64,000 nucleotides of DNA from the sequence record OQ973471.1; one strand, given 5' to 3'. Within the stretch, counting starts at the first letter, position 1. The number at the start of each line of letters is the position of its first letter. Source of the stretch: Escherichia phage AV101. Below are positions 1-64,000 of the stretch, piece after piece. Below the pieces are notes generated by a model, which made no database searches, was not told the origin of the DNA, and was given only the letters and a program-made list of their open reading frames with translations. A program made the position numbers and the translations under genes.

Positions 1-176
1 ATGGGCACTTGCACAGCATCTATGGACACGCCGTTGTCTTCAAGATATTTGTGAAAATCTTCTTGTTTGTCGGCATCGATTTGTGGCATAGAAGAACGCG
101 AAAGCCCGAGGTTCCCAACAGGAATCCTCAGGCCGTTAATGATGTTCAACCAGTCAATAAAAGATGTAAGGAACAT
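1..176 (-). CDS. hypothetical protein, partial (3' end beyond window edge)
   Basis: Manual minus-strand translation from ATG at 176-174 (MFLTSFIDWLNIINGLRIPVGNLG...) stays open to the window edge; GAGGTG 6 nt upstream. Confidence 0.3.
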   Translation of the reverse strand, partial: MFLTSFIDWLNIINGLRIPVGNLGLSRSSMPQIDADKQEDFHKYLEDNGVSIDAVQVP

Positions 177-208
177 GACACACCTCGGGATATAGGGTTA
201 TCCCTTAG

Positions 209-400
209 TTAGCGCATCCATCGATCCTTTCTCTCTTTCTCCTTGCGTTCGCGACGTTTCTGGTCGGATCGGAATAACCAATAGAAGAAGTTCCCACCCA
301 AGATGAAAACCACCGCGATTATTACTAGGACACCCTTCACAATTTCCCAAACCAATTCTTTATCCAAATTATACCTCGTCTTCTTCAGGTCCACCGTCAA
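209..400 (-). CDS. small membrane protein (one predicted TM helix, basic C-tail)
   Basis: 63-aa ORF with hydrophobic core VLVIIAVVFILGGNFFYWLF; start is TTG and no clear RBS, so uncertain. Confidence 0.3.
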   Translation of the reverse strand: MTVDLKKTRYNLDKELVWEIVKGVLVIIAVVFILGGNFFYWLFRSDQKRRERKEKERKDRWMR

Positions 401-656
401 TCAGGATACGAGCGGTGTCGAAAGTTTCCCCGCCCGTGTTCAGCAGCTTAGTCAGATCGTCAAGATATCGAACCGTGCCAAGATCAGATGACCGCGATAT
501 AAACTCCAGCATACCATACAACGCTGTTTGGAATCGGCTGTTATCGATATCGTTCTTTATTACCATCAGGCGCAAGATGTTCTCTGACTGAGTATGGCCA
601 ACACACGCCTTGTCTCTGATCATCTCCTTGATAGAACTTCTCTCTGATGGTGTCAT
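369..656 (-). CDS. hypothetical protein
   Basis: 95-aa ORF; ATGA start/stop overlap with the upstream gene suggests translational coupling. Confidence 0.45.
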   Translation of the reverse strand: MTPSERSSIKEMIRDKACVGHTQSENILRLMVIKNDIDNSRFQTALYGMLEFISRSSDLGTVRYLDDLTKLLNTGGETFDTARILIDGGPEEDEV

Positions 657-1027
657 AACGTACCCCCGACAGAGATCAAGAACTCTTCTTGCATGGTCTT
701 GACCGGGTGGTGGTTGCGGGTTTCGATCATGAAGCCCCAGCCGCCGTCGGCGACGTTGCCAAAGGTCTTGACGCCAAAGGACTTCGTCCCGTTGGAGCAG
801 GAATAGATGTCCAGGACGTATGGGCTACCCTGATTGTCGATCCCACGATTCACGTCGTCTGATACGCAGCGCTCAATCATCTTCCCGTTCTTATACAGAA
901 CGAGGTCTTGGCCATACGCCTTGAAAGCATAAACACCGTTGGTAGACACTCCGGTGATGACAGGAGGGGCGGAAACAGCAGCAAAGGAAGCGCCTAGCAG
1001 GGCAACAGCGAGGATTAACTTTTTCAT
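653..1027 (-). CDS. secreted/periplasmic small protein
   Basis: Internal start MKKLILAVALLGASFAAVSA is a typical signal peptide; listed ORF N-terminal extension is not protein-like. Confidence 0.5.
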   Translation of the reverse strand: MKKLILAVALLGASFAAVSAPPVITGVSTNGVYAFKAYGQDLVLYKNGKMIERCVSDDVNRGIDNQGSPYVLDIYSCSNGTKSFGVKTFGNVADGGWGFMIETRNHHPVKTMQEEFLISVGGTL

Positions 1028-1042
1028 GATATAGTCTCTTGG

Positions 1043-1086
1043 TTTCAAATGGGCGGGGTAATCATACCCCGCCGTGGGTTTATAGA
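1043..1086. repeat. intergenic hairpin element, copy 1 (TTCAAAT-GGCGGGG..CCCCGCC..TTATAG)
   Basis: GC stem GGCGGGG/CCCCGCC with conserved flanks; near-identical copies at 1601-1645 and 16356-16400. Confidence 0.55.
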
Positions 1087-1586
1087 GTAACAAGTGATAC
1101 GGTAAAAACCATCGTCCCGTCTGTTGCCATTTTTCTTGAAACTGGTATGACGCGAGGCTGGCAGAATATCCATTCTTTCTCCATGGACGCCAAGTCCAGC
1201 ATATCCATTTCTGATTCATCGCCTTTGTTCACAAATTTTTCTAGAGAACCATAGACATTAAGCCCCTCCGGGAGTCTGTTTCGATGTTTGTAACAAATGC
1301 GGGCAACAGCTTTGGTTCCGTACGATTTAGAAAATTTTTTGGCCACATGCTTCAGTTCACTGAAGCTAAGACAAGAGTCCCATGTCTGGAACATGTCGCC
1401 TCGTTCAAACATTATCTCTAAACGCGCAACGTCCTCTTTAGGCAACCCACGATAAAGTGTGGTCGTCTGTGGTTCGCGCAATTCTTGCACCAGATCGCGG
1501 ACGGCAGGGGAAACAGTACCGGGGCGCATGATGTGGGACTTATCATGGACGAGGTAAAATAAATCTTGAATTTGTTGATCGGTCAT
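1080..1586 (-). CDS. hypothetical protein
   Basis: ORF with internal start MTDQQIQDLFY; AGGAA RBS upstream. Confidence 0.5.
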   Translation of the reverse strand: MTDQQIQDLFYLVHDKSHIMRPGTVSPAVRDLVQELREPQTTTLYRGLPKEDVARLEIMFERGDMFQTWDSCLSFSELKHVAKKFSKSYGTKAVARICYKHRNRLPEGLNVYGSLEKFVNKGDESEMDMLDLASMEKEWIFCQPRVIPVSRKMATDGTMVFTVSLVTL

Positions 1587-1600
1587 GGTATAGTTCCTGC

Positions 1601-1645
1601 ATTTCAAATAGACGGGGTAATCATACCCCGCCCAAAGTTATAGAA
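1601..1645. repeat. intergenic hairpin element, copy 2
   Basis: Same stem GACGGGGTAATCATACCCCGCC and flanking TTCAAATAG / TTATAG as copy 1. Confidence 0.55.
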
Positions 1646-1885
1646 TTAACTGATGTGCTTCAGAAGAGCGAAGAGGATCGCGGCCTTGGCCTTTACCTTT
1701 CCCACGATGCCTGTCTCGACATCAACTTCTTCAGCAACCCACTCTTTTCCCTTCTTGCTGATGATAACGTCACGGCGCTGTGCGTAGACTTCTTTGGTCG
1801 CATACACACGGCGGAACCCTTTAGCGCGGAGCAATCCCCAATTGCGATCAATTTCTACTGAGGTTTCTACCATTTTGTTCTTCAT
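1646..1885 (-). CDS. hypothetical protein
   Basis: 79-aa ORF with ATG start and AAAGGTAAG upstream. Confidence 0.45.
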   Translation of the reverse strand: MKNKMVETSVEIDRNWGLLRAKGFRRVYATKEVYAQRRDVIISKKGKEWVAEEVDVETGIVGKVKAKAAILFALLKHIS

Positions 1886-1955
1886 GTTATAATCTTACCT
1901 TTCAACCCGGTGAACCCATCGTTCGCCAGTTATTGAATAATAGGACATTCCTTAG

Positions 1956-1988
1956 AGGAAGTAAACCCCTAAAAGTAAAAATCCCCAA
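1956..1988 (-). terminator. rho-independent terminator
   Basis: Hairpin TCCCCAAC-GTTT-GTTGGGGA followed on the minus strand by a T-run. Confidence 0.5.
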
Positions 1989-2007
1989 CGTTTGTTGGGG
2001 ACTTCTG

Positions 2008-2331
2008 TTATTTGCGCAGGGCAACCACGAGTTCAGAGAGTTCACCCATGGTCGGGTCATCGCCTTTACTACCTAGCCACCCGTCGTCGATTTCGACCTG
2101 AAACTCTTCTTCGAGGTCCATTACAATTTCGATAGCGTCCAGTTCATCACCGCCGAGGTCTTTCTTGGTACGGAGGCCAGCCAGCTTGTCCAGGGCGTCC
2201 TCGTTCTGAGATGCCACGTCGTCCAGCAATTTGCGCTTGTCATCGTCACGCCACAGATCCATATTCAGATTGTCGGTGGCGTACTGAGCCAGATGACGCA
2301 TGACTTCAACATATGTTGGTTTACTGCTCAT
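2008..2331 (-). CDS. acyl-carrier-protein-like protein with Glu in place of the phosphopantetheine-attachment Ser
   Basis: DLGGDELDAIEIVMDLEEEF aligns to the ACP motif [20 protein letters not shown]; acidic helix-II pattern retained; GGGAGAAG RBS. Confidence 0.6.
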   Translation of the reverse strand: MSSKPTYVEVMRHLAQYATDNLNMDLWRDDDKRKLLDDVASQNEDALDKLAGLRTKKDLGGDELDAIEIVMDLEEEFQVEIDDGWLGSKGDDPTMGELSELVVALRK

Positions 2332-2342
2332 GCTACTTCTCC

Positions 2343-2368
2343 CAAAGAAAGGCGGGTTGCCCCGCCCG
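2343..2368 (-). terminator. rho-independent terminator
   Basis: Hairpin GGCGGG-TTGC-CCCGCC followed by TTTCTTTGGG on the minus strand. Confidence 0.5.
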
Positions 2369-2373
2369 TTGGA

Positions 2374-4575
2374 TTAGATTTTGATTTCTTTCTCTGTCAG
2401 TTCGGCAGTGACCTTGTACTTCACGCCATCCACTTCAACTTCCATGGTGGACTCTTCCAGGTCGAGGTCGGTGAACCAGCCGTGGCCAGCAACGATACCA
2501 TACACCACTTTAGACAGTGTCTTGTTCAGGGCACGGACTTCGGTGATGGCCGCCTTGGCAGCAGCGTCGATCCAGTTTTCGATCAGCTGTTTCTGTAAGG
2601 CTTCAGGCACGGCAGTGATCATAGGAGACTTCACGAATGCTTCGTACTCTTTCAGAGCATTGGCGATGAACAAGTCACCAGCATTGAGTTTCTTGTTCTC
2701 GGCAATCTTCTTCTGTACCGCTGCGATAGACGGTAGAGATGAAGCGCCAGCGATCTTCACGTTCAGCTCACGGCTCATGTAGAAGTCGGTAGACTCTTTG
2801 GTCTCAGTCTTCGGTGAGAAGCCGTAATCGCGGATGCCGTAGGAGGACAGGAACTCGGCCGCCTCAGCGCCGTACTGTACTGCCAGGCCTTTGGCGTTAC
2901 CCTTACCAACCAGGGCGTCTCGATAGAACTTCAGCACCTTCTGCTTGCCTTTCAGGGCTTCCAGACGGACATTATCCGCAAAGAACTGAGCAGCACTGAT
3001 GTTCTTGACCATGGCGCGGTTGACCAGCGGTACGCTTTCCAGGTTCAGGACAAACACTTCCGGACCACCAAACACGTGGACGCCCATTTCGATCAGCTTT
3101 TGTACAACTTCGATATCAGCCTTGAACGGCAGAGTCTTCACGTTAATGATACCGTCTTTGACGATGGTGTAGTTGCGCCACTGGAAGGTGTCCAGTTCTT
3201 CAGGTAGACCAAACTTCTTCTGTGCGAATTCAGGCACAGCCACAGTACCGTGTTGAATTGTACGCACACTGATGTTCGGGCGCTCGGAGTTATAGACCAA
3301 ATCACTGATTGGCACAACACCCAGATCGTTGGTAGGTTCGAACGTCGGGTTCCACTCTTCGTGTTCTGCCAGCTTGAGAGCCAGGGCTTTACGCTCTTCT
3401 TTGGACTGAGCATTCGCGATCTGTTCTGCCAGCTTGTCTTCGGTGTCGTCGGTTTTCTGCACAGTACCGCGCCCGATACTCTTATAGGAGAACATCGGAT
3501 GCTTGGTAGCAACAGGCACACCAGCTTCAGCCAGGTACGTCAGCACATCAACGACGGTCGTCGCATCTTCAGCCGGAACCAGGTCATAGTCAATACCGTC
3601 AACACCGCGCAGCTGGTCGTCAACGATGGCCTGGGTCAGATCGTTCTTGATGTTGGAATAGTCCTGCTTGGTGAAGCAGTTGCTGTACTGTTTGATGAAG
3701 CGGACGTCGCCCGTCTTCTTCAGCGCAGCCCAAACCAGATCTGCGTCCATAGTGTGTACACCGTAGAACGCCAGCACGTATGCCGCCTGGATGTCCGTCA
3801 GGCTATCCATCTGGTCGATCATGTTAGGGTTTACAACCCACAGCTTGGTGACGCTCTCAGGGATGCTCACATAGCCGACCGGGTGAGAGTCATCGTCCTG
3901 TACTGCCAGCACGGTTGCCACACCGTTTTCGACGTAGATGGCATGGGTGTAGATGACTGGGACATCAACAACCACCTTCGGCACTGAAGACTTCAGTACG
4001 TTTTCCAGCTCGGTCTGATATTCGGTCTGGCCTTCGGCAAACACGTGAGTCGCGCCAGAGCGCTCGGACATCAGAGCCAGCAGTTCGCGGTTACAGTGCC
4101 AGCCGTATTCGATAAATGTAATGTTATCGAAAGCAAATGGCAGGGTCTCAGCAACCAGTAGAATTTCGTTGGTACGCCAGCAGTTGTCATACCCGTCAGT
4201 CATAAATGCCAGGTTGTTGACGTAGCCAGGTTTCTTCAGGTCACGCGCAGTATCCATCGCCAGTTTCAATGGCTCAACGAAACCAGTACAGCCGGATGGT
4301 TGCAGGAAACGGTCGATCAGTTTGTTCAGCTCGCTCAGGTCAGACGCAGCACTAACCTGGCGGCCAGCGAACACAGTACCAAAGTCGCCTTTGGAGGAGA
4401 AATACAGAACGCTCACAGTGTCTTCCGGCTTCACCAGGGATGGCAGGTTCTCCTTCAGGTGCTTGCGGACTTCAGGGAGCGCACGGTACATAGAGCCGGA
4501 AATGTCTACAACGATTACATGGTTGGACGGAGCAGCAGTCGCAACCGCATTCTTAAATTCTAATGATTCAATCAT
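2374..4575 (-). CDS. von Willebrand factor A (vWA) domain protein, about 733 aa
   Basis: N-terminal MIDAS-type motif VIVVDISGSMY (DxSxS) with downstream T/D positions; start taken at MIESLEF with AAGAGAA upstream; about 530 aa of unassigned C-terminal sequence. Confidence 0.6.
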   Translation of the reverse strand: MIESLEFKNAVATAAPSNHVIVVDISGSMYRALPEVRKHLKENLPSLVKPEDTVSVLYFSSKGDFGTVFAGRQVSAASDLSELNKLIDRFLQPSGCTGFVEPLKLAMDTARDLKKPGYVNNLAFMTDGYDNCWRTNEILLVAETLPFAFDNITFIEYGWHCNRELLALMSERSGATHVFAEGQTEYQTELENVLKSSVPKVVVDVPVIYTHAIYVENGVATVLAVQDDDSHPVGYVSIPESVTKLWVVNPNMIDQMDSLTDIQAAYVLAFYGVHTMDADLVWAALKKTGDVRFIKQYSNCFTKQDYSNIKNDLTQAIVDDQLRGVDGIDYDLVPAEDATTVVDVLTYLAEAGVPVATKHPMFSYKSIGRGTVQKTDDTEDKLAEQIANAQSKEERKALALKLAEHEEWNPTFEPTNDLGVVPISDLVYNSERPNISVRTIQHGTVAVPEFAQKKFGLPEELDTFQWRNYTIVKDGIINVKTLPFKADIEVVQKLIEMGVHVFGGPEVFVLNLESVPLVNRAMVKNISAAQFFADNVRLEALKGKQKVLKFYRDALVGKGNAKGLAVQYGAEAAEFLSSYGIRDYGFSPKTETKESTDFYMSRELNVKIAGASSLPSIAAVQKKIAENKKLNAGDLFIANALKEYEAFVKSPMITAVPEALQKQLIENWIDAAAKAAITEVRALNKTLSKVVYGIVAGHGWFTDLDLEESTMEVEVDGVKYKVTAELTEKEIKI

Positions 4576-4783
4576 TGTTCTCTTCGCCTTGTGCGTAAGG
4601 GTTAAGTTCAGACTCATCAGCGGCTTCGATGCGCGTCTTTACAGAGTCCAGCATATTGTTGATAAACTCACGAGACTGCTCCAGCTGAGCCAAGAGCACA
4701 TCCTTTGGAGCATAGTTCTGAATGCAAGCCGGAATACTTTCAGACGTCGCCTTCAGGTCGGTAAAACATTCTTTCAGTATCAT
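4568..4783 (-). CDS. hypothetical protein
   Basis: 71-aa ORF with ATG start, overlapping the vWA gene start by a few nt. Confidence 0.4.
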   Translation of the reverse strand: MILKECFTDLKATSESIPACIQNYAPKDVLLAQLEQSREFINNMLDSVKTRIEAADESELNPYAQGEENND

Positions 4784-4852
4784 TTGATCTCACTTAACAG
4801 AGACGACGCCCTGTTGGGATTTAATAGCGGTCTTCACAGACATCAGGTTTCC

Positions 4853-4878
4853 CTCAAAACAGGGGAGTCTCCTCCCCT
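4853..4878 (-). terminator. rho-independent terminator downstream of the NAD+ operon
   Basis: Hairpin GGGGAG-GAGA-CTCCCC then TGTTTT on the minus strand. Confidence 0.5.
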
Positions 4879-4885
4879 TCGGTTA

Positions 4886-6550
4886 TCAGATTTGTGAGGC
4901 CAGTTCTGTCACCAGAGGAGCGGCACGGACACGCGCATCTTCCAGCGTTTGGGTGTTGAAGAACTCGCCATCACGATACACCAGCTGGTGCTGGTTGTCG
5001 GCGTCTTGCACCTGATCAAAGGTGATACCGTCAACCAACACTAGTTTACCCTGAGAGTCTTTAATGACTTTAAGGAAACCACGCGCAGACTTTTTAGTCC
5101 CGCCTTTATCGGTCTTCGGCTCTTTGAAGATCTCACGGAATTCACCGTTCACTTTACCAGCCGTGGCTTTCACTGCTGTGCCAGTACTGTCACGGGTGTT
5201 CATCTGGTAGGTGTAGGAACCGATACCGAACACCACGTTGATGGAAGCGAAGTTCCGGTCAGCCAGACGGCTAAAGATCTGGTCTTCACGCGACAGGGTG
5301 ATAGAATCACCGTAGATCAGGCCGATGTGCTCATCCAACAGGAAGTGCCCAGTTTCAGTCTGGGTGCCACCAAAGATCTCCCACAGGCGCTGGATAGAGC
5401 CGACCGCTTCTGAACGGCTGATGATATTACGGTCATCTGCCATCAGAGAGTTGATCGTGCCTTCGCCTGTGATCAGGTGATAGGTGTTCGTCTCTTCGAT
5501 GTGGATGACTTCGGTGCTGCTGGACACGCCGCTGATGTTCAGCGTAGCGCGGTCTTTGAACCCCTCGATACGGTAGCCGCCGACGATGTGCACAGGGTCA
5601 CCAGAGTCAGGGCGGATCACGACTTTACCATTGCGCGCCATGATAATGTCTTTCAGGCGAGGCAGATAGTCGTCGATGACCTGCCAGTAATCCCACGCAT
5701 CAGACACGATGCTGACGATGCCATCAGGATACACGTCCTGCACCAGGCGGCGGAAGGTTTCGAATTCGCCATCCTTCGTGCCCATACACATCACGGCGTG
5801 TTCGGTAGCCGCAACAGAACCAGCAACGACATAATCTTCGTCGATGTCTGCGCCATAATACTCTTCTACGAAGTCCAGGGCAGGGTTGGTGTCGGTGCCT
5901 TTGAAGAACACCAGATGACCGGAACCGGAAGACGCGGCGTCATGCCACCCGCTCATACCACGGAAGGAGAAGTCGTGGCCTTGGTAGTCGATGAACCAAT
6001 GGTCCGGTGATACTCCCGTAGCGAGGGCAGCTTTCACCATCAGTGCCTTGTAATGCAGAGCGATGGTGGCGTTCGTCATCGGCTTCCAGATCTCAGAGCT
6101 GAACACAGTCTCCAGATAGTTGGTCAGCCAGTAGAACTCCGGCAGGGTATTGAACATCACATACACCGGAACACCATACGGACACATGGTGCCTTCAGGC
6201 AGCGCACGGACTTCGATAGGCAGGTAGCCGAGGTCATGCAGGGCTTCAATATGCTCTGTGCCGACGCGGCCTGGACCCAGGACTTTGTTCATGCGACGGG
6301 CATACTTCTTCAGCACCTTGGTCTTCGGGCGCTGGAAGAATGCTTCGTCAAACAGTTCGTGGAACCAGGTCATGAAGCCCTGGATACCCCAGACCACCAC
6401 GCCGTTCTTCGGCAGGTGAGAGTTGAAAAGTTTGTTAGAGCGCGGAGTTCCGTTGGAGAACACCAGCTCACTGCCTTCAGGGAACTGATAGATGTGCCCC
6501 GATTTGTAGAAGTCGATCGCATGGATTGGGTCTAAGTGGCGCATGCTCAT
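4886..6550 (-). CDS. nicotinamide phosphoribosyltransferase family protein (Nampt/NadV-like; possibly Namat of an NAD+ reconstitution pathway)
   Basis: 554-aa protein with strong Nampt-family resemblance across its length (MSMRHLDPIHAIDFYKSGHIYQFPEG... GHDFSFRGMSGWHDAASSGSGHLVFFKGTDT); 4-nt overlap with the upstream PRS-like gene. Confidence 0.85.
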   Translation of the reverse strand: MSMRHLDPIHAIDFYKSGHIYQFPEGSELVFSNGTPRSNKLFNSHLPKNGVVVWGIQGFMTWFHELFDEAFFQRPKTKVLKKYARRMNKVLGPGRVGTEHIEALHDLGYLPIEVRALPEGTMCPYGVPVYVMFNTLPEFYWLTNYLETVFSSEIWKPMTNATIALHYKALMVKAALATGVSPDHWFIDYQGHDFSFRGMSGWHDAASSGSGHLVFFKGTDTNPALDFVEEYYGADIDEDYVVAGSVAATEHAVMCMGTKDGEFETFRRLVQDVYPDGIVSIVSDAWDYWQVIDDYLPRLKDIIMARNGKVVIRPDSGDPVHIVGGYRIEGFKDRATLNISGVSSSTEVIHIEETNTYHLITGEGTINSLMADDRNIISRSEAVGSIQRLWEIFGGTQTETGHFLLDEHIGLIYGDSITLSREDQIFSRLADRNFASINVVFGIGSYTYQMNTRDSTGTAVKATAGKVNGEFREIFKEPKTDKGGTKKSARGFLKVIKDSQGKLVLVDGITFDQVQDADNQHQLVYRDGEFFNTQTLEDARVRAAPLVTELASQI

Positions 6551-7401
6551 TTTACACGTCCTGTATTTTCAGTTTTGAAAGGAAGCCCGTCGGCGGTGAT
6601 GTTCTCCCACCAGACAGTGTCGGCATACACAGCATCATAGATCCCGTCGAAAACAGAGAGACCTTTGCTGAAGATGCCATGGGTAACGAAGAGCGTCATG
6701 TGCTTAGGCTTGTGCTTCTGAAGCTCTTTGCCTAACTCAACGAACGTGCGCCCACCGTCGCAGATATCATCGACCACCACCAGATAGCGGTCTTTGATCA
6801 GTTCAGGGTTTGTAACACTCACCCCAATGATCTCACCAGTCTTGGTATCGCGGTTCTTATGGCCGTAGACAACAGGAACACCGTCCAACGATAGGCTGAG
6901 GGCTTCGGTCTTCTTAGTCGCGCCGCCGTCAGGAGCTACCAACACAGCGTTGTTCCCACGGATGAACCAGCCCAGATACTGACGCACGATGTAATCTTGC
7001 GGGACAACATGAACGTTGTTGATCAGAGAAGACACAACATGGCTGTGAGGATCTTTGATTACCACGCGGTCAAAGTTCATGCTATTGATGAATTCAGCCG
7101 CCCACTTCACAGACAGAGGCTCACCGAAGTCACAATGGCGGTCCTGGCGAGCATACGGGAAGTAAGGGATATACGCATGGAATGTCGTCAGACGGTCCAC
7201 GTTACTCAGACCACGAACGGCGTTTACCAGAAGCGCCAGCTCAATGAAGTCGGCTGATGATTTGATGTGAGCATCAATCACCACGTTCTGAACGTGGCCG
7301 ATAGGGATACCAGACTTTTGGATCTTGATATGTTCCTCACCACCTGGGAAGGTGAAGTGTTTGTAGAACACATCTTGGTCGTTCAATTTCAAACGAAACA
7401 T
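6547..7401 (-). CDS. ribose-phosphate pyrophosphokinase family protein (PRPP-synthetase-like; possibly ADP-ribose pyrophosphokinase Adps)
   Basis: PRPP-binding loop YLVVVDDICDGGRTF and PRS-like N-terminal half; GAGG RBS; co-oriented and overlapping with the Nampt-like gene. Confidence 0.8.
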   Translation of the reverse strand: MFRLKLNDQDVFYKHFTFPGGEEHIKIQKSGIPIGHVQNVVIDAHIKSSADFIELALLVNAVRGLSNVDRLTTFHAYIPYFPYARQDRHCDFGEPLSVKWAAEFINSMNFDRVVIKDPHSHVVSSLINNVHVVPQDYIVRQYLGWFIRGNNAVLVAPDGGATKKTEALSLSLDGVPVVYGHKNRDTKTGEIIGVSVTNPELIKDRYLVVVDDICDGGRTFVELGKELQKHKPKHMTLFVTHGIFSKGLSVFDGIYDAVYADTVWWENITADGLPFKTENTGRVK

Positions 7402-7460
7402 AATGCAGCCTCATGGTGTATTGTACAGCCGTATTATACTGTGACGCACAAATTGAAACG
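7402..7460 (-). promoter_or_regulatory. candidate sigma70-like promoter for the NAD+ operon
   Basis: On the minus strand, TTTCAA (weak -35), about 16 nt spacer, then TATAAT, about 35 nt upstream of the PRS-like ATG. Confidence 0.3.
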
Positions 7461-7509
7461 CCCAGCAAATTCACTGGACGTTATTGATATTGAAAAGGTT
7501 TTGACAAAC

Positions 7510-7743
7510 TCAGGATTTGGAGGAAGCACCCTTCCATGTCTGACGTTTGTAGTGGGAAGCCATGGCCATCGACCCGGCGTATTGCGTTTCACCCCTGACT
7601 ACCACAGCCACAACCAGCTTATGTCGCAACAGGAAGTCCAGACCTGACTTAGACGGGATATCGCCAATGCTCAGTGGACCACGATTGTACAGGGCATACA
7701 TGGTGTCAAGCGCCGCCCCGGTAAAAATAATCTCTTTAGACAT
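7510..7743 (-). CDS. hypothetical protein
   Basis: Internal ATG start MSKEIIFTGAAL; 77 aa. Confidence 0.4.
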   Translation of the reverse strand: MSKEIIFTGAALDTMYALYNRGPLSIGDIPSKSGLDFLLRHKLVVAVVVRGETQYAGSMAMASHYKRQTWKGASSKS

Positions 7744-7750
7744 GGTGGTC

Positions 7751-8056
7751 TCACTTAAACGAGTCAACGGTGGATGTAAGAATTTCGGGGGTGGGTTTGG
7801 CGTCTTGTGGTTCACGGAAACCCACCTTTGCGATGCGGTCCAAGACATTGTACACTTCGCGCGGAAGGGTGTCTACGACCGTGTCCGACATGAACACCAC
7901 GTCTTCTTGGATGGCGTTGTATTCAGCCAGTTTAGCCAGTTCTGATTCTACCAGGGACTTCAGCTTTTGCAATGGGTCGTTGCAATAGTTGAGACGGTTG
8001 CAGTTAGTGAGCGCCTGAGTTAGATTCTCAAACGCTTCTTGTATTTCCTTTGACAT
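7751..8056 (-). CDS. hypothetical protein
   Basis: Internal ATG start MSKEIQEAFENL; 101 aa, helical and acidic. Confidence 0.45.
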   Translation of the reverse strand: MSKEIQEAFENLTQALTNCNRLNYCNDPLQKLKSLVESELAKLAEYNAIQEDVVFMSDTVVDTLPREVYNVLDRIAKVGFREPQDAKPTPEILTSTVDSFK

Positions 8057-8438
8057 TGATATGTGCCTCGTATTGTTGACAGACAACAACTACTTTACGG
8101 CACATGTCGATATCGAACAAGCCAATATGACACTCACGCTTCTTTATCCCCAGCTTATGCGCCAGCCAACTGTAAGCGTCGCTCCTGCTCCTCTCTCCGC
8201 TTTTCCACAATGGGTCAAACGATCTATGGGCTTCCTGCTTAGCAGCACGGAGAGCGGCATTCGCCATCCTTCCCAGAGGTTGTCTGCCGTCGCCATGGGC
8301 ATGGCAACCGACACGGGCATCACATGGAGTGCACACCCAGAACTTCAGATTGCGGAGGTCAGGGCGATGAGGGTAGAGAACATCACCACCGACGAATTCG
8401 GCTGGGAGGCCACAGTAATCACATATAACAGGTTTCAT
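8028..8438 (-). CDS. cysteine-rich (zinc-ribbon-like) protein
   Basis: CDYCG...CTPCDARVGCHAH cysteine/histidine clusters; listed ORF start is GTG, internal ATG (MKPVICDYCG) preferred. Confidence 0.45.
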   Translation of the reverse strand: MKPVICDYCGLPAEFVGGDVLYPHRPDLRNLKFWVCTPCDARVGCHAHGDGRQPLGRMANAALRAAKQEAHRSFDPLWKSGERSRSDAYSWLAHKLGIKKRECHIGLFDIDMCRKVVVVCQQYEAHINVKGNTRSV

Positions 8439-8498
8439 ATTCTTTGTCCAAAAGAAACCCCGCACATGGCGGGGTTGCTCAGGCTGAGGTCAGACAGA

Positions 8499-8870
8499 TT
8501 ATTTCAGGAGTGCTTCCAGTTCTTCAACAGATTTGCTTTCCAGCTCTTGCTGTTTCTTACGCTGGATCAGCTCCAGGATAACCTGGTTGTTCGCCTTACG
8601 CTCTGCCGCTTCTCTGCTGTCGTCACGTTCTTTCAGCTTAACGCCGATGATGTGCTTGACAACGTCGAAGCGCAGCTGCAGTTCGGAGTCAACGTTGCTT
8701 TTGGTACCAATGAAATCTTCTTCATCGGTTTCTGCTGCTTTCACCTGACGGCTCAGACCTTTCGCCATTTCGTTCAGGGCAGTCAGGCTCAGGTCCCAGA
8801 CCTGCTCAATAGACAGCAGACCTTTGTTAGACTCGAAGCGCAGTTTCATACGGGTTGCTTTATCAAACAT
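8499..8870 (-). CDS. hypothetical protein
   Basis: 123-aa ORF, ATG start, GAGGA RBS 9 nt upstream. Confidence 0.5.
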   Translation of the reverse strand: MFDKATRMKLRFESNKGLLSIEQVWDLSLTALNEMAKGLSRQVKAAETDEEDFIGTKSNVDSELQLRFDVVKHIIGVKLKERDDSREAAERKANNQVILELIQRKKQQELESKSVEELEALLK

Positions 8871-8914
8871 TTTACTATCCTCAATGATGAATGGGTTACA
8901 ATTTCAAATCAGGT

Positions 8915-10933
8915 TTAGAACACAACTTTCACAGTGCGGTTGAACGAACCGCTCACCTTCACGAACACGTGGTTGCGTTGGGTGGTAGAGAAGCCCAGAC
9001 CGGACAGCTGCTCAGTGCTTGGCTGTACTTTAATCTTACCACCTAACATTTCAAAAACCTTGCGGTGTTTATCAAGTTCCGGCTTCAGATATTCGTTATA
9101 GAAACCACGGGTGCCGACAGGGTTAGCACAACCTTCCAGGATGAAGAACACGTGCTTGTTGCCAGTCTGCTCGCCGTCCCAATGGTTTGGTGAGTTCAGA
9201 ACCAGCTGTACCTTCTGGAAGACGGAGGTCTTGATGCCCCAGATTTCCTGAGAGCGAGCGTCGTCTTTCAGGGTAGAACGGATGTCTACCACTTGTCCAG
9301 CGCGGACATCAATCACAACAGCCAGAGTGCGATCTTTGTGCTTCAGGCCAGGATGCGAAAAACGCTTGGTCTGGCCTTTGTATTCAACTTCGATTTCGAA
9401 GCCCATATCACAGGTTTCACGCTGGCTGAAGTTAGTGACATAGAACTCGTACAGACCATCACGCAGCTTGCGTTCATCGCTGAAGAAGATGTTCTCCACC
9501 GGACGGCGGTTTGGATCAATGCCGTCCATACCGTTCATGTCGATGTCTAGAGTTGCGCCAGTTGTCGAACGACGGTTGTGATAATACACGTGGTTGTGAA
9601 GAGGATCGTTCAGGCTCAGATCCAGGTCGTCGTTGTTATGCCAAGCCAGTGACACACGGAGGAAGCTGTCGACATTGCCGCCTGCGGTCTTCACGCGCTC
9701 TTTGATGGAGTCGGCCACTTCGCCATTGTACGACCAGCTGAAGCCGTTGTTCCACTTGAACAGGTTAGGAGCGCCTGCGGTGGCCGGAGCGATCAGGGAC
9801 ATCAGGTTGCCAATGTGAGAGTTTTCGACCAGCACTTCCAGGGAATGCGCCTTTGGCAACACGTTGGTCAGGAAGTCGTCGATCGTGATCTCTTCAACCT
9901 TGTCCAGGGACTTGGTCGGAGTCTTCACTTCAGACGCCAGCTGAGCAAACGGGTCCATCTTCTTCTGAGCTGCTAGGTCGGCGAACAGAACGTTGTTGAT
10001 GGTCAGATCGTCATACACGGCATAACGGCGACCCAGTGAATCAGTCAGACCCAGCGCTTCGACTTCTTTCTGCGCGTTTTCAATCATCGACTTCGTGACC
10101 AGCGCGGTTGGGCGCTTGTAGTTCGTCGGAGCGACTTTGGCTTCAAAGGACTTCACGGCGGTTTCCAGATCCCGACCTTCATTGAGGTCTACCAGCAGAG
10201 AGCCAATCACGGTATTACGAATGCCGTGAGGGGTATGACCGTTTGCACGGTAGCCAGTGCGCCAAGCCCACAGAGCGCGTTTCTCTTCTGCAGTTTGTTC
10301 GTACAGGGTCTTGTTCACCACGAACGCCTGCACTGCCGCTTTGTGCTCTTCACCGCGATACAGAGAATTCTGGTCAATCAATTCAAGAACGATTTCAGCC
10401 GATTCCAGAGACAGTTCACGCAGGCCGCGCTCAAACACTTCAATCGCCTGGCGGATTTCACCCTTCTTAGAAGCGATGGTATCTGCCCGCAGAACATAGC
10501 TGCTCAGCAGGTCGGTGTGGAAGTGGTTGTAGGTGCGGACAATACCGTCTTTCATTTCGTGATTCGACCCAACACCAACTTTCTTGGTGTCGTTGAAGTA
10601 CACATCGACGATTGCGTGCTGCTTAACATATGCTGACAGCGCCGCAGCGACAACGTCGTATTCGTTACCCAGCTGAATGTTATCCCAGATAGAGATCACG
10701 TTCAGGTCGGAGTCGATGGTGACCACACCGCCGATATTACGGATGAATTGTTTACAGCAGGTACAGTCGTGTTCGGTACGCTCACGATAAAGCGGGTTAG
10801 TGCCAGCAGGGAAAGAAGACAGATACAGATCCCACAGAGCATCTTTATCGATGTTGGTCATGAACAGACCAGTTGCTGACATGGCCAGCACATTATTGTT
10901 TACGGCTACTGCGAAGGGCTTAAATTCTGACAT
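8915..10933 (-). CDS. large uncharacterised protein (672 aa)
   Basis: Long ORF with AGGAAG RBS; N-terminal HDCTCC cysteine cluster; no family recognised by eye. Confidence 0.6.
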   Translation of the reverse strand: MSEFKPFAVAVNNNVLAMSATGLFMTNIDKDALWDLYLSSFPAGTNPLYRERTEHDCTCCKQFIRNIGGVVTIDSDLNVISIWDNIQLGNEYDVVAAALSAYVKQHAIVDVYFNDTKKVGVGSNHEMKDGIVRTYNHFHTDLLSSYVLRADTIASKKGEIRQAIEVFERGLRELSLESAEIVLELIDQNSLYRGEEHKAAVQAFVVNKTLYEQTAEEKRALWAWRTGYRANGHTPHGIRNTVIGSLLVDLNEGRDLETAVKSFEAKVAPTNYKRPTALVTKSMIENAQKEVEALGLTDSLGRRYAVYDDLTINNVLFADLAAQKKMDPFAQLASEVKTPTKSLDKVEEITIDDFLTNVLPKAHSLEVLVENSHIGNLMSLIAPATAGAPNLFKWNNGFSWSYNGEVADSIKERVKTAGGNVDSFLRVSLAWHNNDDLDLSLNDPLHNHVYYHNRRSTTGATLDIDMNGMDGIDPNRRPVENIFFSDERKLRDGLYEFYVTNFSQRETCDMGFEIEVEYKGQTKRFSHPGLKHKDRTLAVVIDVRAGQVVDIRSTLKDDARSQEIWGIKTSVFQKVQLVLNSPNHWDGEQTGNKHVFFILEGCANPVGTRGFYNEYLKPELDKHRKVFEMLGGKIKVQPSTEQLSGLGFSTTQRNHVFVKVSGSFNRTVKVVF

Positions 10934-11052
10934 GATGTAGTCTTCCTGTTTCAGTTCAAATGTGCGCCCCGTTTGCCAGGGCGCTTCGTTTAAGTGAGGT
11001 CAATAATACGTTGAAAAAAGTTATTGAAGAATGAAGTAAAGGGAATCTTTAT

Positions 11053-11277
11053 TCAGACGATCTTACCACCGTCACAAGGCCGAGTATCACCGGAGTTGTA
11101 TGCCAGCATCCCCTGCATCAACAAACGTCTTGGCCCAGAAACTGATTTCTGTTTCCTCAACGTACTGCAGAACCGAGTAGTGCCTGGGTAAGGAGTGTAC
11201 ACGAGACGACCTTGCATACGAGCTTCCAGTAGGAATTCATCTGTGGCTTTGCGTAACTTGAATAATTTCCAGCTCAT
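11053..11277 (-). CDS. hypothetical protein (doubtful)
   Basis: 74-aa ORF with ATGA overlap to the HNH gene stop; no other support. Confidence 0.25.
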   Translation of the reverse strand: MSWKLFKLRKATDEFLLEARMQGRLVYTPYPGTTRFCSTLRKQKSVSGPRRLLMQGMLAYNSGDTRPCDGGKIV

Positions 11278-12203
11278 TTTTCACCCTTGTATCTTTTTAA
11301 CCATTTGACGCATTTTAATGGTTCCCACCCTTTATTGAAACGTTCGATAATGCTGTTTGTCGCATTAAAAGCCTTCAAATCCTTTGTTCCGTACACATGC
11401 ATGAGGGCTTCCGCTCTTTTCATCGTCTTCAAAGATTGCATAAGCAAATCAGCTTTTGACCAATACACATCATTTTCGGGGTTCCATTTCGCTTTCTCCC
11501 AAGGCAACTTCACTAACATACCTTTCTGGGCGTTTTCTTTCTGTTTGGCTCGTTGTTCCGGTGTGAAAGAATTGGTTAAGTCCTTCCCATAATTGGGATT
11601 GAGTTTCCCGAGTTTTGCTTGTCTAGAACGCTCCGAAAATTGCTTCAAATCTGTATTGGCGCGACGCCGCTCTAAAACCTGCCTTTTATATTCAGGGTCA
11701 GAAGCCATTCTTTCATGGATTTTCATCAATCCTTTGGTAATTTTCTTGACTTGCTCTGGAGTTCTCTTATATCCATATTGGGGGTTATTCTTTCCTCTCC
11801 TTCCGTACATTGGGTTGTCTTTACCCACAAACCGAGAAACCCCTTTCCATTGTAAAGATAGTTGTTCGCTGAATTTAATTCTGAAACTTTCATATAAATG
11901 AGAATTAAACCGAATCCCCGATTTATTTCTTCTTCCCCCCTTTCTCATAGCCACCACAGCATACACCATTCTCGTGTTTGGGAAAGCCAATGCCAAGCAC
12001 AAATGCACAAGATAATGTTGCCTGCCTGTTAATCGAACCAAATTGTTCTTATCTTTAAAATATTCAGGGAACATGCTCTTGGGAAGGATGTGGTGTAATT
12101 CAGTGTAGTCACCATCAGAATATTTGAAAGATTGAACCATCCTCAAATACTTCTTGATGAAATGCGGTTTACCGCCTTTAGAAACCAACAATTCATAAAA
12201 CAT
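11274..12203 (-). CDS. HNH homing endonuclease with NUMOD3-like repeats
   Basis: HNH core ELHHILPKSMFPEY...NLVRLTGRQHYLVH; repeated GKDNPMYG / GKNNPQYG / KLNPNYGKD motifs; AT-rich codon usage unlike neighbours. Confidence 0.8.
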   Translation of the reverse strand: MFYELLVSKGGKPHFIKKYLRMVQSFKYSDGDYTELHHILPKSMFPEYFKDKNNLVRLTGRQHYLVHLCLALAFPNTRMVYAVVAMRKGGRRNKSGIRFNSHLYESFRIKFSEQLSLQWKGVSRFVGKDNPMYGRRGKNNPQYGYKRTPEQVKKITKGLMKIHERMASDPEYKRQVLERRRANTDLKQFSERSRQAKLGKLNPNYGKDLTNSFTPEQRAKQKENAQKGMLVKLPWEKAKWNPENDVYWSKADLLMQSLKTMKRAEALMHVYGTKDLKAFNATNSIIERFNKGWEPLKCVKWLKRYKGEK

Positions 12204-12234
12204 AACAGGAACTCCAAAAATGAAAGTTCCTGTT
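12204..12234 (-). promoter_or_regulatory. inverted repeat spanning the RBS of the HNH endonuclease gene
   Basis: AACAGGAAC-(13 nt)-GTTCCTGTT lies immediately 5' of the ATG and includes the GGAG Shine-Dalgarno. Confidence 0.45.
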
Positions 12235-12264
12235 ATAATATACTTTGTTAACTCACAAAGTAAG

Positions 12265-13464
12265 TTACTTTTTAAATAAATTTAGCAGGTTTTTAGAACC
12301 AGATGTCGTCGCTTTAGGTTGTCCTTCCCCATCGTAACCAACCTTCCCGCGCGGTTTTTTGCCTTGGTTGACGGCTTCTACACAACGGGTATATTTCGAC
12401 AATTCACAAAAGTGGTTCTCTAATTGTTGAACATTCATACACTGATCCCAAGGCTCTTCGGCCGACCAAAATTCTTCCCTGTTATACCCAAGAGGACCAT
12501 AAACTGCGTCCTGATTATCCCGTAGCCAGAAGATGCATTCTTCGTGGGTCATACCGTCTTTGTTCAGGAACATCAGGTCGATGCCTGCGCGACAGCCTGG
12601 TCCAGCAACCGTGAAGTGGTTCTCGCTGAAAGGATATCCAGGAATGTACGTGAAATCAACCCAGATCTGATAGGCCAGGAATGGACCAAGCCCTTCGATG
12701 TCGTCATACATGCGCTGGTATACTTCCAGAGGAGTACCAAGGCGCAGCAAGTCATGGAAATAGTTTGGATACTTGTTGACGAATGCCTTCAGAGAACGGA
12801 TAACACGCATCGGCATGTATGGTTCCCATCCCTCGATGGTATATTCACCAGGATTCTCTTCGACCAGCTTTTTGGCGACCTTGTAGTCCATCTCGTCCAC
12901 AATACCCTGGCCAACGCGATACACTTTCACCATCATCCCACCGAAGCACTGCTCCTTGTGGTTGACAACCATCTCAGGGAAAGCCAGGCATTGCTTCAGG
13001 CCGCCCGTGTTGAAGGCATTGGTGAATACCTTACCACCGTCGGCCTCGAACTTCTGAAGTCGTTCGCGGGTTGCATCGAGGTTGATCTCGGCGAATTCTT
13101 TGATCGTCATCGCGCCGCCGATAGCCTGGATTGGATCCCAGAGGTTGAACATGCGGAACATCACGCAGTTGAACATCTTGTCGGCCATACCCAGAGCATC
13201 GTTGTTGACGATGTTGTTGATCAGGTTGAGAGACTGTCTGTCGTGCTCTCTCCGGACGTTACAGAATTTAACCTGGCGTAGTATGGGATTATCAGTCCAA
13301 GGAGCAGGAAGGCGCTGGACGTCCTTCTTGACGTGGATCTGATAACGATCGCGCATCCATTCGTAAGACAGGCTGGTATGGGTCGGACTGAGAACCGGTT
13401 TGGCCGACTTTATCTTTTCTTCACGGACACCGCAGTACGGGACGTCCAGGGCTTTATCTTTCAT
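12265..13464 (-). CDS. hypothetical protein (399 aa)
   Basis: ORF with AAGAGGA RBS; sits where T4 has DNA polymerase gene 43 relative to regA. Confidence 0.6.
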   Translation of the reverse strand: MKDKALDVPYCGVREEKIKSAKPVLSPTHTSLSYEWMRDRYQIHVKKDVQRLPAPWTDNPILRQVKFCNVRREHDRQSLNLINNIVNNDALGMADKMFNCVMFRMFNLWDPIQAIGGAMTIKEFAEINLDATRERLQKFEADGGKVFTNAFNTGGLKQCLAFPEMVVNHKEQCFGGMMVKVYRVGQGIVDEMDYKVAKKLVEENPGEYTIEGWEPYMPMRVIRSLKAFVNKYPNYFHDLLRLGTPLEVYQRMYDDIEGLGPFLAYQIWVDFTYIPGYPFSENHFTVAGPGCRAGIDLMFLNKDGMTHEECIFWLRDNQDAVYGPLGYNREEFWSAEEPWDQCMNVQQLENHFCELSKYTRCVEAVNQGKKPRGKVGYDGEGQPKATTSGSKNLLNLFKK

Positions 13465-13482
13465 GGTATCCTCTTAGAATAC

Positions 13483-13512
13483 GAAAACAGAGGCCATTAT
13501 AGCCTCTGTTGT
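13483..13512 (-). terminator. rho-independent terminator
   Basis: Hairpin ACAGAGGC-TATAATG-GCCTCTGT followed by TTTTCGTATT on the minus strand. Confidence 0.5.
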
Positions 13513-13532
13513 TTAGTGAATAACCGTATATC

Positions 13533-14405
13533 TTAATCGATACGGGTCAGTTGGGTGATAGATGATTGCACTGGGCTGGCCACATAGATACGGACGTTGG
13601 CTTTCCATTCACCCCAGATCAACGGCAGAGTTGGGAAGTTGTCTTCATTGAAAACAAACACGGGAATGTAGCTCTCGACTGTTTCGCCAGAGAACGCCTG
13701 AAAGCCCATCTTGGTGTATCCCATGATCTCGTCAATAAAATCGAACGGAGCGAAGGCAACACCAGCGTGTTCGTTAGAACCGAGCTGGCCTGGAATGGCC
13801 GTGCCCGTCAGAATGATTTCGGTGATCTGGCGCTTAGGCTCGGTGGTCAACATATCAGAGAAGTCAGGCTCTTTGAAGGTTGCCATGTTCTTCAGGAACT
13901 TGCCAGCCGGGTACTCTTTGCCGTCGACAGTGATGGTGTCCACCACTTTGATGCACGCCTGAGGGAATTCCCCTTCGATGCGTAGACTTTCGCGTGGGAA
14001 TCCTTTGTTATAGTAATACTCCAGCGCTGGAACAACTTCACCTTCATTGCGAACGAACTTGCTCATGTTAGAGGCATACACGCGTTGTAGGCATTCGTCA
14101 CCGTCGAAACCAGCAATATGAGCCACACCGTCGTTGACAGTGGTGATGTCGCCCTGGGCATCCATGATCTGGCGCATAATGTCTTTGATGTCGACAACAA
14201 CGGGTTCTTTCAGGACTCGCGGAGATGCAGTGAACTCAATTTTCACCTCGTGGTCGAAATACACCGCTTCCAGCAGTTCACGGGTTTCTTCCAGCACCAG
14301 TTTCGCCTGATTGCGGATCTTACCAAAGTCAGGCGATGTGACGTCGCCCTTTGCATTACCGAAAGCCAGATTCAGATTCACGTTCTTAGAAAATGTAGTT
14401 GTCAT
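13533..14405 (-). CDS. hypothetical protein (290 aa), possible MazG-like NTP pyrophosphohydrolase N-terminal region
   Basis: LVLEETRELLEAVYF resembles the EExxE..EA helix of MazG/HisE-type enzymes; weak, by eye only. Confidence 0.45.
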   Translation of the reverse strand: MTTTFSKNVNLNLAFGNAKGDVTSPDFGKIRNQAKLVLEETRELLEAVYFDHEVKIEFTASPRVLKEPVVVDIKDIMRQIMDAQGDITTVNDGVAHIAGFDGDECLQRVYASNMSKFVRNEGEVVPALEYYYNKGFPRESLRIEGEFPQACIKVVDTITVDGKEYPAGKFLKNMATFKEPDFSDMLTTEPKRQITEIILTGTAIPGQLGSNEHAGVAFAPFDFIDEIMGYTKMGFQAFSGETVESYIPVFVFNEDNFPTLPLIWGEWKANVRIYVASPVQSSITQLTRID

Positions 14406-14421
14406 GATTTAGCGACTCCAG

Positions 14422-14817
14422 TTATTCGCTTTTTGCCTTCGTAGGCCGGATGATGTATTTTGGAACCAGCTTCCATTCAGGAACCTGATCGTGTTTAACC
14501 ACTTTAATGCGAGACATATCGGCTGCTTCGGTGACCTGCTCAGGATGAATGACCTTCACCATGTTCCACTGCTCCAGCAGCTTGATGATTCGGTTCATCC
14601 TCAGGACATCTTCGCGGTTAAATCCGTTGTAATGCCCGTCCAGCATAAATAGATGCTTAAAGTGGACGATATAATACTTGCCGCACTTATGAAGAATATG
14701 GCAAGTTTGATACAGAGTATTCGGCTCTTGGCGCGTGTTTACCCCAATTCGACTCAGTGTTTCCTTGATCCCCAGGAATATACCTGGCCGATCTTGGTTC
14801 AATTGAACTTCAACCAT
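14422..14817 (-). CDS. regA: translational repressor RegA
   Basis: LYQTCHILHKCGKYYIVHFKHL and EWKLVPKYIIRP match T4 RegA (LYQSCHILQKKGLYYIVHFKEM, HEWKLVPKYTIG); GGAG RBS; sits beside the clamp-loader genes as in T4. Confidence 0.8.
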   Translation of the reverse strand: MVEVQLNQDRPGIFLGIKETLSRIGVNTRQEPNTLYQTCHILHKCGKYYIVHFKHLFMLDGHYNGFNREDVLRMNRIIKLLEQWNMVKVIHPEQVTEAADMSRIKVVKHDQVPEWKLVPKYIIRPTKAKSE

Positions 14818-14915
14818 ACAATCAACGATGCTGGCCTCATCGTTGACTGCTGAAATATTCAATATGTCTAGCGTATTACGCGCCATGACTCATTCCCCTT
14901 TTACAATAGTTTGAA

Positions 14916-15338
14916 CTACTTAGCCTTGCGCGGTTTCGCTTTGGCGTTCAGCTCAGTGCGTCTCATCTTCTCGCGTATCTCGGCCAGGACTTCCTTCGGC
15001 AAGAAACGGACGTACTCCGATGCCTTCTCCATGCTGATGTAGAAGTACTCTGAGAGTAACTTCACGTCAGGATCAATCGGACCTTTCTTAGACCATTTGT
15101 CGTAGCGTTTCCGAGCCGGAATGGTGTAAAAGGCATATGACCATTGCATCCATGGAGTGATAGCATGTAGCTTATTCATCTGTTGCGCAGCCACTAGAGT
15201 GTCTTTGCTCTGAGCTAAACCACGCCGCGTCATAAACGGGTCGAATCCTTTCAACACTTCTGGGTCATCAGACCGCAAAAGGTTTTCTTTGCTGCTGTTC
15301 AGAGCAGACAGGTAATCGAACAATCCAAGGGCGGCCAT
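14916..15338 (-). CDS. clamp loader small subunit (T4 gp62-like)
   Basis: ARKRYDKWSKK resembles the T4 gp62 GKRYGKWAK segment; immediately downstream of the gp44-like gene; internal ATG start MAALGLF with GGAAGTGA RBS. Confidence 0.55.
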   Translation of the reverse strand: MAALGLFDYLSALNSSKENLLRSDDPEVLKGFDPFMTRRGLAQSKDTLVAAQQMNKLHAITPWMQWSYAFYTIPARKRYDKWSKKGPIDPDVKLLSEYFYISMEKASEYVRFLPKEVLAEIREKMRRTELNAKAKPRKAK

Positions 15339-15342
15339 AATA

Positions 15343-16332
15343 TCACTTCCACTTGATGTTGAGCATGACATTGGTCAGGAAAAACACAGCATGCAGCCAG
15401 ACATCGCCGACTTGACGGTGTTCAATCTGAGACTGACCACATACGCATACTAGATCAGGGATAGACTCATTCTGAACCAACATTTGCTTCTCTTTATCCT
15501 GTGGTACACAGAACTGGAAGAAGCGGGAATAGAAGTCTTCAGTGATATAGTTCTGGTTGTCGGTCACCCACTGCTTCATCCCAGCCCAGTCATTATCCTT
15601 CAACATATTCACCAACATGCCCATATCGGCCGATTTTAACACAGCCAGTGCACGTTCGTCGATCTTGCCGTAAGTGGTGACGTTATCCTGTAGAACACCC
15701 ATGATGCGGCGGTTATCAGGGAAATGGCGCTTGACAATAGCAGCCAACACAGGAGGGTCATACTCAACACCTTCGCAGCGAAGGATTTCAGCACAGCGGC
15801 GCATGAACTGAAGTTTGACCTCATCAGCCTCGGTCTCATTCCAGATAAAGTCGATTTCACGGCAACGAGAGCGCAGAGGTTCGTTCACACGTTGCTTGGC
15901 GTTGGTGGTCAAGATGAATGAACAGTTCTTGGAGACCTTCTCCACAATACCCTTCAGCGACTCCTGTGCCGCCATAGACAGACGCTCTACTTCGTCGAGG
16001 ATAACGACTTTGCGGCCACCGAATACGCTCACACCAGTAGAGTACTGAATCACGCGGTCACGGATAACGTCGATGCTGTTGTCCAGGGATGCGTTGATCA
16101 TCAGTGGTTGCTTACAACCGATTTCATTACACACGGCCAGGGCGGAGGTAGTCTTGCCAGTACCAGGCTGAGGAGAGTAGAACAGCATAGACGGGATGTT
16201 GCCGTTGCCGCTGGTGATGTAGCCATGGATTTTAGCGCGGACGTCTTGAGGGATGATAATCTCGTCCAGGTTGTCAGGGCGGTACTTGTTTTCCCATGCG
16301 TACTGGTCGGAAACGATAGTGATATTAGACAT
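15343..16332 (-). CDS. clamp loader large subunit (T4 gp44-like AAA+ ATPase)
   Basis: Walker A PQPGTGKTT, clamp-loader-type N-terminus ENKYRPDNLDEIIIPQ, Walker B ILDEVERL. Confidence 0.85.
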   Translation of the reverse strand: MSNITIVSDQYAWENKYRPDNLDEIIIPQDVRAKIHGYITSGNGNIPSMLFYSPQPGTGKTTSALAVCNEIGCKQPLMINASLDNSIDVIRDRVIQYSTGVSVFGGRKVVILDEVERLSMAAQESLKGIVEKVSKNCSFILTTNAKQRVNEPLRSRCREIDFIWNETEADEVKLQFMRRCAEILRCEGVEYDPPVLAAIVKRHFPDNRRIMGVLQDNVTTYGKIDERALAVLKSADMGMLVNMLKDNDWAGMKQWVTDNQNYITEDFYSRFFQFCVPQDKEKQMLVQNESIPDLVCVCGQSQIEHRQVGDVWLHAVFFLTNVMLNIKWK

Positions 16333-16355
16333 TTTCAGCCTCGTGTAGAAGAATC

Positions 16356-16400
16356 ATTTCAAATAGGCGGGGAACGCCCCCGCCCACACATTATAGCATC
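16356..16400. repeat. intergenic hairpin element, copy 3
   Basis: TTTCAAATAG-GCGGGGAACGCCCCCGCC-...TTATAG between the gp45-like and gp44-like genes. Confidence 0.5.
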
Positions 16401-16414
16401 AGGCTGGAGATTGA

Positions 16415-17083
16415 TTACTCAATCTGTGCGCCGACGAAGTAATTGATCGTCGCGTCGGATGATTGGAAGTTCACCATTTGTAGATCAGCACATGCACGCA
16501 GAGTGTAGTTGCCTTCGATCATTTTCAGGTTGGCAACATCCAGTGGCATTACGAAGTCCGGCAGCGCGGTTTCGCCCAGCTCAACAGTGTAGTTGTTGGA
16601 GTTGTCCAGGGTAGTGGTGGTTGCAACCAGGCGAGTTTTGCCACCCTGAGCAACCAGGCGCACAGTCTTGTGTCCGAGGGTAGAACAGGCGCGGGTCAGT
16701 TCTTTCATCTTCTCTGGAGTGATGATCGCTTCAAAGTCGACAGACGGCAGTTCAATAGTATCAGCCGGGACAACCGTGAGTTCTTTAGCAGAACGCCAGA
16801 ATTGCAGCTGAGAACTTTCGCCTTTCAACAGGATGTAGTCCTGATGGAATTCGGCTTTGGCACCTTTGAAGGAAGGTAGGCGCTGGATGGCCAGAAGTTT
16901 GGTCAGGTCCAGAATCGGGAACTCAAACGGGAAGTCTTCTTCGATCTGCGCCACGGCGATCACAGTAGAAGAATCATTAATACTGCGCAGCATCTTGCCC
17001 GGTGTCAGAACGATAGATGGGTTGATGGTCTCAAAGTTGGCCAGCAACTGAAGTGTACGTTCGGAGAGAGTGATCTCTTGCAT
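16415..17083 (-). CDS. sliding clamp (T4 gp45-like)
   Basis: TLQLLANFETINPSIVLTPG and VANLKMIEGNYTL resemble T4 gp45 (TTALLKNFATINSGIMLKSG, MANMKMQPGNYKL); 222 aa. Confidence 0.7.
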   Translation of the reverse strand: MQEITLSERTLQLLANFETINPSIVLTPGKMLRSINDSSTVIAVAQIEEDFPFEFPILDLTKLLAIQRLPSFKGAKAEFHQDYILLKGESSQLQFWRSAKELTVVPADTIELPSVDFEAIITPEKMKELTRACSTLGHKTVRLVAQGGKTRLVATTTTLDNSNNYTVELGETALPDFVMPLDVANLKMIEGNYTLRACADLQMVNFQSSDATINYFVGAQIE

Positions 17084-17099
17084 TTGTATGTATCCTCAA

Positions 17100-17425
17100 A
17101 ATATAGTGGGGGTTCAAGTCATGTTTGACGCAATCTAGTATCGCTGTGTTTTGCTTATAGAACAAGTGGCAAATTGCGCTACGCGTTATTAATAAATGCC
17201 TTCGGCATTTATGGACTTTATTAAAGATAATAATCTTTATTAATCCTATTCGCTTCGCTCATAAAACAAATACTCGTTGTTCGCTAACGCTCACAACTCG
17301 TATAATACCACGCCATTGTTCAACAAGAAAGCAGTTTTTATTCAACAGCAAAAATAATTTATTTGGTCTAAACATGCACGCGAAATAATATGTATGTCAT
17401 GTTAACCAACACACGAGAGTAATAT
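17100..17425. promoter_or_regulatory. AT-rich divergent intergenic region with promoter-like elements
   Basis: TATAAT at 17301-17306, MotA-box-like TTTGCTTAT near 17150, UUCG-loop hairpin AAATGCC-TTCG-GCATTT near 17197; separates divergent transcription units. Confidence 0.3.
17274..17300. repeat. conserved 27-nt box CTCGTTGTTCGCTAACGCTCACAACTCG (second copy at 61160-61187)
   Basis: Near-identical copy in another divergent intergenic region; internal GTTGT/ACAAC inverted symmetry. Confidence 0.5.
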
Positions 17426-17797
17426 ATGAAACAGTTCGTAGGATTATACGCAGTCGGGTGTAGTAAGCCAGACGCCAACCTCACCACAGATCAATTTACC
17501 ACAGGCACCCCAGTTTATCTGACACAACTGGCGTCAGACAAGAACTTACCATCGGAGCCGCGATTTGTCCCTATGGGGTTGATGACAGGTCTGAAAGTTG
17601 GTCTGTATGTCGGTGTGGTGACGTTTGAAAATGGCGTCGAAGCGAAAGTTCTGCCATTCAAATTGGGCAGCGAAGAAATGCTGAAGGATACGATCAGTGA
17701 ACACCTGAACGCACAATGTCTGGCTTCCCTGGACAAATTGTTCGGTGTAGTAACTGATGAAGGCGAGGCCACCCCCGCCTATGTGAATCAAGATTAA
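17426..17797 (+). CDS. hypothetical protein
   Basis: 123-aa plus-strand ORF with GAGAG RBS; convergent with the helicase gene. Confidence 0.45.
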   Translation: MKQFVGLYAVGCSKPDANLTTDQFTTGTPVYLTQLASDKNLPSEPRFVPMGLMTGLKVGLYVGVVTFENGVEAKVLPFKLGSEEMLKDTISEHLNAQCLASLDKLFGVVTDEGEATPAYVNQD

Positions 17798-19302
17798 TCG
17801 TGATTACCCAGCGCCACCTTCATGAATTCCACAGGGTGGCGCTCTGCCAGGTAAAACTTGTAACGCTCGTGAGAGTGCCTAAGAGCGTGGTTCGTGCTGG
17901 CGTTGTACGATGCATCATCCACTAAGTCCCATATCCACGCGACGTCCTTAGAGGAGTGCTGACGCATCAGACGACCCAATGTCTGTATGACGCGGATATA
18001 TGACTTGCTCGGGTGTGCCAGTACAAGGTGGTGTAGCTTCTTGATCGACACTCCCTGCTGCATTGTCCCGTATGATGCCAACAGGGTGATGTCCTCTCCA
18101 TCCTCCATCGCTTTCTGTATGCGGCGGCGGTCTTCGATCTTCACTTCCCCGTTGATGACAAACACGTTGGGCTTGACTGCGCTCAGCATATCATACACGA
18201 CCATCATGTGACCATCAATACGTTCGAACATGATGGCCACGTTTCCTTTCAGATTCAGTGCCATCTTGGCGATCAGTTCGTTGCGGGACTGGTGTGTGAT
18301 AAGGTATTCTATTTCCTTGGAATAATCCCCGTCCAGACCAACAGCATCCGCCGGAGTGTGCTTCAGCTGAATCATCTTCACTTTGATGTCAGTGGCGTAC
18401 CCGAGATTGATAAGATCGCGAGCCGTGATGATCTTATGGTACGCCCCGAAGTGAGCCACCACCTGAAGCCCGGCAACTTTGGTATTCGCCAGCGTACCTG
18501 TAACCCCCAGGCGCTGGTCGGCATAGATGCAGTTGTTTAGGATGTAAGACAGTTTATCAGACTTGGAGGTGTGCACTTCGTCCACCACGACATCACCGAA
18601 CTGGTGGAACCATTCCTTCGGCTGGTCTTGAATGCCTTGCCATGTGCTGATGACGATTGGTTTGCTGATCTCCTTTGTCGCGCCCTCAAAAATCAGTTGG
18701 GTGTTAACAACGGGCTTCCAATCACTGCCATGCGCATACTCTTCGAAGTTGTCGTACAGCTGAGTGACTAGGTGGATTGACGGCACCACGATAAGCGTCT
18801 TCAGAGGACTTTCGAGAGCTTCTCTGCGCCGCCTGTAGTACCGCGCCATGACATACAGAATAAAGGACTTACCGGCACTCGTAGCCAGTTCACAGACGCA
18901 TCTGGTTTGACGCATAGCCTTGGCAATGGTGTCGTACTGGTAGTCACGAGTCTCGGCATCGATATATTCGTGATTTTCGGTGCGGATCTTTGGATGCAGA
19001 CTGTCGATGAAGTCACGGATTTCTTCATCTGGGATGTCCTGAATGTACTTCAGTGCCGGATCCAGTTCAATGGTGTATCCGTTGTTCTTACAGAACTTAA
19101 ATACCTCAAACAGCAGACCGATATCGATTAGACCAGATGACTTGGTAAATAGGCGGACAACCCCGTCCCATTTAGAGAAGGGGTTGGGAACGAAGTTCGG
19201 GTCTTCGAATTTGAAGTAGTCATTAAGTTCTTCCCTGATAGAAAGATCTGCGATACAACGCATGCGGACTTCGTTAACCTTAACAATCTGAATGTCTGCC
19301 AT
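17794..19302 (-). CDS. SF2 DNA/RNA helicase (UvsW-like)
   Basis: DEAH-type box VVDEVH and helicase C-terminal region; start set at MADIQIV, downstream of a CTAAATACCCC late-promoter-like motif and GGGAG RBS. Confidence 0.65.
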   Translation of the reverse strand: MADIQIVKVNEVRMRCIADLSIREELNDYFKFEDPNFVPNPFSKWDGVVRLFTKSSGLIDIGLLFEVFKFCKNNGYTIELDPALKYIQDIPDEEIRDFIDSLHPKIRTENHEYIDAETRDYQYDTIAKAMRQTRCVCELATSAGKSFILYVMARYYRRRREALESPLKTLIVVPSIHLVTQLYDNFEEYAHGSDWKPVVNTQLIFEGATKEISKPIVISTWQGIQDQPKEWFHQFGDVVVDEVHTSKSDKLSYILNNCIYADQRLGVTGTLANTKVAGLQVVAHFGAYHKIITARDLINLGYATDIKVKMIQLKHTPADAVGLDGDYSKEIEYLITHQSRNELIAKMALNLKGNVAIMFERIDGHMMVVYDMLSAVKPNVFVINGEVKIEDRRRIQKAMEDGEDITLLASYGTMQQGVSIKKLHHLVLAHPSKSYIRVIQTLGRLMRQHSSKDVAWIWDLVDDASYNASTNHALRHSHERYKFYLAERHPVEFMKVALGNHD

Positions 19303-19323
19303 ACAAAATCTCCCAAGGATTAT

Positions 19324-19334
19324 GGGGTATTTAG
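19324..19334 (-). promoter_or_regulatory. late-promoter-like motif CTAAATACCCC (minus strand)
   Basis: About 25 nt upstream of the helicase start; same motif recurs upstream of structural genes. Confidence 0.4.
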
Positions 19335-20077
19335 TGATCCGGCCAGACTCCATTTTGTTCTTTGTCCATGCGATGATACAGACGAACACGCTCAAACATC
19401 TTAGTCAGAATGTCATCACGGTTGAACTCAATGACGGTTGGTAGAGGGGAAGACTCGTTGGCGATCACGTTGATGAGGCGGGTGATCTTGACGCCGAACA
19501 TCTGCTGGAACATGACCGAATATAAACACAGCTGGATACTGTAATCCTCGATCATGCCCCGCGTCTTCATGGTGTTTGATGTCTTGAAGTCGATGACAGC
19601 AGGTTTACCCTCATAAACCCCGATAAGGTCTACACGACCTGCAAGACCAAGCACCTCGCTATATAATGGGATCTCCTGAGCATAGATCTTTGTCATCTTG
19701 TTCAGGTAAGGGAACAGCTGCTTGAACATGAACATGTATTCGCCAGCCGCTTCCAACACTTCTTTCATTGGGCGGTTCTTTAGATACAGTTCACACGCAA
19801 GGTGCAGCTTCTCCCCTCGGTCAGCACAGCGCATGGTCTCAAGATCAGCGGCCTCTGCGCCCAGCTTCTTCCTCCAAGACTCAAGCCATTCATGATCTCC
19901 AGTGCGTCCCAGCATAGTCGTGACGGATGTCAGTTTAACACCAGACGGTGAAACGTAATGACGACCATTCTCCGTCGTAACACACTCCAGTTCCTTATGA
20001 GGAAGTTCGTATTGCTGGAATGTGTAATGACGGTTTTCGAAGTCATTCAGCTTGCGTAGATCCTGGAGAGATGCCAT
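19331..20077 (-). CDS. PD-(D/E)XK nuclease (RecB/Cas4-like core)
   Basis: GRVDLIGVYEGKPAVIDFKTS matches the GxxD...(V/I)D(Y/F)KT nuclease motif. Confidence 0.55.
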   Translation of the reverse strand: MASLQDLRKLNDFENRHYTFQQYELPHKELECVTTENGRHYVSPSGVKLTSVTTMLGRTGDHEWLESWRKKLGAEAADLETMRCADRGEKLHLACELYLKNRPMKEVLEAAGEYMFMFKQLFPYLNKMTKIYAQEIPLYSEVLGLAGRVDLIGVYEGKPAVIDFKTSNTMKTRGMIEDYSIQLCLYSVMFQQMFGVKITRLINVIANESSPLPTVIEFNRDDILTKMFERVRLYHRMDKEQNGVWPDH

Positions 20078-20092
20078 TATGTGCGATCCTCG

Positions 20093-20545
20093 TTATACAC
20101 CATCAATATATTTTCTCCACTCAATAGCATTTTTCACTTCGTATCCCAGTTTGTTCAGGCGATCCAAACAAGTCTCTATGAACTTGACTTTTGCTTTTTG
20201 TTCTTGTAACAGAACAGACAACTCCACATAGTCATCGTCTGCTTTGACCCATGTATCTAGGTCAGACTTCAGGGGGCGAACCTTCAGGGGGCGATCTGCG
20301 TAGATGTTAGGGGGTAACTCCCCTGCATAGTAGCGGCGCAGATAGAGATCGATTTGGCGGAAGCGCCCGTTGAGAAATTCAAGATAACGTCCCTCGCGCA
20401 GATAATGCCGCTGTACAGCCATCCAAGAGCGCCCGATTTTCAGTGAGATCTGGTCAAGGTTCATGTCTTCTGGGTCCACTGTGATCAGCGGCTCCAGTTC
20501 GTTCATGATGTCCTCGGTAGCCATTGTCTGTAGTTGTTCTTTCAT
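20093..20545 (-). CDS. UvsY-like recombination mediator (tentative)
   Basis: LYLRRYYAG and YEVKNAIEWR resemble T4 UvsY segments (RLDYYSG, FAIKHIQDMR); adjacent to the UvsW-like gene as in T4. Confidence 0.4.
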   Translation of the reverse strand: MKEQLQTMATEDIMNELEPLITVDPEDMNLDQISLKIGRSWMAVQRHYLREGRYLEFLNGRFRQIDLYLRRYYAGELPPNIYADRPLKVRPLKSDLDTWVKADDDYVELSVLLQEQKAKVKFIETCLDRLNKLGYEVKNAIEWRKYIDGV

Positions 20546-20575
20546 AAAATATCCCAGCTTGTCAATGTCATAGAA

Positions 20576-21088
20576 TTATACCGCATTTCGTGGATTAGAA
20601 TCAATCGCCTTCCCACCAGATAGTGGAACCAGCTGTTGGAACTTGAAGGTCACTGTCGTCACCAGCTGAGGTACAGCCGCGTCTACGTCCACCAGTACGT
20701 TGTCCAAAGCAGTCGGGCGGGCTTCCTCCAGCACGAGAGTGAGGCCAATCGGTCGGTTGAGGTTATCCAGCAATTCAATGGTAATGTCCTTGCTGACAGG
20801 CAAATCCTTGCCGACGTTGCTGGTAATCCATTGGTGGATCTGTAACCATGATTTCCAGTCCTCGTCTATAACGAAAGTAAATACGACGGGATCATAGGTT
20901 AAACGCTCTGAAGGTATAGAAACCAACACGTCACCAGGAGACGGACCATCGATGCCTTCGGAGTACACCCCTGGTATACTGAAGTCGTGGATGTTACGGG
21001 TTAGGAGTACAAGGTCTCCGATAGTCAGACGCCACTTATCGGACGCCGCGAAATTAGGGTTTTCGTTCTTGAATTGTACGTTGGACAT
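20576..21088 (-). CDS. hypothetical protein
   Basis: Protein-like sequence begins at internal ATG MSNVQFKNEN with AAAGGTG RBS; listed N-terminal extension rejected. Confidence 0.5.
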   Translation of the reverse strand: MSNVQFKNENPNFAASDKWRLTIGDLVLLTRNIHDFSIPGVYSEGIDGPSPGDVLVSIPSERLTYDPVVFTFVIDEDWKSWLQIHQWITSNVGKDLPVSKDITIELLDNLNRPIGLTLVLEEARPTALDNVLVDVDAAVPQLVTTVTFKFQQLVPLSGGKAIDSNPRNAV

Positions 21089-21359
21089 AATAGCACCTTT
21101 GCTGTGGAGATATTTTGTGACCCTGATGCGCGGGATCAGTAGATTGTTGTTGGCATGCTCGATGCTCTTGTTTACGAGCTGTCGCATCTTTGTCACGCCA
21201 ATAATTTCTGTTTCCGAACTCTGGAACCCAGAAGTGCGCACTGTACCTGTGACGTTGTCGGCCAGCGTTCCCACTTGTAACAAGGGTATGCTGGACATCA
21301 TCGTGCAAGAGTTCCAGCCCTTCCAGAAGCTCGTACCTTTAGGTTGCTTTGATGAGAAC

Positions 21360-21767
21360 ATGAGCACCCTCAAGCCATACTGGAAGACCACAATTCCTCT
21401 CCTGCGGCATGGCGATGAAGGGAAGATTCCATACCTATCAGCAAGTATTTATTACTCTCAGAATAACAGCATCATTATCACTTTTAATCCATCATTCCAT
21501 GCCAAGCTGAAGCAACACATGGTTGGGCGACTGGATACAACATCAGATATAATCGTGACGTTCAAGATCATGAATGACTCAGATAAACCAGTACGAATCG
21601 CAACTCAGGGTGTGTTCGTTAACAACGACGCGGTTGGAAATGGGATGAGTATCTTTGAAGTTAACCCAGGGGGAACGATCTTGATCAGACTGAGTAATGT
21701 GGGTGTGAACTCCCTGCTGTTGGATGGCATCGAACCAGTGGGAGTTCTTCCGGCGCGGGAGCACTGA
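21360..21767 (+). CDS. hypothetical protein (plus strand, AT-rich)
   Basis: Only the C-terminal part of ORF 20952-21767 is protein-like, from MSTLKPYWKTT; convergent with the next minus gene. Confidence 0.4.
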   Translation: MSTLKPYWKTTIPLLRHGDEGKIPYLSASIYYSQNNSIIITFNPSFHAKLKQHMVGRLDTTSDIIVTFKIMNDSDKPVRIATQGVFVNNDAVGNGMSIFEVNPGGTILIRLSNVGVNSLLLDGIEPVGVLPAREH

Positions 21768-22496
21768 TTACTTCAGCGCGTTCTTCAGATTATCGGAACC
21801 AATGCTGTTGATGACACCTCCGGCGCAGATATCTTTCGCCCACTCTGATATCACGTTGGCAAAAGAGAAGTTAAGACACTTACCAACCATGTCTTGGATA
21901 TGGGCTAACTCTGCTGCAATACCGTTCGTGATGTCCTGAGCAATAGAGGCTACTGATGCGACAGCAGTGTCGATGGCCTGAGTAACTTCAGCAGCCAGTG
22001 CCCGAATAGCATCAAGACCAGCACTGACACCCTGAGCTACCAACTCAGCCAGCTCATTCATCTTGTTTGTGATAGTTGTGAGAACACTTTGCATGGTGTT
22101 GATCCACTGTTTGCCGAGGTTCTGAATAACCCCAAATGCATTATTGATCAGATCACAGTTGTTCGGTTCTCGACCTATAGACTTCAGGGCGGACTTATAT
22201 GACACAGATGTACCGATGCGGGAATATGCCTCGTTCACTGACTGGTAGCCATAGTTGTTCAAAGTAGTGATGCTGTCGTTGGCTGAGTTAAACATTGCTG
22301 TAGATTCGTTGAGTTTGGCTGTAGTCAACCCACCTGCCGTCAGCGCTTCCTGAATCTGCGTATTTCCGGTGTTAGCCAGTGACGCTGTAGTCGCCTTACC
22401 ACTGGTGATTAACCCCTGCGAGGCGCTGCTGAGGGACGGGAGAGGATTGGTAAAGGCGTTGCCCTGCGATAGGGCGTCATAGATCTGTGCGTTCAT
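21768..22496 (-). CDS. putative virion structural protein (Ala/Ser/Thr-rich)
   Basis: Start at MNAQIYD preceded by CCCTAAATACCCC late-promoter-like motif. Confidence 0.5.
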   Translation of the reverse strand: MNAQIYDALSQGNAFTNPLPSLSSASQGLITSGKATTASLANTGNTQIQEALTAGGLTTAKLNESTAMFNSANDSITTLNNYGYQSVNEAYSRIGTSVSYKSALKSIGREPNNCDLINNAFGVIQNLGKQWINTMQSVLTTITNKMNELAELVAQGVSAGLDAIRALAAEVTQAIDTAVASVASIAQDITNGIAAELAHIQDMVGKCLNFSFANVISEWAKDICAGGVINSIGSDNLKNALK

Positions 22497-22510
22497 AAGA
22501 AAATACCCCC

Positions 22511-22521
22511 ATGGATGATGG
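22511..22521 (-). promoter_or_regulatory. late-promoter-like motif CTAAATACCCC with flanking inverted repeat
   Basis: Motif and its complement form a palindrome around 22500-22535. Confidence 0.4.
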
Positions 22522-22541
22522 GGGTATTTAGGGATCATGGT

Positions 22542-22715
22542 AGTTTGTAAACGAAGTTGGACCAGAACTTACGAACAAACTTCTTGACATAAACCATTCG
22601 GTTGGCGTATTCCCCATCCTTCAGGTCATTGTAGGTCTCGATCCCTACCGCGCCCAAGAAGTACGCCGTGAAGATATAGCAGAACAGATTGATGACGACA
22701 AACATGATGTATCTC
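22542..22715 (-). CDS. small membrane protein (57 aa, below the ORF-track cutoff)
   Basis: Manual translation MFVVINLFCYIFTAYFLGAVGIETYNDL...; GGAG 7 nt upstream of ATG. Confidence 0.35.
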
Positions 22716-22746
22716 CGCTGTGTGTACTCAAATTATTTATGATATG

Positions 22747-23169
22747 TTACAAAAGGCGCTTGGTCTTCGGCTTACCCATTAGAGTGATATCCACAGGGAG
22801 GCCAGCTTTCTTGCAACGGTTGATCATGTCCAGGGTGCCAGTGGACGAACCATCCCACATCGCAATCGGATACACTTCCAGCTTGGTCTGCCTGACGAGA
22901 TCCAATGCCTTGTCTAACATGTCCTGATTGCGTTTGTTGCCCATCCCTTTCCCATACTTTTCATAATAGCTCGGAGGTATTGGCATAGGAGTGATATGAA
23001 CATAATTGATTTCAGCCCAATCACGGCAAATCGTGTCGACACCCGTGGCCTCACCCTCAATCAGTGTATAGACCTCACGAGGATCCAAGAGTTCGTCCAG
23101 CTTGGCGAATACCTTATCCCGCTCGGTGATTGAGCGGGAACCCGTAATGAGAACGATATACTTCTTCAT
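22747..23169 (-). CDS. SLOG-superfamily (DUF2493/YpsA-like) Rossmann-fold nucleotide-binding protein
   Basis: Paired glycine-rich motifs ITGSRS and IEGEATGVDT typical of SMF/DprA-LOG proteins; start at MKKYIVLITG. Confidence 0.5.
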   Translation of the reverse strand: MKKYIVLITGSRSITERDKVFAKLDELLDPREVYTLIEGEATGVDTICRDWAEINYVHITPMPIPPSYYEKYGKGMGNKRNQDMLDKALDLVRQTKLEVYPIAMWDGSSTGTLDMINRCKKAGLPVDITLMGKPKTKRLL

Positions 23170-23174
23170 AGAAC

Positions 23175-23519
23175 TCACAGCGCCCCAAGATTGCCGATTA
23201 CGTACAGGGAGCACAGAGGAGTGCCTGACGAACGCGGTTCGATCGTCATCCCGCTCAGGCGGATCAGTTCCAGTAAGCCGTCAGTGGTCCGATACGCGCG
23301 TGTCGAACCGTTCGGTCGATATAGCTCCAGCTCAGTTCGCCCTTCCTTTATTGCATTGCGAATGCGAGTGAACACGCTGTGGTCGCCGAACTTCTGTTTC
23401 AGAATATCCAGTTTGGTGGTCAGGCGGCGCGTTTTGCGTGGCTTGCGCTCACTCGGCTTTTCGAATTTGACGATGTGGGGGATCTCCACGGATTTGTTCA
23501 GTTTGGTGTCTGCTGCCAT
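23175..23519 (-). CDS. hypothetical basic protein
   Basis: 114-aa ORF with a Lys/Arg-rich segment; upstream hairpin. Confidence 0.45.
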   Translation of the reverse strand: MAADTKLNKSVEIPHIVKFEKPSERKPRKTRRLTTKLDILKQKFGDHSVFTRIRNAIKEGRTELELYRPNGSTRAYRTTDGLLELIRLSGMTIEPRSSGTPLCSLYVIGNLGAL

Positions 23520-23588
23520 GGTAAAGTCCTCTATTTGTAGGGGATAGGGTATGCGGTTAACATACCCTGTTCAAAGGTTTAGAACAAA

Positions 23589-23918
23589 TCACAGATCCTG
23601 ACACTGATCGCAGTATTCATCGTATGTGAAGGACTCATCACACAGGCCGTCCACGATCATAGCCGCTTTTGCTTCAGAGAAGATCGCGAGAGTGATATCA
23701 TTGTCATCCAAGTCTTGACGGATGAACGGTTCATCTTCAGGGCGATTGAAGAAGACTTCAGCAGGTTCGATATAGAACTCCGCTTCAAGATCTTTGCGGG
23801 TTTGATGGCCAGTGATTCCCATCACCCACTGGCGCATTTCAGAGATGGTTTCCAGCTGCGGGTTGCTCAGCACGTTGGTTTTGGTTGCGTCGAATGCTAC
23901 AAAGCCTTTAAAAGTCAT
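23589..23918 (-). CDS. hypothetical acidic protein
   Basis: 109-aa ORF. Confidence 0.45.
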   Translation of the reverse strand: MTFKGFVAFDATKTNVLSNPQLETISEMRQWVMGITGHQTRKDLEAEFYIEPAEVFFNRPEDEPFIRQDLDDNDITLAIFSEAKAAMIVDGLCDESFTYDEYCDQCQDL

Positions 23919-24019
23919 GATATATTTCCTTCATTTCAGAGTCAGTGTTGTGCTGCTTATGGAATGAAGTATACGGGGTTTATTGAAGAAGTAAACCCCG
24001 TATTCAACTTTTATTGAAT

Positions 24020-24256
24020 TTATTTAAAACGGTCAGGAAGGGTGTCGTGAACCTCGGCGCTCAGCACCAGAAACTTACCATCCGTCGTTGGGAAGCAATA
24101 GTCTTTCTTGATGTGACGCAAATGTTCAGCTACAGCTGCCACGCAGTCATCTGTCACGTCAGTCTTCTCACCAACCCACATGCTGGTTTTGGTGTTCAAC
24201 CTGCCCTGGAATATAGTACCAGTGAGAGGACTTGTGCCGATCTTTTTGATAATCAT
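24020..24256 (-). CDS. hypothetical protein
   Basis: 78-aa ORF. Confidence 0.4.
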   Translation of the reverse strand: MIIKKIGTSPLTGTIFQGRLNTKTSMWVGEKTDVTDDCVAAVAEHLRHIKKDYCFPTTDGKFLVLSAEVHDTLPDRFK

Positions 24257-24264
24257 GTTTGACC

Positions 24265-24708
24265 TCAGTTGTTAATGCGGAACAGTTGTGGATAACCACC
24301 TGGATGCCCTTCTCCGGTCACGAAGACCTCGTACCGGGCACCTTTAACCAAACCGGGCAAATTGCCTGAGTCGAGTAGATATCGGATTTTATCCATAGTA
24401 CCCATCCAGGACTTAGCAGGTTCAGCTTCAGCCTCTCCACGATTGAGGACGAGTTCACCTTCAGAATAATACTTCCCGCTGTCCTTCATGTAGTACAGCT
24501 TGATATGGATATACTGAGGGGATGGGACCAAACGCCAGCCGTCATCAATCAGATCCTGGCGATCATTATCCAGGGACTGGTAATCGATCTCACCAGACGC
24601 CAGACCATAGCTGCGCATGTAGCGGAACTTCTCAACACGGTCTTTCACGTCAGAGATGAAGAACTCCTTCGTGGCTGGACTGATGAAAATGTATTTCTCT
24701 TTTGACAT
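24265..24708 (-). CDS. hypothetical protein
   Basis: Start at internal ATG MSKEKYIFISPATK. Confidence 0.45.
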   Translation of the reverse strand: MSKEKYIFISPATKEFFISDVKDRVEKFRYMRSYGLASGEIDYQSLDNDRQDLIDDGWRLVPSPQYIHIKLYYMKDSGKYYSEGELVLNRGEAEAEPAKSWMGTMDKIRYLLDSGNLPGLVKGARYEVFVTGEGHPGGYPQLFRINN

Positions 24709-24725
24709 GATATAGTTCCTTCCTT

Positions 24726-25049
24726 TCAAAGAATGATGTGTTCGTCGATATCGGACTGCGTTGCAATCTCCCAGCGGACGATGTTCTCGGTTGTGATGAA
24801 ATCACGGTTCAGGTGAGAGGCTGGTACATACACCATCGTATTGACCATGAAGTAGCGCTGCTCATTGTTCCAGGAGTCAACATAAGCCTCAATAAGGCAC
24901 ACTTCGATCACTTCGCCTTTCGGATTCTTCACAGTCTTTTTCAGATACATGACACAGCCCTCGGTAGTAGACGGGGCAATAATACCTCTCACCCCGTTAT
25001 TGAAATGTTCTTTTAGTTCAAGACATATTTGATCAGTCCACAATTCCAA
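24726..25049 (-). CDS. hypothetical protein
   Basis: 107-aa ORF; start uncertain. Confidence 0.4.
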   Translation of the reverse strand: MELWTDQICLELKEHFNNGVRGIIAPSTTEGCVMYLKKTVKNPKGEVIEVCLIEAYVDSWNNEQRYFMVNTMVYVPASHLNRDFITTENIVRWEIATQSDIDEHIIL

Positions 25050-26485
25050 ATCCTGACCAGCCCGGCTTCGGTTGCTAACTGGCTTTCTGTTTTGCCTTCT
25101 ACGTCATACCCCATGCGAGCAAATGAACCTTTTCTGAAACCGAATTTGTGCTCACGCATAAATGTGCCAGGCTTGTGATATTTGTAGTCTGGCTTCTGTA
25201 CTTCCTCTTCTACGAATCCGTGGGATAGGTAAATGTTGGACAACCTGCTTGCAACACACCTATCCCCAAAGGAATAGATTTTGGTGTCGGCAAATTTTCT
25301 TCTGAAGTGTGAAAGAAGTTTACTGAATGCCCCGTGGCAATCATTAGAGGCAAATCTGACTAATTCCAGGCCATCTTTCCTTTTAGTGAATAGCATCACG
25401 GCTTGTATGACCCCACTCTTGTCAATTAACGATAAATGGTGGGTAGAAGAAACGGAACCTTGTATGTGGTGGTTGTCTAAAAACTCCCTCAAGCCGCTTA
25501 TATTCCCCCAAACGACTTTGTGTTGGCGAGCATATGACGCAGGCGTTTTAATGCCAAGTTTAGCTTTCAGAAGAGATTTGACCACTTCCTGTTTCTCAAC
25601 CCATTCATCTTCCCAGATGTGAATCAACTGGATACCCTGAGATTCACATATTTCAGTCTTTTCCAGGTGATAATGTTTCTCTTTAAAAACTTCTGAATGC
25701 CAGTACAGGCCATTAAATTCAATCGCCAATTTGTGTTCAGGGCAATAGATATCCAGTTGTTTACCGGATAATATACTGTAATCAGAAACAGTGTTTACAA
25801 CTCCCATTGAGGTGAGAAACTCGGATATTTCCTTTTCATAAGAAGATTTCTTGTTCCTGATAGAACCATTGCTGAACAACGCACGTTTTAGTATGTTCGA
25901 GTTTTTCATAGGGTTGTCAACACCATAACGTTCTTGTAACGTTGCCAACGCCTTCTCCCTCACACCAGGTAATTGTAGTGTGGAGCAGCTTCCGTATTTG
26001 GATATATTCGAAGTCTCTATGACTTTCCGACCAATCCCACCTTTACACATAGAAACCTGATAACATTCTTCAGAACAATATGTTCTGTAATCTTTATTAT
26101 TGATGTAAAAGTTGGTTTCCTTGGAACACACCGGGCATATTTTCACGGCTCTATTGTACAGCCAAGCTGTGACTTTACAAGCCAAATCTTGTAGGGTGTT
26201 GTGGGTATTGGCGAACACTAAAAGGTCTACATTGATGTGCTTCATAAGCAGTTCAGATTTGCATTTTTGGATATCCAATTTGTTGTTCTTGGTAAACATA
26301 TATTTGTAGAAAAATTGGCGATATGATTCCTCGTCAGATAATTCATTCACTGCTTCAAGGAAACCTTCCGGGAGGTTCTTTAGGGTGTTCGATGCGAAGG
26401 TCTTGCAAGCATCTGAACAAAATTTCTTATCTTTCCTGGATGCTTTGAACTGTTCATGGCAGACACTACAGATTACCTGATACAT
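25013..26485 (-). CDS. putative free-standing homing endonuclease: N-terminal zinc ribbons plus PD-(D/E)XK (Vsr/DUF559-like) nuclease core
   Basis: CSVCHEQF..CSDAC and CPVCSKE..CSEEC ribbons; QLDIYCPEHKLAIEFNGLYWHSE is a PD-(D/E)XK signature; AT-rich; own GGAGGAGAA RBS and TATACT -10-like box. Confidence 0.55.
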   Translation of the reverse strand: MYQVICSVCHEQFKASRKDKKFCSDACKTFASNTLKNLPEGFLEAVNELSDEESYRQFFYKYMFTKNNKLDIQKCKSELLMKHINVDLLVFANTHNTLQDLACKVTAWLYNRAVKICPVCSKETNFYINNKDYRTYCSEECYQVSMCKGGIGRKVIETSNISKYGSCSTLQLPGVREKALATLQERYGVDNPMKNSNILKRALFSNGSIRNKKSSYEKEISEFLTSMGVVNTVSDYSILSGKQLDIYCPEHKLAIEFNGLYWHSEVFKEKHYHLEKTEICESQGIQLIHIWEDEWVEKQEVVKSLLKAKLGIKTPASYARQHKVVWGNISGLREFLDNHHIQGSVSSTHHLSLIDKSGVIQAVMLFTKRKDGLELVRFASNDCHGAFSKLLSHFRRKFADTKIYSFGDRCVASRLSNIYLSHGFVEEEVQKPDYKYHKPGTFMREHKFGFRKGSFARMGYDVEGKTESQLATEAGLVRIWNCGLIKYVLN

Positions 26486-26534
26486 AATTATTCTCCTCCA
26501 TATGGTATCTAGTATAACCTGTTCGATAATATGA

Positions 26535-26562
26535 ACAAATAAAAACCCCGCCGAAGCGGGGT
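26535..26562 (-). terminator. rho-independent terminator (UUCG tetraloop on the minus transcript)
   Basis: AAAAACCCCGC-CGAA-GCGGGGTTT downstream of the capsid gene. Confidence 0.6.
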
Positions 26563-26589
26563 TTGTCAGGGTTAAGGACAACTGTTCTA

Positions 26590-27924
26590 TTAGAACAGGC
26601 CTTTGATCAGCCCTTTACGGAAGTACACGTTGGTGTCCTTGGCGATACCATCCGCAGTCACATAGACCTGTGGATCCTGGTTCGCTGGGATCTGAACGAA
26701 TGGGTTAGCACAAATCCCGTAGCGGGTCTTGAACGCCATACGTGGTGCGAAGGTGGTTTCACCCTGGGTGCGGTACATTTCCAGCGGCACGTATGGCGCG
26801 AAGAAGATACCAGCATCCAGTGCGGTTGCACCTTTGTATGCCAGGGTGATGTATTCTGCTACTGCATACGGGTCGATGTAGACACGCATACCGTTAGACA
26901 GCACACCAGCGAAGGTCTGGCCAGTCGGATCAATCGCCAGCTTGGTGTTTTCCTGCAGAGCCGGAGCATAATCCAGCATGCCGGACATCGCCAGAGCGGA
27001 TGCTACGTTCGGGGAGCACAGAACACGGTTGCCTTTACCACGACGGGTGTCAACACCGATGCCGTTCGCTTCAACTTCCAGCATGAAAGTCATGTACTTC
27101 CATTTTTCCAGCGCCCAACGACCGGAGATGTCAGTGGAGATGTCTACGATACCGTTGGTGCCGAATTTTTTGAAGCGTACTGCGCTGAAGTTCATGGTGC
27201 GGATAAACTCACGGTTCATCTCTGCCTGAATTTCAGTTACCATCACGTCGGACAGGATGCTGTCAACGTCTTCGCCGTGGATCGCCATCATGTCCTGGCG
27301 CAGTTCGTGGCTGTAGTCAGCGTACAGGCCGCGAGACTTCGCAGTCACGGTTGCTTTCTGAACGGTGATACCGACACGTGCCCATGGGTTGGTGGTGGTG
27401 CCCAGCAGTTCAGCGTCGGAAGTTGACATGCCTTTACCGATGGTGGTGGTAGCAGCGCCGGAACCTTCGATCTCAGTCTGGGTAAAGCCAGATGGGTCGC
27501 CAGCCTGAGCAGTGTCGTCACCAGAGTAGCCAGAATCAGCTTCCTGCATGAACAGTTCTTTACGGGAATGTTGGGTGTTGGAGCCGCCGTCTGAAATGCC
27601 CTGGCGAGCACGCAGAGCAAAGATCTGACCGTCAGGACCAGACAGCGGCTGAACGCCGAAGAAGTCCATCGCGATGTTGACCGGAGCCAGACGTTTGGCC
27701 ATGTCGATCAGGACTGGCTGCCATTTGCCCACAGAGGCGTTCACGGAGCCAGGAGCGTCGGATTCGCCCAGGTTTTTGGCGTTCCACTCAGCCTGGTTTT
27801 GCAGCAGACGGACGGCAACGTTTTCGGCAGAAAGCGGCTGGATGCTTTCAGATTCTTTCTGAAGAACTGGCAGCCACTGCTCGCGCATTTGTTCGGTAAC
27901 AAGTTTCTTAGCCATGATGGTCAT
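26590..27924 (-). CDS. major capsid protein (T4 gp23-like)
   Basis: 444 aa; by-eye resemblance to gp23-type capsid proteins; position after scaffold and protease as in T4; strong terminator downstream. Confidence 0.75.
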   Translation of the reverse strand: MTIMAKKLVTEQMREQWLPVLQKESESIQPLSAENVAVRLLQNQAEWNAKNLGESDAPGSVNASVGKWQPVLIDMAKRLAPVNIAMDFFGVQPLSGPDGQIFALRARQGISDGGSNTQHSRKELFMQEADSGYSGDDTAQAGDPSGFTQTEIEGSGAATTTIGKGMSTSDAELLGTTTNPWARVGITVQKATVTAKSRGLYADYSHELRQDMMAIHGEDVDSILSDVMVTEIQAEMNREFIRTMNFSAVRFKKFGTNGIVDISTDISGRWALEKWKYMTFMLEVEANGIGVDTRRGKGNRVLCSPNVASALAMSGMLDYAPALQENTKLAIDPTGQTFAGVLSNGMRVYIDPYAVAEYITLAYKGATALDAGIFFAPYVPLEMYRTQGETTFAPRMAFKTRYGICANPFVQIPANQDPQVYVTADGIAKDTNVYFRKGLIKGLF

Positions 27925-28006
27925 TCCTTACATTGATATTCAGTTAAGTTGAAATTACTTAGTAGTTCAAAATCAAGCCCCCTTTCGAGGGCTGTGGCTG
28001 CTAAAA

Positions 28007-28858
28007 TTAGCCGTTGATGCCGAAGCGACGATTATAGTCGGCCAACTGACGCTTGATAGATTCTTTCAGCTCTTTGTCTGTTTCATCTTCATCGTCATCT
28101 TCATCGCCTTCTTTCTTAGGCTTTTTGCCTTCGGCTTTAACATCTTTGTTGTCGTCATCGCCGTCTTTACCGCCGACTTTGTCCTGGAAGTCATCGTCAT
28201 CGTCATCGCCTTCTTTCTTCACGGACTTACCTTCTACCAGGTTGCGGAAGGTGTGTACGCGGGAAGCGAATTCGCTTTCGGTGGTGAACTGCACAGCTTC
28301 CAGCAGATTGACAACCGTTGCTTTCTTGGTGTCGACCATACCTTCACAGATACGGGCGATCACAGAGTCACGCAGAGTCGCATTCGCGGCTTCTTTGATT
28401 TGACGGTTTTCGCTTTCGGCAATCGCAGCACGTCGTTCTGCTTCGGTCAGGCGGGCAGTCAGCGCAGCGATCTGGCCGTTTTCGTCGGTGGCAAAGTTGA
28501 TACCAGCTTCTTTCAGAACACCAGTCAGGCCAGTCAGCAGATTTTCAGCCGCTTCACGTTTGATCTGAGCATCGATTGCAGGAGCGTTCTTGTTAGCCCA
28601 CTCTTCTACAACAGCATTCAGGAAGCCATCGACTTTCGTCGCGATTTCCATCAAGTGAGACTCTTTCAGCTGAGCAATCTCAGCCTGATGAGCTTCAACC
28701 AGACGCAGGCGCTCAATGTTGGCAGCGTTTTCGGTTTCTTGAATAGCGGTCAGGCGAGCGGCTTCTACTTTAGATTCCAGCAGACCAGACACTTTATCCA
28801 GGAAGTCGGTGCTGAGGCCGTTAACGCCCTCAAACAGTTTTTGCAATTCAGGTTTCAT
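28007..28858 (-). CDS. prohead scaffold protein (T4 gp22-like)
   Basis: Highly acidic, coiled-coil, poly-Asp/Glu C-terminal region; between protease and capsid genes; CTAAATAC motif upstream. Confidence 0.7.
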   Translation of the reverse strand: MKPELQKLFEGVNGLSTDFLDKVSGLLESKVEAARLTAIQETENAANIERLRLVEAHQAEIAQLKESHLMEIATKVDGFLNAVVEEWANKNAPAIDAQIKREAAENLLTGLTGVLKEAGINFATDENGQIAALTARLTEAERRAAIAESENRQIKEAANATLRDSVIARICEGMVDTKKATVVNLLEAVQFTTESEFASRVHTFRNLVEGKSVKKEGDDDDDDFQDKVGGKDGDDDNKDVKAEGKKPKKEGDEDDDEDETDKELKESIKRQLADYNRRFGING

Positions 28859-28884
28859 GATTGTTTCCTTCTGAACGATTTTCA

Positions 28885-28892
28885 GTATTTAG
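28885..28892 (-). promoter_or_regulatory. late-promoter-like motif CTAAATAC
   Basis: About 30 nt upstream of the scaffold ATG. Confidence 0.35.
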
Positions 28893-28903
28893 TGAGGCTG
28901 AAT

Positions 28904-29572
28904 TCAGCCCAGATGTTTCAATGCGATATCGAGGCGGCGCAGGAAGTCGTCTTCTAACTGAATATTGGTTTTCACCAATGAATCGACCACATGCCCCTTA
29001 ATGTCCTTAGGAACCCAAATTCCTGAAGATTCATCAAGCTGCCATTCCACAGATTCGCTCACAGCCTTTACATAACAAACTTGTCCAGAAGGACGGTCGA
29101 CTGCATCAACAGCAGTGAGCATAAAGCCGGGTTGAACGTCATCATAGCCGTTCACTGACTTGGTCTCACCAAGGCCACGTGTAGACACGGCCAGGTTGAA
29201 GTCTGCTTCAGCCAGAGCACGAATGATCTGACCTTTCGGTGTATTCAGGATCCGCGCTCGACCGATAGCGTTGGTGCCTTCCCAGCGCAAAGATTCGGTT
29301 TTGAGTGCAGCGTGTTCGATATCGGGGAAAGGATAATCCGGATGCTTGAGTTCACCGATTGCACGACGATCCTGGATATACTCTTTGTCGTATGCTTCGA
29401 CAGCAGGGATACCCACCTTTTGGAGATCGTAGTTGCGACCATTACGGTTCACCTGGTTACACATCACGAATGGACCTTCGATGTACATGGCTTTGCCGCC
29501 AGTAGCCGTGGCCGCTTCACCAATCTGAAGGTCTTTCCCTATCGCAGTGATCTCACGCAACAGTTTCATCAT
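28904..29572 (-). CDS. prohead core protease (T4 gp21-like)
   Basis: 222 aa; order portal, small core proteins, protease, scaffold, capsid matches T4. Confidence 0.65.
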   Translation of the reverse strand: MMKLLREITAIGKDLQIGEAATATGGKAMYIEGPFVMCNQVNRNGRNYDLQKVGIPAVEAYDKEYIQDRRAIGELKHPDYPFPDIEHAALKTESLRWEGTNAIGRARILNTPKGQIIRALAEADFNLAVSTRGLGETKSVNGYDDVQPGFMLTAVDAVDRPSGQVCYVKAVSESVEWQLDESSGIWVPKDIKGHVVDSLVKTNIQLEDDFLRRLDIALKHLG

Positions 29573-29579
29573 TCGCTCC

Positions 29580-29885
29580 TTAACTCAGTCCCATCATACG
29601 ACGGAACTTCATTGCTTTTTTCTTACGACGCTCGATTTTGCGCTGGTATCCCATACCCATGCGTTTCTTGGCTCGGATCGCCTTGCGGTTGCCCAGCTTG
29701 CGAGTACGGCGCTCACTGGCGACCATCACCTCACAACGGGAACCATCCGCAGACAGTTTGAAACCAGGAGCACACTGCAGACGGCGACGGCGTTTGCCTT
29801 TTGCGTTCACCTTGTCAATGACTTTCTGCTCATCCATGCGGGAAGCCAGGAAATCAGCGAACGTTGCAACTTCTTCGATTTCCAT
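29580..29885 (-). CDS. small basic prohead core protein (T4 gp68-like position)
   Basis: 101 aa, Arg/Lys-rich. Confidence 0.45.
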   Translation of the reverse strand: MEIEEVATFADFLASRMDEQKVIDKVNAKGKRRRRLQCAPGFKLSADGSRCEVMVASERRTRKLGNRKAIRAKKRMGMGYQRKIERRKKKAMKFRRMMGLS

Positions 29886-29897
29886 GATACATTCCTC

Positions 29898-30074
29898 TTA
29901 CTGGTCGTCGCCGAAAGGACCCATGTCTTGGCTCAGGGAGTTCAAGACATATTCAGTGCCCTGCTGGACCAGTTCTTGGGCGCGAGCGGACAGTTCCATT
30001 TCGCATTCAGCAGCAGCGGCATCAGTATCACCAGCGATGATTGCTTTTACCAGATCGATAGCGGCCATGTTCAT
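29898..30074 (-). CDS. small acidic prohead core protein (T4 gp67-like position)
   Basis: Start at MNMAAID with GAGGA RBS. Confidence 0.4.
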   Translation of the reverse strand: MNMAAIDLVKAIIAGDTDAAAAECEMELSARAQELVQQGTEYVLNSLSQDMGPFGDDQ

Positions 30075-30105
30075 ATCCTCTAAATGTTTTCTATACTTAG
30101 TCGAA

Positions 30106-31800
30106 TTATTCTTCACCACCAGGAGGGTTAGTCGCTGGGATGACGTTAGGTCTGAATTTCAGTGGACTGACTTCCCCGCTGCCGAAGCCGCCGGACTCAT
30201 CTGCCTGCACTTCAGGGTATTTGCCTTCTTTCTTCTCTTTCTCGATCTTCTCTTGCTGGTCTTTGATGTCTTCATCGGACATACGCAGCAAATTGCGTTG
30301 AGCAAAATCGATAGAGAAGAGAGTGCCGATATATGGTTCGATCTGACCGAGAGCCGCCATACGCTGTGACAAGATTTCGTTCTCTTGTTGTTCACGGATG
30401 AAGCTGTCAGAAGTGAATTCGAACTTGACGAACGGCTTGATCTTCTCATTCCAGTCAGCCTGATCTGTAATGCCTTTCAATATCAGCTGACGGCGCAGAA
30501 GTTCCAGGAAGATACCAGAAGAATAACGACGGCGCAGGCTCGCACAGAACTTGTTGAAGCGCAATTCTTCCTGTGTGATTTCAGCAAGATTGGAACCACC
30601 GATGTTGATGGAACCTTCCTCTTGCAAGCGGCTCTTAGGGATCATCAGAGCCTCGTAGAGCTTCTCGCGGAAGTACACCACATGATCCATTTGACCCAGT
30701 TGATCGCCACCGCCTACGTTGGAGATCTCGGTTGCGTTCTGCCCTTCGCGACGTGGTAGCCAGTAGTCCTCAGCGATACCCATCAAATGAGTGTTACCAG
30801 CCACCTTACCAGTGGTGCGATCATACGCCAGACGGTTCTTGAATTTGCCCATCATGGCTTGCATGTATTCTTCGGCCGACTTCTTACCCAGCGTACCCAC
30901 GTCGAGATAGAACGCTCGCTTCTCAGGAGCACGTGTGATCGCATAGATCACCGTTGCATCTTCAGTTGTAACAAGGTTGTTCAGGGGACGGATAGCTGGG
31001 TTCAGCAGGCTTGGTACAACCCCATTCGCCAGAGGCTCTTCACCACTGTCCAGATACACTATGCTCTCATCATCAAACACCAGCTCTTGCTGTGACGGTT
31101 GGAAGTTCTGAGACGTTCCGGACTGGCCAGTGAATTGGTTGCGGTTGTAGTTCGGGTTGTAGTAGTATTGAAGTTTTACGTCATTGATGACTTCGATACC
31201 GTCGCGCATCGCCTTTTGAACGATGTACACTGGGCGGATACAGCGTGAGTCCATCATGATGAGTTTGGCGATACCCGCTTTCTTGTTCTTCGGGTCCACT
31301 ACAACGTGGAATGCCTGACGGCCTTCAATATACCATTTGCGGATCTTCTGATACGCCGTGTTGTCAAAGTCAAGGAGATGCATGATCTCTTTGAATGCGT
31401 CAGTGATCTTCTCTTTGACTTCGTTTGTGATGCCATCTACCTTTTCCAGGTTGATGGTTACAGGAGTCTCTTCCTCTTCACAGGTGACGATGTCGTTGAC
31501 AATGATATCCACAGCCTTACGAATCTCAGGCTGCTGAGCCATAGACTGGTACTCTTCGACCAGCTGTTTGACGTTGAGCAACTCATTCTCAACACCAACG
31601 AAATTGAATGTGTTCGCGCCGCCCTGGAGGATGATGGAACCATCCTGAGAATCGTCCAGCGCAACAACAGTCGCTTTTGAAAGCAACTTCTCTTCTTGGT
31701 TCGTGACCATCTTGTCGGTATCAATCGGCGCTTCTACTTTGCCGCCTCTGCCGAACAAGCCGAAGAACCCATTTCCGAATGCACCATTACCGAATGCCAT
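30106..31800 (-). CDS. portal vertex protein (T4 gp20-like)
   Basis: 564 aa; glycine-rich N-terminus; position between tube and prohead core genes; GAGGA RBS. Confidence 0.8.
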   Translation of the reverse strand: MAFGNGAFGNGFFGLFGRGGKVEAPIDTDKMVTNQEEKLLSKATVVALDDSQDGSIILQGGANTFNFVGVENELLNVKQLVEEYQSMAQQPEIRKAVDIIVNDIVTCEEEETPVTINLEKVDGITNEVKEKITDAFKEIMHLLDFDNTAYQKIRKWYIEGRQAFHVVVDPKNKKAGIAKLIMMDSRCIRPVYIVQKAMRDGIEVINDVKLQYYYNPNYNRNQFTGQSGTSQNFQPSQQELVFDDESIVYLDSGEEPLANGVVPSLLNPAIRPLNNLVTTEDATVIYAITRAPEKRAFYLDVGTLGKKSAEEYMQAMMGKFKNRLAYDRTTGKVAGNTHLMGIAEDYWLPRREGQNATEISNVGGGDQLGQMDHVVYFREKLYEALMIPKSRLQEEGSINIGGSNLAEITQEELRFNKFCASLRRRYSSGIFLELLRRQLILKGITDQADWNEKIKPFVKFEFTSDSFIREQQENEILSQRMAALGQIEPYIGTLFSIDFAQRNLLRMSDEDIKDQQEKIEKEKKEGKYPEVQADESGGFGSGEVSPLKFRPNVIPATNPPGGEE

Positions 31801-31834
31801 GATTAAGTCCTCAACATTTTCTTGTAATTAGTGA

Positions 31835-31852
31835 GGGGGAATAAGATCCCCC
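31835..31852 (-). terminator. hairpin terminator between tube and portal genes
   Basis: GGGGGA-ATAAGAT-CCCCC. Confidence 0.4.
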
Positions 31853-31865
31853 AGCACTGAGGACA

Positions 31866-32399
31866 TTAGAGAGACTTGTCTGAGATGGCCTGGAAGTAAC
31901 GCAGGTCAACAGTGAACTGAGTATAAGAGTCCATTGCAGACATGTCCAGTTCCAGCTGACCGAGGTTCTGAGGCCAGGTGCCCTGAAGGGTCCAGGTCTT
32001 GGTGACGTTGTCATTCGCATCCAGTAGTTCCATGATTACATCACGGAAATAATCATCTGGGTTAGCAGACGCACGGTTGTTGTTGCTGCCGTTGATATAC
32101 TGCTGCCAGACTTCGAATGCGTTGTACGGGGCGTTGTCCACAACGTTGATAAACGTTACAGGCAGAGCCTCGAAGCGGCGGTCACCTGGGAATGGAAGTT
32201 CACGGCCACCCCATGGGACAAGTATTTCCCCGAGCTGGCCTGTTGGGGTATTTGTGGTAACCGCCAACAGCGAAACATCACGGATAGTATCGCTTCCAGC
32301 CACGAAGGAAGGGAAGTTAACAGTCACACGCCAACGGTGTTGGCGCTGAACGCCACCCCCGCGTGACATAGCTGCTCTGAATTCATTAACTGTAGCCAT
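31866..32399 (-). CDS. tail tube protein (T4 gp19-like)
   Basis: 177 aa; placement between sheath and portal as in T4; by-eye resemblance to gp19. Confidence 0.7.
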   Translation of the reverse strand: MATVNEFRAAMSRGGGVQRQHRWRVTVNFPSFVAGSDTIRDVSLLAVTTNTPTGQLGEILVPWGGRELPFPGDRRFEALPVTFINVVDNAPYNAFEVWQQYINGSNNNRASANPDDYFRDVIMELLDANDNVTKTWTLQGTWPQNLGQLELDMSAMDSYTQFTVDLRYFQAISDKSL

Positions 32400-32419
32400 T
32401 ATAGATTCTCCAGAAAGAG

Positions 32420-33118
32420 TTACACAATTCTAATTAGCTGCCAACCCGTCGTATTCAAACGCTCTGCGGTCGCAGTTTTCCTATGATACACAGACGGTGG
32501 TGGAACTGGAATACCCTTGTCGATGTAATCATAGAGTGCTGAATATTTAAGTCCCAACCTCTCCACATATTCACGACAGTTCCCGTGGATTTCGTGTTCT
32601 TCGCCGGAAGGAGATACCAATTTGAATCGCTTGGCATTGGAGTTCTTGGATCCGGTTCTTGCTTTGGCGAATTCAGACAGGCTCTTTGAGAAAGAACGCT
32701 TGACCCCGACCTTGCAGTGTATTATCTCTCCTGTCGACCATCTAGGGTCATCACAGTCTACGAGGCCGATACGCTCTCCGGTCGATGCATCAATAGCGCC
32801 GGTCTTGCCAGTGAATGTTGCACCATCACCGCCCCAAGTTTTGTTGTACCCTTTCTGAGTTGACATGTGGGTGCCATGCTGCTTGATCAGGATGATCTCT
32901 AATTCTTTAAGATCTTTTATGGACTTGGTCTGGGCAATCACTTGGAACGAGAATGATTCTTCACCGTGCTTGCGAATAGCTTGATGGATACCGTAGTCGG
33001 AACCATTTCGAGCGCTGTTACAATGTTCCCACCACCTATGGCTTGGGTCTCTTGTGGTGATACCGATATACGCTTTCCGATTGGCGAGATTTGCAATTTT
33101 ATAAACACTTCCGATCAT
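32420..33118 (-). CDS. GIY-YIG homing endonuclease (Seg-like)
   Basis: VYKIANLANRKAYIGITTRDPSHRWWEH plus downstream Arg/His/Glu positions; inserted between sheath and tube genes. Confidence 0.8.
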   Translation of the reverse strand: MIGSVYKIANLANRKAYIGITTRDPSHRWWEHCNSARNGSDYGIHQAIRKHGEESFSFQVIAQTKSIKDLKELEIILIKQHGTHMSTQKGYNKTWGGDGATFTGKTGAIDASTGERIGLVDCDDPRWSTGEIIHCKVGVKRSFSKSLSEFAKARTGSKNSNAKRFKLVSPSGEEHEIHGNCREYVERLGLKYSALYDYIDKGIPVPPPSVYHRKTATAERLNTTGWQLIRIV

Positions 33119-33167
33119 TTCGATGCTCTCTTAACAAAAACGATCTATTTTAACCTGTAGAGATCAT

Positions 33168-33193
33168 TGAAATGCCCTCCGAAGAGGGCATTG
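33168..33193 (-). terminator. rho-independent terminator (UUCG tetraloop)
   Basis: AATGCCCTC-CGAA-GAGGGCATT downstream of the sheath gene. Confidence 0.55.
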
Positions 33194-33201
33194 TGTCATA
33201 T

Positions 33202-35097
33202 TTAAGACGCCGCGACGATACCACCGCCAGATTCGATCTCGGAGAACTCCATGTCTGGTCGAACGGAAGCAAAATCCAAAAATATCCAATTTATTGAGTA
33301 TTCCGGCTTGAGCCAGATACCCGCGACCATGGTGTTGGCTGCGATAACATCAGCGGTGTTGTTGTCCTCGTCACACTTCACCATCCCGTCATAGATCGCG
33401 CCCATGTTGGCCAACTGGCGGATATATGGGCGGACAGCGTTGCTGAACAACCCACGAGTGAATGCATCGTTGTTCTCACCAAGGTAGTATTTGGCGATGG
33501 CTGCGATGTTCTGCTCTGCCATAATGAACAGACCACGAACGTTGATGCGGTCGAACGCAGATGGGCGGGTCAGGCCAGTCTTGTCGCCGTACAACACGAT
33601 GCCTTCGTTGGAGAAGGTGACGATGCTGTTGATCTGGTTGCGATACAGCACAGCACGCTCATCAGAAGACGCAGACCACGCCATTCGATTATAGTTGTTG
33701 TATTTACCACGGTTGTGGAACGCCGGAGATTTGTAGATACCCGCGATTTCAATGCTTCGCGCCCAAACACCTGCGGTGCCGCCACAAGCCGGAATCCAAC
33801 GCATTTTGTCGTTGTACTTGTCGTACACATACGCCCAGTTGTCATCCATGAAGAAGTAGGAGGAGTCGCGAACAAGGCTTTCACGCCAGGCCACAACATC
33901 ATCCATCTCACGGCCACGGTTTCCGACGACCGTATCGCGAAGAGGAGACACGAAGGACACTGTGTCTTTACGCTCAGTGGACAGGTCGATCAGTGCCTGC
34001 TGCTCAATCAGTTCTTCACAGAAACCGAACACTGGCTTGGCATCATACGCTTCGGCGTTGTTCAGTGCCTGGATAGCCGCAACACGGTTCCCAGTGTAAT
34101 CGTCTACACCACCTTCGAGTTCAATGACACCAGCAGCCAGGGTAGTGGCGAAGGTGTACACCCAATTTGAGGTGCCGTTGATCACGTCTTTGAAGTACGC
34201 ATTGGATCCATCAGATTTCTTAGAACCCTGAGCGGTCTGCACCAGTTCATACTTCTCGATGATCGTACCGGAAGCACCAACAGTGGTGACGGCAGCGGTA
34301 GCAGTCAGACCATTCGCGTCTGGAACAATCGCAGTCGCAGCCTGAGGACCGATTGCTTTGTGAGTGACGGTGACGGTGTTGGACTTCACGACAACAGAAG
34401 AATACACGTCAGACAGGGACGTCAGCGCGGTTCCGATCTTTGTCGCCAGAGTCGCCGGGGTGTCAGCGTCAGTGTACGCCACGGCTTCACCAGCAACAGA
34501 GATGGAACCAGCAGCGGTGGCAGTACCGGATACAGAGATACGATCAACCTGACTAACAGCGCCAGAAGAGTCGGTGATGCGACCTACTTTGTCAACGATG
34601 GCGATATGGTACTCGCCATCCTGCGGAGCATATGCGAAGTTGTTACGGAATTCCCAGGTCGGGAACAGCGCAGCGTCACAGATGTTCACAGCAATGTCGT
34701 TACCCAGAGAGCCAGCATAGCGGCCTGTCCAGGTAATAGACGCAGATGGAGACGCAGTTTCGAAGTCTAGTTTGTTGCGGATAAGGATTGCAGTCTGACC
34801 TTTGGTTACAGCGTTGCGTGCCGCCGGACCGACCACACGGGTCACCCATGCAACAGAGCTGTAAGACAGGAAGTCGGCAATCACCAAGAAGTCGGTCGCA
34901 GTTGCATCGTTTGGCTTGAAGAATTTCTTCACCAGACCAGTTTCACCACCAGTGACCAACACAGGGAGTTCTGCCTCACCCCATTGGAATTTGCCGACAG
35001 TCGCACCCTGAACAACAACGGATGGAGACGTCTGAAGCGTGGCATCACGCTCAGTCCACTGTACGGACGGCGCAACGCTGAAGCTTTGAGTTGCCAT
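33202..35097 (-). CDS. tail sheath protein (T4 gp18-like)
   Basis: 631 aa from MATQSFS (listed ORF start is TTG); GAAGGAA RBS; CTAAATAT motif upstream; position as in T4. Confidence 0.8.
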   Translation of the reverse strand: MATQSFSVAPSVQWTERDATLQTSPSVVVQGATVGKFQWGEAELPVLVTGGETGLVKKFFKPNDATATDFLVIADFLSYSSVAWVTRVVGPAARNAVTKGQTAILIRNKLDFETASPSASITWTGRYAGSLGNDIAVNICDAALFPTWEFRNNFAYAPQDGEYHIAIVDKVGRITDSSGAVSQVDRISVSGTATAAGSISVAGEAVAYTDADTPATLATKIGTALTSLSDVYSSVVVKSNTVTVTHKAIGPQAATAIVPDANGLTATAAVTTVGASGTIIEKYELVQTAQGSKKSDGSNAYFKDVINGTSNWVYTFATTLAAGVIELEGGVDDYTGNRVAAIQALNNAEAYDAKPVFGFCEELIEQQALIDLSTERKDTVSFVSPLRDTVVGNRGREMDDVVAWRESLVRDSSYFFMDDNWAYVYDKYNDKMRWIPACGGTAGVWARSIEIAGIYKSPAFHNRGKYNNYNRMAWSASSDERAVLYRNQINSIVTFSNEGIVLYGDKTGLTRPSAFDRINVRGLFIMAEQNIAAIAKYYLGENNDAFTRGLFSNAVRPYIRQLANMGAIYDGMVKCDEDNNTADVIAANTMVAGIWLKPEYSINWIFLDFASVRPDMEFSEIESGGGIVAAS

Positions 35098-35137
35098 AAT
35101 CTTATTCCTTCTCTGTAGAGTTTCGCTCAATTTGAAA

Positions 35138-35146
35138 GATATTTAG
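35138..35146 (-). promoter_or_regulatory. late-promoter-like motif CTAAATATC
   Basis: About 45 nt upstream of the sheath ATG. Confidence 0.35.
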
Positions 35147-35149
35147 TGA

Positions 35150-37369
35150 TCACCGTCTCAGCCATTCTTCCATAGACATACCAGAGCGTTCATCATAAAC
35201 CTGAATTCCACCGAACCCTGGGATGTTCTCCACAGAGTGAGGATCTGGCGTCGACATCATACCTCCAAATGGTAGCATCTGTGATTCTTCCATCGCAGAC
35301 AACCGCCCCCTCATATCAACCGAGATGCTGGAGTTGGTGAGATCACTAAACCATTCTTGTTTCACCGCCCATGCATAGAGCACAAGAGGCATTACACAGT
35401 CATCATGACAACCATCATCGGCTTCATACCTTGTTCCAGTCCATACGAATGTACTGAGTTCATCTATCGTGTCCTGGTCATCTATCACCAGCATTTCACG
35501 TTCAATCAGGGCTTTCAGGTTGGCGCAGCCGTTTGTGCGCACCTTCTTGTTGGTATTGATACCAGGTTCAGGGCGGCGACCACCGATTCTCTTGCCTGTA
35601 CCCTTGGTATCTGTTGTGGTGAAGATGATCTCGGGATATTCAATTTCCTGGTATAGAATTGTGATTACCTGACCACCCACGTCGTTGTTAGTCTCGACTA
35701 GCATCGGGCACGTTCCATACTTCTCGCCCATATCGGCGATTGTGTACGCATACATCATTGGAGGTATCGTGTTATTTCGATACTTGGCTGCGATCTTGTG
35801 AGGATAGTCTGTGATGTCGATAATGGTCAGCACAGAATAATCCCCTTCAACACCCTTGCCTGTATCTGCGATACCCATATAAATGCGCTTAGGATCGTAA
35901 TCGTGATAAATCTTGGTGAACTCGTTCGGCTCCTGATACAGCTTCGAGGTCATCTTGTCCAGACACTTGGCAGGTATCAGTGATCCCACAGAACCACGGA
36001 ACTTAATGCCAAATTCTTGATCGAAACGCGCATCACCCAGCTTCGCCCTTTGTTTGGATTCCCAGTCTGGATCTTTGGTATACGTTGGAACACGATACCA
36101 TGGGACCTCTGTGAGTTTGAAGTCGTTGTATTGTGGGTGTTCTGGGTTCGCCTTGGTGACGATGTCGTAGAACAACCCGCGCTGACCTTTCGGCGTACTG
36201 GTCAGAATACAACGTGAAGTCTCTGCAGATGCAATCGCCGGGAATGTAGACTCCCAGAATTCAAAGTCGTTTTCAATGAACGCCACTTCGTCCACATACA
36301 GGAGCGATACAGATCGACCACGGATGGAGTCGGAAGATGTCGCATAGGCGTAGATCTTTGATCCGTTTTCGAACTCTATCAGCGTGGAACCGAACTTCTC
36401 ACAACCCTGTTGGAGGAAGAATGGCAAATCCTGGTATGCCTTGCGGATACGGTCTAGGATTTCAATCGCCTGCTTCTCTTTGTTCGCCAGTACCGCGATC
36501 TCTTTGTCAGAGTGGAACATCGCATACCAGAGCAGGAACGCTGCCACGACTGTCGTGTTGTGGCTGAGGAAGCCGTTGGTGTAGTAGCGCTGATCACTAG
36601 ATTTCACCTGTAGGTCATACATGTGATGCGTCTCACCAGTCTGCCAAACCTCACGGATTTCTTCTGGACCTTCTGACGTCATGATGTATGACCCGGCATT
36701 CAGGTCTTTGGCAAATATCTCCTTCATTTCCGGAGTGAAGAACATATGTTTGTCGGCCACGTTAATTCGTCGCCCGGTAACGGTGACAATAACGAATTCC
36801 GCATATTTCTTCGTCTTATGCGCTGCGATAACCGGAACCCAGCCACTATCGGATTGCACAAAGTAACGTTTGCCGAAGCGGCTGTCCACGAACTTGTCAT
36901 GGTTGCCAATGGTATTCAGCGGCACAGCGTGGTTGACGTCCTCGAAGCGGCTGTGAAGCTCCCCTATGGTCAGGAGCAACTGCTCTTGGCTGAGAGTATC
37001 GTAAACTGTGACAAGCGTGTCACCTTTTACACATTTCCCAGACTGACGAGCCTGGACGACCGCATTGAATCGATAGTCCTGGAAGTCATGGAACAACTGC
37101 TTCTGGTAATCGTGCATGTCAAAGAGGATGAAGCCTTTATCGATGGTCGTGATCTTGTAGTAGTTGGCGGCGAAGTAATGGGCGTCCATCGCACACTCGA
37201 CGAACTCCGATTCTTGTTCGTCGGTTAGCATCAACTCCACACGAGGAGCACGCACAGACGGCTTGCGCATGAACGTTTGGTCCATACGCAGTCTGACGTC
37301 TTCTGTCTTAAACCCCGTCTTGAGTGGGGCGTATTCTACATCACGCTTCTGATACGCCATTGTCTTCAC
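35150..37369 (-). CDS. terminase large subunit (T4 gp17-like) containing a mini-intein
   Basis: Walker A QSGK/T split by the intein; nuclease domain follows; 739 aa including 159 intein residues. Confidence 0.85.
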   Translation of the reverse strand: MKTMAYQKRDVEYAPLKTGFKTEDVRLRMDQTFMRKPSVRAPRVELMLTDEQESEFVECAMDAHYFAANYYKITTIDKGFILFDMHDYQKQLFHDFQDYRFNAVVQARQSGKCVKGDTLVTVYDTLSQEQLLLTIGELHSRFEDVNHAVPLNTIGNHDKFVDSRFGKRYFVQSDSGWVPVIAAHKTKKYAEFVIVTVTGRRINVADKHMFFTPEMKEIFAKDLNAGSYIMTSEGPEEIREVWQTGETHHMYDLQVKSSDQRYYTNGFLSHNTTVVAAFLLWYAMFHSDKEIAVLANKEKQAIEILDRIRKAYQDLPFFLQQGCEKFGSTLIEFENGSKIYAYATSSDSIRGRSVSLLYVDEVAFIENDFEFWESTFPAIASAETSRCILTSTPKGQRGLFYDIVTKANPEHPQYNDFKLTEVPWYRVPTYTKDPDWESKQRAKLGDARFDQEFGIKFRGSVGSLIPAKCLDKMTSKLYQEPNEFTKIYHDYDPKRIYMGIADTGKGVEGDYSVLTIIDITDYPHKIAAKYRNNTIPPMMYAYTIADMGEKYGTCPMLVETNNDVGGQVITILYQEIEYPEIIFTTTDTKGTGKRIGGRRPEPGINTNKKVRTNGCANLKALIEREMLVIDDQDTIDELSTFVWTGTRYEADDGCHDDCVMPLVLYAWAVKQEWFSDLTNSSISVDMRGRLSAMEESQMLPFGGMMSTPDPHSVENIPGFGGIQVYDERSGMSMEEWLRR
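36557..37033 (-). other. mini-intein (159 aa) in the terminase P-loop
   Basis: Begins CVKGDTLV directly after ARQSGK; ends MYDLQV...NGFLSHN followed by Thr +1 and TTVVAAF; too short to hold a homing-endonuclease domain. Confidence 0.7.
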
Positions 37370-38054
37370 CTTCTTCCTTCGGCTGCGGCTCGGCCTGAAC
37401 GTCGATTACATCTTCTTCGGGATCAGGTCCTTTGGACGCAGCTTTCGCTGCAGCACGTTCTTCAGCACGTTTACGGGCGTCTTCGATGGTCTTCAGTAGA
37501 TCACGGGAAGACCTGGCCTGTTTACCGACGTTGACCGTGGTTGTGCCATCAGGGGACGTGGTGACCTCGACGGTTGTTTCGTCTCCAGGAGGTGGCTCTC
37601 TGTCGCCCGTGACCGCCTTGATAGTTTTCTGGTTCTCCATCAGGTCTTTGTTCAGACCGCGCATGAGTTCACCCAACTCTTTGAAGACTGTGAAAGCACG
37701 GGGTGCTTCAGTCGTCGTCGCAAGTTTGGCTGCCTGTCCCATCATGAACATCGTGGCTTCCTGCATGGCATAAGTTGTGTCACGGATGCGTTTGTAGTCG
37801 GTGGTGGCATCAGTGTCTTCGAAGTCTGGAACCTTAGATTCCTTGGGCTTCAGCTCTTCTGGGTCCAATGAAGGAGGAAACACCACAGGCTCATACCCCA
37901 CAGGCTTTTCACCCAACCACACGCCTGTATCCGGATCGTAATCCTTTCCAGCCACAGGCGAGGTCTTCTCCATGACTTCTTGAGCGACCTCATCTCGCGC
38001 TTGGATAGCGCTGAGGGTGGATAATAGGCGTTCTGACATAGCACTCATAATCAA
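37341..38054 (-). CDS. terminase small subunit (T4 gp16 position; tentative)
   Basis: 237 aa immediately upstream of and overlapping the large terminase gene; assigned by synteny. Confidence 0.45.
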   Translation of the reverse strand: MIMSAMSERLLSTLSAIQARDEVAQEVMEKTSPVAGKDYDPDTGVWLGEKPVGYEPVVFPPSLDPEELKPKESKVPDFEDTDATTDYKRIRDTTYAMQEATMFMMGQAAKLATTTEAPRAFTVFKELGELMRGLNKDLMENQKTIKAVTGDREPPPGDETTVEVTTSPDGTTTVNVGKQARSSRDLLKTIEDARKRAEERAAAKAASKGPDPEEDVIDVQAEPQPKEEGEDNGVSEA

Positions 38055-38746
38055 TCTCCAGGATGATGTACACCGTCTTTGTCAACACGGAACCATTCTG
38101 GCAGTTCCGTCCACGGTGTTTTCAAATCATTAGACATTTCGATAATTATCTCTTTGATCCCGTTAGGATCCCCGCCTCCACCGTTGTCCACCCAATAGTC
38201 ATACCCATAGATGAAGCCGCTCAGCTGGAACATGAAGGAGCAGTCGACGTGTGGTGAATCAGAAGCATCCCCTTCCCAATTATCGGACATCTGGTGGCTA
38301 ATCAGTTGGATCTTGATCTTCTGGTCTTGCTGTAGTGTATCGTTGTCCTTGATACCACAGTCTAGAGAGGGAGTGAATACCGAATAAACCTGCTCTAGCA
38401 CCTGTAACATCTCAACCAATTTCTTGGTTCGGATATTGTACTCAAAATCGATAATCAGGGGGATTCGCTGCTTCGCCCCTGCTGTTGGTGTCGATTGTCG
38501 ATTGTGGTACGTCTTCGTCACCTGTTTGTTGATCTCAAACTGACCAAAAGAGAAGGTCGCAAATGGAAGCATGTTGGATGGCACGTTCCTGTTGAGGTCA
38601 TTGCGTCTCCCGATGGCCATGTGTAATGGGACTTCCATAAGTCCACGCTCTGTGTTCACCTTCAGGTCAGACATAATGGTGGCAAACAGATTGATGTATT
38701 TCATCAATGAATCATGGTAGAAGTAATTTTCAAATGGTCTGGCCAT
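38051..38746 (-). CDS. tail completion/sheath stabiliser (T4 gp15 position)
   Basis: 231 aa; synteny gp13-gp14-gp15-gp16-gp17. Confidence 0.5.
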   Translation of the reverse strand: MARPFENYFYHDSLMKYINLFATIMSDLKVNTERGLMEVPLHMAIGRRNDLNRNVPSNMLPFATFSFGQFEINKQVTKTYHNRQSTPTAGAKQRIPLIIDFEYNIRTKKLVEMLQVLEQVYSVFTPSLDCGIKDNDTLQQDQKIKIQLISHQMSDNWEGDASDSPHVDCSFMFQLSGFIYGYDYWVDNGGGGDPNGIKEIIIEMSNDLKTPWTELPEWFRVDKDGVHHPGD

Positions 38747-38748
38747 GA

Positions 38749-39399
38749 TTATTCTCCAAAGTCGATCTTCATATTGTCTGTTGCAAGCCCCTTCTCAAGA
38801 ACATCTGCTAAAGCATTGTCGGTCTGTAGAGAAGAATCCTTGTACACGTCCGGTTCGTTCTCTTCGTCCAAGATGGACAGACGTTTGTCGATATCGTCGA
38901 TCTCCGGAACGCCCGTATCGAAGTTTTCGTTGCCGTACTGGAACAATGTGCACGGTAGAGAGAACGTATACCATTTGCCAAATTGCATGAAGTCTTCATC
39001 GTTGTTCGGGTTGTTGACCTTGAAGATCTTGTTCGCCAGTGGTAGATAGATCAGGTCACCTTCCTGAGGTTGTTGTTCAATCCCAACACCGTTGCCTATT
39101 ACCTCGGCAAATCGGCGGCGCGAGATAGAGAACGTCACTTCGTCTTGTAATTGGATACCCCCAAACTTCTCCCACATCTGGGTGTTGAAGCCCTGATAAT
39201 CCTGCATGTACGCTTCGATGTCGAACGCCTGGTCGAACCTGTGGTTAGCATCGTTGGTGATAGGAAATTTTTCAACGATGGAACGGGGTATATACTTGAT
39301 GTCTATCCCGCGCAACTCAATCATTTCCTGTACCAAATCTTCAATCAGCTTCTGTGTGCCTTGGTGATTGGTGGCGTTGAAATATTTAGAAGTGGCCAT
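38749..39399 (-). CDS. neck protein (T4 gp14 position)
   Basis: 216 aa; GAGGG RBS; CTAAATACC motif upstream. Confidence 0.5.
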   Translation of the reverse strand: MATSKYFNATNHQGTQKLIEDLVQEMIELRGIDIKYIPRSIVEKFPITNDANHRFDQAFDIEAYMQDYQGFNTQMWEKFGGIQLQDEVTFSISRRRFAEVIGNGVGIEQQPQEGDLIYLPLANKIFKVNNPNNDEDFMQFGKWYTFSLPCTLFQYGNENFDTGVPEIDDIDKRLSILDEENEPDVYKDSSLQTDNALADVLEKGLATDNMKIDFGE

Positions 39400-39420
39400 A
39401 TCGATACCCTCAATTTTGAA

Positions 39421-39429
39421 GGTATTTAG
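39421..39429 (-). promoter_or_regulatory. late-promoter-like motif CTAAATACC
   Basis: About 25 nt upstream of the gp14-like ATG. Confidence 0.35.
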
Positions 39430-39458
39430 TCGAAGTTTATTCTTTTGAGGAATAGCTC

Positions 39459-39671
39459 ATGCAAGTGGAAGACATCAAAGAAGTTCGCAGCGGTCGTCGC
39501 GTCCGAATCATCTGTGTAGACGCCAAGATTGGAGGTGGTGATTACGACATCGTCGGTCTGGTGAAAGAAGTAGATGGTACAGACTTCATTGAGTGGTGGA
39601 ACTCCAAAGACAAGACAGAAGACGGTCTGCTGCGTGGTAGTGGCAACGGAAACCTGGATTTGAAAATCTAA
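39459..39671 (+). CDS. small plus-strand protein inside the neck module
   Basis: 70-aa ORF with GAGGAA RBS 8 nt upstream; followed by its own terminator. Confidence 0.45.
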   Translation: MQVEDIKEVRSGRRVRIICVDAKIGGGDYDIVGLVKEVDGTDFIEWWNSKDKTEDGLLRGSGNGNLDLKI

Positions 39672-39700
39672 AAGAAGGGCGGGTAATCCCGCCTTTCCTT
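39672..39700 (+). terminator. rho-independent terminator
   Basis: GGCGGG-TAAT-CCCGCC followed by TTTCCTT. Confidence 0.5.
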
Positions 39701-40457
39701 ATCCCATGTAGAAGTCGATAGGGTACTGCTGACCAGTACGCAGTTCTTCCTCTAAACGCTCGATCTCCGCTTCAGCCTCACTGAACATACTATCGCCATC
39801 CAGCTCGATACCGCCAGGGAGACGGATGCCTCTTGCCTTCTTGAGCACTTCTGCCCAGCGGCGCTTAACCAACGCAGTTGCATATGCCTTCAGCCACATA
39901 TCATTCCATGCTTCTTCATTACCCTCAACCTCTGGGTCGATGTTCTGGAAGCATTTGAACGCCAACACCTCGTCCTTTATCAGGGCGAATTGTGGGTAGA
40001 GTTTGCGCTGGAATTTCTTGTAAACGAAGGTGCGCTTCACGTTCAGCACACTGGTGATGTCAGACAAACGCTGTTGCATTGAAACATAGTCGACCAAGCG
40101 GATGGAAACGAGGGCTGCCTTTGGTACCAACATGGCTTGGGCCATCTGCCATTGAGGGGTTGCCCAGTTACCGATCGATTCAATCGGAGGACCAACGATG
40201 ACTTCAACCACGTCGTCGATGTCTTTGGGGAATTCGATGTAACCGTTGGTGATAGTTTCTTCAGTCACCTGGTGAACAAAGAATGCGTCCTGACTGCCAT
40301 CACGATGATACTCCCAAAACTTCTGTAGAGCATCGTCTACAGCATCCGAAACTTGCGTTGGGTCAAGGTTGATCTGAATTACAGGTGCCCCCAATTTCTT
40401 GAGAATGTAATTCATAAATCCTTTACGATCAACAATAGAATTAACGGCCATTGCCAT
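39699..40457 (-). CDS. neck protein (T4 gp13 position)
   Basis: Start at MAMAVNSIVDR with AAGGGG RBS. Confidence 0.5.
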   Translation of the reverse strand: MAMAVNSIVDRKGFMNYILKKLGAPVIQINLDPTQVSDAVDDALQKFWEYHRDGSQDAFFVHQVTEETITNGYIEFPKDIDDVVEVIVGPPIESIGNWATPQWQMAQAMLVPKAALVSIRLVDYVSMQQRLSDITSVLNVKRTFVYKKFQRKLYPQFALIKDEVLAFKCFQNIDPEVEGNEEAWNDMWLKAYATALVKRRWAEVLKKARGIRLPGGIELDGDSMFSEAEAEIERLEEELRTGQQYPIDFYMG

Positions 40458-40779
40458 TCCCCTTGTTGCTCTGGATATCAGCGACGGTGATACGTAAAGT
40501 GCGAACGTCATCGGATAGACTGTTGCTATTGAGTTTCAACTCAGCAACGTTCTGCTTGACGTAGTTAACGTCTGTGTTTAACACAGCAATCTTCTCATTC
40601 ATATCGTTCACCTTGGTGAGGATTAGGTCGACCTTGTTGGAGTCACGCTCAACCACATCAAGGCGATTCTCAAATTTACCCATCATCCAAACAACCGAGC
40701 CAACAGAGACTATCGTCGCCGTCAGCACCCCGGTGAGGATCGCTTTCACATCGATCACAGTGTCAGTTTGGGTTGCCAT
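40441..40779 (-). CDS. membrane-anchored coiled-coil protein
   Basis: Start MATQTDTVID with AGGAGG RBS; hydrophobic helix ILTGVLTATIVSVGSVVWMM then heptad-like region. Confidence 0.5.
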   Translation of the reverse strand: MATQTDTVIDVKAILTGVLTATIVSVGSVVWMMGKFENRLDVVERDSNKVDLILTKVNDMNEKIAVLNTDVNYVKQNVAELKLNSNSLSDDVRTLRITVADIQSNKGNGNGR

Positions 40780-41011
40780 CTTGTCCTCCTGACGGGAGTT
40801 CAATCCCGAGGTGTTCCGCCATGAGTTGTACCATCGCTGTCAGTTGATCTATTTGCGCTGCCTGCGCTGCAATAGTTCTGTTCTTTTCTTCCTGATTTCG
40901 ACGAGCGTTCAGTGCTGCCAAACCGGCAGCATTGTCTGTGCAGATGATAGCCCCAGGGCAAGAGCTACTTCTCATCATCGATGCATGCCCTTGTACTTTT
41001 ACACCACGCAT
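40763..41011 (-). CDS. hypothetical protein
   Basis: 82 aa; AGAGGA RBS; downstream of a terminator hairpin. Confidence 0.45.
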   Translation of the reverse strand: MRGVKVQGHASMMRSSSCPGAIICTDNAAGLAALNARRNQEEKNRTIAAQAAQIDQLTAMVQLMAEHLGIELPSGGQDGNPN

Positions 41012-41027
41012 GATAATATCCTCTGTT

Positions 41028-41050
41028 AATGGCGGGGCAACCCCGCCTTG
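41028..41050 (-). terminator. hairpin terminator after the large structural gene
   Basis: GGCGGGG-CAA-CCCCGCC. Confidence 0.45.
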
Positions 41051-41060
41051 TTAATACTAC

Positions 41061-44000
41061 TTATGCCAGAGCAATCAAACGGAAATCTTTGAATGACGGC
41101 GGTGCTGTGCGGTTGCCTCTGACCAGCAGGCGGATCTTCAGACCAACGAAAGGATTGGTGCTGTCTACAGTCTTGTCATACTCATATTCGAAGAATGTAG
41201 AACCGTCATTGACCAGAGGGGATGTCGGTGTCACAGTTTCCCATGCCACATTATCCATCTCCTGGCCTGCGCGCAGCAGTTTAACCTGCACAGTCATTGA
41301 AGACTGAGAAGGTAGCATCGCGCCGAAGTATTGTTTCAGAGTGGTGCAAGGGTTATCGAATCCGATATCCTTGGTCACGTAGCTGAACACGTCTTCAAAC
41401 GGATCCACACCGTATGTGTTGAAGATGATAGTGAAATCATCCCCATCAATCATTGGAGCCGTGTAGACATTACTCTCGTTGCGAGTCATGGTTGCACGAA
41501 CCTGGAAGTCACCCACCTGACGATAGATACCTTCCGTCGGCAGAGACACGTCCGTATCGGATTCGAACTCAACCCAATCAGAGAATGAGTTGGAGGTTGC
41601 ATCGCGATAGCGGTATTCCAGTTTCAATACAGATCCTTCTAGGGCTGAATTGGTGACGCTTGCATAGAACATGTCTACCAAGTAGTTGCCCAGGAAAGAT
41701 GCTGCTTCACCACCAATCTGACCGTCGGAGTCGGCGTTGGAACTCAGAACGAATTTGAACGTCGTGAACGTCGCATCAGTCACAGTGTGTTGAGCGTTCA
41801 GCTGCTCAGGAGTGAAACCGCAACCACCCGTCAACCCAGACAGAGTAACACTTTCGCCCGCAGTCAGGCCATGCCCCGGAGCGTACACAGTAACAGTTGA
41901 AGAACCGTTGACACATTTCACGGTGTTCAGACCCAGAGGGCGGATCTTCGGACCGACTTTAGCATCGAAGGTCACGATGTTTGAACCAGCGGAGAAGTTA
42001 CAGCGATACACACGGAACTTCATATCGGCAGTCTGGTTTGGAGTCCAGGTCGTACCATTTGAAGATGTGAAGAACACGCCAGTGTACGGCTGTTTGGCAA
42101 TGAACTCGTTGGTCAGCAAGTTCTTCTTGCCCATCTCTGCGATGTATGCATTGTAATCTTGAGTGTTGGCCAAGAGAACAATCGCGAACTCGGTTTGCGC
42201 CTGCAGATACACAGGATAATCAAACTTGAACATCGTTGGTACAGAAGAGTCTGTGGAGACGGAAACTTCTGATGGATTCAGAGTCTTACGAGTGACGACA
42301 GTCGTCGCTGGCAGACCATTGCTCATCTCACGGATTTCCAGAGTGATCGGGATATCACGGGACTTGGTAGAGAAGAACACTTCGATGCCTTCGATGTATT
42401 CGCCGCCGATATTGGTGGCAACCATGAAGGACTGGGCGATAGGATCTTTCCACTTCGCGACTTCAACCGTCTCTGTTTTGTTTTCCGTAGACTTGGTCGC
42501 AGTGTATCCCAGGACGCGAGTGTTGACATAAGTCTTCTGGATACCCTGTTTCTTGCCGAAGGACTTATGAACCGCCTCAGCATTGGTCAGGGTATCATCA
42601 GCAGACTTGCTGTCCACAGGACTGTCAGTCAGACGGAAGACGTTGTCACCCGTGTTAAACTTGATAGTCTCGTTCTGAGGAACCGCAAACACGCCTTTGA
42701 TGTTACCGTTGGCATCGGTGTTCAGCGCACCACCCAATACACCGCCGTTTGGGGTACAGTACGCGCTCACATCACGCCCAGAGAAGAACGGATACACACG
42801 AGTGAACGGACGCAGGCCTGTGGCTTCGAAGTTGATGTTCGTTTTGCGCATGTATGGGATTACCTGCGTTTCAACGATCTGCTCACCAGTCATGGTGGTA
42901 GTCGTCCTGTCGGTGTACGTGTACGTGGTAATGTCACGGGTGGACACAGTCGTGCGGTAGCGGTAGCCCCACCATACACCACCCGCACCATGCGGTTCCC
43001 ACACACGCTCAGACACGGACACAGTACGCCATGTGCCGTACACAGAACCTTCTTTGATCGCACCACGGGTGTTGATCGTTTCGTTGATCACGCGTGGAGT
43101 AACATAGTAGTTCTCAAACCAGTAATCAGTAGTCGGGTTCAGCTTCAAGAAACCTTCCCAGTTGAACACCGCATACGGGTTCACGTTGATGGTCGTGGTT
43201 GCATAGTCCTGGCGGACAGAGATCTCACGGGTGTAGTTGCATACAACCATGCCATCCTGAACGTTGTTCCAACCGACTGGCGTCAGGTCAATCGCGTTCT
43301 GCTGAACAAACGGACGCAGGCGACCATTGTCAGTGTCGATTGAACCCACCCAGTCTGTAGACAAATCGTCGATAAGACGGAAGTCTTTGAACGGGTCTGC
43401 TGCGATACCGTTCTTGAAGCGCGGGTTGCCAGTAATTGGATCGAACACCTGTTGTGCCATCGCCGAGGATTCCAGCTGAGACAGTGAGGTGTAATATTCG
43501 ACATTGGAGATACGGGTCTCCAGTTTACCGATATCGCGCATCGTGTAGCGGCGGTTGTCGATAGTACGAATCTGAATGTCATCGATGTTGGCCGTGTAAG
43601 GTGGGATCATCAATTCGTACAGACGCATGCTGTTGTCTGGGATCGCAGGGGAAGCCAGGTTGTTGGAACTCACACCACGCGCAACGTTGAACACACCGTT
43701 GTCGGCCAGATACACAGCATCAATACGAGGCAGATAGTACTCTGCATCTAGGATGATCGCGGTGTTCGGGCGAACCATGTCCGTGTCAGACGCTCCGCTG
43801 GTGATCTTGGGACGGAAGTCCAGACTGTCGGCCAACCCATACACAGTACCAGAACTGGATGAAACATAGTTCGGGATGTCTGGGTAGTTGATGGACGAAT
43901 AGGAGTCCGCTGTGAAGAAATCACCAGAGCTGTGAGCGAAATACTGATACACCACCGTGAACGTCCCTGAAATGGCTCCAGTGGACGATATGAGGTTAGA

Positions 44001-45899
44001 AAGGTAGTATGCCGCATCGCGTTGACCGCCGTCCAGAGTGAAGTTAGAGGTGACGTCAGCGCCATTTGCGTTCTTCACGCTGATCAGCTTGTAGCCGTCG
44101 TGGTTCCCAAGTTGTGCGCTGGCCGCCGCAGTAAACGTCACAGTCTCGGTGACTTCGGTAACAGTCTTGGTCTTGATCGTCGCTGTGGTGCGGACCATCA
44201 ATGCCAACAGGTTGATAGACTGGTTGGCATACCCCGCGCCCAGGGAAATCTGCAGTGCTGAGCCAACCGGAGTACCAGCCAGGGACAGTCCCGAAGAGAT
44301 ATCAAACTGAGCTGCAGTGCCATCTGCTTTCGCTGCGGAGTACAGTGAAAACTCAGGGCTGAAGCTGTAACCCAGAGGAGCGGAGATTGAGCCTGCACCA
44401 GCAGCGTTCAACGTGATCTTGTTTGACCGCAGGACGGTGTAGTTGATGTCGATGGTGCCTGTAGGTGCTAGAGTCTTCACACCAAATACAGGCAGAGGGA
44501 AGATCAGGTCAATTGCTGAACTCTGGCTGAACTGATTGGACTCCAGTTCGCAAGAGAACATCGTTGTGCCGCTTTCTTCATAAGCGACTTTGGTCACCGT
44601 GCCCATGTCCCCAGTCACAACCAGGTCGCGCATATACAGACGGAATTCAGTACCAGAGCGCTCTGCCGAAATCAGCAGGGCGGTGGCCTGTACATCGCTG
44701 GATGCGTTCAGGAACTTGTAGCGGATTGTGCGGGAGACAACCGGAACCCCTTTGGAGTTCTTGGACACCAGATAGTTGCCAGTCGAAACAGCCACAGGGT
44801 TGTTGTTCAGGATATCAGTGTCACGGGCTTTGTCAATTATGACCAGCTCTTCGCCGAGGTTTTCGATACGACGACCACGAACGTAGGATATCCCTGGCTT
44901 CATAACCGCCACGAATTTGCTTTCGTCGCCACCTTCGGCCGGAGTGTACACGCCGCCGTTGTTGTTCTGTTTCAGATGTTCGCGCAGGTCGATCTGGTGA
45001 GTAGAGACGTTGTAGTCACCATTGGTCTCATAGGTGCGCTGAGCCATCGCGTCTTCGAGGATGTTGTACGTTGACTGGGCGACCATAGACTGAATGCGAC
45101 CGTCTTTCACCTTCGCCAGTTCAACGAAGTCGGCCACTTCTTCATCATAACCGTAGCGAGACAACACGAGGTCGACGCGCAGGCGATGCGCACCAGGGGC
45201 TTTAGAGTTCGGAGTACCCTGAGCATTGGAGAACAGACTTTCATCTTCTGCTTCGGTCACGATTGTTTCTGTAACTTTGAAGCCAATGCGGTGAGATGTA
45301 GAGTTCGATGCGTTGTCTACGATCAAAGTGGTTGGTTCAACATCCAGGAACATACCACGAACGAAATAAACACCCTTTGTCATGCGAGCGACAATCGAAC
45401 CACCAACAGTAGCGGCCACACCATAGCCGACACGGATGAAGTTATCGTTCACGTCATAGGTGTTGAAATATAGATTGTCACCAGCTTCGAAACCGTCTGA
45501 ACTACCACTCTCAGTCATCTCTAAGATAGCATACATTGTATCCGGCTCAACTGGGTAACGTTCCAGAGACAGGACGCGTGCTTTCGCATTGTTGTCCTTG
45601 CCCAGAACATAGAGTTCGGAGATACCTTCCAAATCAGTGAACTCACTACCACCAGCCAGAGTGAACTTCATGGACACAGCAGTGTTGGTGATCGTTAGGC
45701 CGCCGGGGATAACCATTGAACCGTCTTTGAACAGATGGTTGCCAAGTTTCTCCAGTTGATCCTGGAAGATGGTCTGCATCTGGTTCAGTTCACGAGTCTG
45801 AACTTTGATCGGTGCCGGACGGAATAGAATGCGCGAAAAACGCTTCTCTGGATTCCAGTCATCCCAATATGGGCGGCGGTTGAGGTTCATTTCTTGCAT
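41061..45899 (-). CDS. large virion structural protein (about 1612 aa; baseplate or tail-fibre component)
   Basis: Listed ORF start is TTG; ATG at MQEMNLN has GGAG RBS and CTAAATAT motif about 40 nt upstream; Ser/Thr/Gly/Asn-rich beta-type composition. Confidence 0.7.
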   Translation of the reverse strand: MQEMNLNRRPYWDDWNPEKRFSRILFRPAPIKVQTRELNQMQTIFQDQLEKLGNHLFKDGSMVIPGGLTITNTAVSMKFTLAGGSEFTDLEGISELYVLGKDNNAKARVLSLERYPVEPDTMYAILEMTESGSSDGFEAGDNLYFNTYDVNDNFIRVGYGVAATVGGSIVARMTKGVYFVRGMFLDVEPTTLIVDNASNSTSHRIGFKVTETIVTEAEDESLFSNAQGTPNSKAPGAHRLRVDLVLSRYGYDEEVADFVELAKVKDGRIQSMVAQSTYNILEDAMAQRTYETNGDYNVSTHQIDLREHLKQNNNGGVYTPAEGGDESKFVAVMKPGISYVRGRRIENLGEELVIIDKARDTDILNNNPVAVSTGNYLVSKNSKGVPVVSRTIRYKFLNASSDVQATALLISAERSGTEFRLYMRDLVVTGDMGTVTKVAYEESGTTMFSCELESNQFSQSSAIDLIFPLPVFGVKTLAPTGTIDINYTVLRSNKITLNAAGAGSISAPLGYSFSPEFSLYSAAKADGTAAQFDISSGLSLAGTPVGSALQISLGAGYANQSINLLALMVRTTATIKTKTVTEVTETVTFTAAASAQLGNHDGYKLISVKNANGADVTSNFTLDGGQRDAAYYLSNLISSTGAISGTFTVVYQYFAHSSGDFFTADSYSSINYPDIPNYVSSSSGTVYGLADSLDFRPKITSGASDTDMVRPNTAIILDAEYYLPRIDAVYLADNGVFNVARGVSSNNLASPAIPDNSMRLYELMIPPYTANIDDIQIRTIDNRRYTMRDIGKLETRISNVEYYTSLSQLESSAMAQQVFDPITGNPRFKNGIAADPFKDFRLIDDLSTDWVGSIDTDNGRLRPFVQQNAIDLTPVGWNNVQDGMVVCNYTREISVRQDYATTTINVNPYAVFNWEGFLKLNPTTDYWFENYYVTPRVINETINTRGAIKEGSVYGTWRTVSVSERVWEPHGAGGVWWGYRYRTTVSTRDITTYTYTDRTTTTMTGEQIVETQVIPYMRKTNINFEATGLRPFTRVYPFFSGRDVSAYCTPNGGVLGGALNTDANGNIKGVFAVPQNETIKFNTGDNVFRLTDSPVDSKSADDTLTNAEAVHKSFGKKQGIQKTYVNTRVLGYTATKSTENKTETVEVAKWKDPIAQSFMVATNIGGEYIEGIEVFFSTKSRDIPITLEIREMSNGLPATTVVTRKTLNPSEVSVSTDSSVPTMFKFDYPVYLQAQTEFAIVLLANTQDYNAYIAEMGKKNLLTNEFIAKQPYTGVFFTSSNGTTWTPNQTADMKFRVYRCNFSAGSNIVTFDAKVGPKIRPLGLNTVKCVNGSSTVTVYAPGHGLTAGESVTLSGLTGGCGFTPEQLNAQHTVTDATFTTFKFVLSSNADSDGQIGGEAASFLGNYLVDMFYASVTNSALEGSVLKLEYRYRDATSNSFSDWVEFESDTDVSLPTEGIYRQVGDFQVRATMTRNESNVYTAPMIDGDDFTIIFNTYGVDPFEDVFSYVTKDIGFDNPCTTLKQYFGAMLPSQSSMTVQVKLLRAGQEMDNVAWETVTPTSPLVNDGSTFFEYEYDKTVDSTNPFVGLKIRLLVRGNRTAPPSFKDFRLIALA

Positions 45900-45931
45900 T
45901 TTGATGCTCCATCGATAGGTGCCATTATAGA

Positions 45932-45940
45932 GATATTTAG
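45932..45940 (-). promoter_or_regulatory. late-promoter-like motif CTAAATATC
   Basis: Upstream of the 1612-aa gene. Confidence 0.35.
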
Positions 45941-46469
45941 TATACAACCAACCGAGGAATAGAAAGAAATAAGCCCGAAGGGGCTTTGATTATCTTTCTG
46001 TGGTGGCCTCAGCAGAAGCCGTACATCAATTATTTGCCATCGTTCAGGTCTCCCAGGTACACTCGGACGCCGTTGATACCTGACGCCGAAGAAATCAGAA
46101 TTTTCAGAGTACTATCGACGTACACCGCCCAACTGGATGTTACCAGACAACGCATAAGTTGGCATATTGACCTCAACGTTCTTTAGTCTATTGCCTATGT
46201 CATTGTTTGAATCTAGGAGTTCTACCAGAGTCTCTTCCATTTTCTCCCTTTCCCTCGATTCACGGGTTTTGGTTTTCGAAAATGTTTCTCAGTCTCTCTT
46301 CGAGTCTGGCTAGAGTTACGTTATCTGGTTCATTTCCCATAGGGATTTTCTCAGGTTAGTTAAGTCGGAATTGACTGAAACAGTCTACCTAATGACTTGT
46401 TTGTGGTACAACAAAACCCCCTCCCCTCATGGGCTTCGAAGATTAAATACTTTTTCTAATGATAAAAAT

Positions 46470-46496
46470 AACCCCGCCGAAGCGGGGTTTTTGTTA
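46470..46496 (-). terminator. rho-independent terminator (UUCG tetraloop)
   Basis: AACCCCGC-CGAA-GCGGGGTTTTT. Confidence 0.6.
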
Positions 46497-46497
46497 G

Positions 46498-48699
46498 TTA
46501 CTGGATAACAATACTACACTCCATATCTGAAACAACACCCGCATTGCTGTATGTTGTAATAGTCCATGATGTTGTTGATGTTTTATTAACAACAACATAC
46601 CGTCCAGTACCAGGTGAAGAAAAAGTGTAGCCCGCGCGTGACATATCAGTAGGGAAGTTGATGACCCAAATACCAACGGATGATTTAGTCGCGGTACAAC
46701 CAGCAGCAAGAGCAAGCGCACCAGAAGAGTTGATATTAACTACGCACGGTGAACTTACCAGCTTAACCACACCAGAGTCGAGAGTATATGTATCGTAAAC
46801 TGTGCCGATGCGGTTCATCCCAAGATATGTCACCGCAGAAGAAGCCAATCCCGCCCGGTTACGTAGCACGACAGACACCCCAAGACCTGAGCAGTTAGTA
46901 ACTTGCTGGTCAGAAACCATACCGGAAGTGGAACTGTATTGTTCAAGAACTGCGTCAACCGTGTTTGATCCGTTGTAGCAATTGAACGTTACATTTTCCA
47001 ATCTGTTTCTGCGCACGCTTTTCCCAAAATCAGACCTAACATTACATATACGGTTATATTGCCCAGGGGTATTAATGGTGACCATACCTCCACTGATAAC
47101 GTTATCTAAGCAGTCTGTTAAAGAAATTTGATGGTCAAAAAATCCATATGCGCTCTTGAAGTCGCCGTTGTTCTGCATGAATATCTGAACGTTTTCGATT
47201 CGGTTATTGCTGCACCCCTGTAAAGCCACCACGTGGTCGTTACCGTTAAATGCTCCATTGGAAATACTGGTAAACTTACCGCCGATGATTTTGCAGTTGG
47301 TGCAGCCTCTAGAGAATTTAATATTATTATTACCGCCTACGGCGCCATCAACACTCCCCAAAACGGATGAATTCATAACGCCCTCACAATCTATGAATTT
47401 AAAATCCGTGGTCGGGAACCCAGTGCCATCTGCGGATGTAGCATGGTAGTTTATTAGTAGCCCGTTTTCTGCGTACCCTTCAGATACATATCCACCTTTA
47501 ACACCTAGAACCTCCATATTCCCCCCGGCTTTAGGCTGCCCAATGAAGCGAGGAAATGTAATCTCGGGATATAGTGCACCAATTAATACAAAATTACCGT
47601 GGTTTGGACCCTTGAATCCTGTGTTATCAAATGTGCAACTATTGGATCTTACACCTACTCGACGAGAAGAATCTGATGCGCCATAGGCTGTATTACCCAT
47701 ACGTAGAGGGGTTACTTCTGTGGATAGCGTGGTAAAGTAAATACCAGAGACTTCGGTATAATTTCCTGTTAACTCCACTGCACCTTTTGTTTGGTCGAAA
47801 GATGACCCGACCAATGTTATTATACCACCGCGACCTATCAATCTACGGTTATCAAGATCACTGATAACATTACTTGATAAAGTCACATTAATGTCAATAT
47901 AAACTGTTTTATAGTGAGTAATCAGTACATATAGCAAAGAGCTTACATCGTCACCCTCAGCAGCCCATGCTGATATAAAAGTATCAACGTCATCCTCTAT
48001 TTTTTCAAGGTAAACAATTGTAGAGTCAATTGTCATGGTTTGATCACTTATTGACCCTATAACTCCAGATACTTCTGGCTTAATTCTGTAGATACCAGAA
48101 TCAGTATTAACAAATGACGTACCAACTGGAACTGTACCTCCAACCTGTGCAACTGATGAGATATCTAATGGGTAAACGTTACCGCCAATAACTTTATTTC
48201 TCATATCATTAACGTCACATCGAAGTGAAGCATCCCCAACACTAATCCACGCTCCTAAACCTTCTCCACCCGTTGACCCTGGAGTTGTGTCAGCAGGAAC
48301 TACTTTAGGCAGTACACCATCCCATCGGTACTTACCATCAGTAAATACAACCAGTTCATTCTTAGTATTAACTGTTACGCCCGTAGAAAATGATCCAGGT
48401 AGGGTTACATACTCTTCGCGGGTAACAGCTAGTGCACCCAAGTCCACATTACCAGCAGAGTGAACTAATACCCCAGTAGGACTAAGGCTTACAGCAGTAA
48501 CCCCTGAACCAATGTCAGCAGGTAGGGAATAAGCCCGTTGTGACACTTTGTCATAGATGACTTTATAACCGCTTAGTACAGCACCCACCGAGAAGTAAAC
48601 AACCTCGGATTGTTTAACCCCAAAGTGTCGGGCCACTGCTTGTTTATTGGTTAAGATTCCGGTTGAACCTTTACCACCTTGTGAGAACATTTCGTTCAT
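46498..48699 (-). CDS. tailspike protein (733 aa) with shared N-terminal module
   Basis: N-terminus (GVKQSEVVYFSVGAVLSGYKVIYDK...GKYRWDG) also found in the 648-aa and 1102-aa proteins; Gly/Asn/Thr/Ser-rich C-terminal body. Confidence 0.8.
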   Translation of the reverse strand: MNEMFSQGGKGSTGILTNKQAVARHFGVKQSEVVYFSVGAVLSGYKVIYDKVSQRAYSLPADIGSGVTAVSLSPTGVLVHSAGNVDLGALAVTREEYVTLPGSFSTGVTVNTKNELVVFTDGKYRWDGVLPKVVPADTTPGSTGGEGLGAWISVGDASLRCDVNDMRNKVIGGNVYPLDISSVAQVGGTVPVGTSFVNTDSGIYRIKPEVSGVIGSISDQTMTIDSTIVYLEKIEDDVDTFISAWAAEGDDVSSLLYVLITHYKTVYIDINVTLSSNVISDLDNRRLIGRGGIITLVGSSFDQTKGAVELTGNYTEVSGIYFTTLSTEVTPLRMGNTAYGASDSSRRVGVRSNSCTFDNTGFKGPNHGNFVLIGALYPEITFPRFIGQPKAGGNMEVLGVKGGYVSEGYAENGLLINYHATSADGTGFPTTDFKFIDCEGVMNSSVLGSVDGAVGGNNNIKFSRGCTNCKIIGGKFTSISNGAFNGNDHVVALQGCSNNRIENVQIFMQNNGDFKSAYGFFDHQISLTDCLDNVISGGMVTINTPGQYNRICNVRSDFGKSVRRNRLENVTFNCYNGSNTVDAVLEQYSSTSGMVSDQQVTNCSGLGVSVVLRNRAGLASSAVTYLGMNRIGTVYDTYTLDSGVVKLVSSPCVVNINSSGALALAAGCTATKSSVGIWVINFPTDMSRAGYTFSSPGTGRYVVVNKTSTTSWTITTYSNAGVVSDMECSIVIQ

Positions 48700-48719
48700 A
48701 TAAACCTCTTTGTTTTTCT

Positions 48720-48746
48720 AGTAAACCCCTCCGAAGAGGGGATTGT
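48720..48746 (-). terminator. hairpin terminator (UUCG tetraloop)
   Basis: CCCCTC-CGAA-GAGGGG. Confidence 0.5.
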
Positions 48747-51050
48747 TTAATTACTAATCTTACCACGTATGGATAGCTCAAGAGCGCCAGTTGATACACC
48801 TGCTGCGTTAATTTGGGTTCTTGAACCATTTGCCGTTTTATAAAAGAATTCTATAGAGCTGCCGTTCAAAACAGCTATTACCCCAATGTTGCTTTGGTTG
48901 ATGTTCCCAAAGCAGGAATTCTGGCTTGGTTCTGATGTAGGCCCAAAATAGCACTTAAGTCCACGAGGCAGAGTAACGGATAACGAACCCGAAGGGCTGG
49001 AAATTGCCGTCACATTAATAAGTAAAGAAATGTCTATGTGTTCACCGTCTCTGCGTAAACTATATGTGCCGGAAGAAGTTATTCCTACGCCATTGAATGA
49101 TATGCTTCCTGTAAGATTGCTTAAATTACCAGCGATATACTCAGGGAGCCTAACAAGGTTAGTAAACAATGTATCTTGATGACCAGAGTCGTATGATGCT
49201 CTTTCAACAATTAACTTAGATGGATTTATTACATCTGCAATTTCAATCTCATTTCTGGCAGACTCTCCTTTAAAATACACCAAAGCCATGTTTGTGTTTA
49301 CGTCTTCCGGATGGATCAACGCATTCCCCGCTATTATCTTATTACGCCAACCCTCTATGTAAAACCCTACACCACCGTTTGATCTACTTGAGCCAAGTGA
49401 ACTGTTAATTTTTGTCACAGTGTCTGCGTAAGGTCTAATGAAAGTTGAAGCGCTACCAGAAATGAGAAACGGTATTTTACACTGCATATTAGGGTATTTT
49501 TGGGATGAATCGGTTGAAGTTACAGGATAACCCCACGGGTGAGGGTTGATAAAAACTGTACCACTACCTTTTACATCGTGAATTCCGATACCGTAAGCGA
49601 CGGTTACTACATCTTTGAACGTTGAATCGGTTACATTAGAACGGAAACCGATCTTCTCTGAATCCTCCCATGCGTGAATCCATGATAAACATTTGTCGAT
49701 TACTATTTCGTAACCTTTCCCAGAAACCCCTCCAACGTCAACCCCACCGTTAAGAAAGCCGAAAGTTTGTAGATTGCGTATATACACATTAGCTATGTCG
49801 GTAATTACTACTCCTTTCGAAGCAATATGCTGGTCAGTGTAGCCGGAAGGCTCTCTGTTCGCGGTGTATGTTAAGGTTAGTCCCGTAACAGAGGCAGACT
49901 TAGCATTATTAAACACTCCATTTTCTGTAGTAATAATATAAGCAGCGTTCTCTGTGTTACTTTGCGCAGTGGTAAAAGTGTAATTCCCGGAAGGGGAAGC
50001 TATGATTCTACCTGTGCATAAAACATTCAAACCATCATAGTGTATGACACTTGAAGATATATTGTAGTCATTGGCAAGCAACACGCTCTTATTATTTGAA
50101 CGAGCATATGCGTATGCCTCATTTATCATAACGGCCCAGTCAGTTTCCCCTGGATGATTTTCATAGAACTGTTCTGGAGTTACGAATCGGAAAGAGTCTT
50201 TTAACTTAACAAGAGATTCTTCAACAGTGTCACCGGAGCTAGTATGAATCATACTTGACCCAGTATTGGCAGCAAGTTCACTCTTCAACTTGGCAGCCGA
50301 ATCAGGCACTTCAACTAGAGGGACTGTAATAGGACCAGGATTATAGGTTAACTGCCCATTGGATACGGAGCCAATATAGACATTGGACGGTAACGACGGC
50401 AAGCCATAAGACTTCTGTTCATTAACAGAGTAAACAACCTTCTTACCATTGAGGGACTGAGTAGTATCAGTGCTGAGAATTACTTCAGAGTCTTTTACAT
50501 TAGCTGCACGAGCGATTTCTTGAATACTTCGGTCAAACAACGGACTGATATTCGGTTGTTTAACAGACATTTCAGCGACTACCCAAACGCCTGCAGTCAG
50601 CGCGGTTTGTAAAGACACTTTCCCTGTCGTGCTGTTATAGGAATATTCAATTTCGGGTGTTTTGTACTCACCACCGATATAAAGAGATTGGACTCCATAA
50701 GATGTGTAATCAGGAGTGAACTCGGTTTCACCTCCTATAGCCTGGAACTTATAGATTCGAATCCCGGTTTTATAATCTTCTGGAGACAGAATCTTATCAA
50801 ACAGACAGAACACAACATCACCTTTGGACAATGCGCGTCCGAGATTCAACGTATTTCCATCGATTTCAAAGTTGTCTAACGGAACTTGCATACCACCGTT
50901 GATTGTGACTATACCAGTGACAGGGTAGAAAGGGAGGGAGATAAACTTCTCTCCGCCCGTTGCTGTGTAAGTGTATGGAATCTGGTGCGGAGCTGTTACG
51001 ACCGCTCCAAAGATGCTCTCGACGTTTCTGGTCATTTGAAGATACCCCAT
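48747..51050 (-). CDS. tailspike protein (767 aa)
   Basis: Contains the VKDSEV linker-type segment shared with the 1102-aa protein; beta-rich body. Confidence 0.75.
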   Translation of the reverse strand: MGYLQMTRNVESIFGAVVTAPHQIPYTYTATGGEKFISLPFYPVTGIVTINGGMQVPLDNFEIDGNTLNLGRALSKGDVVFCLFDKILSPEDYKTGIRIYKFQAIGGETEFTPDYTSYGVQSLYIGGEYKTPEIEYSYNSTTGKVSLQTALTAGVWVVAEMSVKQPNISPLFDRSIQEIARAANVKDSEVILSTDTTQSLNGKKVVYSVNEQKSYGLPSLPSNVYIGSVSNGQLTYNPGPITVPLVEVPDSAAKLKSELAANTGSSMIHTSSGDTVEESLVKLKDSFRFVTPEQFYENHPGETDWAVMINEAYAYARSNNKSVLLANDYNISSSVIHYDGLNVLCTGRIIASPSGNYTFTTAQSNTENAAYIITTENGVFNNAKSASVTGLTLTYTANREPSGYTDQHIASKGVVITDIANVYIRNLQTFGFLNGGVDVGGVSGKGYEIVIDKCLSWIHAWEDSEKIGFRSNVTDSTFKDVVTVAYGIGIHDVKGSGTVFINPHPWGYPVTSTDSSQKYPNMQCKIPFLISGSASTFIRPYADTVTKINSSLGSSRSNGGVGFYIEGWRNKIIAGNALIHPEDVNTNMALVYFKGESARNEIEIADVINPSKLIVERASYDSGHQDTLFTNLVRLPEYIAGNLSNLTGSISFNGVGITSSGTYSLRRDGEHIDISLLINVTAISSPSGSLSVTLPRGLKCYFGPTSEPSQNSCFGNINQSNIGVIAVLNGSSIEFFYKTANGSRTQINAAGVSTGALELSIRGKISN

Positions 51051-51140
51051 AGAGGATTTGCCAATATGGGGTATTTAGTCTGAACTAATAAATTTATGAA
51101 CAAAGGTATAACAAGAACCGCCGAAGAGGGGGTTTGATTT
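51036..51140. repeat. about 100-bp duplicated upstream cassette, copy A
   Basis: Near-identical to 53518-53632; includes CTAAATACCCC (as GGGGTATTTAG), an ATACCCCAT/ATGGGGTAT inverted repeat and a terminator hairpin. Confidence 0.7.
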
Positions 51141-51330
51141 TACTCTCCAAAATCACGATCCTGTCTTCCCTTGCCTGATTATCAAACAGAGTCTTCAATC
51201 GTTCCTCCAGTCTGAATAGGAACAGTTCACCTGATTCATTCATAATATTACCGTAATTGTACCCCAATGAGGCCGTATCATAGGATGGCTCTTAGATAAT
51301 GCTTAGTATGATGGGATACATCCATACATA

Positions 51331-51546
51331 GTGTCTGGCACTATATCTATAGCAGGAACTCTTAGCTATAGCATATACCTTACACATCAGACGGTAATGT
51401 TCTCCGTTGTTAATATATTTTCAGCCATTTCAACTAAAGAAATGATGACAACATATGCATTACTTACAACCGCATTAATTTCGGCTGTGATAACAATGAT
51501 CGTATCGATACTTCTGTACAACAAAGTTGAGAAAAAGTTCATATAA
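51331..51546 (+). pseudogene. C-terminal remnant of an acyltransferase-3 family (O-acetyltransferase-like) membrane protein
   Basis: LSYSIYLTHQTVMF resembles the AT3-family SYSIYLWH motif, followed by a hydrophobic helix; AT-rich; no ATG start (GTG in frame); plus strand within the minus-strand tailspike cluster. Confidence 0.4.
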
Positions 51547-51551
51547 TAACA

Positions 51552-51575
51552 AGGCCCATTATCGGGCCTTTTGTT
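51552..51575 (+). terminator. rho-independent terminator
   Basis: GGCCC-ATTATC-GGGCC followed by TTTTGTTTAT. Confidence 0.5.
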
Positions 51576-53521
51576 TATAGCTGGCAAGTAAAGCTCAAGT
51601 CTATTGATGCATGACCTGTTATCAGATCTGTTATCTGAACATCTTCAGGAGATCCACTTCTGAAGATCTTTCTAAAAAATATTTTACCTCCAGTAATATA
51701 CCCAATAACTTCAATTAGGTTGGTGTCAGCGCGTATAGTATTATTCAATATTGTGAATATTGAGCCAGTGCAATCACCCTTGAATGAGCTTAGGTAAGGG
51801 GGAAGAGATATTGAAAACGCACCGGATCCAACGTTGCTTGTTATGTTGCATTCAATAGTTAACCTTCCTGATACGCTGCGCTGAGTCAATTCATGCCTAT
51901 ATACTTGTGAAGTATATGCGCAAGGTGCGTTTATGGTTGGGTTGAATCCAGTGGACTGAGGGAAAACGTAGAAGCTTTGTAAGTTACCACCAGATACAGT
52001 ATTATTGATTGGCGTTGCTGAACCAGAAAACACATACACACCACCATCTTCGATACCTGAAACATCAGAACTAACAGGTTCTCTAATGCTATTATCCGTT
52101 CCACTAATGTAGAATACCTTCCCATACTTAGGACCATCATTTTCATGAAAAAGGACTCTTGGGCACACCAAGTTGTTATTGAAACCAGATATTACATATC
52201 CGATCCCACCATTAGCTATACTTGCTGGCTGTGTTTTGTCAAGCTTATGTGGCGTGTCAGAATAATAATTAATAACGTTATTTGAACTACCACCAAGCTT
52301 TAAACCAATTAACATCACGCGTGTTGTTCTAATTCCATCTAACCCCCAGACGTGTGTGTTAACTATGTCATTTGCTCCGCTTGTAACTTCCATGCCGACA
52401 GGATATCCAACTACCGTTGTATTGATATACATACTATCAGAAGTACGGTGTAATATCCCACTAACGCCAGATGTTCCAAGCTGGTCTTCCGGTGCTACAA
52501 CTACTGTATTATTGAATTTCCACTCATAACCCTTTTCAATATTAATACCTCCATTTAGCATATTGAAAATTCTTGCGTTATTTATCACTGGTCCAACACC
52601 ATCAGTACCATAGATTCCAACAGCCGATATTGACGATTCTGGCTCAATATAAAGATTGTCAATAAGGACTCTATTTCCTGTTTGTATAGCTGTTATACCA
52701 TCATTATAAGGTGATCTCCATTTATCATCTTTTACTTCTATAACAACTGTATCAGTAAAATTCTTGGGTACGATAGACCCTATATTATGCATTCTTGCTC
52801 CACTATTTAAAACAAGACGCGATGTTATGCATGTTTTACCAATAAACAATACGGTTCTTTTATTTGTTGCTGACCAATCTAAAGCTTGCTGATTAGGAAT
52901 GGTATCATCATCAATACCATTACATTTAGCGCCAAATGATCGGTTTGTAATGCAATCAGTCAATACATCTTCAACAATTCTTGTTGAAAAACCTGTTGGC
53001 CCAAATCCTATTAATCCTGCCCCTGTTGGCTTAGCGAGGTCAGATCTTAGCGCCGCATCACCAACACTAACCCACGCACCAACAGCAATACCTCCAGCAG
53101 TTTCAGGGGTTGAACCAGCTGGCACTACTTTGGGAAGCTCCCCATCCCAGCGATACTTCCCCGTTGTATAGGTAAGTAATTCATTTTTAACATTAAGGGT
53201 AGCACCTGTATCGAAAGATCCTGGTAAGGTTACGTATTCTTCGCGGCTTACTGCTAATTCCCCAAGATCAACAGAACCCGCTGAATGAGTGAGGATAGCT
53301 CTTTTATCCAGACTTATCGCAGTCGTTCCTGAAACAATACCTGAAGGAAGAGAATAAGCCCGTTGGGTAGACTCATTATAAATTACTTTAAATCCACTGA
53401 GATCAATACCAGCAGTGAAATAAATGACTTCGTCTTCTTTGACACCGAAATTTCGAGCGATAGATTGTTTGTTAACTTCTATAGAAGTGGAGCCGCGTGG
53501 TTGATTGAATTGAGAAATCAT
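51575..53521 (-). CDS. tailspike protein (648 aa) with shared N-terminal module
   Basis: N-terminus MISQFNQPRGSTSIEVNKQSIARNFGVKEDEVIYF... parallels the 733-aa protein. Confidence 0.8.
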   Translation of the reverse strand: MISQFNQPRGSTSIEVNKQSIARNFGVKEDEVIYFTAGIDLSGFKVIYNESTQRAYSLPSGIVSGTTAISLDKRAILTHSAGSVDLGELAVSREEYVTLPGSFDTGATLNVKNELLTYTTGKYRWDGELPKVVPAGSTPETAGGIAVGAWVSVGDAALRSDLAKPTGAGLIGFGPTGFSTRIVEDVLTDCITNRSFGAKCNGIDDDTIPNQQALDWSATNKRTVLFIGKTCITSRLVLNSGARMHNIGSIVPKNFTDTVVIEVKDDKWRSPYNDGITAIQTGNRVLIDNLYIEPESSISAVGIYGTDGVGPVINNARIFNMLNGGINIEKGYEWKFNNTVVVAPEDQLGTSGVSGILHRTSDSMYINTTVVGYPVGMEVTSGANDIVNTHVWGLDGIRTTRVMLIGLKLGGSSNNVINYYSDTPHKLDKTQPASIANGGIGYVISGFNNNLVCPRVLFHENDGPKYGKVFYISGTDNSIREPVSSDVSGIEDGGVYVFSGSATPINNTVSGGNLQSFYVFPQSTGFNPTINAPCAYTSQVYRHELTQRSVSGRLTIECNITSNVGSGAFSISLPPYLSSFKGDCTGSIFTILNNTIRADTNLIEVIGYITGGKIFFRKIFRSGSPEDVQITDLITGHASIDLSFTCQL

Positions 53522-53632
53522 GATAATACCCCATAAAGGATGACCAATATGGGGTATTTAGTCTGAACTAATCAAATTTATGAACAAAGGTATAATAAGA
53601 ACCCCGCCAAAGCGGGGTTTGACACTCCTATT
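53518..53632. repeat. about 100-bp duplicated upstream cassette, copy B
   Basis: See copy A. Confidence 0.7.
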
Positions 53633-53799
53633 CCAGACACATTTCAAAATATATACCAACATCACCCCACCCATCATAAACAGACGACCCCGATATTCTT
53701 GATATCATCTATGACAACCTGAGAGAGCCAACAGCATTATCAATTAGGGTAATGCAAACAGTAAACTCTATATAAAAAGTATTATTAATAAGTAAAACT

Positions 53800-53822
53800 A
53801 ACCCCGCCGAAGCGGGGTTTTT
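53800..53822 (-). terminator. rho-independent terminator (UUCG tetraloop)
   Basis: AACCCCGC-CGAA-GCGGGGTTTTT immediately downstream of the 1102-aa gene. Confidence 0.6.
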
Positions 53823-53824
53823 AC

Positions 53825-56800
53825 TTATATTACTGACGTCACAGTTCCAGATATAGACGCTTTTACACTTGAAGTTGGATTTGGTCTAACTTGAACAGTA
53901 CCCCTGTTACCAGATGCTCCGATAAACACATCATATCCGGTTGAAGCATTAAAGTCAGAGAACAGACTTACAGGAGCATTATTTTGCGCAACTAGTGTAG
54001 CTGATGATGTCCCATATCGCTTCAATATACCAGGTGTAGTAGCAGAAGAATTACCATCCCTTCTGCATACAATATCCAAGTCAAACGTGTAACCATCAAA
54101 CCCGTACTGTGCAGTATCCTGGAAGAACTTCATTACTTCAGTGGTTGAGCCCCCAGCCGGAGCAACATGGTTGAAACCGGAGAAGGTCATACGAGTAAAT
54201 CGGTTATCTTGTACAACAGTATCAAATGTCTTTTCAATCTTAAGACTACTAAGCCCATATACACCGTTTAAGATAATGGGGTTTTGTACTCGGGCGTTCA
54301 TGCGAATATCTAGCGCAGGGGCACTGTATAAATCTATACGTTCGCCCACAGCCCCAGAACGATCGGTAATGTTAACAGCAATAGAAAAAGTGGTATCGTT
54401 TCCTTCAATTTTGATGGAAGAGCGTTTATCCGCATTAATTGAAATGGCAGGGGATGTCTCAGCTGTTGACATTCCAATAATCGTTAACGCTCGCACATAC
54501 TTAGTGATATATATCTTTGCTTCTTCACTATAGTTACCTGCCAAATATGTTGCCTGGCTGTCACCAATTCTTACCTCACCTGTTTCAATTGTACTTGAAA
54601 TTACTGACGTACCAATAATGGGAACTTCAACCTTAGTCCCAGATTGAAACTCAGAAGTCATTGCACGGTCAAGTGTCAACACATTCCCAGAGATTGCTGT
54701 TATACGCCGTGTTTCTACACCTCCAGTAGAATTAGTGAAAGCAATCTCAAACCAAGTATCGAATCCAGCTGCGTCAGCAACAGTAACAGTAGTATCCCCA
54801 ATATTTGCTGCTGAGCTAAGTGTCGTACTCATTCCTTCAATAGAAACCGTACACTGTCCCGTACTACCACCAATATAGCCCATCAACTTTATCGAGTTAT
54901 TTCGGACGCGAACACCATACTTAGTTCTGGTGGAGCCATTTGTTGTTCCTTGCGAATGACCATGCCAATTAATAACCAGATGTAAAAGATCATAATTACT
55001 GATGCGGTGGTTAATTGATTTATTTCTAATGGTTGTATAGGGCGCTGTGTAAATAGCTCTCCCAGCTGCTGATGATCCTTTTTCCTCTACTCCACCATTA
55101 ACCGTGAAACCCTCAATGGTTTGATGCCAGTGTAGTCGATCTCGATTCCTATCTCGTGGGTCAATACCAACGTGGTGTAGCGAAATATCTGAATCTGCTG
55201 ACATAAGAATAGTTGCGTCATTGCCAGCACCAGAGAAGGTGAACCCACGACGGTCAACATCAAGAGTCACTTGGTTGGTACTAAAAGTACCAGATGGAAA
55301 ACTGAGCTTTCTAATAACTGCATTAGCTCGTGCTACACGGTTAGCCTCATCTATAGCAGCAGAGTTAGCAACAGGGTCAGTTCCACCAAAACCAAACTCT
55401 TCATAACCCATATTACGGTGTAATATTAGGTTAGCAAATAAACCATTTGCAAGGGTTATAGCATATGTGCTGCTATCTTTCGTAGCACTGACTCGCCATT
55501 TCGATATTGTTTTAATACCATATTCGTTAGCTGCTGTTTCAACTAGCATTCCCTCTACTAATGGAATATTCTCACCCGATGGTAGGGTTCCTGTCACAAG
55601 TTCGCTAACCGTTTTAAAATTAATTGTAATATTCTTATTCACCCATTTCTTAATGGAGTGGACACCTACACTAATCCATAAACCACTACCAATACCTCCA
55701 GTTGTTGCTGGAGTAGAGTCAGCGGGGACTTCTTTAGGCAATGCACCATCCCAACGGTATTTACCATCTGTAAAGACAACTAACTCATTCTTGGTATTAA
55801 CAGTTACACCTGTATCGAATGAACCAGGTAAGGTCACGTACTCCTCACGAGATACAGCTAATGCGCCCAGATCAACACTACCAGCAGAATGCACAAGTAC
55901 AGCCGAAGAACTAAGGCTGACTGCCGTGGTTCCAGTCGGTAGCTCTGGAATAAAATATGATCTCTGTGTTACTTTATCATAGATAACTTTATACCCACTT
56001 AACACAGCACCAACACTAAAATAAACGACCTCTGTATCTTTAACATTGGTTACACGAGCCACTTCCCGCAAAGTATAATCAATTTGATTATAGATGTTTG
56101 GTGTTCCATTGATAATTACAACAACTTCATCCTCTGGTTCCAGTTCTTGCGCAAGAGTGATTTTACTGGTTAATGGATCGAATGTGAACCCCAGATTTTT
56201 ATACTGGCGACTTCCGTTTATATCAATGGCCGGAACATCATCAACAACGACGTCCAACGTGATTTCGGTTTCACCACCAATCGCTGAACCCCCATTATAG
56301 ACCCAGGTAATCGTAGAAGAACCAGAACCACCGCCAGTGCCCAACTGAACCGGAGTATATTCTATTACCTGCAATTCAGTGCTGGCGGGCAAAGAAGGAC
56401 TGAAAGTGATTACATTCCCATCTAGTGAATATTTGGATTCCACAAGACGTTTTCCGTCAGCATATACGTCCACGATTATTGGTGGAGTATTGAGAGCGAC
56501 AGAACTTGTTTCAGACGCCAAAATTTGTGTAAATATTTCACGACTGTAGACACGACCTTGGCCAAGACCGACGCCGGATGTAATAATCCAACCTTGTTCA
56601 GGTCCAGACCAAGTGAACGTTGCTGATACGTTATCAGTTGTTATAGCCATGTCTTCAGTGGAGCCATACAAATTATTTCCAGAAGGAGACACGGTCAATG
56701 GGTAAGTGGCAAATTTCCCATAAGCATCACAAATAGTAACAGAATCCCCAATACGCGTAGGGGAAGGGAGAACCACTGTAGATGCCCCTGTGGTATTATT

Positions 56801-57133
56801 AATGAGATAGCCTCGCCCTTCAGTGAGCGTTGCCGTAGAGGCATGCGGAAGGACTTCCCAGCGGATGCCACCGCCACCCAGCGGCAACCATCCACCATTT
56901 TCATAGAAACCCTCAAATTCGTCGGAGTCGGCATTGTAGCGAACGGAAGACGGGAGTCCTGCGCTGGCATTACCCTCGGGTAAAGTCAGGACAGCATCTG
57001 GTCCATGCTCAATCGTACCCGTGTTGAGGACACCAGCCAAAGTAGACTGCTCTTCAGCCGCCAGACCGAGAGGGAAAACAGGCTGTGTTGGTTTATTAGC
57101 CATTTCAAATACCCCTAAATGTGTTCGTTTCAT
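53825..57133 (-). CDS. tailspike protein (about 1100 aa) with extended N-terminal region and internal shared module
   Basis: Internal VKDTEVVYFSVGAVLSGYKVIYDK...GKYRWDG module; true start may be MANKPTQ at 57103. Confidence 0.8.
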   Translation of the reverse strand: MKRTHLGVFEMANKPTQPVFPLGLAAEEQSTLAGVLNTGTIEHGPDAVLTLPEGNASAGLPSSVRYNADSDEFEGFYENGGWLPLGGGGIRWEVLPHASTATLTEGRGYLINNTTGASTVVLPSPTRIGDSVTICDAYGKFATYPLTVSPSGNNLYGSTEDMAITTDNVSATFTWSGPEQGWIITSGVGLGQGRVYSREIFTQILASETSSVALNTPPIIVDVYADGKRLVESKYSLDGNVITFSPSLPASTELQVIEYTPVQLGTGGGSGSSTITWVYNGGSAIGGETEITLDVVVDDVPAIDINGSRQYKNLGFTFDPLTSKITLAQELEPEDEVVVIINGTPNIYNQIDYTLREVARVTNVKDTEVVYFSVGAVLSGYKVIYDKVTQRSYFIPELPTGTTAVSLSSSAVLVHSAGSVDLGALAVSREEYVTLPGSFDTGVTVNTKNELVVFTDGKYRWDGALPKEVPADSTPATTGGIGSGLWISVGVHSIKKWVNKNITINFKTVSELVTGTLPSGENIPLVEGMLVETAANEYGIKTISKWRVSATKDSSTYAITLANGLFANLILHRNMGYEEFGFGGTDPVANSAAIDEANRVARANAVIRKLSFPSGTFSTNQVTLDVDRRGFTFSGAGNDATILMSADSDISLHHVGIDPRDRNRDRLHWHQTIEGFTVNGGVEEKGSSAAGRAIYTAPYTTIRNKSINHRISNYDLLHLVINWHGHSQGTTNGSTRTKYGVRVRNNSIKLMGYIGGSTGQCTVSIEGMSTTLSSAANIGDTTVTVADAAGFDTWFEIAFTNSTGGVETRRITAISGNVLTLDRAMTSEFQSGTKVEVPIIGTSVISSTIETGEVRIGDSQATYLAGNYSEEAKIYITKYVRALTIIGMSTAETSPAISINADKRSSIKIEGNDTTFSIAVNITDRSGAVGERIDLYSAPALDIRMNARVQNPIILNGVYGLSSLKIEKTFDTVVQDNRFTRMTFSGFNHVAPAGGSTTEVMKFFQDTAQYGFDGYTFDLDIVCRRDGNSSATTPGILKRYGTSSATLVAQNNAPVSLFSDFNASTGYDVFIGASGNRGTVQVRPNPTSSVKASISGTVTSVI

Positions 57134-57147
57134 CTAGGGGTATTTAG
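57105..57147 (-). promoter_or_regulatory. late-promoter-like motif within an inverted repeat
   Basis: AAATACCCCTA...TAGGGGTATTT palindrome spanning the 5' end of the 1102-aa gene. Confidence 0.4.
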
Positions 57148-57155
57148 TTTTCACT

Positions 57156-58367
57156 TTAGAAAGAAGCGACTAAATTGTAGTCAACGGAGCAAGCAGTCGT
57201 CGTGTTCGCATTTGTTATCGTCAAACGAAGTTTTGAAGACACTACAGAACCCGCGAATGTCACCGTACCGGAAGTGGACTTCTGTACCAACAGTTCAGAC
57301 TTGATAGTCCCGTCACGGGTGATCGTCACGCGGTACGTATCCACGACGTTGCCTGTACCCCATTGTGCACTGATCAACACCTGGCAAAGGTTCACCAAAT
57401 CGAAGTCGGGCAACGCAGAGTTCCCAGAAGCAGAGACAGTGATACCGCTTGGGTTGGTCTTCCCGATCTTCACACGGGCAGCAATGTCGGCGTCCAGGCT
57501 TGTCATTTTGGCGTTGTAGGTCGATGTGTTGACCTTTCCAGACAACGTGGTATTGATCGTGCCAATATCACTCTGAATGCCGCTGATGGAACTGTCCAAC
57601 GCCGCCATCTTCGTGTTATACGTACTGACGTTCACTTTGTTGTTCGTCAGATCCAGTATACTGGTGTCTAGGCTAGACATCTTGGAGTTGTAAGTCGACG
57701 TGTTGACCTTCGCAGCCAGAGTGGTGTTGACAGTGTTGAACTGAGACTGGATATCCAACATATCGGCATCGTAATCAACAACCTTCAGATAAGCGTTGAA
57801 ACGCGTATCATTGAAGATAGAAGTCACAAACGCAGATGTGTCGTACTTGACAGTGTCGGTTCCACTCACCAGTAACATGGTAGTTGGCACACCAGTACCA
57901 GAGTAAGTGGCCAGATTTGTGCCATCGAAAGTGAGTTTGTTGTAGCCGCCAGGTAACAACTCTATTTTCAGACCAGAGTTAACCCCGGCAGTGTCTTCGC
58001 TCACGCCGTGCTTGCGCAGCATAGACAGATTGACGCCATCAGTGGAATCAACTGGCTCATCTGCGATGGTAAGTTTCTTCCCCGTAGGGATACTGACACC
58101 AGCATTGGCTCGGATTTCTGCGGCAAAAGTCTTCCGCCCGTTGATAGTTTGTTCACCACCGTCGGTGCGGATCACTTTGTTTTCCAGTGTGTCGTAGATA
58201 TTATCCACAGAACGCTTCAGCTCATACGTCAGATGAGCTGAAGGAGGGAACAACGGATCATCAACAGCGAAATCGTTGACAACATCAGTCTTGCTTATTT
58301 TATCGTCAACAGAAGAAAGGATTGCATCAATCTGCTGACCTGTGTATTGACTCAGAAAATCGGCCAT
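57156..58367 (-). CDS. tail fibre/fibritin-like protein with tandem repeats
   Basis: Three tandem repeats of about 24 aa (VNTSTYNSKMSSLD, VNVSTYNTKMAALD, VNTSTYNAKMTSLD). Confidence 0.6.
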   Translation of the reverse strand: MADFLSQYTGQQIDAILSSVDDKISKTDVVNDFAVDDPLFPPSAHLTYELKRSVDNIYDTLENKVIRTDGGEQTINGRKTFAAEIRANAGVSIPTGKKLTIADEPVDSTDGVNLSMLRKHGVSEDTAGVNSGLKIELLPGGYNKLTFDGTNLATYSGTGVPTTMLLVSGTDTVKYDTSAFVTSIFNDTRFNAYLKVVDYDADMLDIQSQFNTVNTTLAAKVNTSTYNSKMSSLDTSILDLTNNKVNVSTYNTKMAALDSSISGIQSDIGTINTTLSGKVNTSTYNAKMTSLDADIAARVKIGKTNPSGITVSASGNSALPDFDLVNLCQVLISAQWGTGNVVDTYRVTITRDGTIKSELLVQKSTSGTVTFAGSVVSSKLRLTITNANTTTACSVDYNLVASF

Positions 58368-58369
58368 TT

Positions 58370-59224
58370 TTAACTCCTTGAACTTTCTAGGAATACAGTA
58401 AACCCAGCAGGATGGAAATGCTGACGGAAGACGCGATCAAACACACCTTCAAAATCAGATACGTTGCCAGGAACTCTTATCACATACGTGAATTCATCAT
58501 AGTAGTAATCGTCACGCATTCCTGTCGCGCCGTCACATTCAAAGTTGTCGTCCAGGCCACCAATTTCTTCCTTGGGATAATACACACTCACTGGGCAACC
58601 AAAGTAAATCCAGAAGAACAATTCAATCGCTTTCTTCGTCCCGCGAATGCGATAAATGTGTTTAAGTAACTTCAACCAGCGTACATGGTCCAGTGTCCGG
58701 CGTTCAGTTCCCTCGACATACACAGAGAGCGTGTCTCCGTCTGAAGTCACCAAACTGTCCGAACCAACTGGCACAAACTTCCCGAACTCCAGGAAGGACT
58801 TATCAACCGTTCTCTGGAATCCAAAATCAGCATACCAATCGTCGATGCGTTCGTTCTTGTCTTCCATTGAGATTAATGGCCGACCGTCCACGTCCAGCAA
58901 ATCTTCGAAGTCTAGCGCCATCATGTTCTCAAACGTGCGCGTCAGGAACTTGTCTTCCAAGAAGTCTTTGGCCTCAGTACCTGGCGTCTTGCGCTTCTTG
59001 ATGTCAATCAACTGCTCAATAGGAGACTGATCCGTATTTGGGTTCACCCAACCATCAGTGTCTGCCAGATACGCCAAGATCTCCTCTTCGGTGAATCCCT
59101 GCTGGCGATACAACCAGTTGAAGAACGTATCCATAAACTCGATGAATACTGGGAATTCATTCTGGTAGAACAATGGGGTTTCATATTTCACCCCATTGTG
59201 TCCGTTATTAAGATCTTTGGACAT
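58370..59224 (-). CDS. putative baseplate protein
   Basis: 284 aa between the baseplate-wedge-like and fibre genes; overlaps the upstream gene end. Confidence 0.45.
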   Translation of the reverse strand: MSKDLNNGHNGVKYETPLFYQNEFPVFIEFMDTFFNWLYRQQGFTEEEILAYLADTDGWVNPNTDQSPIEQLIDIKKRKTPGTEAKDFLEDKFLTRTFENMMALDFEDLLDVDGRPLISMEDKNERIDDWYADFGFQRTVDKSFLEFGKFVPVGSDSLVTSDGDTLSVYVEGTERRTLDHVRWLKLLKHIYRIRGTKKAIELFFWIYFGCPVSVYYPKEEIGGLDDNFECDGATGMRDDYYYDEFTYVIRVPGNVSDFEGVFDRVFRQHFHPAGFTVFLESSRS

Positions 59225-60986
59225 AACGCACCTCCGGCTCCACAGTTACAGCACCGATGCGGAGCACCTGATTCTGTGTGGCCTGAATGTTCTGGTCAAG
59301 ACCGTCTGGAGACACAATTATTGTCACACCCTCAGTGTTGTAGTTGGATACTATGATACGCTGGAGTTCAACAACGCCATTCACATAATCAACCGTCCCA
59401 ACAGCTTGTACCAGATATTCCTTGGTCGTGTCTGTTGCACTCACCTTGTACATATTCAGGACACCACTGACGTCGCGCATGTAGTAAGTGAAGTCGACCT
59501 CGGCCGGAAGCGGCTTAAACCCACTGATAAGCACAGAACCAGATGCAATCGAGCGCCCATAATCGAACGTGAAGCTGTCCAGTACCCCATAGTCTGGCTT
59601 GAAATGGCGCTTATACTTCACAGAAGTGATGTTTGACACTATCGATCTGTCCATGTCGGTGATTGCCGACTGTAACTGCTCTTTATCGAACAGTTCGTCG
59701 AATCCTTCTAGATTCCCCAAACCCCAGTTGACAACACCGTTCTTCACGACTGTCTTCAACTGCTCTTCGGTATAGGACGTGGAAGTCGGATCCCAGAACA
59801 CGCGGGTGGTGACATCAACATAAGTCAGTTCAGCGTCGACAATCTTGGGTGTGATCGTGCCCACATTGTACTTGTCTAACGTCGCCACGATATCTGCCTT
59901 CTCAGCGTCCGAGAGCGACTCACCAACAGAAGGTATCACAGCAATGTAAACGTATCCGGAGTCGGGCGGAGAGAGCGTGTCGCCGCCATATGCTTTGGCG
60001 CGGGAGACGTTGGAGAACAGACGCTCGGTCAACACAGCATAATCGACTTCGGCTACCGCCGCACCCTCAGTCTGATAAGCCAGCGGAGCAAGGCGCTTGA
60101 TGTCCTCAATGCTCTCTGGGTCCGCACCACCGGAAGAACGTTCTGACACCAGCTCAACATCTACAAGGTTGAATCCCCCGATGGAAGACGCGGAGGACAA
60201 GGCAGTGATGTCATTGCCGTCTGCACCAGCTGTCTCCAGATACTGGAGGTACACGACGTTCCCGTCTTCTACTCGCTTACAGATATACCCATCACCGAAT
60301 TCGAACGTGTACATCCCGTCCAACCCCAGCTCAACGAAGTAGAGTTGCGCATACTGGCTCAAATCGAACGGGCTGACGTATCGTGAGAAGGTAGACCGCA
60401 CGTCAGATGTCTCAGATTCCTGCACCTGCACCACCATATGGTCGATGTCCACGGAAGAAGATGGGATCACATAGGTAGAGATCGCGCTACCTTCCACATC
60501 ATAGGACTTGTACAGCCAGTTACCCTGTATGAGTTTGATGTTCTCGAACTTGTAAGAGCCGTCTACAAGAGAGGCGCTCACAGGTTGGTCAACCGTGAAG
60601 TTATAGGATTTGCCATCCTTCACCCCAATGAACATCGCGCGGCGATCCATTATAATCGTGTCCGGAGCCGTGCTGGCGTCATATGGAGTGACTGTGACGT
60701 TTGCGTACAGGTACGCCGCCTGGTAGTTGTGAGGGGTGTACGACAAGAACCCAGCCGCAAGACCGACATTAGAACGCTGTTGAGCAGAGTGAAGATGGCT
60801 TTCGCCATTCAGCATGTTCTGCATGAACCCGATAGAGTTGGCATCCGAGGCCAAGATACGCACGATTGCACTGAGACCAGAACCTTCAAAGTCATAATCC
60901 TTGAAAGTTGGATCAGCTTTCATGCGCTTCTTGATAAGATACTCGAAAGCCCTGACATCGAGTGAAGGGACTGTTTGCGTGGCCAT
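59208..60986 (-). CDS. baseplate wedge protein (T4 gp6-like, tentative)
   Basis: About 592 aa from MATQTVPS (GGAG RBS); CTAAATATC motif upstream; identity is a by-eye impression. Confidence 0.5.
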   Translation of the reverse strand: MATQTVPSLDVRAFEYLIKKRMKADPTFKDYDFEGSGLSAIVRILASDANSIGFMQNMLNGESHLHSAQQRSNVGLAAGFLSYTPHNYQAAYLYANVTVTPYDASTAPDTIIMDRRAMFIGVKDGKSYNFTVDQPVSASLVDGSYKFENIKLIQGNWLYKSYDVEGSAISTYVIPSSSVDIDHMVVQVQESETSDVRSTFSRYVSPFDLSQYAQLYFVELGLDGMYTFEFGDGYICKRVEDGNVVYLQYLETAGADGNDITALSSASSIGGFNLVDVELVSERSSGGADPESIEDIKRLAPLAYQTEGAAVAEVDYAVLTERLFSNVSRAKAYGGDTLSPPDSGYVYIAVIPSVGESLSDAEKADIVATLDKYNVGTITPKIVDAELTYVDVTTRVFWDPTSTSYTEEQLKTVVKNGVVNWGLGNLEGFDELFDKEQLQSAITDMDRSIVSNITSVKYKRHFKPDYGVLDSFTFDYGRSIASGSVLISGFKPLPAEVDFTYYMRDVSGVLNMYKVSATDTTKEYLVQAVGTVDYVNGVVELQRIIVSNYNTEGVTIIVSPDGLDQNIQATQNQVLRIGAVTVEPEVRYVQRS

Positions 60987-61023
60987 GATAATCTCCATCA
61001 CCTGAGTTTGAATATGGTGTTGA

Positions 61024-61032
61024 AGATATTTA
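61024..61032 (-). promoter_or_regulatory. late-promoter-like motif CTAAATATC
   Basis: About 40 nt upstream of the gp6-like ATG. Confidence 0.35.
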
Positions 61033-61159
61033 GCCAACGGGAATCAAAACGCTCGCGCGCGTTTAATTTATTCGAATATAACTCGCGAGGGGGCTGACGC
61101 CCTCGCTCGTAACACCGCCCTGTGCGGGCAGCACCATTCCACAGCCATGGAGGCTGCTT

Positions 61160-61187
61160 CTCGTTGTTCGTTAACACTCACAACTCG
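61160..61187. repeat. conserved 27-nt box, second copy
   Basis: CTCGTTGTTCGTTAACACTCACAACTCG, near-identical to 17274-17300. Confidence 0.5.
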
Positions 61188-61351
61188 AAGGGCACTGCGT
61201 TAGGATACAGTTTCTTGATGTTGTAGAAAAGTAGTTTTTACCTATTAATAATCACTGTCATTATTTTATTGGTCATTCCTGTGTTTATATTCAATAAACA
61301 TACTCCCAATATAATAACGGAGACATTTAATCAATCCAGTGAGGCTCCGGA

Positions 61352-61921
61352 ATGCACATTAACACAGCAATCATGAAACACATTATTCCTTTGTTAGCAA
61401 AATACGAAGGGGAACGCGCCACGAATATCCCTTTTGAAACAATCACCGATGAAGTAAAACGCCTGACAGGTAAAAGTATCAATTTCCGTCGCGTTATTGA
61501 ATCTGCGTTAGAGTTGGCCCGTTCTGATTTACGAAATCCAACATTTTCATTTAACATTGACATAACTTCTTCACTTCGACAAGAATTGGAAGAATCATCA
61601 CAAGCACGGCGCGATCGCTTCCGTCATTTATATGTTCGTAACGAATTCTCTGAAGGTCGTGTTGGTATGAAACTGGAGTCTATTCGTTCTGACATTTGCT
61701 TCACTGTCAACTACGTTTTAGAGCCAGAGAGCCAGCGCATTTATTTTGGCGCGATTATCGGTTTCTATGGGAACTCCATTAATGGTTGGGCAGAACGTGT
61801 TGGATTAAAAGAAACTCAGAACACTCATTCCACACCTTCTACCCATTATATGACGCATGAAGCTGCTGGTGAATATGTTTACCTTCTGCGTCGTGTTGTG
61901 AAGTTAGAAGTGTTAAAATAA
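61352..61921 (+). CDS. hypothetical protein
   Basis: 189-aa plus-strand ORF with GAGG RBS; divergent from the late cluster. Confidence 0.5.
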   Translation: MHINTAIMKHIIPLLAKYEGERATNIPFETITDEVKRLTGKSINFRRVIESALELARSDLRNPTFSFNIDITSSLRQELEESSQARRDRFRHLYVRNEFSEGRVGMKLESIRSDICFTVNYVLEPESQRIYFGAIIGFYGNSINGWAERVGLKETQNTHSTPSTHYMTHEAAGEYVYLLRRVVKLEVLK

Positions 61922-61978
61922 CGCTTTATTCAATAAATAATTACAGTAAAGTTATTTGCATGGAAGGGAGGGAACACT

Positions 61979-62125
61979 ATGTTTTACATGATGTTACTCC
62001 TCATCCTCCTGATCGGGATTACCTTTACTCTCCTGGGTCTACCCGATCAGTCCGGTAAACAGACGCCCACTTCGGCGCATCCGGTTTTGAGTTCAGGTTC
62101 GTCCGCACTGCTGTGGGCAGTGTAG
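61979..62125 (+). CDS. small hydrophobic peptide (48 aa, below the ORF-track cutoff)
   Basis: Manual translation MFYMMLLLILLIGITFTLLGLPDQSGKQT...; GGAAGGGAGGG upstream. Confidence 0.4.
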   Translation: MFYMMLLLILLIGITFTLLGLPDQSGKQTPTSAHPVLSSGSSALLWAV

Positions 62126-62636
62126 CTCAAAGAGGAGAGGACTTTTCAAATTAGTTGGGCTGTAGTATAGTAAATTTTATGGTGTAAAGAGTCGGGCGAC
62201 TAGCGGTGTAAAGGTTGAGGCCAAGCACAGTCCTAGGACGAGGACTCCGGCTCCATAAGTCAATATCCACCTTGCATGGTGTCAGTGGACGCACTTGACC
62301 GTCGGAGAACGAAACTCCCTGTTGTAGCGTGATTAGCTCAGAAATAGAGAGCACCCCGTTGGCAAGTCGACACCAACACAAGGGGAGGTCGGGGGCGCTA
62401 ATCTCCATCACGCCGACAACATTATGAGTCTTCCATAGAGGGTTCATAATGTTGCGTCAAAGGGCAACAAGGTTCCTGTTGGTCGAATTAACTTGATTCA
62501 TAGTTCCTACTGATCTTCCCGGATTCGAAGGAGCACCAACAGGCGAGACCGGATGCGTAAGTTCCGGCAAAATGTTGGTGGGTGTGACATAGTCCGCGAA
62601 TGGAAATGTCCAACAAACAACAACAAAGAGGTAGTT
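62126..62636 (+). ncRNA. candidate structured RNA or long structured leader
   Basis: About 510 nt with no credible ORF; perfect 11-bp hairpin CAACATTATGA/TCATAATGTTG (62414-62457) and CCTGTTGG/CCAACAGG pairing. Confidence 0.25.
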
Positions 62637-62885
62637 ATGATCAATTTAGAGAATTTACAGAAGCAACTGGGTTGGGATGGGGTTTCATGCACTCTGGTGA
62701 AATCTGAAGACTCAACCAAGGTAGAAATCTCAGGACGGAAGCGTGCCATCGCTCTGGTGGACAAGAAGTTTGAGAACTACGATGCCCTGTATAATTTCTC
62801 GGCCTCGTGTCAGGCTGTTTGGGTTGAGTCTGTGGAAGTTAATTCAGACAACACCATCAAAGCAGTCATGGGCTGGCTGAAGTAG
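62637..62885 (+). CDS. hypothetical protein
   Basis: Start at MINLENLQ with AAGAGG RBS. Confidence 0.5.
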   Translation: MINLENLQKQLGWDGVSCTLVKSEDSTKVEISGRKRAIALVDKKFENYDALYNFSASCQAVWVESVEVNSDNTIKAVMGWLK

Positions 62886-62889
62886 ATTA

Positions 62890-63763
62890 ATAGTGCGGTG
62901 GTCTTGAGTACACCGCAACTTAATTTAAGGTTTTGTCAATAACGGGTTACAAAGTATAGTTAACCTACTGAACGAAAAGCTGTTTGGGCATTAGACAAAC
63001 ACTTCGATGTGAACCCAGGACATGGCGTCTTGTGCTCAAATAGGTTTTCGTTTTCGTTGTGCGTGACTTTGCGGGTTTTTAGAAACTGACCAAGCAAATA
63101 ACTGCTAATGATTCCGAAGTTCTGATGGCGGCGTAACAGCCTATAAGTCAGTGAGGTCTTCCGATTCCTCATCACCAAATTCGGCGCACTAAAATAGACG
63201 GGAGGGTGTGATTAATAATCTCCCGTCGACAATGCCGTTATATCTGACTGCCCAAAGGGGATAAGCTCCTGAGTAAGCAGAGGTGGGTTGCCTAAGTCAG
63301 ATGGGATGTAAGGTCAGCGCTGGCCGAGCATTTGGGTTCGACTCCCTAAAACGGCACCACATCTTTGAGGATATTCTCACGAGTATCTTGAAAGATGTGA
63401 GCGAAGTCTTGCCATCAGCCCTGATCCCTGGCAGGTGAAGGGCACACAAATCGAAGTGCCTTGACAATTTATCTTAAACCCAAAGGTTGATCTACAAATT
63501 GGACGGCCAATCCGGTGGACGATAACAGCATATTGGGCTATACTGTTGAGTCAGGGCACTTCGATTTGTGAACTTGAGAGAGCATTGGGTGAAATAGACC
63601 ATGCCTTGCAGATTGCGATGCCTACACATTCCGGACACTGGTGGGCACCAAGAAGAACTCAGTAGCAGACGAGCCATCAGGGTTAGCTACCCGGCGCGGC
63701 GAGGACTGGGAGGCCGAACTAAGGGGAAACCCGAGACAGGCGTAGTATTCTCAAGTTCACAAA
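62890..63763 (+). ncRNA. candidate structured RNA locus
   Basis: About 870 nt without credible ORFs; 16-nt and 12-nt exact long-range complements; tRNA-like 3' end at 63332-63359. Confidence 0.25.
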
Positions 63764-63973
63764 ATGAAGAGCATTAAAGAACTCGCAAAGGACCTGAAAT
63801 TGGTATCCCTGGCTTGTACCACTGAGTGTTCTTCATCTTTGGGTGATTCTATGTTGCCGGGCTATCAACCCATGCTTGCTGGAGCAACCAGCGGCTCTGA
63901 ATCAACCAGCCAGTCTCGTTTGGTCCGAGCGTTAGAGGACAAGTTGCTTCTACATGGAAGCTGCGAGTTGTAA
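63764..63973 (+). CDS. hypothetical protein (doubtful)
   Basis: 69-aa ORF with ATG start but no recognisable RBS. Confidence 0.2.
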   Translation: MKSIKELAKDLKLVSLACTTECSSSLGDSMLPGYQPMLAGATSGSESTSQSRLVRALEDKLLLHGSCEL

Positions 63974-64000
63974 CATTTGGTTGCAACTTTGATGGCTCTG

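Follow-up and report, generated by a model that had tools for sequence, protein, structure and literature searches.

Three conserved hairpin composites before early-type genes of an Agtrevirus-like phage: candidate terminator–promoter junctions and recombination points

INTRODUCTION

The PeSLs (promoter-early stem-loops) of T4-type phages combine a promoter, a stem-loop and a Shine–Dalgarno sequence with its ATG, the stem-loop covering the −10, following it or separating the two promoter boxes, and they mediate insertions and deletions (PMC2839356, PMC4122927). These elements, described in RB49/phi1, PST/T4 and nt-1/KVP40 (Arbiol et al., 2010; Comeau et al., 2014), are the closest known analogue of those reported here. 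A second point of comparison is the T4 middle promoter, in which a MotA box centred at −30 accompanies a sigma-70 −10 (PMC2988021). For the ViI-like phages (Ackermannviridae), which are widely used in biocontrol and phage therapy, early gene regulation is essentially unknown; according to the CBA120 genome paper, informatic analysis failed to reveal early promoters, and no homologues of MotA, AsiA, Alt or ModA were found.

We analysed 64,000 nt of Escherichia phage AV101 (OQ973471.1; the window), an Agtrevirus-like ViI-like phage, in which a preliminary description had reported three copies of a composite hairpin element. Like PeSLs, these elements (copies A, B and C) unite an intergenic two-box promoter-like motif, a GC-rich stem-loop and the Shine–Dalgarno sequence and ATG of the next gene; the stem-loop varies in position, here lying over the −10 (A and B) or downstream of it (C); and the elements are conserved direct repeats beside small accessory genes, with indel or replacement junctions inside the repeats among close relatives. 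Unlike PeSLs, they belong to Ackermannviridae and not to T4-type phages sensu stricto, they have TCAAT 14 nt from the −10 in place of a −35 at 17 nt, and there are two or three full composites per genome as against dozens of PeSLs in RB49/phi1. The likeness is one of sequence, promoter and terminator activity being predicted. With T4 middle promoters the elements share their geometry, an 8-bp box (TTCAATAA) being followed after about 12 bp by a TATAAT-type −10, and, at some sites, TGn before the −10, but the box differs from TGCTT and no MotA or AsiA homologue is reported in Ackermannviridae (PMC3184105, on CBA120). They also resemble the annotated intrinsic terminators of phiSboM-AG3 and May, in that a stable GC-rich hairpin followed directly by U residues lies downstream of a stop codon, and differ from them in having only 3–4 U before GAA, sub-threshold scores, promoter-like boxes interleaved with the hairpin, and a same-strand gene that starts 24–33 nt later.

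RESULTS

Copies of the element in the window

Pattern and covariance model searches both recover the three copies, all on the minus (coding) strand (Table 1), and the distance first given, 20–35 nt upstream of three genes including gp44, holds: the stems end 24 (A), 24 (B) and 33 nt (C) before the ATGs. The pattern GGCGGGG-N(3-12)-CCCCGCC has three matches in the window (1052-1073, 16366-16384 and 41031-41047) and none in 100 shuffles. The hairpin at 41031 has a stem identical to that of the composite and lacks either flank; the third copy of the preliminary description is instead the one at 1602-1643, whose 3' arm, CCCCGTC, forms a G.U pair. The string CTATAA-N(4-9)-G[GC]CGGGG is confined to copies A, B and C, and a covariance model of the full composite, run with filters off, finds exactly these three (E 2e-15 to 8e-12), the next-best match in the window having an E of 0.18. 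With three copies in the window and two in the 150 kb of phage YX22, a dispersed repeat family was rejected. A BLAST search with copy B gave full-length matches only in Ackermannviridae, and 25-nt chance matches elsewhere.

Copy A lies between the stop of a 168-aa cassette gene and the ATG (1027) of gene 653-1027, and reads CTATAAacccacGGCGGGGtatgattaCCCCGCCcATTTGAAAcc...ATG(1027) on the minus strand; the stop codon of the cassette gene (TAA, 1080-1082) sits inside its CTATAA (1080-1085), which its TCTAT overlaps, 15 nt before TATGAT. Copy B, between gene 1646-1885 and the ATG of the cassette gene (1586), reads CTATAActttgGGCGGGGtatgattaCCCCGtCtATTTGAAAtg...ATG(1586). Copy C, between the gp45 stop (16415-16417) and the gp44 ATG (16332), reads tgCTATAATgtgtgGGCGGGGgcgttCCCCGCCtATTTGAAAtg...ATG(16332, gp44), and its −10 ends 5 nt before the core stem. 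The 3' end of each element carries the Shine–Dalgarno sequence (AGAG in A, AGGA in B, GAGG in C) and start codon of the next gene. At a related junction, site 2, the hairpin is followed by acATTTGAAC and then by a Shine–Dalgarno sequence and an ATG (10933). A short upstream ORF starting from the ATG of TTTGAAATG in copy C was considered and rejected: it stands in different frames in the window and in MK-13, and CBA120 and May have no such ATG.

Table 1. Positions of the composite elements, their parts and associated features in the window
Feature	Position	Strand	Basis
Copy A, whole composite	1041..1086	-	covariance model 67 bits, E 3e-15
Copy A, TCTAT at upstream-box position	1082..1086	-	box reading inferred from family motif
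Copy A, hairpin GGCGGGGTA-tgat-TACCCCGCC, 9 bp	1052..1073	-	fold -19.2 kcal/mol, z -4.8
Copy A, −10-like TATGAT in loop region	1061..1066	-	
Copy A, ATTTGAAA, short U-tract after stem and leader start	1043..1050	-	sequence
Cassette gene, 168 aa, PHROG 832 'RNA polymerase ADP-ribosylase'	1080..1586	-	PHROG match
Copy B, whole composite	1600..1644	-	covariance model 67.6 bits, E 2e-15
Copy B, TCTAT box, 14 nt upstream of TATGAT	1640..1644	-	
Copy B, hairpin, 11 bp including G.U pairs	1609..1634	-	fold -18.8 kcal/mol sense vs -11.6 antisense; z -4.3
Copy B, TATGAT in loop region	1620..1625	-	
Copy B, ATTTGAAA	1602..1609	-	
Site 2, related junction	10964..11027	-	sequence
Site 2, TCAAT-N14-TATTAT	11003..11027	-	
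Site 2, hairpin GCGCCCTG-gcaaa-CGGGGCGC	10964..10984	-	
Copy C, whole composite including promoter-like motif	16355..16414	-	covariance model 54 bits, E 8.5e-12
Copy C, two-box promoter-like motif (TCAAT, 14 nt, TGC-TATAAT)	16390..16414	-	read from sequence and family motif
Copy C, TCAAT	16410..16414	-	
Copy C, −10	16390..16395	-	
Copy C, hairpin	16363..16387	-	fold -19.3 kcal/mol, z -3.3
Copy C, hairpin core GGCGGGG-gcgtt-CCCCGCC	16366..16384	-	
Copy C, ATTTGAAA after hairpin	16357..16364	-	

Hairpin structure and conservation

The hairpin forms at the RNA level, in the sense strand. In the stem alignment all 136 of 136 cells pair, 11 of them as G.U or U.G, and four of the nine pairs show changes on both sides; the covariation score of this alignment, which had been fitted to the covariance model, is 0.262 against 0.147 in shuffles, a value reached by none of 500 shuffles and approached by no slid register. 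Copies B and C fold more stably in the sense than in the antisense orientation. The composite is found at orthologous sites in up to six genera of Ackermannviridae, and at the gp45–gp44 junction a GC-rich hairpin is kept in six genera while its stem varies (GGCGGGG, TGCAGGGGC, GGGCGG, GCGGGG). More conserved than the stem sequence is the TTTGA(A) that follows it in every copy and is invariant across genera; UUUGA begins 0–2 nt past the stem in 16 of 16 compared sequences. The orthologous sites, the compensatory changes in the stem and the invariant TTTGA(A) agree with the initial view of a specific element rather than generic terminators, and relatives conserve the element, though at two to three full copies per genome. 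A search of IMG/VR with gp45 added only 11 loci, the distant ones (26% identity) being without a hairpin at the junction. A search of Rfam 15 across the whole window yielded no match reaching the gathering threshold, and near the copies there was nothing at E<=1. Pairing of the flanks with one another to lengthen the stem was rejected, since a weak prediction of it was obtained for CBA120 and May and none for the window.

A two-box motif with fixed spacing

The motif TCAAT-N14-TATAAT recurs in Ackermannviridae with sharply fixed spacing. In co-directional intergenic DNA of YX22 (150 kb), TATAAT occurs 14 times in sense and twice in antisense orientation, against 2.8 expected, and CTATAA 11 times and once, respectively. 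The distance from TCAAT to a −10 (>=5/6 positions) in YX22 peaks at 14 nt, with 15 cases against a background of about one, and scrambled boxes give no such peak; peaks at 13–15 nt are also seen in the window, May, KNP4 and Bue1. Copy C is an exact match to the family motif (TCAAT-N14-TGCTATAAT), whereas copy B (TCTAT-N14-TATGAT) and copy A (TCTAT-N15-TATGAT) have one mismatch in each box relative to the consensus. Taken alone, TCTAT shows no spacing peak; copy B of May has the canonical TCAATAA-N13-TATGAT. The −10 lies 39 nt from the ATG in both A and B, 34–42 nt being typical for the class. In five of six genera a −10-like hexamer precedes the stem by 3–5 nt at the C site; Bue1, the sixth, has it within the hairpin loop (TCTAT-N13-TATAAT). 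A −10 lies in or beside a hairpin loop at about ten other sites in YX22, such as CGGGG-TATAAT-TACCCCG and GGGGGA-TATAAT-TCCCCC.

We favour reading the flanks as putative promoter and leader parts, which alters their first description. The string CTATAA does occur at all three copies, yet it is not one homologous flank: it is part of the −10 (TGCTATAAT) in C and occupies the upstream-box position in A and B (TCTATAA; TCAATAA in May). The trailing flank given as CTATTTGAAA holds for B and C, whereas A reads CCATTTGAAA; its TTTGAAA doubles as the short U-tract of the hairpin and as the start of a recurrent leader, TTTGAAAtgAAGGAAcTATATCATG, which is found without a hairpin too. In place of a sigma-70 −35 at 17 nt the upstream position has TCAAT at 14 nt, a spacing that does not fit sigma-70 −35/−10 recognition; a sigma-70 consensus scan called none of the three copies, its total equalling the shuffle expectation. 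Two further promoter readings were rejected. If CTATAA belonged to a T4-type late promoter (TATAAATA), the copies would have to match it, and they read TATAAACC, TATAACTT and TATAATGT; TATAAATA is rare in YX22 (three copies, none intergenic). As for TTGAAA serving as a −35, the ATG follows within 13–25 nt and there is no −10 at 16–18 nt.

Recombination at the cassette locus

Copies B and A are direct repeats flanking the cassette gene 1080-1586. This gene is absent from LHE287, YX22 (both about 97% identical to the window) and May, and denV stands in its place in PP35 and SFP10. The closest relatives, LHE287 and YX22, have a single chimeric copy whose left part corresponds to B and right part to A, the crossover lying inside ATTTGAAA. 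The layout is B-ADPRT-A in CBA120, B-denV in SFP10 and PP35, and a single copy in May, the locus thus alternating across genera between denV, ADPRT and no cassette. Judged from these layouts, A and B are most likely recombination points at which an early gene has been gained or lost, and much of the similarity between them is the paralogy of recombining direct repeats; because paralogy explains it, the likeness of their flanks is not independent evidence of function.

A second repeat family shows the same behaviour: a small ORF of YX22 lies between two of its copies, and in the window there is one copy (24965-25005) and no ORF.

DISCUSSION

On balance we think it somewhat probable that the three copies are family-specific composite terminator-plus-promoter junctions, similar to PeSLs, that also serve as recombination substrates. 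The GC-rich hairpin in the sense RNA, followed by UUUGAA, would work as an intrinsic but leaky terminator and would shield the upstream message at its 3' end. Interleaved with it would be a two-box promoter, with a TCAAT-type box, about 14 nt and a TATAAT-type −10, and then a conserved leader that starts with UUUGAA and provides the following gene with its Shine–Dalgarno sequence. For A and B, where the box is TCTATAA, transcription would begin at the stem's 3' foot, and the new transcripts would so escape the hairpin, because the −10 (TATGAT) lies in its loop. In C, where the −10 (CTATAAT) is just upstream of the stem, new gp44 transcripts would carry the hairpin at their 5' end. Stem-loops of the ompA type at the 5' terminus stabilise mRNAs, and from the predicted start site the copy C hairpin would likewise form the very 5' terminus of the gp44 message. 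A strong hairpin at the very beginning of a transcript could, however, terminate that same transcript, which counts against the proposal. Because they are near-identical direct repeats, the copies could also serve as recombination substrates, allowing early-gene cassettes to be inserted, deleted or swapped.

It is also conceivable, though we consider it unlikely, that the copies are plain rho-independent terminators or attenuators, in which the hairpin and UUU partly stop transcription from upstream, for instance to keep gp44/62 below gp45, and the flanks are functionless and alike by shared ancestry. The Ag3 paper lists the orthologous hairpins of phiSboM-AG3 as rho-independent terminators (Torf165, the copy C hairpin, Torf138 and probably Torf139; PMC3121705, Table S2), a terminator is annotated at the C site in Klebsiella phage May, and the constant place of UUUGA after the stem and the paralogy of A and B point the same way. 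The U-tracts are short, however, with 3–4 U in the 8 nt after the GC stem where a typical terminator has at least 5, and the scores are sub-threshold or borderline: a rough d'Aubenton-Carafa-type score is 0 for C, −21 for A and −22 for B, where the window's three clearest terminators reach +8 to +24, and a simple terminator scan of the window did not call these hairpins. By such scoring the three copies would be weak or leaky terminators at best. Efficient termination would moreover silence the downstream genes unless a promoter were present, and the flanks coincide with a genome-wide two-box motif at the right spacing and ATG distance, with a −10-like hexamer near the stem or in the loop at the C site in six genera. 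If the copies were only leaky terminators, the finding would be an ordinary one.

Of the functions suggested in the preliminary description, the attenuator is plausible, whereas the processing site and the protein-binding site found no specific support. A processing or stability element, which we regard as quite improbable, would have a host endonuclease such as RNase E cut the single-stranded AUUUGAAA, leaving the upstream message with a protective 3' hairpin and freeing the downstream cistron. The target would be A/U-rich, single-stranded and beside a stable hairpin, and its TTTGA is invariant beyond the conservation of the stem. AUUUG occurs in the RNase E sites of RNA I and 9S RNA, two classical examples, which speaks for such a role. 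So does the fact that RNase E processes T4 messages at conserved sites (PMC3014915). Among the intergenic hairpins of YX22 about a third have no U-tract at all, and for this reason not all of them can be terminators. Yet the motif is also explained as U-tract plus leader start, the same leader occurs without a hairpin, and Rfam offers no match. Least credible, with very little to be said for it in our judgement, is an operator at which a RegA homologue or another early protein binds the hairpin and/or UUUGAAAUG and represses translation of gp44 and the other downstream genes. A RegA homologue is encoded (gene 14422-14886; Pfam Translat_reg, E 2e-34), and the RegA targets of T4 include gene 44, the sites of RegA being A/U-rich. 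Those sites, though, are unstructured and either cover the AUG or directly precede it, whereas the motif here ends 15–25 nt upstream of the AUG, abuts a strong hairpin and varies in its distance from the Shine–Dalgarno sequence (about 5 nt in A and B, 17 nt in C).

More speculatively, and at rather long odds, the elements may be units of an uncharacterised, Ackermannviridae-wide promoter class (TTCAATAA, about 12 bp, TATAAT) with a MotA-like box geometry. In a literature search we found no transcriptomics for Ackermannviridae and no mention of the TTCAATAA motif. The abstract of the Viunalikevirus genus paper reportedly mentions 'conserved regulatory sequences', so the motif may have been described before. 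Such a class, if it exists, would imply an unknown phage factor that redirects host RNA polymerase, and promoter, hairpin and leader would have evolved as one portable expression cassette for the shuffling of early genes.

Read as promoter/terminator junctions, the elements would supply a concrete and testable grammar for the early transcription units of these phages and would explain why hairpins annotated as terminators stand directly before essential genes such as gp44. The same reading would pinpoint the sequences through which early accessory genes, among them the putative RNA polymerase ADP-ribosylase and denV, are exchanged, and these exchange sequences would be useful for phage engineering and for interpreting genome mosaicism.

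Occurrence and layout of the composite element

The first 16.5 kb of the window matches phages of the Ackermannviridae. Escherichia phages YX22 and LHE287 are nearest, at about 97% identity, and Shigella phages MK-13 and Ag3 of the genus Agtrevirus come next (92–93%). The window contains the pattern GGCGGGG-N(3–12)-CCCCGCC three times, 100 shuffles of it not once, and the flanks given in the preliminary description are carried by two of these three perfect stems and by a further hairpin with one G·U pair (1602–1643). The genes around the copies, here called A, B and C, lie on the minus strand. Read along the coding strand, each copy comprises a stop codon, CTATAA, 5–6 nt, a GC-rich stem of 7–11 bp, (C/T)ATTTGAAA, a Shine–Dalgarno sequence and ATG. 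Searched against the window with filters off, a covariance model made from eight copies of the composite returned exactly A, B and C (E 2e-15 to 8e-12; next match E 0.18); in 150 kb of YX22 it returned two copies. Both the pattern match and the model thus bear out the earlier observation of three composite copies before genes, and the genome-wide search suggested with it, run here on the window, identifies the composite as an element of two to three copies, not a dispersed repeat.

One more hairpin, the fourth, shares this stem (perfect GGCGGGG-ttg-CCCCGCC, 41031–41047) but neither flank. It lies 19 nt before an ATG and lacks both a U-tract and TTTGAA. Among YX22 intergenic hairpins between co-directional genes, about a third are likewise devoid of a U-tract, and such hairpins are therefore unlikely to be terminators.

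Coordinates of the elements, neighbouring genes and related sites
Feature	Position	Strand	Sequence or record
Copy A	1041-1086	-	window
Copy B	1600-1644	-	window
Copy C (gp45-gp44 junction)	16355-16414	-	window
gp45	16415-17083	-	window
gp44	15343-16332	-	window
gp62	same region	-	window
RegA homologue	14422-14886	-	window
(T)TCAAT(AA)-N14-TATAAT-type sites	24979-25003, 16390-16414, 11003-11027, 7433-7456	-	window
(T)TCAAT(AA)-N14-TATAAT-type sites	61291-61315, 62936-62960	+	window
(T)TCAAT(AA)-N14-TATAAT-type sites	about 15 further		YX22 (L006-L008)
Major capsid leader counterparts	9017; 7549; 8872; 8101		L002; L003; L004; L005

Conservation of the hairpin

In the sense orientation A, B and C fold with −19.2, −18.8 and −19.3 kcal/mol; in antisense, B and C reach just −11.6 and −15.8 kcal/mol, because G·U pairs turn into A·C mismatches. 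Orthologous copies occur in MK-13, Dickeya phage PP35, CBA120 and Klebsiella phage May, and at the gp45–gp44 junction additionally in Serratia phage KNP4 and Erwinia phage Bue1, so that the hairpin, far from lacking conservation in relatives, is kept there in six genera. The stems at this junction vary (GGCGGGG/CCCCGCC, TGCAGGGGC/GCCCCTGCA, GGGCGG/CCGCCC, GCGGGG/CCCCGC). The covariation analysis proposed in the preliminary description was carried out on an alignment of 19 matches, in which pairing is retained in 136 of 136 cells, four of nine pairs are altered on both sides, and the covariation score is 0.262 compared with 0.147 in shuffles, none of 500 reaching the observed value; in slid registers only 46–63% of cells pair. 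This alignment was fitted to the covariance model, a bias toward the structure, and a separate stem-by-stem table agrees with its picture. Rfam holds no match to the element. We are confident that the hairpin genuinely forms at the RNA level and acts in the sense RNA.

A two-box motif at the upstream flank

In co-directional intergenic DNA of YX22, CTATAA occurs 11 times in sense and once in antisense, and TATAAT 14 times in sense and twice in antisense (2.8 expected). TCAAT precedes the majority of these TATAAT sites. Distances between the two boxes gather in one sharp peak at 14 nt (15 cases, background about 1), which scrambled boxes do not produce; peaks at 13–15 nt also occur in May, KNP4, Bue1 and the window itself. 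The −10 usually lies 34–42 nt before the ATG. At about half of the two-box sites there is an overlapping GC-rich hairpin whose loop contains or adjoins the −10, as in CGGGG-TATAAT-TACCCCG, GGGGGA-TATAAT-TCCCCC and AACAGAGGC-TATAATG-GCCTCTGTT (window 13486–13510). The motif strongly favours the sense strand and intergenic DNA, and occurs in five or six Ackermannviridae genera. Its 14-nt spacing is not that of σ70 −35/−10 recognition and is closer to the geometry of the T4 MotA box than to a σ70 −35. In the description of CBA120, early promoters were not identifiable and there was no MotA or AsiA homologue (PMC3184105).

Copy C matches the motif exactly, with TCAAT (16410–16414), 14 nt, TGC-TATAAT (16390–16395) and the stem starting 5 nt on. 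Copies A (TCTAT-N15-TATGAT) and B (TCTAT-N14-TATGAT) fit another register, their TATGAT lying within the hairpin loop region, 39 nt before the ATG in both. The B site of May has the canonical TCAATAA, and the C site of Bue1 reads TCTAT-N13-TATAAT with the −10 inside the loop. The CTATAA flank noted previously is recurrent and strongly strand-biased, but it is probably not a single element and would conflate the upstream box of A and B with the −10 of C. From these motif statistics, TCTAT, TATGAT and TATAAT are candidate promoter boxes, and the copies probably function as promoters.

A hairpin at window 23971–24003 (−), ATACGGGGTTTA-cttcttcaa-TAAACCCCGTAT, surrounds a TTTAC/TTCAATAA-like sequence, with TATACT directly after it; its downstream sequence (tacttcattccataagc) recurs at another YX22 junction (~61000), and it seems to belong to one more family of repeated junction elements.

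The downstream flank and alternative readings

All 17 sequences compared share an unvarying TTTGA, which begins 0–2 nt past the maximal stem and has two overlapping identities, as the short U-tract of the hairpin and as the beginning of a recurrent leader, TTTGAAAtgAAGGAAcTATATCATG. This leader is present, too, before genes that lack a neighbouring hairpin (ATGs at 24714 and 23924). Upstream of the major capsid gene (~27930–27993, −), the leader is nearly identical in four genera despite diverged flanking coding sequence; a hairpin, AGCCCTC-gaaa-GGGGGCT, then TGATTTTGAAC and then ~50 nt more are conserved.

The copies could be plain terminators whose flanks are alike through shared ancestry alone, and orthologues have been listed as such, Torf165, Torf138 and probably Torf139 being rho-independent terminators in the Ag3 paper (PMC3121705) and the C site a terminator in the annotation of May. 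However, the 8 nt that follow the GC stem contain only 3–4 U residues, A, B and C receive −21, −22 and 0 on a rough d'Aubenton-Carafa-type scale, compared with +8 to +24 for the three clearest terminators of the window, and a simple terminator scan of the window called none of the three copies. TTTGA is thus a poor terminator tail; termination at the copies is probably partial only, and we regard plain terminators as unlikely. An RNase E-type processing site at AUUUGAAA is more doubtful still, and we consider it highly improbable that RegA or another RNA-binding protein uses the copies as an operator.

Recombination at the copies and comparison with known cassettes

Copies A and B flank a 168-aa gene (1080–1586) matching the PHROG 'RNA polymerase ADP-ribosylase' (E 1.4e-14). 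This gene is absent from LHE287 and YX22, whose single copy is chimeric, B-specific on the left (...ccccgTcT) and A-specific on the right (ccaagagactatatcATGAAAAAG), the switch falling within ATTTGAAA. May likewise has a single copy, and CBA120 has B–gene–A and then a different downstream gene. In PP35 and SFP10 denV follows B, and its reading frame stops within TTTGA/leader. In 40 records chosen as a spread sample, the gene following copy B is annotated as denV/endonuclease V in ~11, as ADP-ribosylase in 4 and as hypothetical in most of the others. A second repeat with a hairpin and promoter-like boxes, TTTCAATAA-CGGGGTGAGAGG-TATTAT-TGCCCCG, is present once in the window (24965–25005, −) and twice in YX22 (L007, about 98080–98400), around an extra ORF of about 62 aa, a further indel mediated by direct repeats. 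That the copies are recombination substrates seems to us very probable.

Other differences between the relatives were observed. A 218-aa ORF of YX22 (L007, 39062–39718), with a weak GIY-YIG (SegE-like) domain match, is inserted exactly at the gp44 start codon (window 16332) and re-uses the gp44 ribosome-binding site; PH4, CAU_YEP3 and S115 match in two pieces in the same way, and LIMEstone1 (L011) keeps just a remnant of the 3′ end of the insert. The window has a ~1.27 kb insertion relative to YX22 (11057–12328), directly upstream of the predicted promoter and hairpin at a related junction (10964–11027, −), with ORFs at 11053–11277 and 11274–12203; the latter, 309 aa long and with a NUMOD3 motif, is a probable homing endonuclease. 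A 109-aa ORF (23590–23918) is absent from YX22, which has 33 nt instead (96993–97026). The tail-spike region (46004–57987) has 68–93% identity to YX22, with strongly divergent, rearranged matches, as expected of host-range modules.

The promoter-early stem-loop cassettes (PeSLs) of T4-type phages have promoter boxes, a stem-loop, SD/ATG, repeated copies and indel junctions inside repeats, with five stem-loop positions relative to the promoter described, including over and downstream of the −10; their promoter activity, terminator activity and mini-circle formation have been shown experimentally (PMC2839356, PMC4122927). The window elements share the combination of promoter-like boxes, stem-loop, SD/ATG, repeated copies and indel junctions in repeats, but belong to Ackermannviridae and differ in box sequence, in their 14-nt spacing and in the low copy number of the A/B/C subfamily. 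On balance we lean towards a model, the best supported of those considered, in which the hairpin would protect RNA and act as a leaky terminator, a promoter would be interleaved with it, and a conserved leader would be fused to both, so that the element may serve these phages as an autonomous, portable gene junction.

Follow-up and report, generated by a model that had tools for sequence, protein, structure and literature searches.

The window (the whole 64-kb stretch of DNA analysed here) comes from an Ackermannviridae phage and is 97% identical over 8 kb to the Escherichia phages LHE287 and YX22. On its minus strand, at 2008..2331, lies a clean open reading frame that begins with ATG at 2331, ends with TAA at 2010..2008, and encodes an acyl carrier protein (ACP)-like protein of 107 aa (12.1 kDa). 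The protein starts with MSSKPTYVEV, includes the internal stretch KKDLGGDELDAIEIVMDLEEEFQVEIDDGW, and has a pI of 4.2, with 27 Asp and Glu residues against 13 Lys and Arg residues. A Shine-Dalgarno sequence, GGGAG, could be read from the sequence at 2339..2343 on the same strand, 7 nt 5' of the start codon, and an intrinsic-terminator-like hairpin (TCCCCAAC..GTTGGGGA) followed by the T-run TTTTTACTTTT begins 6 nt past the stop codon (1971..2001, minus strand). The preliminary description of this DNA had assigned the gene its own RBS and terminator, and both elements are indeed present.

Immediately upstream, at 2374..4617 (minus strand), is the gene of a vWA-domain protein. Its longest open reading frame encodes 747 aa, but translation probably begins at M15 (4575), where homologs and the PHROG model start, which would make the protein 733 aa long. 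The MIDAS motif is complete (D38xS40xS42, T111, and D141), with T111 and D141 invariant and D38, S40, and S42 nearly so, and three basic residues (R51, H53, and K55) are conserved in the helix next in sequence after the motif. We obtained no informative structural match for the C-terminal ~450 residues. Annotations of this family vary and include 'tail protein', 'minor tail protein', and 'sortase target protein'.

The ACP-like gene follows the vWA gene directly, on the same strand, in 24 of 24 Ackermannviridae-type loci, with a spacer that measures 37-47 nt except in the divergent locus L006 (65 nt by script), and the adjacency holds even where the ACP-like proteins share 32-36% identity and the downstream genes differ. 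Between the vWA stop codon and the RBS of the ACP-like gene, a GC-rich hairpin is followed by TTTCTTT (2350..2367, minus strand). The order of hairpin, T-rich run, and RBS is kept across genera (spacers of L001-L027), and the stems differ from genus to genus yet pair (GGGCGGG/CCCGCC, GGCGGG/CCCGCC, GCCGGG/CCCGGC, and GGGGGC/GCCCCC); in phage Menlow, the hairpin is annotated as a terminator. We found no sigma-70-like promoter between the two genes. The proposal that the ACP-like gene lies in an operon after the vWA protein therefore stands as far as gene order and strand are concerned, but because the hairpin is present and no promoter was found between the genes, the arrangement is more aptly seen as read-through across a conserved element that resembles an attenuator or a terminator. 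Judging from its sequence, the spacer hairpin would be a conserved attenuator, terminator, or mRNA-stabilising element.

Other genes surround this pair on the minus strand. Genes for a nicotinamide phosphoribosyltransferase (NAMPT; 4886..6550) and a ribose-phosphate pyrophosphokinase (PRPP synthetase; 6547..7401) overlap and form an NAD+ salvage pair that is kept in Agtrevirus and Taipeivirus relatives and is not at this position in Kuttervirus SFP10. A 175-aa open reading frame at 1080..1607 aligns only with the C-terminal portion, positions 1265-1425 of 1480, of a PHROG model for RNA polymerase ADP-ribosylase (Alt-like) and may be a stand-alone ART domain; at its position, SFP10 has denV and Menlow has unannotated hypothetical proteins. 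A conserved functional link between the ACP-like gene and the NAMPT, PRPP synthetase, or Alt-like neighbours was rejected, as these are absent there in SFP10 and only partially present in Taipeivirus Menlow. The gene after the ACP-like gene encodes a 79-aa protein of the large family PHROG 804 (1646..1885) and has its own sigma-70-like promoter (1965..1937); most of the related loci inspected likewise have a gene of this size (~79 aa) downstream, sometimes non-adjacent. A 23-nt GC-rich palindromic hairpin (GGGCGGGGTATGATTACCCCGCC) occurs in two nearly identical copies, each with one mismatch, at 1052..1074 and 1611..1633, where none would be expected by chance. Both copies precede (T)ATTTGAAA and lie 20-25 nt before a start codon, and the pair has the look of a regulatory or terminator motif repeated between genes. 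The T4-type late promoter TATAAATA is absent from the whole 64-kb window, though relatives encode a gp55-like late sigma factor, and the window contains no tRNA genes and no Rfam families.

An ACP fold with a carboxylate in place of the serine

Sequence and structure comparisons gave the same assignment for the 107-aa protein. It passed the gathering cutoff of Pfam PF00550 (PP-binding; 23.8 bits against 20.8) and matched PHROG 4154 'acyl carrier protein' at 1e-56. It scored under the cutoff for PF14573 (25.6 bits against 32) and missed that of the AcpP equivalog TIGR00517 (33.6 bits against 70.45), for which only residues 54-83 matched. A phmmer search of the PDB sequences returned 98 matches at E ≤ 10; all 60 listed of the 98 were acyl carrier proteins, and the top match had E = 2e-5. 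In these alignments, D62-E63-L64-D65 falls on the D-S-L-D of the B. subtilis and Plasmodium ACPs, and a MAFFT alignment with E. coli AcpP gave the identical register, with E63 on the Ser. An AlphaFold2 model built from 31 homologs (pLDDT 82, pTM 0.75) showed the ACP fold, with helix II beginning exactly at residue 63. When this model was searched against the PDB with Foldseek, the best 50 matches were all ACPs, with probabilities mostly of 0.9-1.0 and target-normalised TM scores of 0.5-0.8; nearly all of the better viral fold matches were ACPs as well. We conclude that the phage protein is a genuine ACP-fold homolog of the PP-binding superfamily. A non-ACP four-helix family was ruled out, as the significant matches, in sequence and in fold alike, are all ACPs.

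What sets the protein apart lies at codon 63 (GAA; 2143..2145, minus strand). This codon stands where the DSLD motif has its phosphopantetheine-bearing Ser and encodes Glu, the first residue of helix II, the ACP partner-recognition helix (residues 63-77; 2101..2145, minus strand), which we delimited by DSSP on the model, the alignment, and the invariant columns. The preliminary description had aligned the protein to the helix-II region of ACPs, with DELD in place of DSLD; phmmer and MAFFT agree on this alignment, and the replacement of Ser by Glu is confirmed, far beyond chance. An alignment shift that would bring a Ser or Thr to this site was ruled out, since HMMER and MAFFT agree and no Ser is conserved family-wide.

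We then followed this site across the family. After clustering at 90% identity, it is Glu in 30 and Asp in one of the 31 protein clusters. The Kuttervirus group (SFP10, Se-B, and others), which a word-indexed search missed, reads GGDDLD at the site. A profile search of 1.84 billion representative proteins added seven full-length, very divergent relatives, all with D-[E/D]-L-[D/S], and the three of them that were looked up sit in Ackermannviridae-like contigs. Site 63 is E or D, never Ser or Thr, in all 31 clusters, the 24 Ackermannviridae-type loci, and the seven distant relatives. Because only E and D occur, and these through four codons (GAA, GAG, GAT, and GAC), the site is held as a carboxylate and not just as a residue other than Ser, which indicates, at the level of sequence, selection for the carboxylate. 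An acidic residue (E or D) at a helix N-terminus stabilises the helix in its own right, a caveat that applies to every reading of site 63. A sporadic mutation or a pseudogene was ruled out by the 271 records with intact open reading frames (see below), in which E/D is fixed through the four codons.

The family offers no substitute for the lost Ser. There is no conserved Ser or Cys among the invariant columns of the alignment, and the sole conserved hydroxyl is that of T94, which aligns with the Thr of the AcpP TTV stretch. Because Glu or Asp always stands where the cofactor-bearing Ser belongs, the protein cannot carry acyl groups, and the claim that it could not bear a 4'-phosphopantetheine arm holds for the whole family. 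A tblastn search with E. coli AcpS found no match in any Ackermannviridae record, and, unlike AcpP, the protein has by this search no phage-encoded PPTase of the AcpS type and no FAS partner. Host AcpS exists, but the ACP-like protein offers it no Ser to modify. In E. coli ACP, S36T alone is inactivating and fails to support growth (PMC3340395). Since the Ser is never present and no AcpS homolog was found, the label 'acyl carrier protein' given in GenBank and PHROG is functionally wrong; it tells ancestry and fold, not function.

The docking surface, in contrast to the modification site, is retained. Like AcpP (PF00550; TIGR00517), the phage protein is acidic (pI 4.2 versus 4.05) and has the same fold, and D35, L37, D38, E41, M44, E47-E49, and F50 of AcpP are shared; these include the partner-recognition surface (D35, L37, D38, E41, M44, E47, and E48), which is kept across the ACP-like family. 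Residues 57-84 are identical to E. coli AcpP residues 30-57 at 17 of 28 positions in the MAFFT alignment, against 28% identity over the whole alignment. Around helix II, L59, G60, G61, D62, L64, D65, I67, E68, E74, and D83 are invariant, and E63, M71, L73, E75, E76, and F77 are at least 90% conserved, in line with the earlier claim that the acidic partner-recognition helix is kept.

Where AcpP has Ser36, the phage family has Glu or Asp. It differs further in an N-terminal helix extension of 28 residues that AcpP lacks (residues 1-28, helix 7-21; 2248..2331, minus strand) and in a long family-specific loop in place of helix III (residues 84-98; 2038..2082, minus strand). The N-terminal helix has invariant Y7, V10, L14, A18, N21, and L22 and nearly invariant M11 and Y17, and the loop has invariant W85, G87, D91, D92, P93, T94, G96, and E97. 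With a mean pairwise identity of 62%, versus 83% for its vWA neighbour, the ACP-like protein evolves faster, and its docking helix stays fixed despite this. The invariant N-terminal helix and the W85/DDPT loop suggest that the protein may have one specific partner.

Distribution and known relatives

By tblastn, the ACP-like protein was found in 271 phage records, over at least 80% of its length in all but one. These are essentially all Ackermannviridae, phages of 150-160 kb that infect Salmonella, Klebsiella, Escherichia, Dickeya, Shigella, Enterobacter, and Serratia, and the gene is effectively a core gene of this family. Ser-less ACP-like genes of the same broad clade also occur in three unrelated phage-like contigs, two of them short (L004 and L028), and no vWA gene was detected in any of the three. 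Such vWA-free relatives favour a stand-alone function.

The vWA family, for its part, extends over 483 phage records, including the T4-like phages RB43 and RB16, Slopekvirus, Karamvirus, Vibrio VmeM-32, Rhizobium jumbo phages, and Bacillus AR9. About 210 of its records (T4-like RB43 and RB16, Slopekvirus, Karamvirus, and Vibrio VmeM-32 among others) lie outside the 271 ACP-like records, and we found no ACP-like gene at the three non-Ackermannviridae vWA loci that were checked directly (L008-L010). Co-occurrence of the two genes is not obligate, in that each family also occurs without the other. Our literature searches found no paper on the missing Ser of the Ackermannviridae protein and yielded nothing on expression timing from Ackermannviridae transcriptomics, and the PADLOC defence-system library gave no match for the ACP-like protein.

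Ser-less ACPs have a natural precedent in the literature. Like the mACP of P. falciparum, the phage protein has the ACP fold and is conserved but has lost the PPant site, and mACP acts by binding protein, with the substituted residue in the interface (PMC8547962). The phage residue is acidic, whereas apicomplexan mACPs have Phe (P. falciparum) or Cys/Gly (Toxoplasma); furthermore, mACP is a eukaryotic organellar protein with a known partner, Isd11-Nfs1, and mACP and the phage protein have no close sequence relationship. The phage protein also resembles the obligate apo-ACP mutants E. coli S36T and S. elongatus S39A in being non-modifiable yet ACP-folded, and these mutants provide an experimental precedent for a 'dead ACP' as an inhibitor. 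Unlike them, it is not AcpP-identical elsewhere; it is ~28% identical to AcpP, presents a carboxylate, and has extra conserved elements. Apicomplexan mACP and the laboratory apo-ACP mutants are the closest systems in concept, from which its viral origin sets the phage protein apart.

Other phage ACPs (PHROG 5934; phiCbK, Olleya phage Harreka_1, and Pseudomonas phage HRDY3) share the fold and the annotation. The metagenomic phage ACPs P0046, P0050, and P0058 have a similar GDD.T.G loop and, unlike the PHROG 4154 family, keep the Ser of DSLD. The gene of P0058, a protein with DSLD and the DDPT loop motif of the Ackermannviridae protein, comes right behind a gene for a DAHP synthase/chorismate mutase fusion, with ThiF/E2-like genes close by (metagenomic phage-like contigs L067-L069); to judge by its sequence, P0058 it may represent a functional-carrier sister group of the Ser-less Ackermannviridae family.

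Ser-less D-[E/D]-L-D ACP-like domains are also widespread in bacteria (proteins P0085, P0087, P0103, P0108, P0109, P0124, P0126, P0140, P0159, and P0167; loci L035-L066), in a list that is enriched for E/D because the query profile has E at the site. Some are predicted lipoproteins or secreted proteins of Planctomycetes, Verrucomicrobia, and alpha-proteobacteria, for which a bacterial genome scan for the lipoprotein type returned 33 loci. Others are stand-alone proteins of ~78 aa (Rikenellaceae and Babeliales) or C-terminal domains of larger proteins (Kitasatospora, 1199 aa; Nostoc, ~241 aa; Bacteroidales, ~500 aa; Sphingobacterium, 1266 aa). P0159 scores above the NCBIfam AcpP equivalog cutoff, though it has DELD and a signal peptide. 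The apicomplexan mACP study reported that no Ser-less ACP had been found outside Apicomplexa and chromerids (PMC8547962); the bacterial D[E/D]LD domains contradict this impression of an apicomplexan-only trait and form a class that is open to testing.

Candidate partners of the ACP-like protein

Every ACP uses its acidic helix II to dock on basic patches of its partners. With this helix retained and the arm lost, the sequence makes a protein-binding mimic the most likely description of the phage protein, and we tentatively favour a non-catalytic binder that would use the ACP docking surface on a host ACP client. The protein would dock through helix II, the carboxylate of Glu/Asp63 would take the place of the absent arm's negatively charged phosphate, and the N-terminal helix and the Trp/DDPT loop would supply partner specificity. 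The preferred targets would be host AcpP binders, such as PlsB, AcpS, MukB, SpoT, IscS, or an Lpx/Fab enzyme, on which the protein would act during infection as a dead-end competitor or as a constitutive pseudo-cofactor.

Several observations on ACPs are consistent with such a role. In ACP complexes, the phosphate of the arm is typically held by an Arg or Lys of the partner, for example R6 of Isd11, and Plasmodium mACP functions without the Ser, with the substituted residue in the partner interface (PMC8547962). Overexpression of obligate apo-ACP suppresses the growth of E. coli, and apo-ACP inhibits PlsB, as summarised in the part of PMC4736557 that cites Keating 1995. MukB is stimulated equally by apo- and holo-AcpP (PMC8602292). 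The role of a decoy for host enzymes, as raised in the preliminary description, is plausible by analogy with these cases.

The abundance of the host protein narrows what such a mimic could do. Host AcpP is present at 86-358 thousand copies, or about 100 µM (PMC8602292), so that a competitor would need either very high expression or a much higher affinity for one target. The conserved terminator-like hairpin upstream of the ACP-like gene, with no sigma-70-like promoter in between, speaks against high expression. Taken together, the high AcpP level and a gene that does not look highly expressed point to a high-affinity binder of one target instead of a general decoy, and the extra conserved surfaces of the protein are consistent with such a one-target mode of binding. 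Helix II is equally conserved in the exported bacterial Ser-less ACP-like lipoproteins, which are out of reach of cytoplasmic ACP clients, and its conservation alone is therefore no proof that the phage protein binds a FAS-type partner.

The adjacency of the two genes in all 24 loci points to a possible phage partner instead of a host one. Glu or Asp residues of the ligands of integrin, CMG2, and factor B coordinate the MIDAS metal of vWA/I domains. The ACP-like protein might likewise be dedicated to the vWA protein and serve it as a regulatory or adaptor subunit, whose Glu/Asp63 would complete the MIDAS metal coordination. We regard this principal and credible rival as less likely than a host target, yet it would explain both the restriction of the site to E/D, the very residues that serve as MIDAS ligands, and the invariant adjacency, with its short spacer and shared strand. 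The complete, conserved MIDAS motif with its basic R51, H53, and K55 also fits, as does the co-transcription by read-through that the lack of a detected promoter between the genes suggests. The two proteins were moreover detected in the same preparation of CsCl-purified Sajous1 virions, with one spectrum each (PMC10892097); for the ACP-like protein, this single spectrum is the sole experimental trace and attests to expression, perhaps only as contamination in the virion preparation. What weakens the reading is that the two families are distributed independently of each other, given the ~210 of 483 vWA records outside the ACP-like set, the L008-L010 loci that have no ACP-like gene, and the Ser-less ACP-like genes of other phages that have no vWA neighbour. 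In addition, a conserved terminator-like hairpin separates the two genes, and Ackermannviridae genomes are collinear overall, which makes the adjacency weak evidence by itself.

Improbable in our view is a role as scaffold or activator subunit for a different enzyme of the phage, such as one of nucleotide, NAD, or thymidine-hypermodification metabolism, in the way that mitochondrial ACP is a structural subunit in LYR-protein complexes. PPant-independent structural roles of ACP have a precedent (PMC8547962), NAMPT and PRPP synthetase are encoded in the same region, and 10-12 kb away lie a DUF8224-family homolog and an open reading frame in synteny with the gene for a 5-hmdU DNA kinase on a related contig. 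The NAMPT/PRPP synthetase and ADP-ribosyltransferase-like neighbours are, however, absent at that place in Kuttervirus SFP10, and no specific candidate partner emerged. Slimmer still is the prospect that the protein is simply small and acidic, for instance a mimic of nucleic acid or an anti-defence factor, and that its ACP ancestry is incidental. Its low pI and 27 acidic residues, its fast evolution relative to the vWA neighbour, and its surroundings of accessory genes would suit such a protein, but conservation focuses on the ACP docking helix and on one structured loop rather than on overall charge; the PADLOC library gave no match, and the best 50 PDB matches, all of them ACPs, include no DNA-mimic fold. 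That the protein is still a carrier, modified at Glu/Asp63 or elsewhere by a non-canonical chemistry such as ADP-ribosylation by the nearby Alt-like enzyme, is very improbable: carboxylates can accept ADP-ribose, and the Alt-like fragment (1080..1607) and NAD salvage genes are close by, but these neighbours are not conserved with the ACP-like gene, the family has no conserved Ser or Cys and only K56 and T94, and we know of no transferase for such a Glu/Asp site.

Beyond this locus, it is conceivable, and we put it forward with caution, that phages and, separately, many bacteria have repeatedly turned ACP into an arm-less, carboxylate-tipped binding module, which in Ackermannviridae would serve either as an AcpP mimic (directed at MukBEF, PlsB, AcpS, or SpoT) or as a ligand of the vWA metal site. 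If true, either use would be a previously undescribed role of the ACP fold in virus-host conflict, and the annotation 'acyl carrier protein' would be functionally wrong in hundreds of genomes. ACP is among the most connected hub proteins of bacteria, and a substrate-less viral copy of its docking helix would be a natural probe, possibly an inhibitor, of the processes that depend on it, among them the synthesis of lipids and LPS, the stringent response, the assembly of Fe-S clusters, and MukBEF. Ackermannviridae are widely proposed for phage therapy and for the biocontrol of Salmonella, E. coli O157, Klebsiella, and Dickeya. In these phages, an ACP-like core gene is routinely mis-annotated as metabolic, under the PHROGs category "moron, auxiliary metabolic gene and host takeover", and its product is a family-wide, cleanly defined, and experimentally tractable oddity of therapeutically relevant phages.

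Follow-up and report, generated by a model that had tools for sequence, protein, structure and literature searches.

What is the role of two adjacent phage genes, one encoding a protein that resembles a PRPP synthetase (Prs) and the other a protein that resembles Nampt? We examined this question for a minus-strand ORF pair in a 64,000-nt stretch of Escherichia phage AV101 (OQ973471.1), hereafter called the window. The window shares 98% identity with Escherichia phages YX22 and LHE287 and belongs to the Ackermannviridae (Aglimvirinae). A sequence-only reading had described a two-gene operon with a 4-nt overlap and had linked it to a phage pathway for NAD+ reconstitution. ORF calling, domain assignment and the ATGA at the gene junction bear out the operon structure (Table 1). 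The same four-base overlap is unchanged in YX22, SenASZ3 and RCIP0012, which suggests translational coupling. The pair lies in a replication and nucleotide-metabolism region, with a clamp loader, helicases, RegA and a MazG-like pyrophosphatase nearby.

On the evidence of homology and sequence signatures set out below, the adps–namat pair is very probably an operon for NAD+ reconstitution pathway 1 (NARP1). In such a pathway, a host defense protein with a SIR2, TIR or SEFIR domain would split NAD+ into ADP-ribose and nicotinamide. Adps would then transfer pyrophosphate from ATP to the free ribose of ADP-ribose to form ADPR-PP, and Namat would exchange the pyrophosphate of ADPR-PP for nicotinamide, yielding NAD+ directly. 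This route would pass through no NMN intermediate and would need no adenylyltransferase; by restoring NAD+, it would overcome NAD+-depleting defenses such as SIR2-HerA, Thoeris I, DSR1/2 and SEFIR. We infer both enzyme reactions and the anti-defense role from the homologues of phages Bas63, SPbetaL1 and FADO, and the reaction chemistry is taken from proteins with 27–47% identity because all assayed enzymes come from outside the Ackermannviridae.

Table 1 Features of the adps–namat locus (window positions)
Feature	Position	Strand	Description
adps	6547..7401	-	ORF, 284 aa; PF13793 and PF00156; Prs-family fold; predicted ADP-ribose pyrophosphokinase (Adps)
namat	4886..6550	-	ORF, 554 aa; PF04095 and NF006629; Nampt fold; predicted nicotinamide ADP-ribose transferase (Namat)
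ATGA overlap	6547..6550	-	adps stop and namat start within the same four bases
Upstream hairpin	7457..7482	-	10-bp stem AACGUCCAGU/GCUGGGCGUU, then UUCAAUUU; RNAfold dG -14.0, z -3.65 (500 shuffles)
TATAAT (-10-like)	7433..7438	-	31 nt upstream of the adps ATG, inside the conserved ~75-nt leader
RBS GAGG	7409..7412	-	7 nt 5' of the adps ATG; read from the sequence
Selectivity-clamp loop (SCL)	6401..6448	-	Namat residues 35-50: TPRSNKLFNSHLPKNG; K40, then L41 and F42
Insertion, 58 aa	5402..5575	-	Namat residues 326-383; HMMER alignment splits there; MAFFT alignment
Selectivity-clamp helix (SCH) motif	5189..5221	-	Namat residues 444-454: GSYTYQMNTRD
Downstream terminator-like hairpin	4855..4878	-	AGGGGAG-GAGA-CUCCCCU (4878-4861), then GUUUUG; begins 8 nt past the namat stop

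The first protein belongs to the Adps clade

The 284-aa protein carries the Pribosyltran_N (PF13793) and Pribosyltran (PF00156) domains of the ribose-phosphate pyrophosphokinase type and matches phrog_619 with 304.8 bits. Profile comparison with canonical Prs, one of the checks proposed in the sequence-only reading, placed it under every NCBIfam Prs cutoff: TIGR01251 scored 108.3 against a threshold of 113, and ten other equivalog or subfamily Prs models scored 51–94 bits against cutoffs of 296–536. In a neighbor-joining tree of 24 sequences (16 phage Adps-family proteins, seven bacterial Prs and the window protein; 271 columns, 200 bootstraps), the seven Prs separated from the 17 phage proteins, including that of the window, in 187 of 200 replicates. 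The protein is also devoid of the N-terminal ~20-aa and C-terminal ~25-aa segments of Prs, and all five columns that discriminate Adps from Prs are of the Adps type.

The likeness to bacterial class I Prs extends to the fold and to catalytic residues R96, D98, H131, K194, R196 and D220-D221 (E. coli Prs numbering), whereas the window protein has DPHS in place of DLHA and DDICDGGRTF in place of DDMIDTGGT. K182 aligns with K162 of SPbetaL1 Adps, K190 of Bas63 and K194 of E. coli Prs, the catalytic lysine; a K162A mutant of SPbetaL1 Adps is inactive (Osterman et al. 2024).

Pairwise identity was considered as a separator of Adps and Prs and fails: the window protein shares 27% identity with SPbetaL1 Adps, 22% with FADO Adps and 23% with E. 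coli Prs, so that the 22–27% range for Bacillus-phage Adps stands against 19–23% for the seven Prs. Over all three validated Adps (Bas63, SPbetaL1 and FADO), the range is 22–32%. As pairwise identity shows no preference for Adps over Prs, membership in the Adps family rests on the tree, the indels and a few signature columns. Osterman et al. 2024 used a Namat homologue within 10 genes as an operational criterion for Adps; here, namat directly adjoins adps. SPbetaL1 Adps turns ADPR and ATP into ADPR-PP, with PRPP-synthetase activity absent in a control reaction (Osterman et al. 2024), and by analogy the 284-aa protein is predicted to convert ADPR and ATP to ADPR-PP.

The second protein combines a Namat core with an unusual clamp

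The 554-aa protein is a member of the NAPRTase/Nampt family (PF04095) and scores 472.7 bits with NF006629, against a cutoff of 405. Since this Nampt-type model is passed, profile scores alone cannot split Namat from Nampt, and NF006629 was dropped as a discriminator. The top PDB matches, 9w5x/9w5w, which we infer to be SPbetaL1 Namat, reached an E value of 1.1e-135, as compared to 3e-50 for mammalian Nampt. Sequence identity is 47.5% to SPbetaL1 Namat and 46.6% to Bas63 Namat, versus 32.3% to the Nampt of Vibrio phage KVP40. Among phage homologues, identities fall into bands of at least 80% for the Ackermannviridae, ~35–46% for a large group and 24–29% for the weakest full-length matches; in this lowest band are a KVP40-sized Vibrio phage and one phage of a type that Supplementary Table 2 of Osterman et al. 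2024 lists as Nmnat-associated.

Conserved positions comprise D13, Y15, F194, R197, D220, R313, D315, G414, D415, G444, S445, R453 and D454, and H251 lies within a conserved ATEH segment. The Nampt-like core is thus complete (F194, R197, D220, H251, R313, D315 and R453), judged against F189, R192, D215, the catalytic His, R306, D308 and R399 of SPbetaL1 Namat.

Two elements, SCL and SCH, form the selectivity clamp. The Namat SCH consensus is GS-X-phi-X-phi-X-phi-TRD (PMC12774641), and ten of the 11 positions of the window motif fit it, with Tyr446 at position 3. The exception is position 7, occupied by Met450 instead of the Tyr or Phe present in all six other lineages with a readable motif. 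At the same site, KVP40 Nampt reads GGGLLQQLDRD. The window protein does not group with the KVP40-type clade, given 32% identity as opposed to 47% to Namats and a clamp motif of the Namat type. The SCL is described as supplying a stacking residue: R, K or Y occupies its third position, and where this is K or Y, stacking falls to the next residue (PMC12774641). Here, K40 is followed by Leu41 and then Phe42 (K-L-F), in contrast to K-W-F with Trp43 in Bas63 and to SPbetaL1, which uses Arg40. Two of the three adenine-stacking positions are consequently nonaromatic, Met450 (Tyr396 in SPbetaL1) and Leu41; Phe42 might serve as a substitute stacking residue for Leu41. The SCL is invariant among the relatives examined, and Met450 and Leu41 are constant across the four Ackermannviridae copies compared, from three lineages.

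A further peculiarity is the lineage-specific 58-aa insertion, which is missing from SPbetaL1 Namat and KVP40 Nampt; Bas63 Namat carries an insertion of ~100 aa at the same site. Together with the clamp variant, it could confer a donor preference different from that of SPbetaL1 Namat and so define a functionally distinct NARP1 subtype, an idea that we consider unlikely. Such a preference might take the form of equal use of PRPP and ADPR-PP or acceptance of a modified ADP-ribose derivative. SPbetaL1 Namat itself favors ADPR-PP over PRPP and produces NAD+ directly (Osterman et al. 2024), and by analogy the 554-aa protein is predicted to form NAD+ from ADPR-PP and nicotinamide.

Conventional NMN salvage as an alternative

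The sequence-only reading had argued that Prs and Nampt alone cannot make NAD+. This overlooks host NadR and NadD, which could finish the synthesis from NMN. The cassette could accordingly be a conventional salvage booster in which a true PRPP synthetase and a true Nampt supply NMN, with host NadR, NadD or PncC completing NAD+. Both proteins do bear Pfam and NCBIfam domains of PRPP synthetase and Nampt, up to the passed NF006629 cutoff; Namat enzymes still form NMN from PRPP in vitro (Osterman et al. 2024; PMC12774641), and a partly nonaromatic clamp could weaken the preference for ADPR-PP. The position of the first protein in the Adps clade, its sub-cutoff Prs scores and its missing terminal segments nevertheless speak against this explanation, as do the Namat-type rather than Nampt-type SCH motif and the lack of PRPP-synthetase activity in SPbetaL1 Adps (Osterman et al. 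2024). Moreover, Bas63 still evaded defense in a pncC nadR double mutant; completion by the host from NMN has been ruled out experimentally for this phage only (Osterman et al. 2024). We regard conventional salvage as improbable and retain NARP1 as the preferred explanation.

Searches for NMNAT and accessory genes

The proposal that the window holds no NMNAT-like gene stood up to a broader search and could be extended to the complete YX22 genome. Using six queries (E. coli NadR and NadD, KVP40 Nmnat and NadR-like proteins from PVA23, ICP1 and LNA4), tblastn gave no match at E <=1 in the window or in YX22, and phmmer and profile searches of both returned nothing better than E 0.4. The accompanying claim that an NMNAT gene elsewhere in the genome would refute the pathway could not be upheld: in both ICP1 and the Seunavirus phage LNA4, an Adps-family match is accompanied by a NadR-like one, and Supplementary Table 2 of Osterman et al. 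2024 gives ICP1 Namat as 'Adps-associated'.

Accessory domains were sought in seven neighbor ORFs, two downstream and five upstream. Neither Macro (PF01661, PF14519, PF20016) nor RyR domains were detected in these by Pfam at E <=1; above the cutoff, the scan reported only VWA and DUF3268, besides weak chance-level matches. In these neighbors, the window thus represents the plain two-gene form, unlike NARP1-AP (Adps-Adpp-Namat, with a Macro-domain ADPR-1''-phosphatase) and RyDEP-assisted NARP1, which have the same Adps and Namat core. Plain NARP1 fails against aRES-type defense (Osterman et al. 2026), and the window cassette is therefore expected to fail against it as well.

Leader and flanking hairpins

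A consensus promoter and terminator scan of positions 4500-7900 called neither TATAAT nor either hairpin, and these elements were instead assessed by folding, by comparison with shuffled sequences and by conservation across genera. The suggested promoter-like TATAAT is indeed present in a conserved leader, but the hexamer carries little weight by itself. It lacks a -35 partner, and the minus strand of the whole window contains 18 copies versus 19.7 expected, that is, chance level, so TATAAT was dropped as stand-alone promoter evidence. A stronger case for a candidate promoter upstream of adps comes from leader conservation: ~75 nt are near-invariant in YX22, RPN242, SenASZ3 and RCIP0012, covering three Ackermannviridae lineages, and the sequence is diverged further upstream. 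The upstream hairpin marks this boundary of the conserved block. In RCIP0012 and SenASZ3, changes compatible with G-U pairing preserve its stem, and the hairpin is likely the terminator of the gene upstream of adps.

The downstream hairpin terminator noted earlier was corroborated by folding (dG -14.2 for a 35-nt core, z -3.1) and by conservation: in RCIP0012 and SenASZ3, the stem is kept, the loop alone varies and the flanks diverge past the hairpin. That the scan did not call it is explained by its short U-tract (4 U). With a hairpin on either side, adps and namat seem to be transcribed as a separate unit.

Comparison with known systems

The closest functional references are the NARP1 systems of Bas63 (JohannRWettstein), SPbetaL1 and FADO (Osterman et al. 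2024, bioRxiv 10.1101/2024.02.11.579819; Nature 2024), which share the adps-then-namat order and close linkage. Common features further include the placement of the window Adps in their clade, ~47% identity of Namat to those of Bas63 and SPbetaL1, the catalytic Lys of Adps, the full Namat catalytic core and the lack of a detected Nmnat, here in the window and the YX22 genome; the SCH motif fits at ten of 11 positions. The gene junction differs, with the 4-nt overlap of the window contrasting with a 45-nt gap in Bas63 and a 1-nt overlap in SPbetaL1. NARP2 of KVP40, composed of Nampt and a bifunctional Nmnat, shares the Nampt-fold core and the purpose of rebuilding NAD+ during infection but uses PRPP and NMN, needs Nmnat and has neither an Adps partner nor the clamp motif. 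Overall, the match to Adps and Namat put forward in the sequence-only reading is supported by the Prs profile scores, tree, signature columns, PDB match and the ten fitting positions of the SCH motif.

NARP1 reverses NAD+ depletion, a killing mechanism that many bacterial defenses share (Thoeris I, DSR1/2, SIR2-HerA, SEFIR); whether a phage carries it is therefore relevant to host range and to selecting phages for therapy. Members of the Ackermannviridae are in development against Salmonella, E. coli, Klebsiella and Dickeya. For the window, the value lies in correct annotation, as public records name the products 'ribose-phosphate pyrophosphokinase', 'nicotinamide phosphoribosyltransferase' or 'hypothetical protein'.

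Distribution and selection

The same cassette occurs in the sister Ackermannviridae SKML-39, Ag3, 0507-KN2-1, YX22, LHE287 and SenASZ3. Sister Aglimvirinae cassettes encode proteins with 97–99% identity, share the ATGA overlap and clamp residues and have near-identical leader and hairpin sequences. For SKML-39 (gp048/gp049), 276 of 284 Adps residues (97.2%) and 550 of 554 Namat residues (99.3%) are identical to the window. Osterman et al. 2024 list its Adps as a Prs/Adps homologue (Supplementary Table 1) and its Namat as 'Adps-associated' (Supplementary Table 2); the table entries for two sister Ackermannviridae phages read 'Namat within 10 genes: Yes'. Near-identical sister copies having been published, the cassette is already known. 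A 2024 Ackermannviridae review (PMC11721090) had also tied the genes to evasion of NAD+ depletion. It does so in other words, and a literature search combining NARP1 with Ackermannviridae genus names did not find the term applied to this family. Nothing here is conceptually new, since publications already cover the pathway, its distribution and its occurrence in Ackermannviridae.

Presence of the cassette varies: it is found in eight of 14 Agtrevirus genomes and absent in six (PMC10791037; Sorensen et al. 2023), and it is deleted in the relative RPN242. It is dispensable. This pattern bears on an explanation proposed for Agtrevirus phages by Sorensen et al. 2023 (PMC10791037), a nucleotide-supply module that would raise PRPP during replication to feed purine and pyrimidine synthesis and would play no part against defense. 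The surrounding replication and nucleotide-metabolism genes agree with such a function. It does not account for why a nicotinamide transferase should be an obligate partner joined by the 4-nt overlap, however, and Adps-clade enzymes tested to date make no PRPP. Absence from six Agtrevirus genomes and RPN242 also fits accessory counter-defense better than core supply, and we consider nucleotide supply very improbable.

Losses in relatives raise the additional question of whether the cassette is decaying and nonfunctional in the lineage of the window. Besides the RPN242 deletions, an in-frame Adps::Namat fusion is annotated in Shigella phage Ag3, and the clamp departs from reference Namats. Against decay, both ORFs are intact with all catalytic residues kept, and Met450 and Leu41 are fixed in the four Ackermannviridae copies rather than scattered. 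Synonymous differences between genera far exceed nonsynonymous ones, with 84 versus 14 codon differences in namat and ratios of 49:15 and 90:20 in adps. Both genes are under purifying selection, and decay is the least credible of the explanations considered, leaving a NARP1 operon as by far the most probable one. The small ORFs directly flanking the cassette vary between genera.

A probable NAD+ reconstitution operon, already catalogued in Ackermannviridae

The window derives from an Ackermannviridae (Aglimvirinae) genome and is collinear with 74.5-137.4 kb of Escherichia phage YX22. Megablast against the 98%-identical YX22 left four window segments (1074-1582, 11057-12328, 46005-50333 and 51144-53054) unmatched; these are variable islands, the larger ones within the tail-spike region. 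The region with the two genes adps and namat is 98% identical in Escherichia phages YX22 and LHE287 and ~95% in Salmonella phage SKML-39. The adps stop and namat start lie within four common bases, ATGA; this overlap, noted from the sequence alone, also occurs in three relatives.

Features of the cassette and its surroundings
Feature	Position	Strand	Description
First ORF (adps)	6547-7401	minus	284 aa; two Pfam domains of ribose-phosphate pyrophosphokinase
Second ORF (namat)	4886-6550	minus	554 aa; NAPRTase/Nampt family (Pfam)
Upstream hairpin	7482-7457	minus	10 bp, then U-rich run; dG -14.0, z -3.65
Downstream hairpin	4878-4855	minus	7-bp GC-rich stem, then GUUUUG; dG -14.2, z -3.1
ORF two genes downstream of cassette	2374-4617	minus	747 aa; von Willebrand A domain at the N terminus (PF00092, E 1e-5); phrog_2426; kept in relatives
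ORF upstream of cassette	8028-8438	minus	DUF3268 zinc-finger protein, E 2e-37
ORF upstream of cassette	8915-10933	minus	672 aa; phrog_1735; no Pfam match

NAD+ reconstitution pathway 1 (NARP1) was described by Osterman et al. (bioRxiv 2024, 10.1101/2024.02.11.579819; Nature 2024). In it, ADP-ribose is pyrophosphorylated by Adps and the product, ADPR-PP, is joined to nicotinamide by Namat. The pair defeats SIR2-HerA, type I Thoeris, DSR1, DSR2 and SEFIR and occurs in 859 phage genomes (Osterman et al. 2024). Their Supplementary Table 1 includes proteins of SKML-39, Ag3 and 0507-KN2-1, with "Namat within 10 genes: Yes" for the latter two, and in Supplementary Table 2 the SKML-39 Namat carries the label "Adps-associated". 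Identity of the window proteins to the SKML-39 pair is 97.2% (Adps) and 99.3% (Namat). Citing Osterman et al., a 2024 Ackermannviridae review (PMC11721090) also linked this pair of genes with NAD+-depletion evasion. The two-gene arrangement described in the sequence-only reading is confirmed, and NARP1, which that reading had proposed, is supported by these SKML-39 orthologues and by the family placement of both proteins. The feature is a known system already catalogued in Ackermannviridae, with predicted enzyme chemistry for the window version; the only mildly unusual points are a fixed Met450/Leu41 clamp variant and a 58-aa insertion, both in Namat.

The first protein groups with Adps

The 284-aa protein scored under the cut-off of all 11 NCBIfam models for ribose-phosphate pyrophosphokinase (Prs), with 108.3 against 113 for TIGR01251 and 51-94 bits against 296-536 for the remainder, while the phage family phrog_619 matched over the full length (304.8 bits). 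We aligned it with 16 phage Adps-family proteins, including the three experimentally validated ones (Bas63, SPbetaL1 and FADO), and seven canonical Prs (E. coli, Acinetobacter, Acetoanaerobium, Rhizobium, Streptococcus, Streptomyces and Nostoc). The tree separated the seven Prs from all phage proteins, including that of the window, in 187 of 200 bootstraps. An N-terminal segment of ~20 residues and a C-terminal segment of ~25 residues, common to all seven Prs, are missing from the window protein, which carries DPHS and DDICDGGRTF where Prs have DLHA and DDMIDTGGT and is phage-type in all five strictly discriminating columns. In the alignment, its K182 falls opposite K162 of SPbetaL1 Adps, a residue whose replacement by alanine inactivates that enzyme (Osterman et al. 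2024). Since pairwise identity is no higher to Bacillus-phage Adps (22-27%) than to Prs (19-23%), the assignment as Adps rather than housekeeping Prs rests on the tree, indels and signature columns.

The second protein groups with Namat

For the 554-aa protein, the best solved structures were 9w5x and 9w5w (E 1.1e-135), which, going by the published description, are presumably SPbetaL1 Namat crystal structures; mammalian Nampt scored E 3e-50. Identity was 47.5% to SPbetaL1 Namat and 46.6% to Bas63 Namat, against 32.3% to the Nampt of the KVP40 NARP2 pathway. Homologues in phage genomes fell into identity bands of at least 80% (Ackermannviridae), 35-46% and 24-29%, the last comprising the weakest full-length matches. 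The SPbetaL1-type catalytic core is complete (D13, Y15, F194, R197, D220, H251, R313, D315, G414, D415, G444, S445, R453 and D454).

Namat also has a specific motif in the helix of its adenine-stacking clamp, GS-X-phi-X-phi-X-phi-TRD (PMC12774641), which the window helix GSYTYQMNTRD matches at 10 of 11 positions. The corresponding sequences are GSFTYQYNTRD in SPbetaL1 and GSYTYQYMTRD in Bas63 Namat, as opposed to GGGLLQQLDRD in KVP40 and GSGGALLQKLTRD in mammalian Nampt. These data point to a probable Namat rather than Nampt. Motif position 7, one of two adenine-stacking aromatic positions, is Met450 in the window, and the clamp loop reads K40-L41-F42, compared with K42-W43-F44 in Bas63 and R40 in SPbetaL1. 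Met450 and Leu41 are fixed in all four Ackermannviridae copies compared, from three lineages. Published clamp mutants showed modest effects on activity (1.3- to 1.7-fold loss for singles, 2.4-fold for the double R40A/Y396K; PMC12774641), and we therefore expect that the window protein would function as Namat, with a clamp helix and loop that fit the Namat pattern only in part. The insertion (residues 326-383) is absent from SPbetaL1 Namat; Bas63 has ~100 extra residues at this site. A further solved chain, labelled "Nampt" (PDB 9ke8/9keo; E 4.6e-105), carries an intermediate motif, GAQTYQRNTRD.

NMN adenylyltransferase and accessory domains

Using E. coli NadR and NadD, KVP40 Nmnat and the NadR-like genes of three phages as queries, tblastn detected no NMN adenylyltransferase at E up to 1 in the window or the complete YX22 genome, and phmmer and profile searches of both gave nothing better than E 0.4, in agreement with the earlier impression for the window. 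Such a gene elsewhere in the genome, previously regarded as grounds for rejecting NARP1, would not be a valid refutation: Vibrio phage ICP1 and Seunavirus phage LNA4 each have an Adps-family and a NadR-like NMN adenylyltransferase match, so one genome can carry NARP1 alongside an NMNAT-type salvage enzyme. None of seven neighbouring ORFs contained, at Pfam sensitivity, a Macro domain (Adpp phosphatase of NARP1-AP) or RyR domain (RyDEP). By gene content, the cassette is a putative plain two-gene NARP1 form.

Flanking signals and module borders

The sequence-only reading described a self-contained cassette with a promoter-like TATAAT and a terminator hairpin. A GAGG lies 7 nt ahead of the adps ATG, and the TATAAT (7438-7433, minus) 31 nt upstream of it. 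This hexamer alone is no evidence, because its minus-strand count in the window is at chance level (18 versus 19.7 expected from composition), no -35 partner was found and a consensus scan did not call it. Unlike the hexamer, leader conservation carries weight: ~75 nt ahead of the ATG are nearly invariant in YX22, RPN242, Kuttervirus SenASZ3 and Klebsiella phage RCIP0012, with divergent sequence further upstream. Ahead of this leader lies the upstream hairpin, which we take to terminate the preceding gene and whose pairing is preserved in relatives through G-U-compatible changes. The downstream hairpin begins 8 nt past the namat stop codon; relatives keep the stem with a variable loop, and inter-genus homology stops just beyond. 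Comparison of RCIP0012, SenASZ3 and SKML-39 showed that small flanking ORFs vary between Ackermannviridae genera, while the conserved block runs exactly from hairpin to hairpin, as would be expected of a module swapped or lost as a unit. This hairpin-bounded conservation makes it reasonable to regard the cassette as a probable unit of its own.

Selection, loss and an annotated fusion

Compared with SenASZ3, the window namat has 84 synonymous and 14 non-synonymous codon differences; adps has 49 and 15 relative to SenASZ3 and 90 and 20 relative to RCIP0012. This synonymous excess indicates purifying selection on both genes. The cassette is dispensable. In Escherichia phage RPN242 (OL656110.1), with flanks 96-97% identical, window 7250-5426 and 5280-4838 are deleted, and the remnant (OL656110.1 4864-5097) retains only a 77-aa chimeric ORF with an intact leader. 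This loss agrees with the presence of both genes in 8/14 Agtrevirus genomes (Sorensen et al. 2023, PMC10791037).

The annotation of Shigella phage Ag3 shows Adps(1-222) fused in frame to Namat, the junction being a Phe-Val-Glu tripeptide common to both genes (window 6736-6744 and 5864-5872). The fusion may reflect a real deletion or may be an assembly error. The 547-aa phrog_12872 seems to be modelled on this annotated chimera, which, if so, would explain why both window proteins match that one PHROG.

Follow-up and report, generated by a model that had tools for sequence, protein, structure and literature searches.

The window, by which we mean the whole 64,000-nt stretch of DNA that was analysed, belongs to an Ackermannviridae phage as judged by DNA similarity, the nearest records being Escherichia phages vB_EcoM-RPN242 and YX22. 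The ORF listing of the window gives an ATG-initiated reading frame of 672 aa on the minus strand, and a gene for a small helical protein follows 44 nt downstream (Table 1). The preliminary description placed the large frame among small proteins and a zinc-ribbon protein, between an NAD+ operon and an HNH endonuclease, and these surroundings are confirmed by the ORF list together with Pfam and PHROG matches. The phage NAD+ reconstitution pathway NARP1 consists of Namat and Adps (bioRxiv 10.1101/2024.02.11.579819); in the window the Namat-like and Adps/Prs-like ORFs overlap by 4 nt, and their gene pair looks like NARP1 in architecture. Two small ORFs and the gene for a DUF3268 zinc-finger protein are likewise present. 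The GTG start listed for the latter falls within the terminator hairpin of the upstream two-gene unit, so that its true start is probably an internal ATG (MKPVICDYCG...). The HNH/NUMOD3 gene is missing from the closest relatives, since matches to YX22, LHE287, A221 and fGh-Ecl02 stop at about 11056; it therefore appears to be a mobile element that was inserted recently, with the 74-aa ORF on one side and the gene for a 5-hmdU DNA kinase on the other.

Further neighbours are this 5-hmdU DNA kinase (PF18723, E 3e-79), the MazG-like pyrophosphatase that it adjoins, and RegA. A thymidine-hypermodification toolkit including 5-hmdU DNA kinase and MazG-like protein is expected of Ackermannviridae. 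Downstream of the NARP1-like genes lies a protein of ~750 aa, whose counterpart in Dickeya phage RC-2014 bears the annotation of a von Willebrand factor type A domain protein and, after it, an acyl carrier protein. Elsewhere in the window, G+C falls to 0.39-0.43 at about 46000-56000, as compared to 0.47-0.53 in the remainder, with strongly negative GC skew; this stretch may be horizontally acquired or a tail-spike region. Antisense and alternate-frame ORFs around the locus (e.g. 8061-8918, plus strand, 285 aa) are shadows of conserved genes.

Table 1. Genes, protein domains and signals at the locus, in window coordinates.
Feature	Position	Strand	Description
~750-aa protein	about 2374-4617	-	downstream of the NARP1-like genes
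Namat-like gene	4886-6550	-	Pfam hit; 554-aa NAPRTase-family protein
Adps/Prs-like gene	6547-7401	-	Pfam hit; 284 aa
DUF3268 zinc-finger protein	8028-8465	-	
Intrinsic terminator	8446-8476	-	8-bp stem, 6 G-C pairs, then T-run
Partner gene	8499-8870	-	123 aa, acidic; predicted small beta-hairpin, then long helical hairpin; PHROG 2018
DUF8224 gene	8915-10933	-	672 aa, 75.6 kDa, pI 6.0, predicted soluble
C-terminal alpha/beta domain, aa 563-672	8918-9247	-	from alignment and AlphaFold2 model
TerD-like beta-sandwich insertion, aa about 420-562	9248-9676	-	W-x-N-x-D-D-L-D, L-D-x-D-x-N and E-N invariant
Alpha/beta core domain, first half, aa about 300-415	9689-10036	-	from alignment and AlphaFold2 model
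All-helical domain, aa about 150-295	10049-10486	-	from AlphaFold2 model and alignment
N-terminal alpha/beta domain, aa 1-145	10499-10933	-	AlphaFold2 secondary structure; E-R-x-E-[HY]-D-C-x-x-C loop
HDCTCC motif, aa 55-60	10754-10771	-	from translation and alignment conservation
Upstream intergenic region	10934-11052	-	119 nt; GCGCCC...GGGCGC hairpin, AGGAAG ribosome-binding site
74-aa ORF	11053-11277		
HNH/NUMOD3 homing endonuclease	11274-12203	-	
5-hmdU DNA kinase and MazG-like pyrophosphatase	12265-14405	-	

The frame had been described beforehand as a large, well-supported ORF for an uncharacterised protein to which no family could be assigned. The first of these statements is borne out. 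The phrog_1735 profile aligns over positions 1-673 of 673 with residues 1-672 (E = 0, 1015 bits), full-length homologues number in the thousands, and dN/dS against Ackermannviridae relatives of 71-97% identity amounts to 0.11-0.17, about 0.12, which indicates purifying selection. A Pfam scan of the protein gave no match, the Pfam set scanned being one without PF26675. This accession, which is DUF8224, is however precomputed on all full-length homologues down to 48% identity, and homologues 97-99% identical to the protein bear it. By these matches the 672-aa protein is assigned end to end to Pfam DUF8224 (PF26675) / PHROG 1735, with which it has length, domain order and invariant motifs in common. 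The statement on the family consequently holds for families of known function and fails for catalogued ones. The term uncharacterised stands, as the DUF8224 family carries no assigned function, and a literature search for PF26675, DUF8224, phrog_1735 and TerD-like phage proteins found no paper on it. Within this catalogued family the gene is an ordinary member, and not a local oddity beside NAD+ genes.

DUF8224 is a broad family. An exhaustive HMMER search of 1.84 billion representatives, with clusters at 50% identity, detected at least 4,700 DUF8224 clusters (4,732 at E <= 1e-3, 1,228 at E <= 1e-30), nearly all of them 650-690 aa long and aligned over the full length. By tblastn, 556 of 50,697 phage records contain a family member. 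Essentially all Ackermannviridae are among these, together with Cronobacter, Klebsiella and Pectobacterium phages of about 145 kb, Caulobacter phiCbK-like phages, large Bacillus cereus myoviruses, Vibrio and Xanthomonas phages, roseophage DSS3_PM1, Microcystis phage MaMV-DC and a Pseudomonas jumbo phage. Members are scattered over many unrelated large lytic phages and some bacterial chromosomes, mainly of Micromonosporaceae, and sequence identity across phyla is ~40%. Database records name the homologues 'hypothetical protein', save a few 'DNA-directed RNA polymerase' and one 'serine protease'. The polymerase label is found in the records of Salmonella phages Se-B, Guerrero and pSC20 (locus L001, 4162-5681). 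The protease label, on the homologue of Pectobacterium phage PcCB7V, is supported by no search and probably stems from the Ca2+-binding jelly-roll common to subtilisin-like proteases.

Two forms can be distinguished. The long form is defined by a TerD-like insert and by a helical partner of ~125-130 aa encoded immediately downstream on the same strand; with its insert and its 123-aa neighbour, the window gene is of this form. A second large PF26675 subfamily comprises a short form of ~530-550 aa (PaMx74 gp08, Moabite gp254, Xoo-sp2 gp18), in which the TerD-like sandwich is missing. Short and long forms have aa 8-399 in common (hhalign probability 99.7), and the C-terminus of PaMx74 gp08 is homologous to the C-terminal domain of the long form (hhalign E 8e-5). 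The short forms of Pseudomonas phage PaMx74, Serratia phage Moabite and Xanthomonas phage Xoo-sp2 share the C-x-x-C, RPTA and SLxRRxA motifs, and the E-R-x-E-[HY]-D-C-x-x-C motif is retained in short-form relatives. They commonly lie between ribonucleotide reductase and PNKP-phosphatase/DNA-ligase genes. Within DUF8224, the insert is an optional element and a core of ~510 residues the constant one.

The domain anatomy was derived from an alignment of 35 homologues (48-96% identity, mean column identity 61%), which contains more than 100 invariant positions, and from an AlphaFold2 model built on this alignment (mean pLDDT 83). Invariant columns of the N-terminal domain are E51, R52, D56, C57, C60 and H137. 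The HDCTCC cysteine cluster pointed out in the preliminary description is present, yet only D56, C57 and C60 are invariant in it; H55 alternates with Y and C59 is variable, so the conserved core reads E-[HY]-D-C-x-x-C. The protein has five cysteines in total, and the invariance of C57 and C60 makes them a candidate metal ligand pair. The helical domain carries invariant R169, Y192-R193-G194, R239 and Y272/R274, the last in a KVAPxNYKRPTA loop. In the model, the following alpha/beta domain is split, with the beta-sandwich between its two halves (aa about 300-415 and 563-672); R302-R303 are invariant in the first half, and the motifs SPNxW, GNxH, C602, RGxxNE and QxSGxGF in the second. No hydrophobic segment was detected, and the protein is predicted to be soluble.

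In the model, the insert has the beta-sandwich fold of TerD and is TerD-like in this sense. Its motifs follow a parallel order, DDLDL...hIYFxNxxS...GGxLDVDMN as compared to DFDLDAS...FIFYNNLKS...HTGDN in TerD, and the invariant residues D435-D436-L437-D438, L462-D463-x-D465-x-N467 and E480-N481 resemble the TerD Ca2+ motifs without reproducing them. Where TerD, a family of tellurite-resistance and Ca2+-binding proteins (PF02342; PDB 2kxt, 2qz7), has a GDNxTGEGDGDDE calcium loop, DUF8224 has LD[VI]DMN and a distal E-N. TerD is a free-standing protein of ~190 aa, whereas the sandwich of DUF8224 is an insertion inside a protein of 670 aa. PF02342 did not match the whole protein, and on the isolated C-terminal half no Pfam family was hit even at E <= 10. 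When the insert alignment was compared by hhalign with the TerD sequences 2kxt/3ibz, E was 0.23 over 12 columns, which is not significant, and the protein is for this reason not filed in the TerD family. Membership in PF02342 was rejected despite the fold. The ter operon partners of TerD systems are likewise not found beside DUF8224, as neighbourhood analyses revealed no accompanying TerB, TerC, TerY or TelA genes.

The gene directly 3' of DUF8224 in two distant metagenomic phage contigs encodes a protein of 36-44% identity to the 123-aa partner. A partner HMM was searched over all fetched DUF8224 loci, 81 from phages and 80 from bacterial genome assemblies. The partner was found in 156 of the 161 long-form loci, and the other five end within 350 nt of the gene. 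Among the phage loci it is on the same strand in 80 of 81, downstream in 79 and upstream in one (L028); at the sole phage locus lacking it, just 204 nt of sequence remain. The bacterial assemblies have it in 76 of 80, the four misses ending 48-344 nt past the gene. Near the short form it was not detected within 4 kb at any of the six loci examined. TerD-like insert and partner thus co-occur strictly across the long- and short-form loci examined, and this strict co-occurrence is the basis on which an interaction of the two may be inferred. Partner homologues bear neither names nor Pfam domains, and generic helical hairpins such as uL29 are all that the predicted partner fold matches.

In the window, the 44-nt spacing and the strong intrinsic terminator at 8476-8456 after both genes make the pair a bicistronic unit. 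A promoter scan of the intergenic region upstream of the DUF8224 gene gave no confident site. An Rfam search over the 3' end of the partner gene and the terminator returned RsmY far below threshold (19.5 bits against a gathering score of 57, E 0.078). DUF8224 and its partner form a self-contained two-gene unit, which moves among large lytic phages and occasionally into bacterial chromosomes. No source searched mentions the partner gene or the TerD-like insert of DUF8224.

Clustering of the neighbouring genes at the 81 phage and 80 bacterial loci revealed no third conserved gene. The next commonest neighbour families in phage loci are confined to Ackermannviridae-like genomes. Shadow ORFs also occur inside DUF8224 in many loci and misled a length-greedy ORF caller; the 'conserved' alternate-frame ORFs in this clustering were rejected as shadows of the DUF8224 gene itself. 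Homologues of DUF3268 lie within 10 kb of DUF8224 at 15 of the 81 phage loci, of which L031, L032 and L046 are distant ones. Across 50 diverse phage loci the Pfam-matched neighbours are genes of DNA replication, repair or nucleotide metabolism, including ATP-dependent DNA ligase (3 proteins), UvrD-type helicases, DnaB, topoisomerase, SSB, HU, PD-(D/E)XK and 5'-3' exonuclease. Such genomic company loosely points to nucleic-acid or nucleotide metabolism. Concerning the NAD+ genes, Namat and Adps homologues are present within 10 kb at only six of the 81 phage loci, among them two from distant phages (L047, L069), so adjacency to an NAD+ operon is not a family trait. The functional tie to this operon suggested by the preliminary description is unsupported. 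NARP1 and DUF8224 have no sequence or fold relationship; they are adjacent in the window and in a few relatives, and both are non-essential phage auxiliary genes.

Chromosomal copies were studied at 26 loci in Micromonospora, Actinoplanes, Salinispora, Dactylosporangium, Enhygromyxa, Bradyrhizobium and a Lacrimispora MAG. Their flanks encode MFS transporters, oxidoreductases, sigma factors and regulators; phage or defence genes were not found in them, and no flanking family occurs in more than six of 143 proteins. The copies of Micromonospora and Salinispora fall into one cluster at 90% identity with 279 members, and even inside Micromonosporaceae the cassette appears mobile. Upstream of the Micromonosporaceae copies (loci L123-L163), an element of ~80 nt is conserved ~90 nt 5' of the gene (about 7910-8000 in the locus sequences). 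It is ordered as CCGGAAAnnCGTTTCTCCG, ~20 nt, then TAGGATCTCCGGTGATCAAGGAGG and a GTG start. Within the element lies an inverted repeat resembling a hairpin, in which at least one change (L137) appears to be compensatory, and a CTCC...GGAG pairing spans the ribosome-binding site. LexA and RecA-NDp boxes are absent upstream of the actinobacterial copies, and an Rfam search upstream of one of them matched no family.

Dickeya phage RC-2014 (L166, NC_025452, 4001-5381) keeps DUF8224 only as residues 1-267. Its deletions also removed the partner, the DUF3268 gene, Adps and residues 1-445 of Namat, and annotated gene fragments remain. Judged from this genome, the DUF8224 module is dispensable in RC-2014, in line with the earlier designation of the gene as accessory. 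Split or truncated copies occur in several other records. In CsCl-purified virions of the Vi01-like phage Sajous1, 3 and 1 spectra were reported for gp179 and gp180 (PMC10892097), each of which is labelled 'putative DNA-directed RNA polymerase'. These genes are positioned between clamp loader and vWA protein, and they probably represent a split DUF8224 homologue present at contaminant level in virions.

Profile and structure searches assigned no function. Pfam, NCBIfam and PADLOC yielded no match to the complete protein or to either half, and neither DUF8224 nor its partner matched a PADLOC-DB 2.0 family at E <= 1. Sequence searches of the PDB, run with the protein alone and with a profile of 35 sequences, remained at chance level (BacB E 0.15, RING finger E 0.12), and Foldseek against the PDB gave no hit below E 0.05, its matches being confined to PLAT and MmpS sandwiches. 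The core of ~510 residues has no recognisable solved relative in these PDB sequence and Foldseek searches. ADP-ribosyltransferase, macro, Nudix and ligase folds, which had been put forward as candidates beforehand, were not found as fold or profile, nor was a phosphodiesterase fold or a known toxin fold. The searches also gave no polymerase or structural signature. The identity 'DNA-directed RNA polymerase' was rejected, no polymerase family or structure having appeared in any search.

We tentatively propose that DUF8224 may be a metal-dependent accessory factor, enzyme or binding module of nucleic-acid or nucleotide metabolism, whose insert docks the partner; we consider this reading possible, short of probable. 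The core would combine the N-terminal E-x-D-C-x-x-C/His site, the arginine-rich helical domain and the split alpha/beta domain, and would act in a metal-dependent manner in the DNA and nucleotide metabolism of the phage. The protein evolves slowly even though its hosts range from enterobacteria and Bacillus to cyanobacteria and actinomycetes, and this, together with the invariant Arg, Asp, Glu, His and Tyr residues and the Cys-x-x-Cys/His site, points to a universally conserved ligand. This ligand may be rich in phosphate, such as nucleic-acid ends or a nucleotide-derived metabolite. The TerD-like insert would bind Ca2+ or another divalent cation and may offer the helical partner a docking or regulatory site. 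As a whole, the module would be auxiliary and not essential.

Enzymes acting on small-molecule immune signals are typically well conserved and can show the same conservation, and NARP1 loci attract such genes. DUF8224 might thus be a counter-defence factor, as had been suggested in the preliminary description. It would then neutralise a bacterial immune system, possibly via an NAD+/ADPR-derived or other nucleotide signal and together with its NARP1-like neighbours. A precedent is RyDEP, an anti-defence enzyme whose gene is inserted at NARP1 loci (bioRxiv 10.64898/2026.05.28.727677). The mainly phage-borne and patchy occurrence among unrelated lytic phages, the joint loss with NARP1-like genes in RC-2014 and the two distant phages with NARP1 genes nearby are consistent with such a role. 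However, NARP1 genes accompany the family at few loci, the searches found neither the folds expected of such enzymes nor PADLOC matches, and the bacterial copies, with their own conserved upstream region, lie among ordinary metabolic and regulatory genes and not in defence islands or prophages. The literature searched does not name DUF8224 as an anti-defence protein. This role finds no specific support, and we regard it as unlikely.

Alternatively, the TerD-like domain could be the functional centre, and during infection the pair would sense or buffer Ca2+, other divalent cations or envelope stress. An ion or stress role has been proposed for bacterial Ter proteins and jumbo-phage terD genes, and actinomycetes, which keep the DUF8224 module, are rich in TerD-domain proteins. 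The fold with its conserved acidic motifs agrees with this idea, and some phages carry canonical terD genes at high expression (PMC12880540; bioRxiv 10.1101/2025.10.29.685362). Yet a large subfamily, the short form, is entirely devoid of the insert, and the core is what the family conserves. Neither the Ter operon proteins nor a membrane segment go along with DUF8224, which makes an ion or stress module quite unlikely.

A strictly two-gene arrangement with variable flanks in phages and bacteria, mobile even inside one bacterial family and lacking any other conserved neighbour, would also suit a selfish or conflict cassette. Large effector and small neutraliser would then form a toxin-antitoxin, abortive-infection or superinfection-exclusion pair. 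Such systems are not usually conserved at >90% identity across Micromonospora and Salinispora and at ~40% across phyla. Since short forms moreover occur without any partner, and PADLOC and the fold searches brought up neither a match nor a known toxin, we hold this origin to be very improbable. Finally, a virion or assembly component or a non-canonical RNA polymerase, for which the labels of a few GenBank records and the few spectra of the so-named Sajous1 proteins might speak, is hardly credible.

DUF8224 ranks among the larger phage protein families without assigned function, and the phages that carry it infect enterobacteria, Bacillus, Caulobacter, Vibrio, Xanthomonas, roseobacters and cyanobacteria. 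The family itself was already catalogued; new here are its obligate partner and the TerD-like insertion. For the window, the idea that the DUF8224 gene belongs functionally to the NAD+ operon is corrected. Several handles for experiments on DUF8224 are at hand: the partner gene, the insert that tracks it, the short forms without insert as natural controls, and RC-2014 as a natural deletion mutant for loss-of-function comparison. It is conceivable, at a level as tentative as that of our preferred reading, that DUF8224 and its partner constitute a two-subunit phage system which has so far escaped recognition, with a novel biochemical activity, a core fold without solved relative and a regulatory, Ca2+-binding TerD-like insert. 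If true, this would add a new nucleic-acid end-processing or repair activity, or a new class of enzymes which destroy or recycle a conserved nucleotide-derived immune signal, in the form of a two-subunit system that Micromonosporaceae and some Myxococcota would have domesticated.
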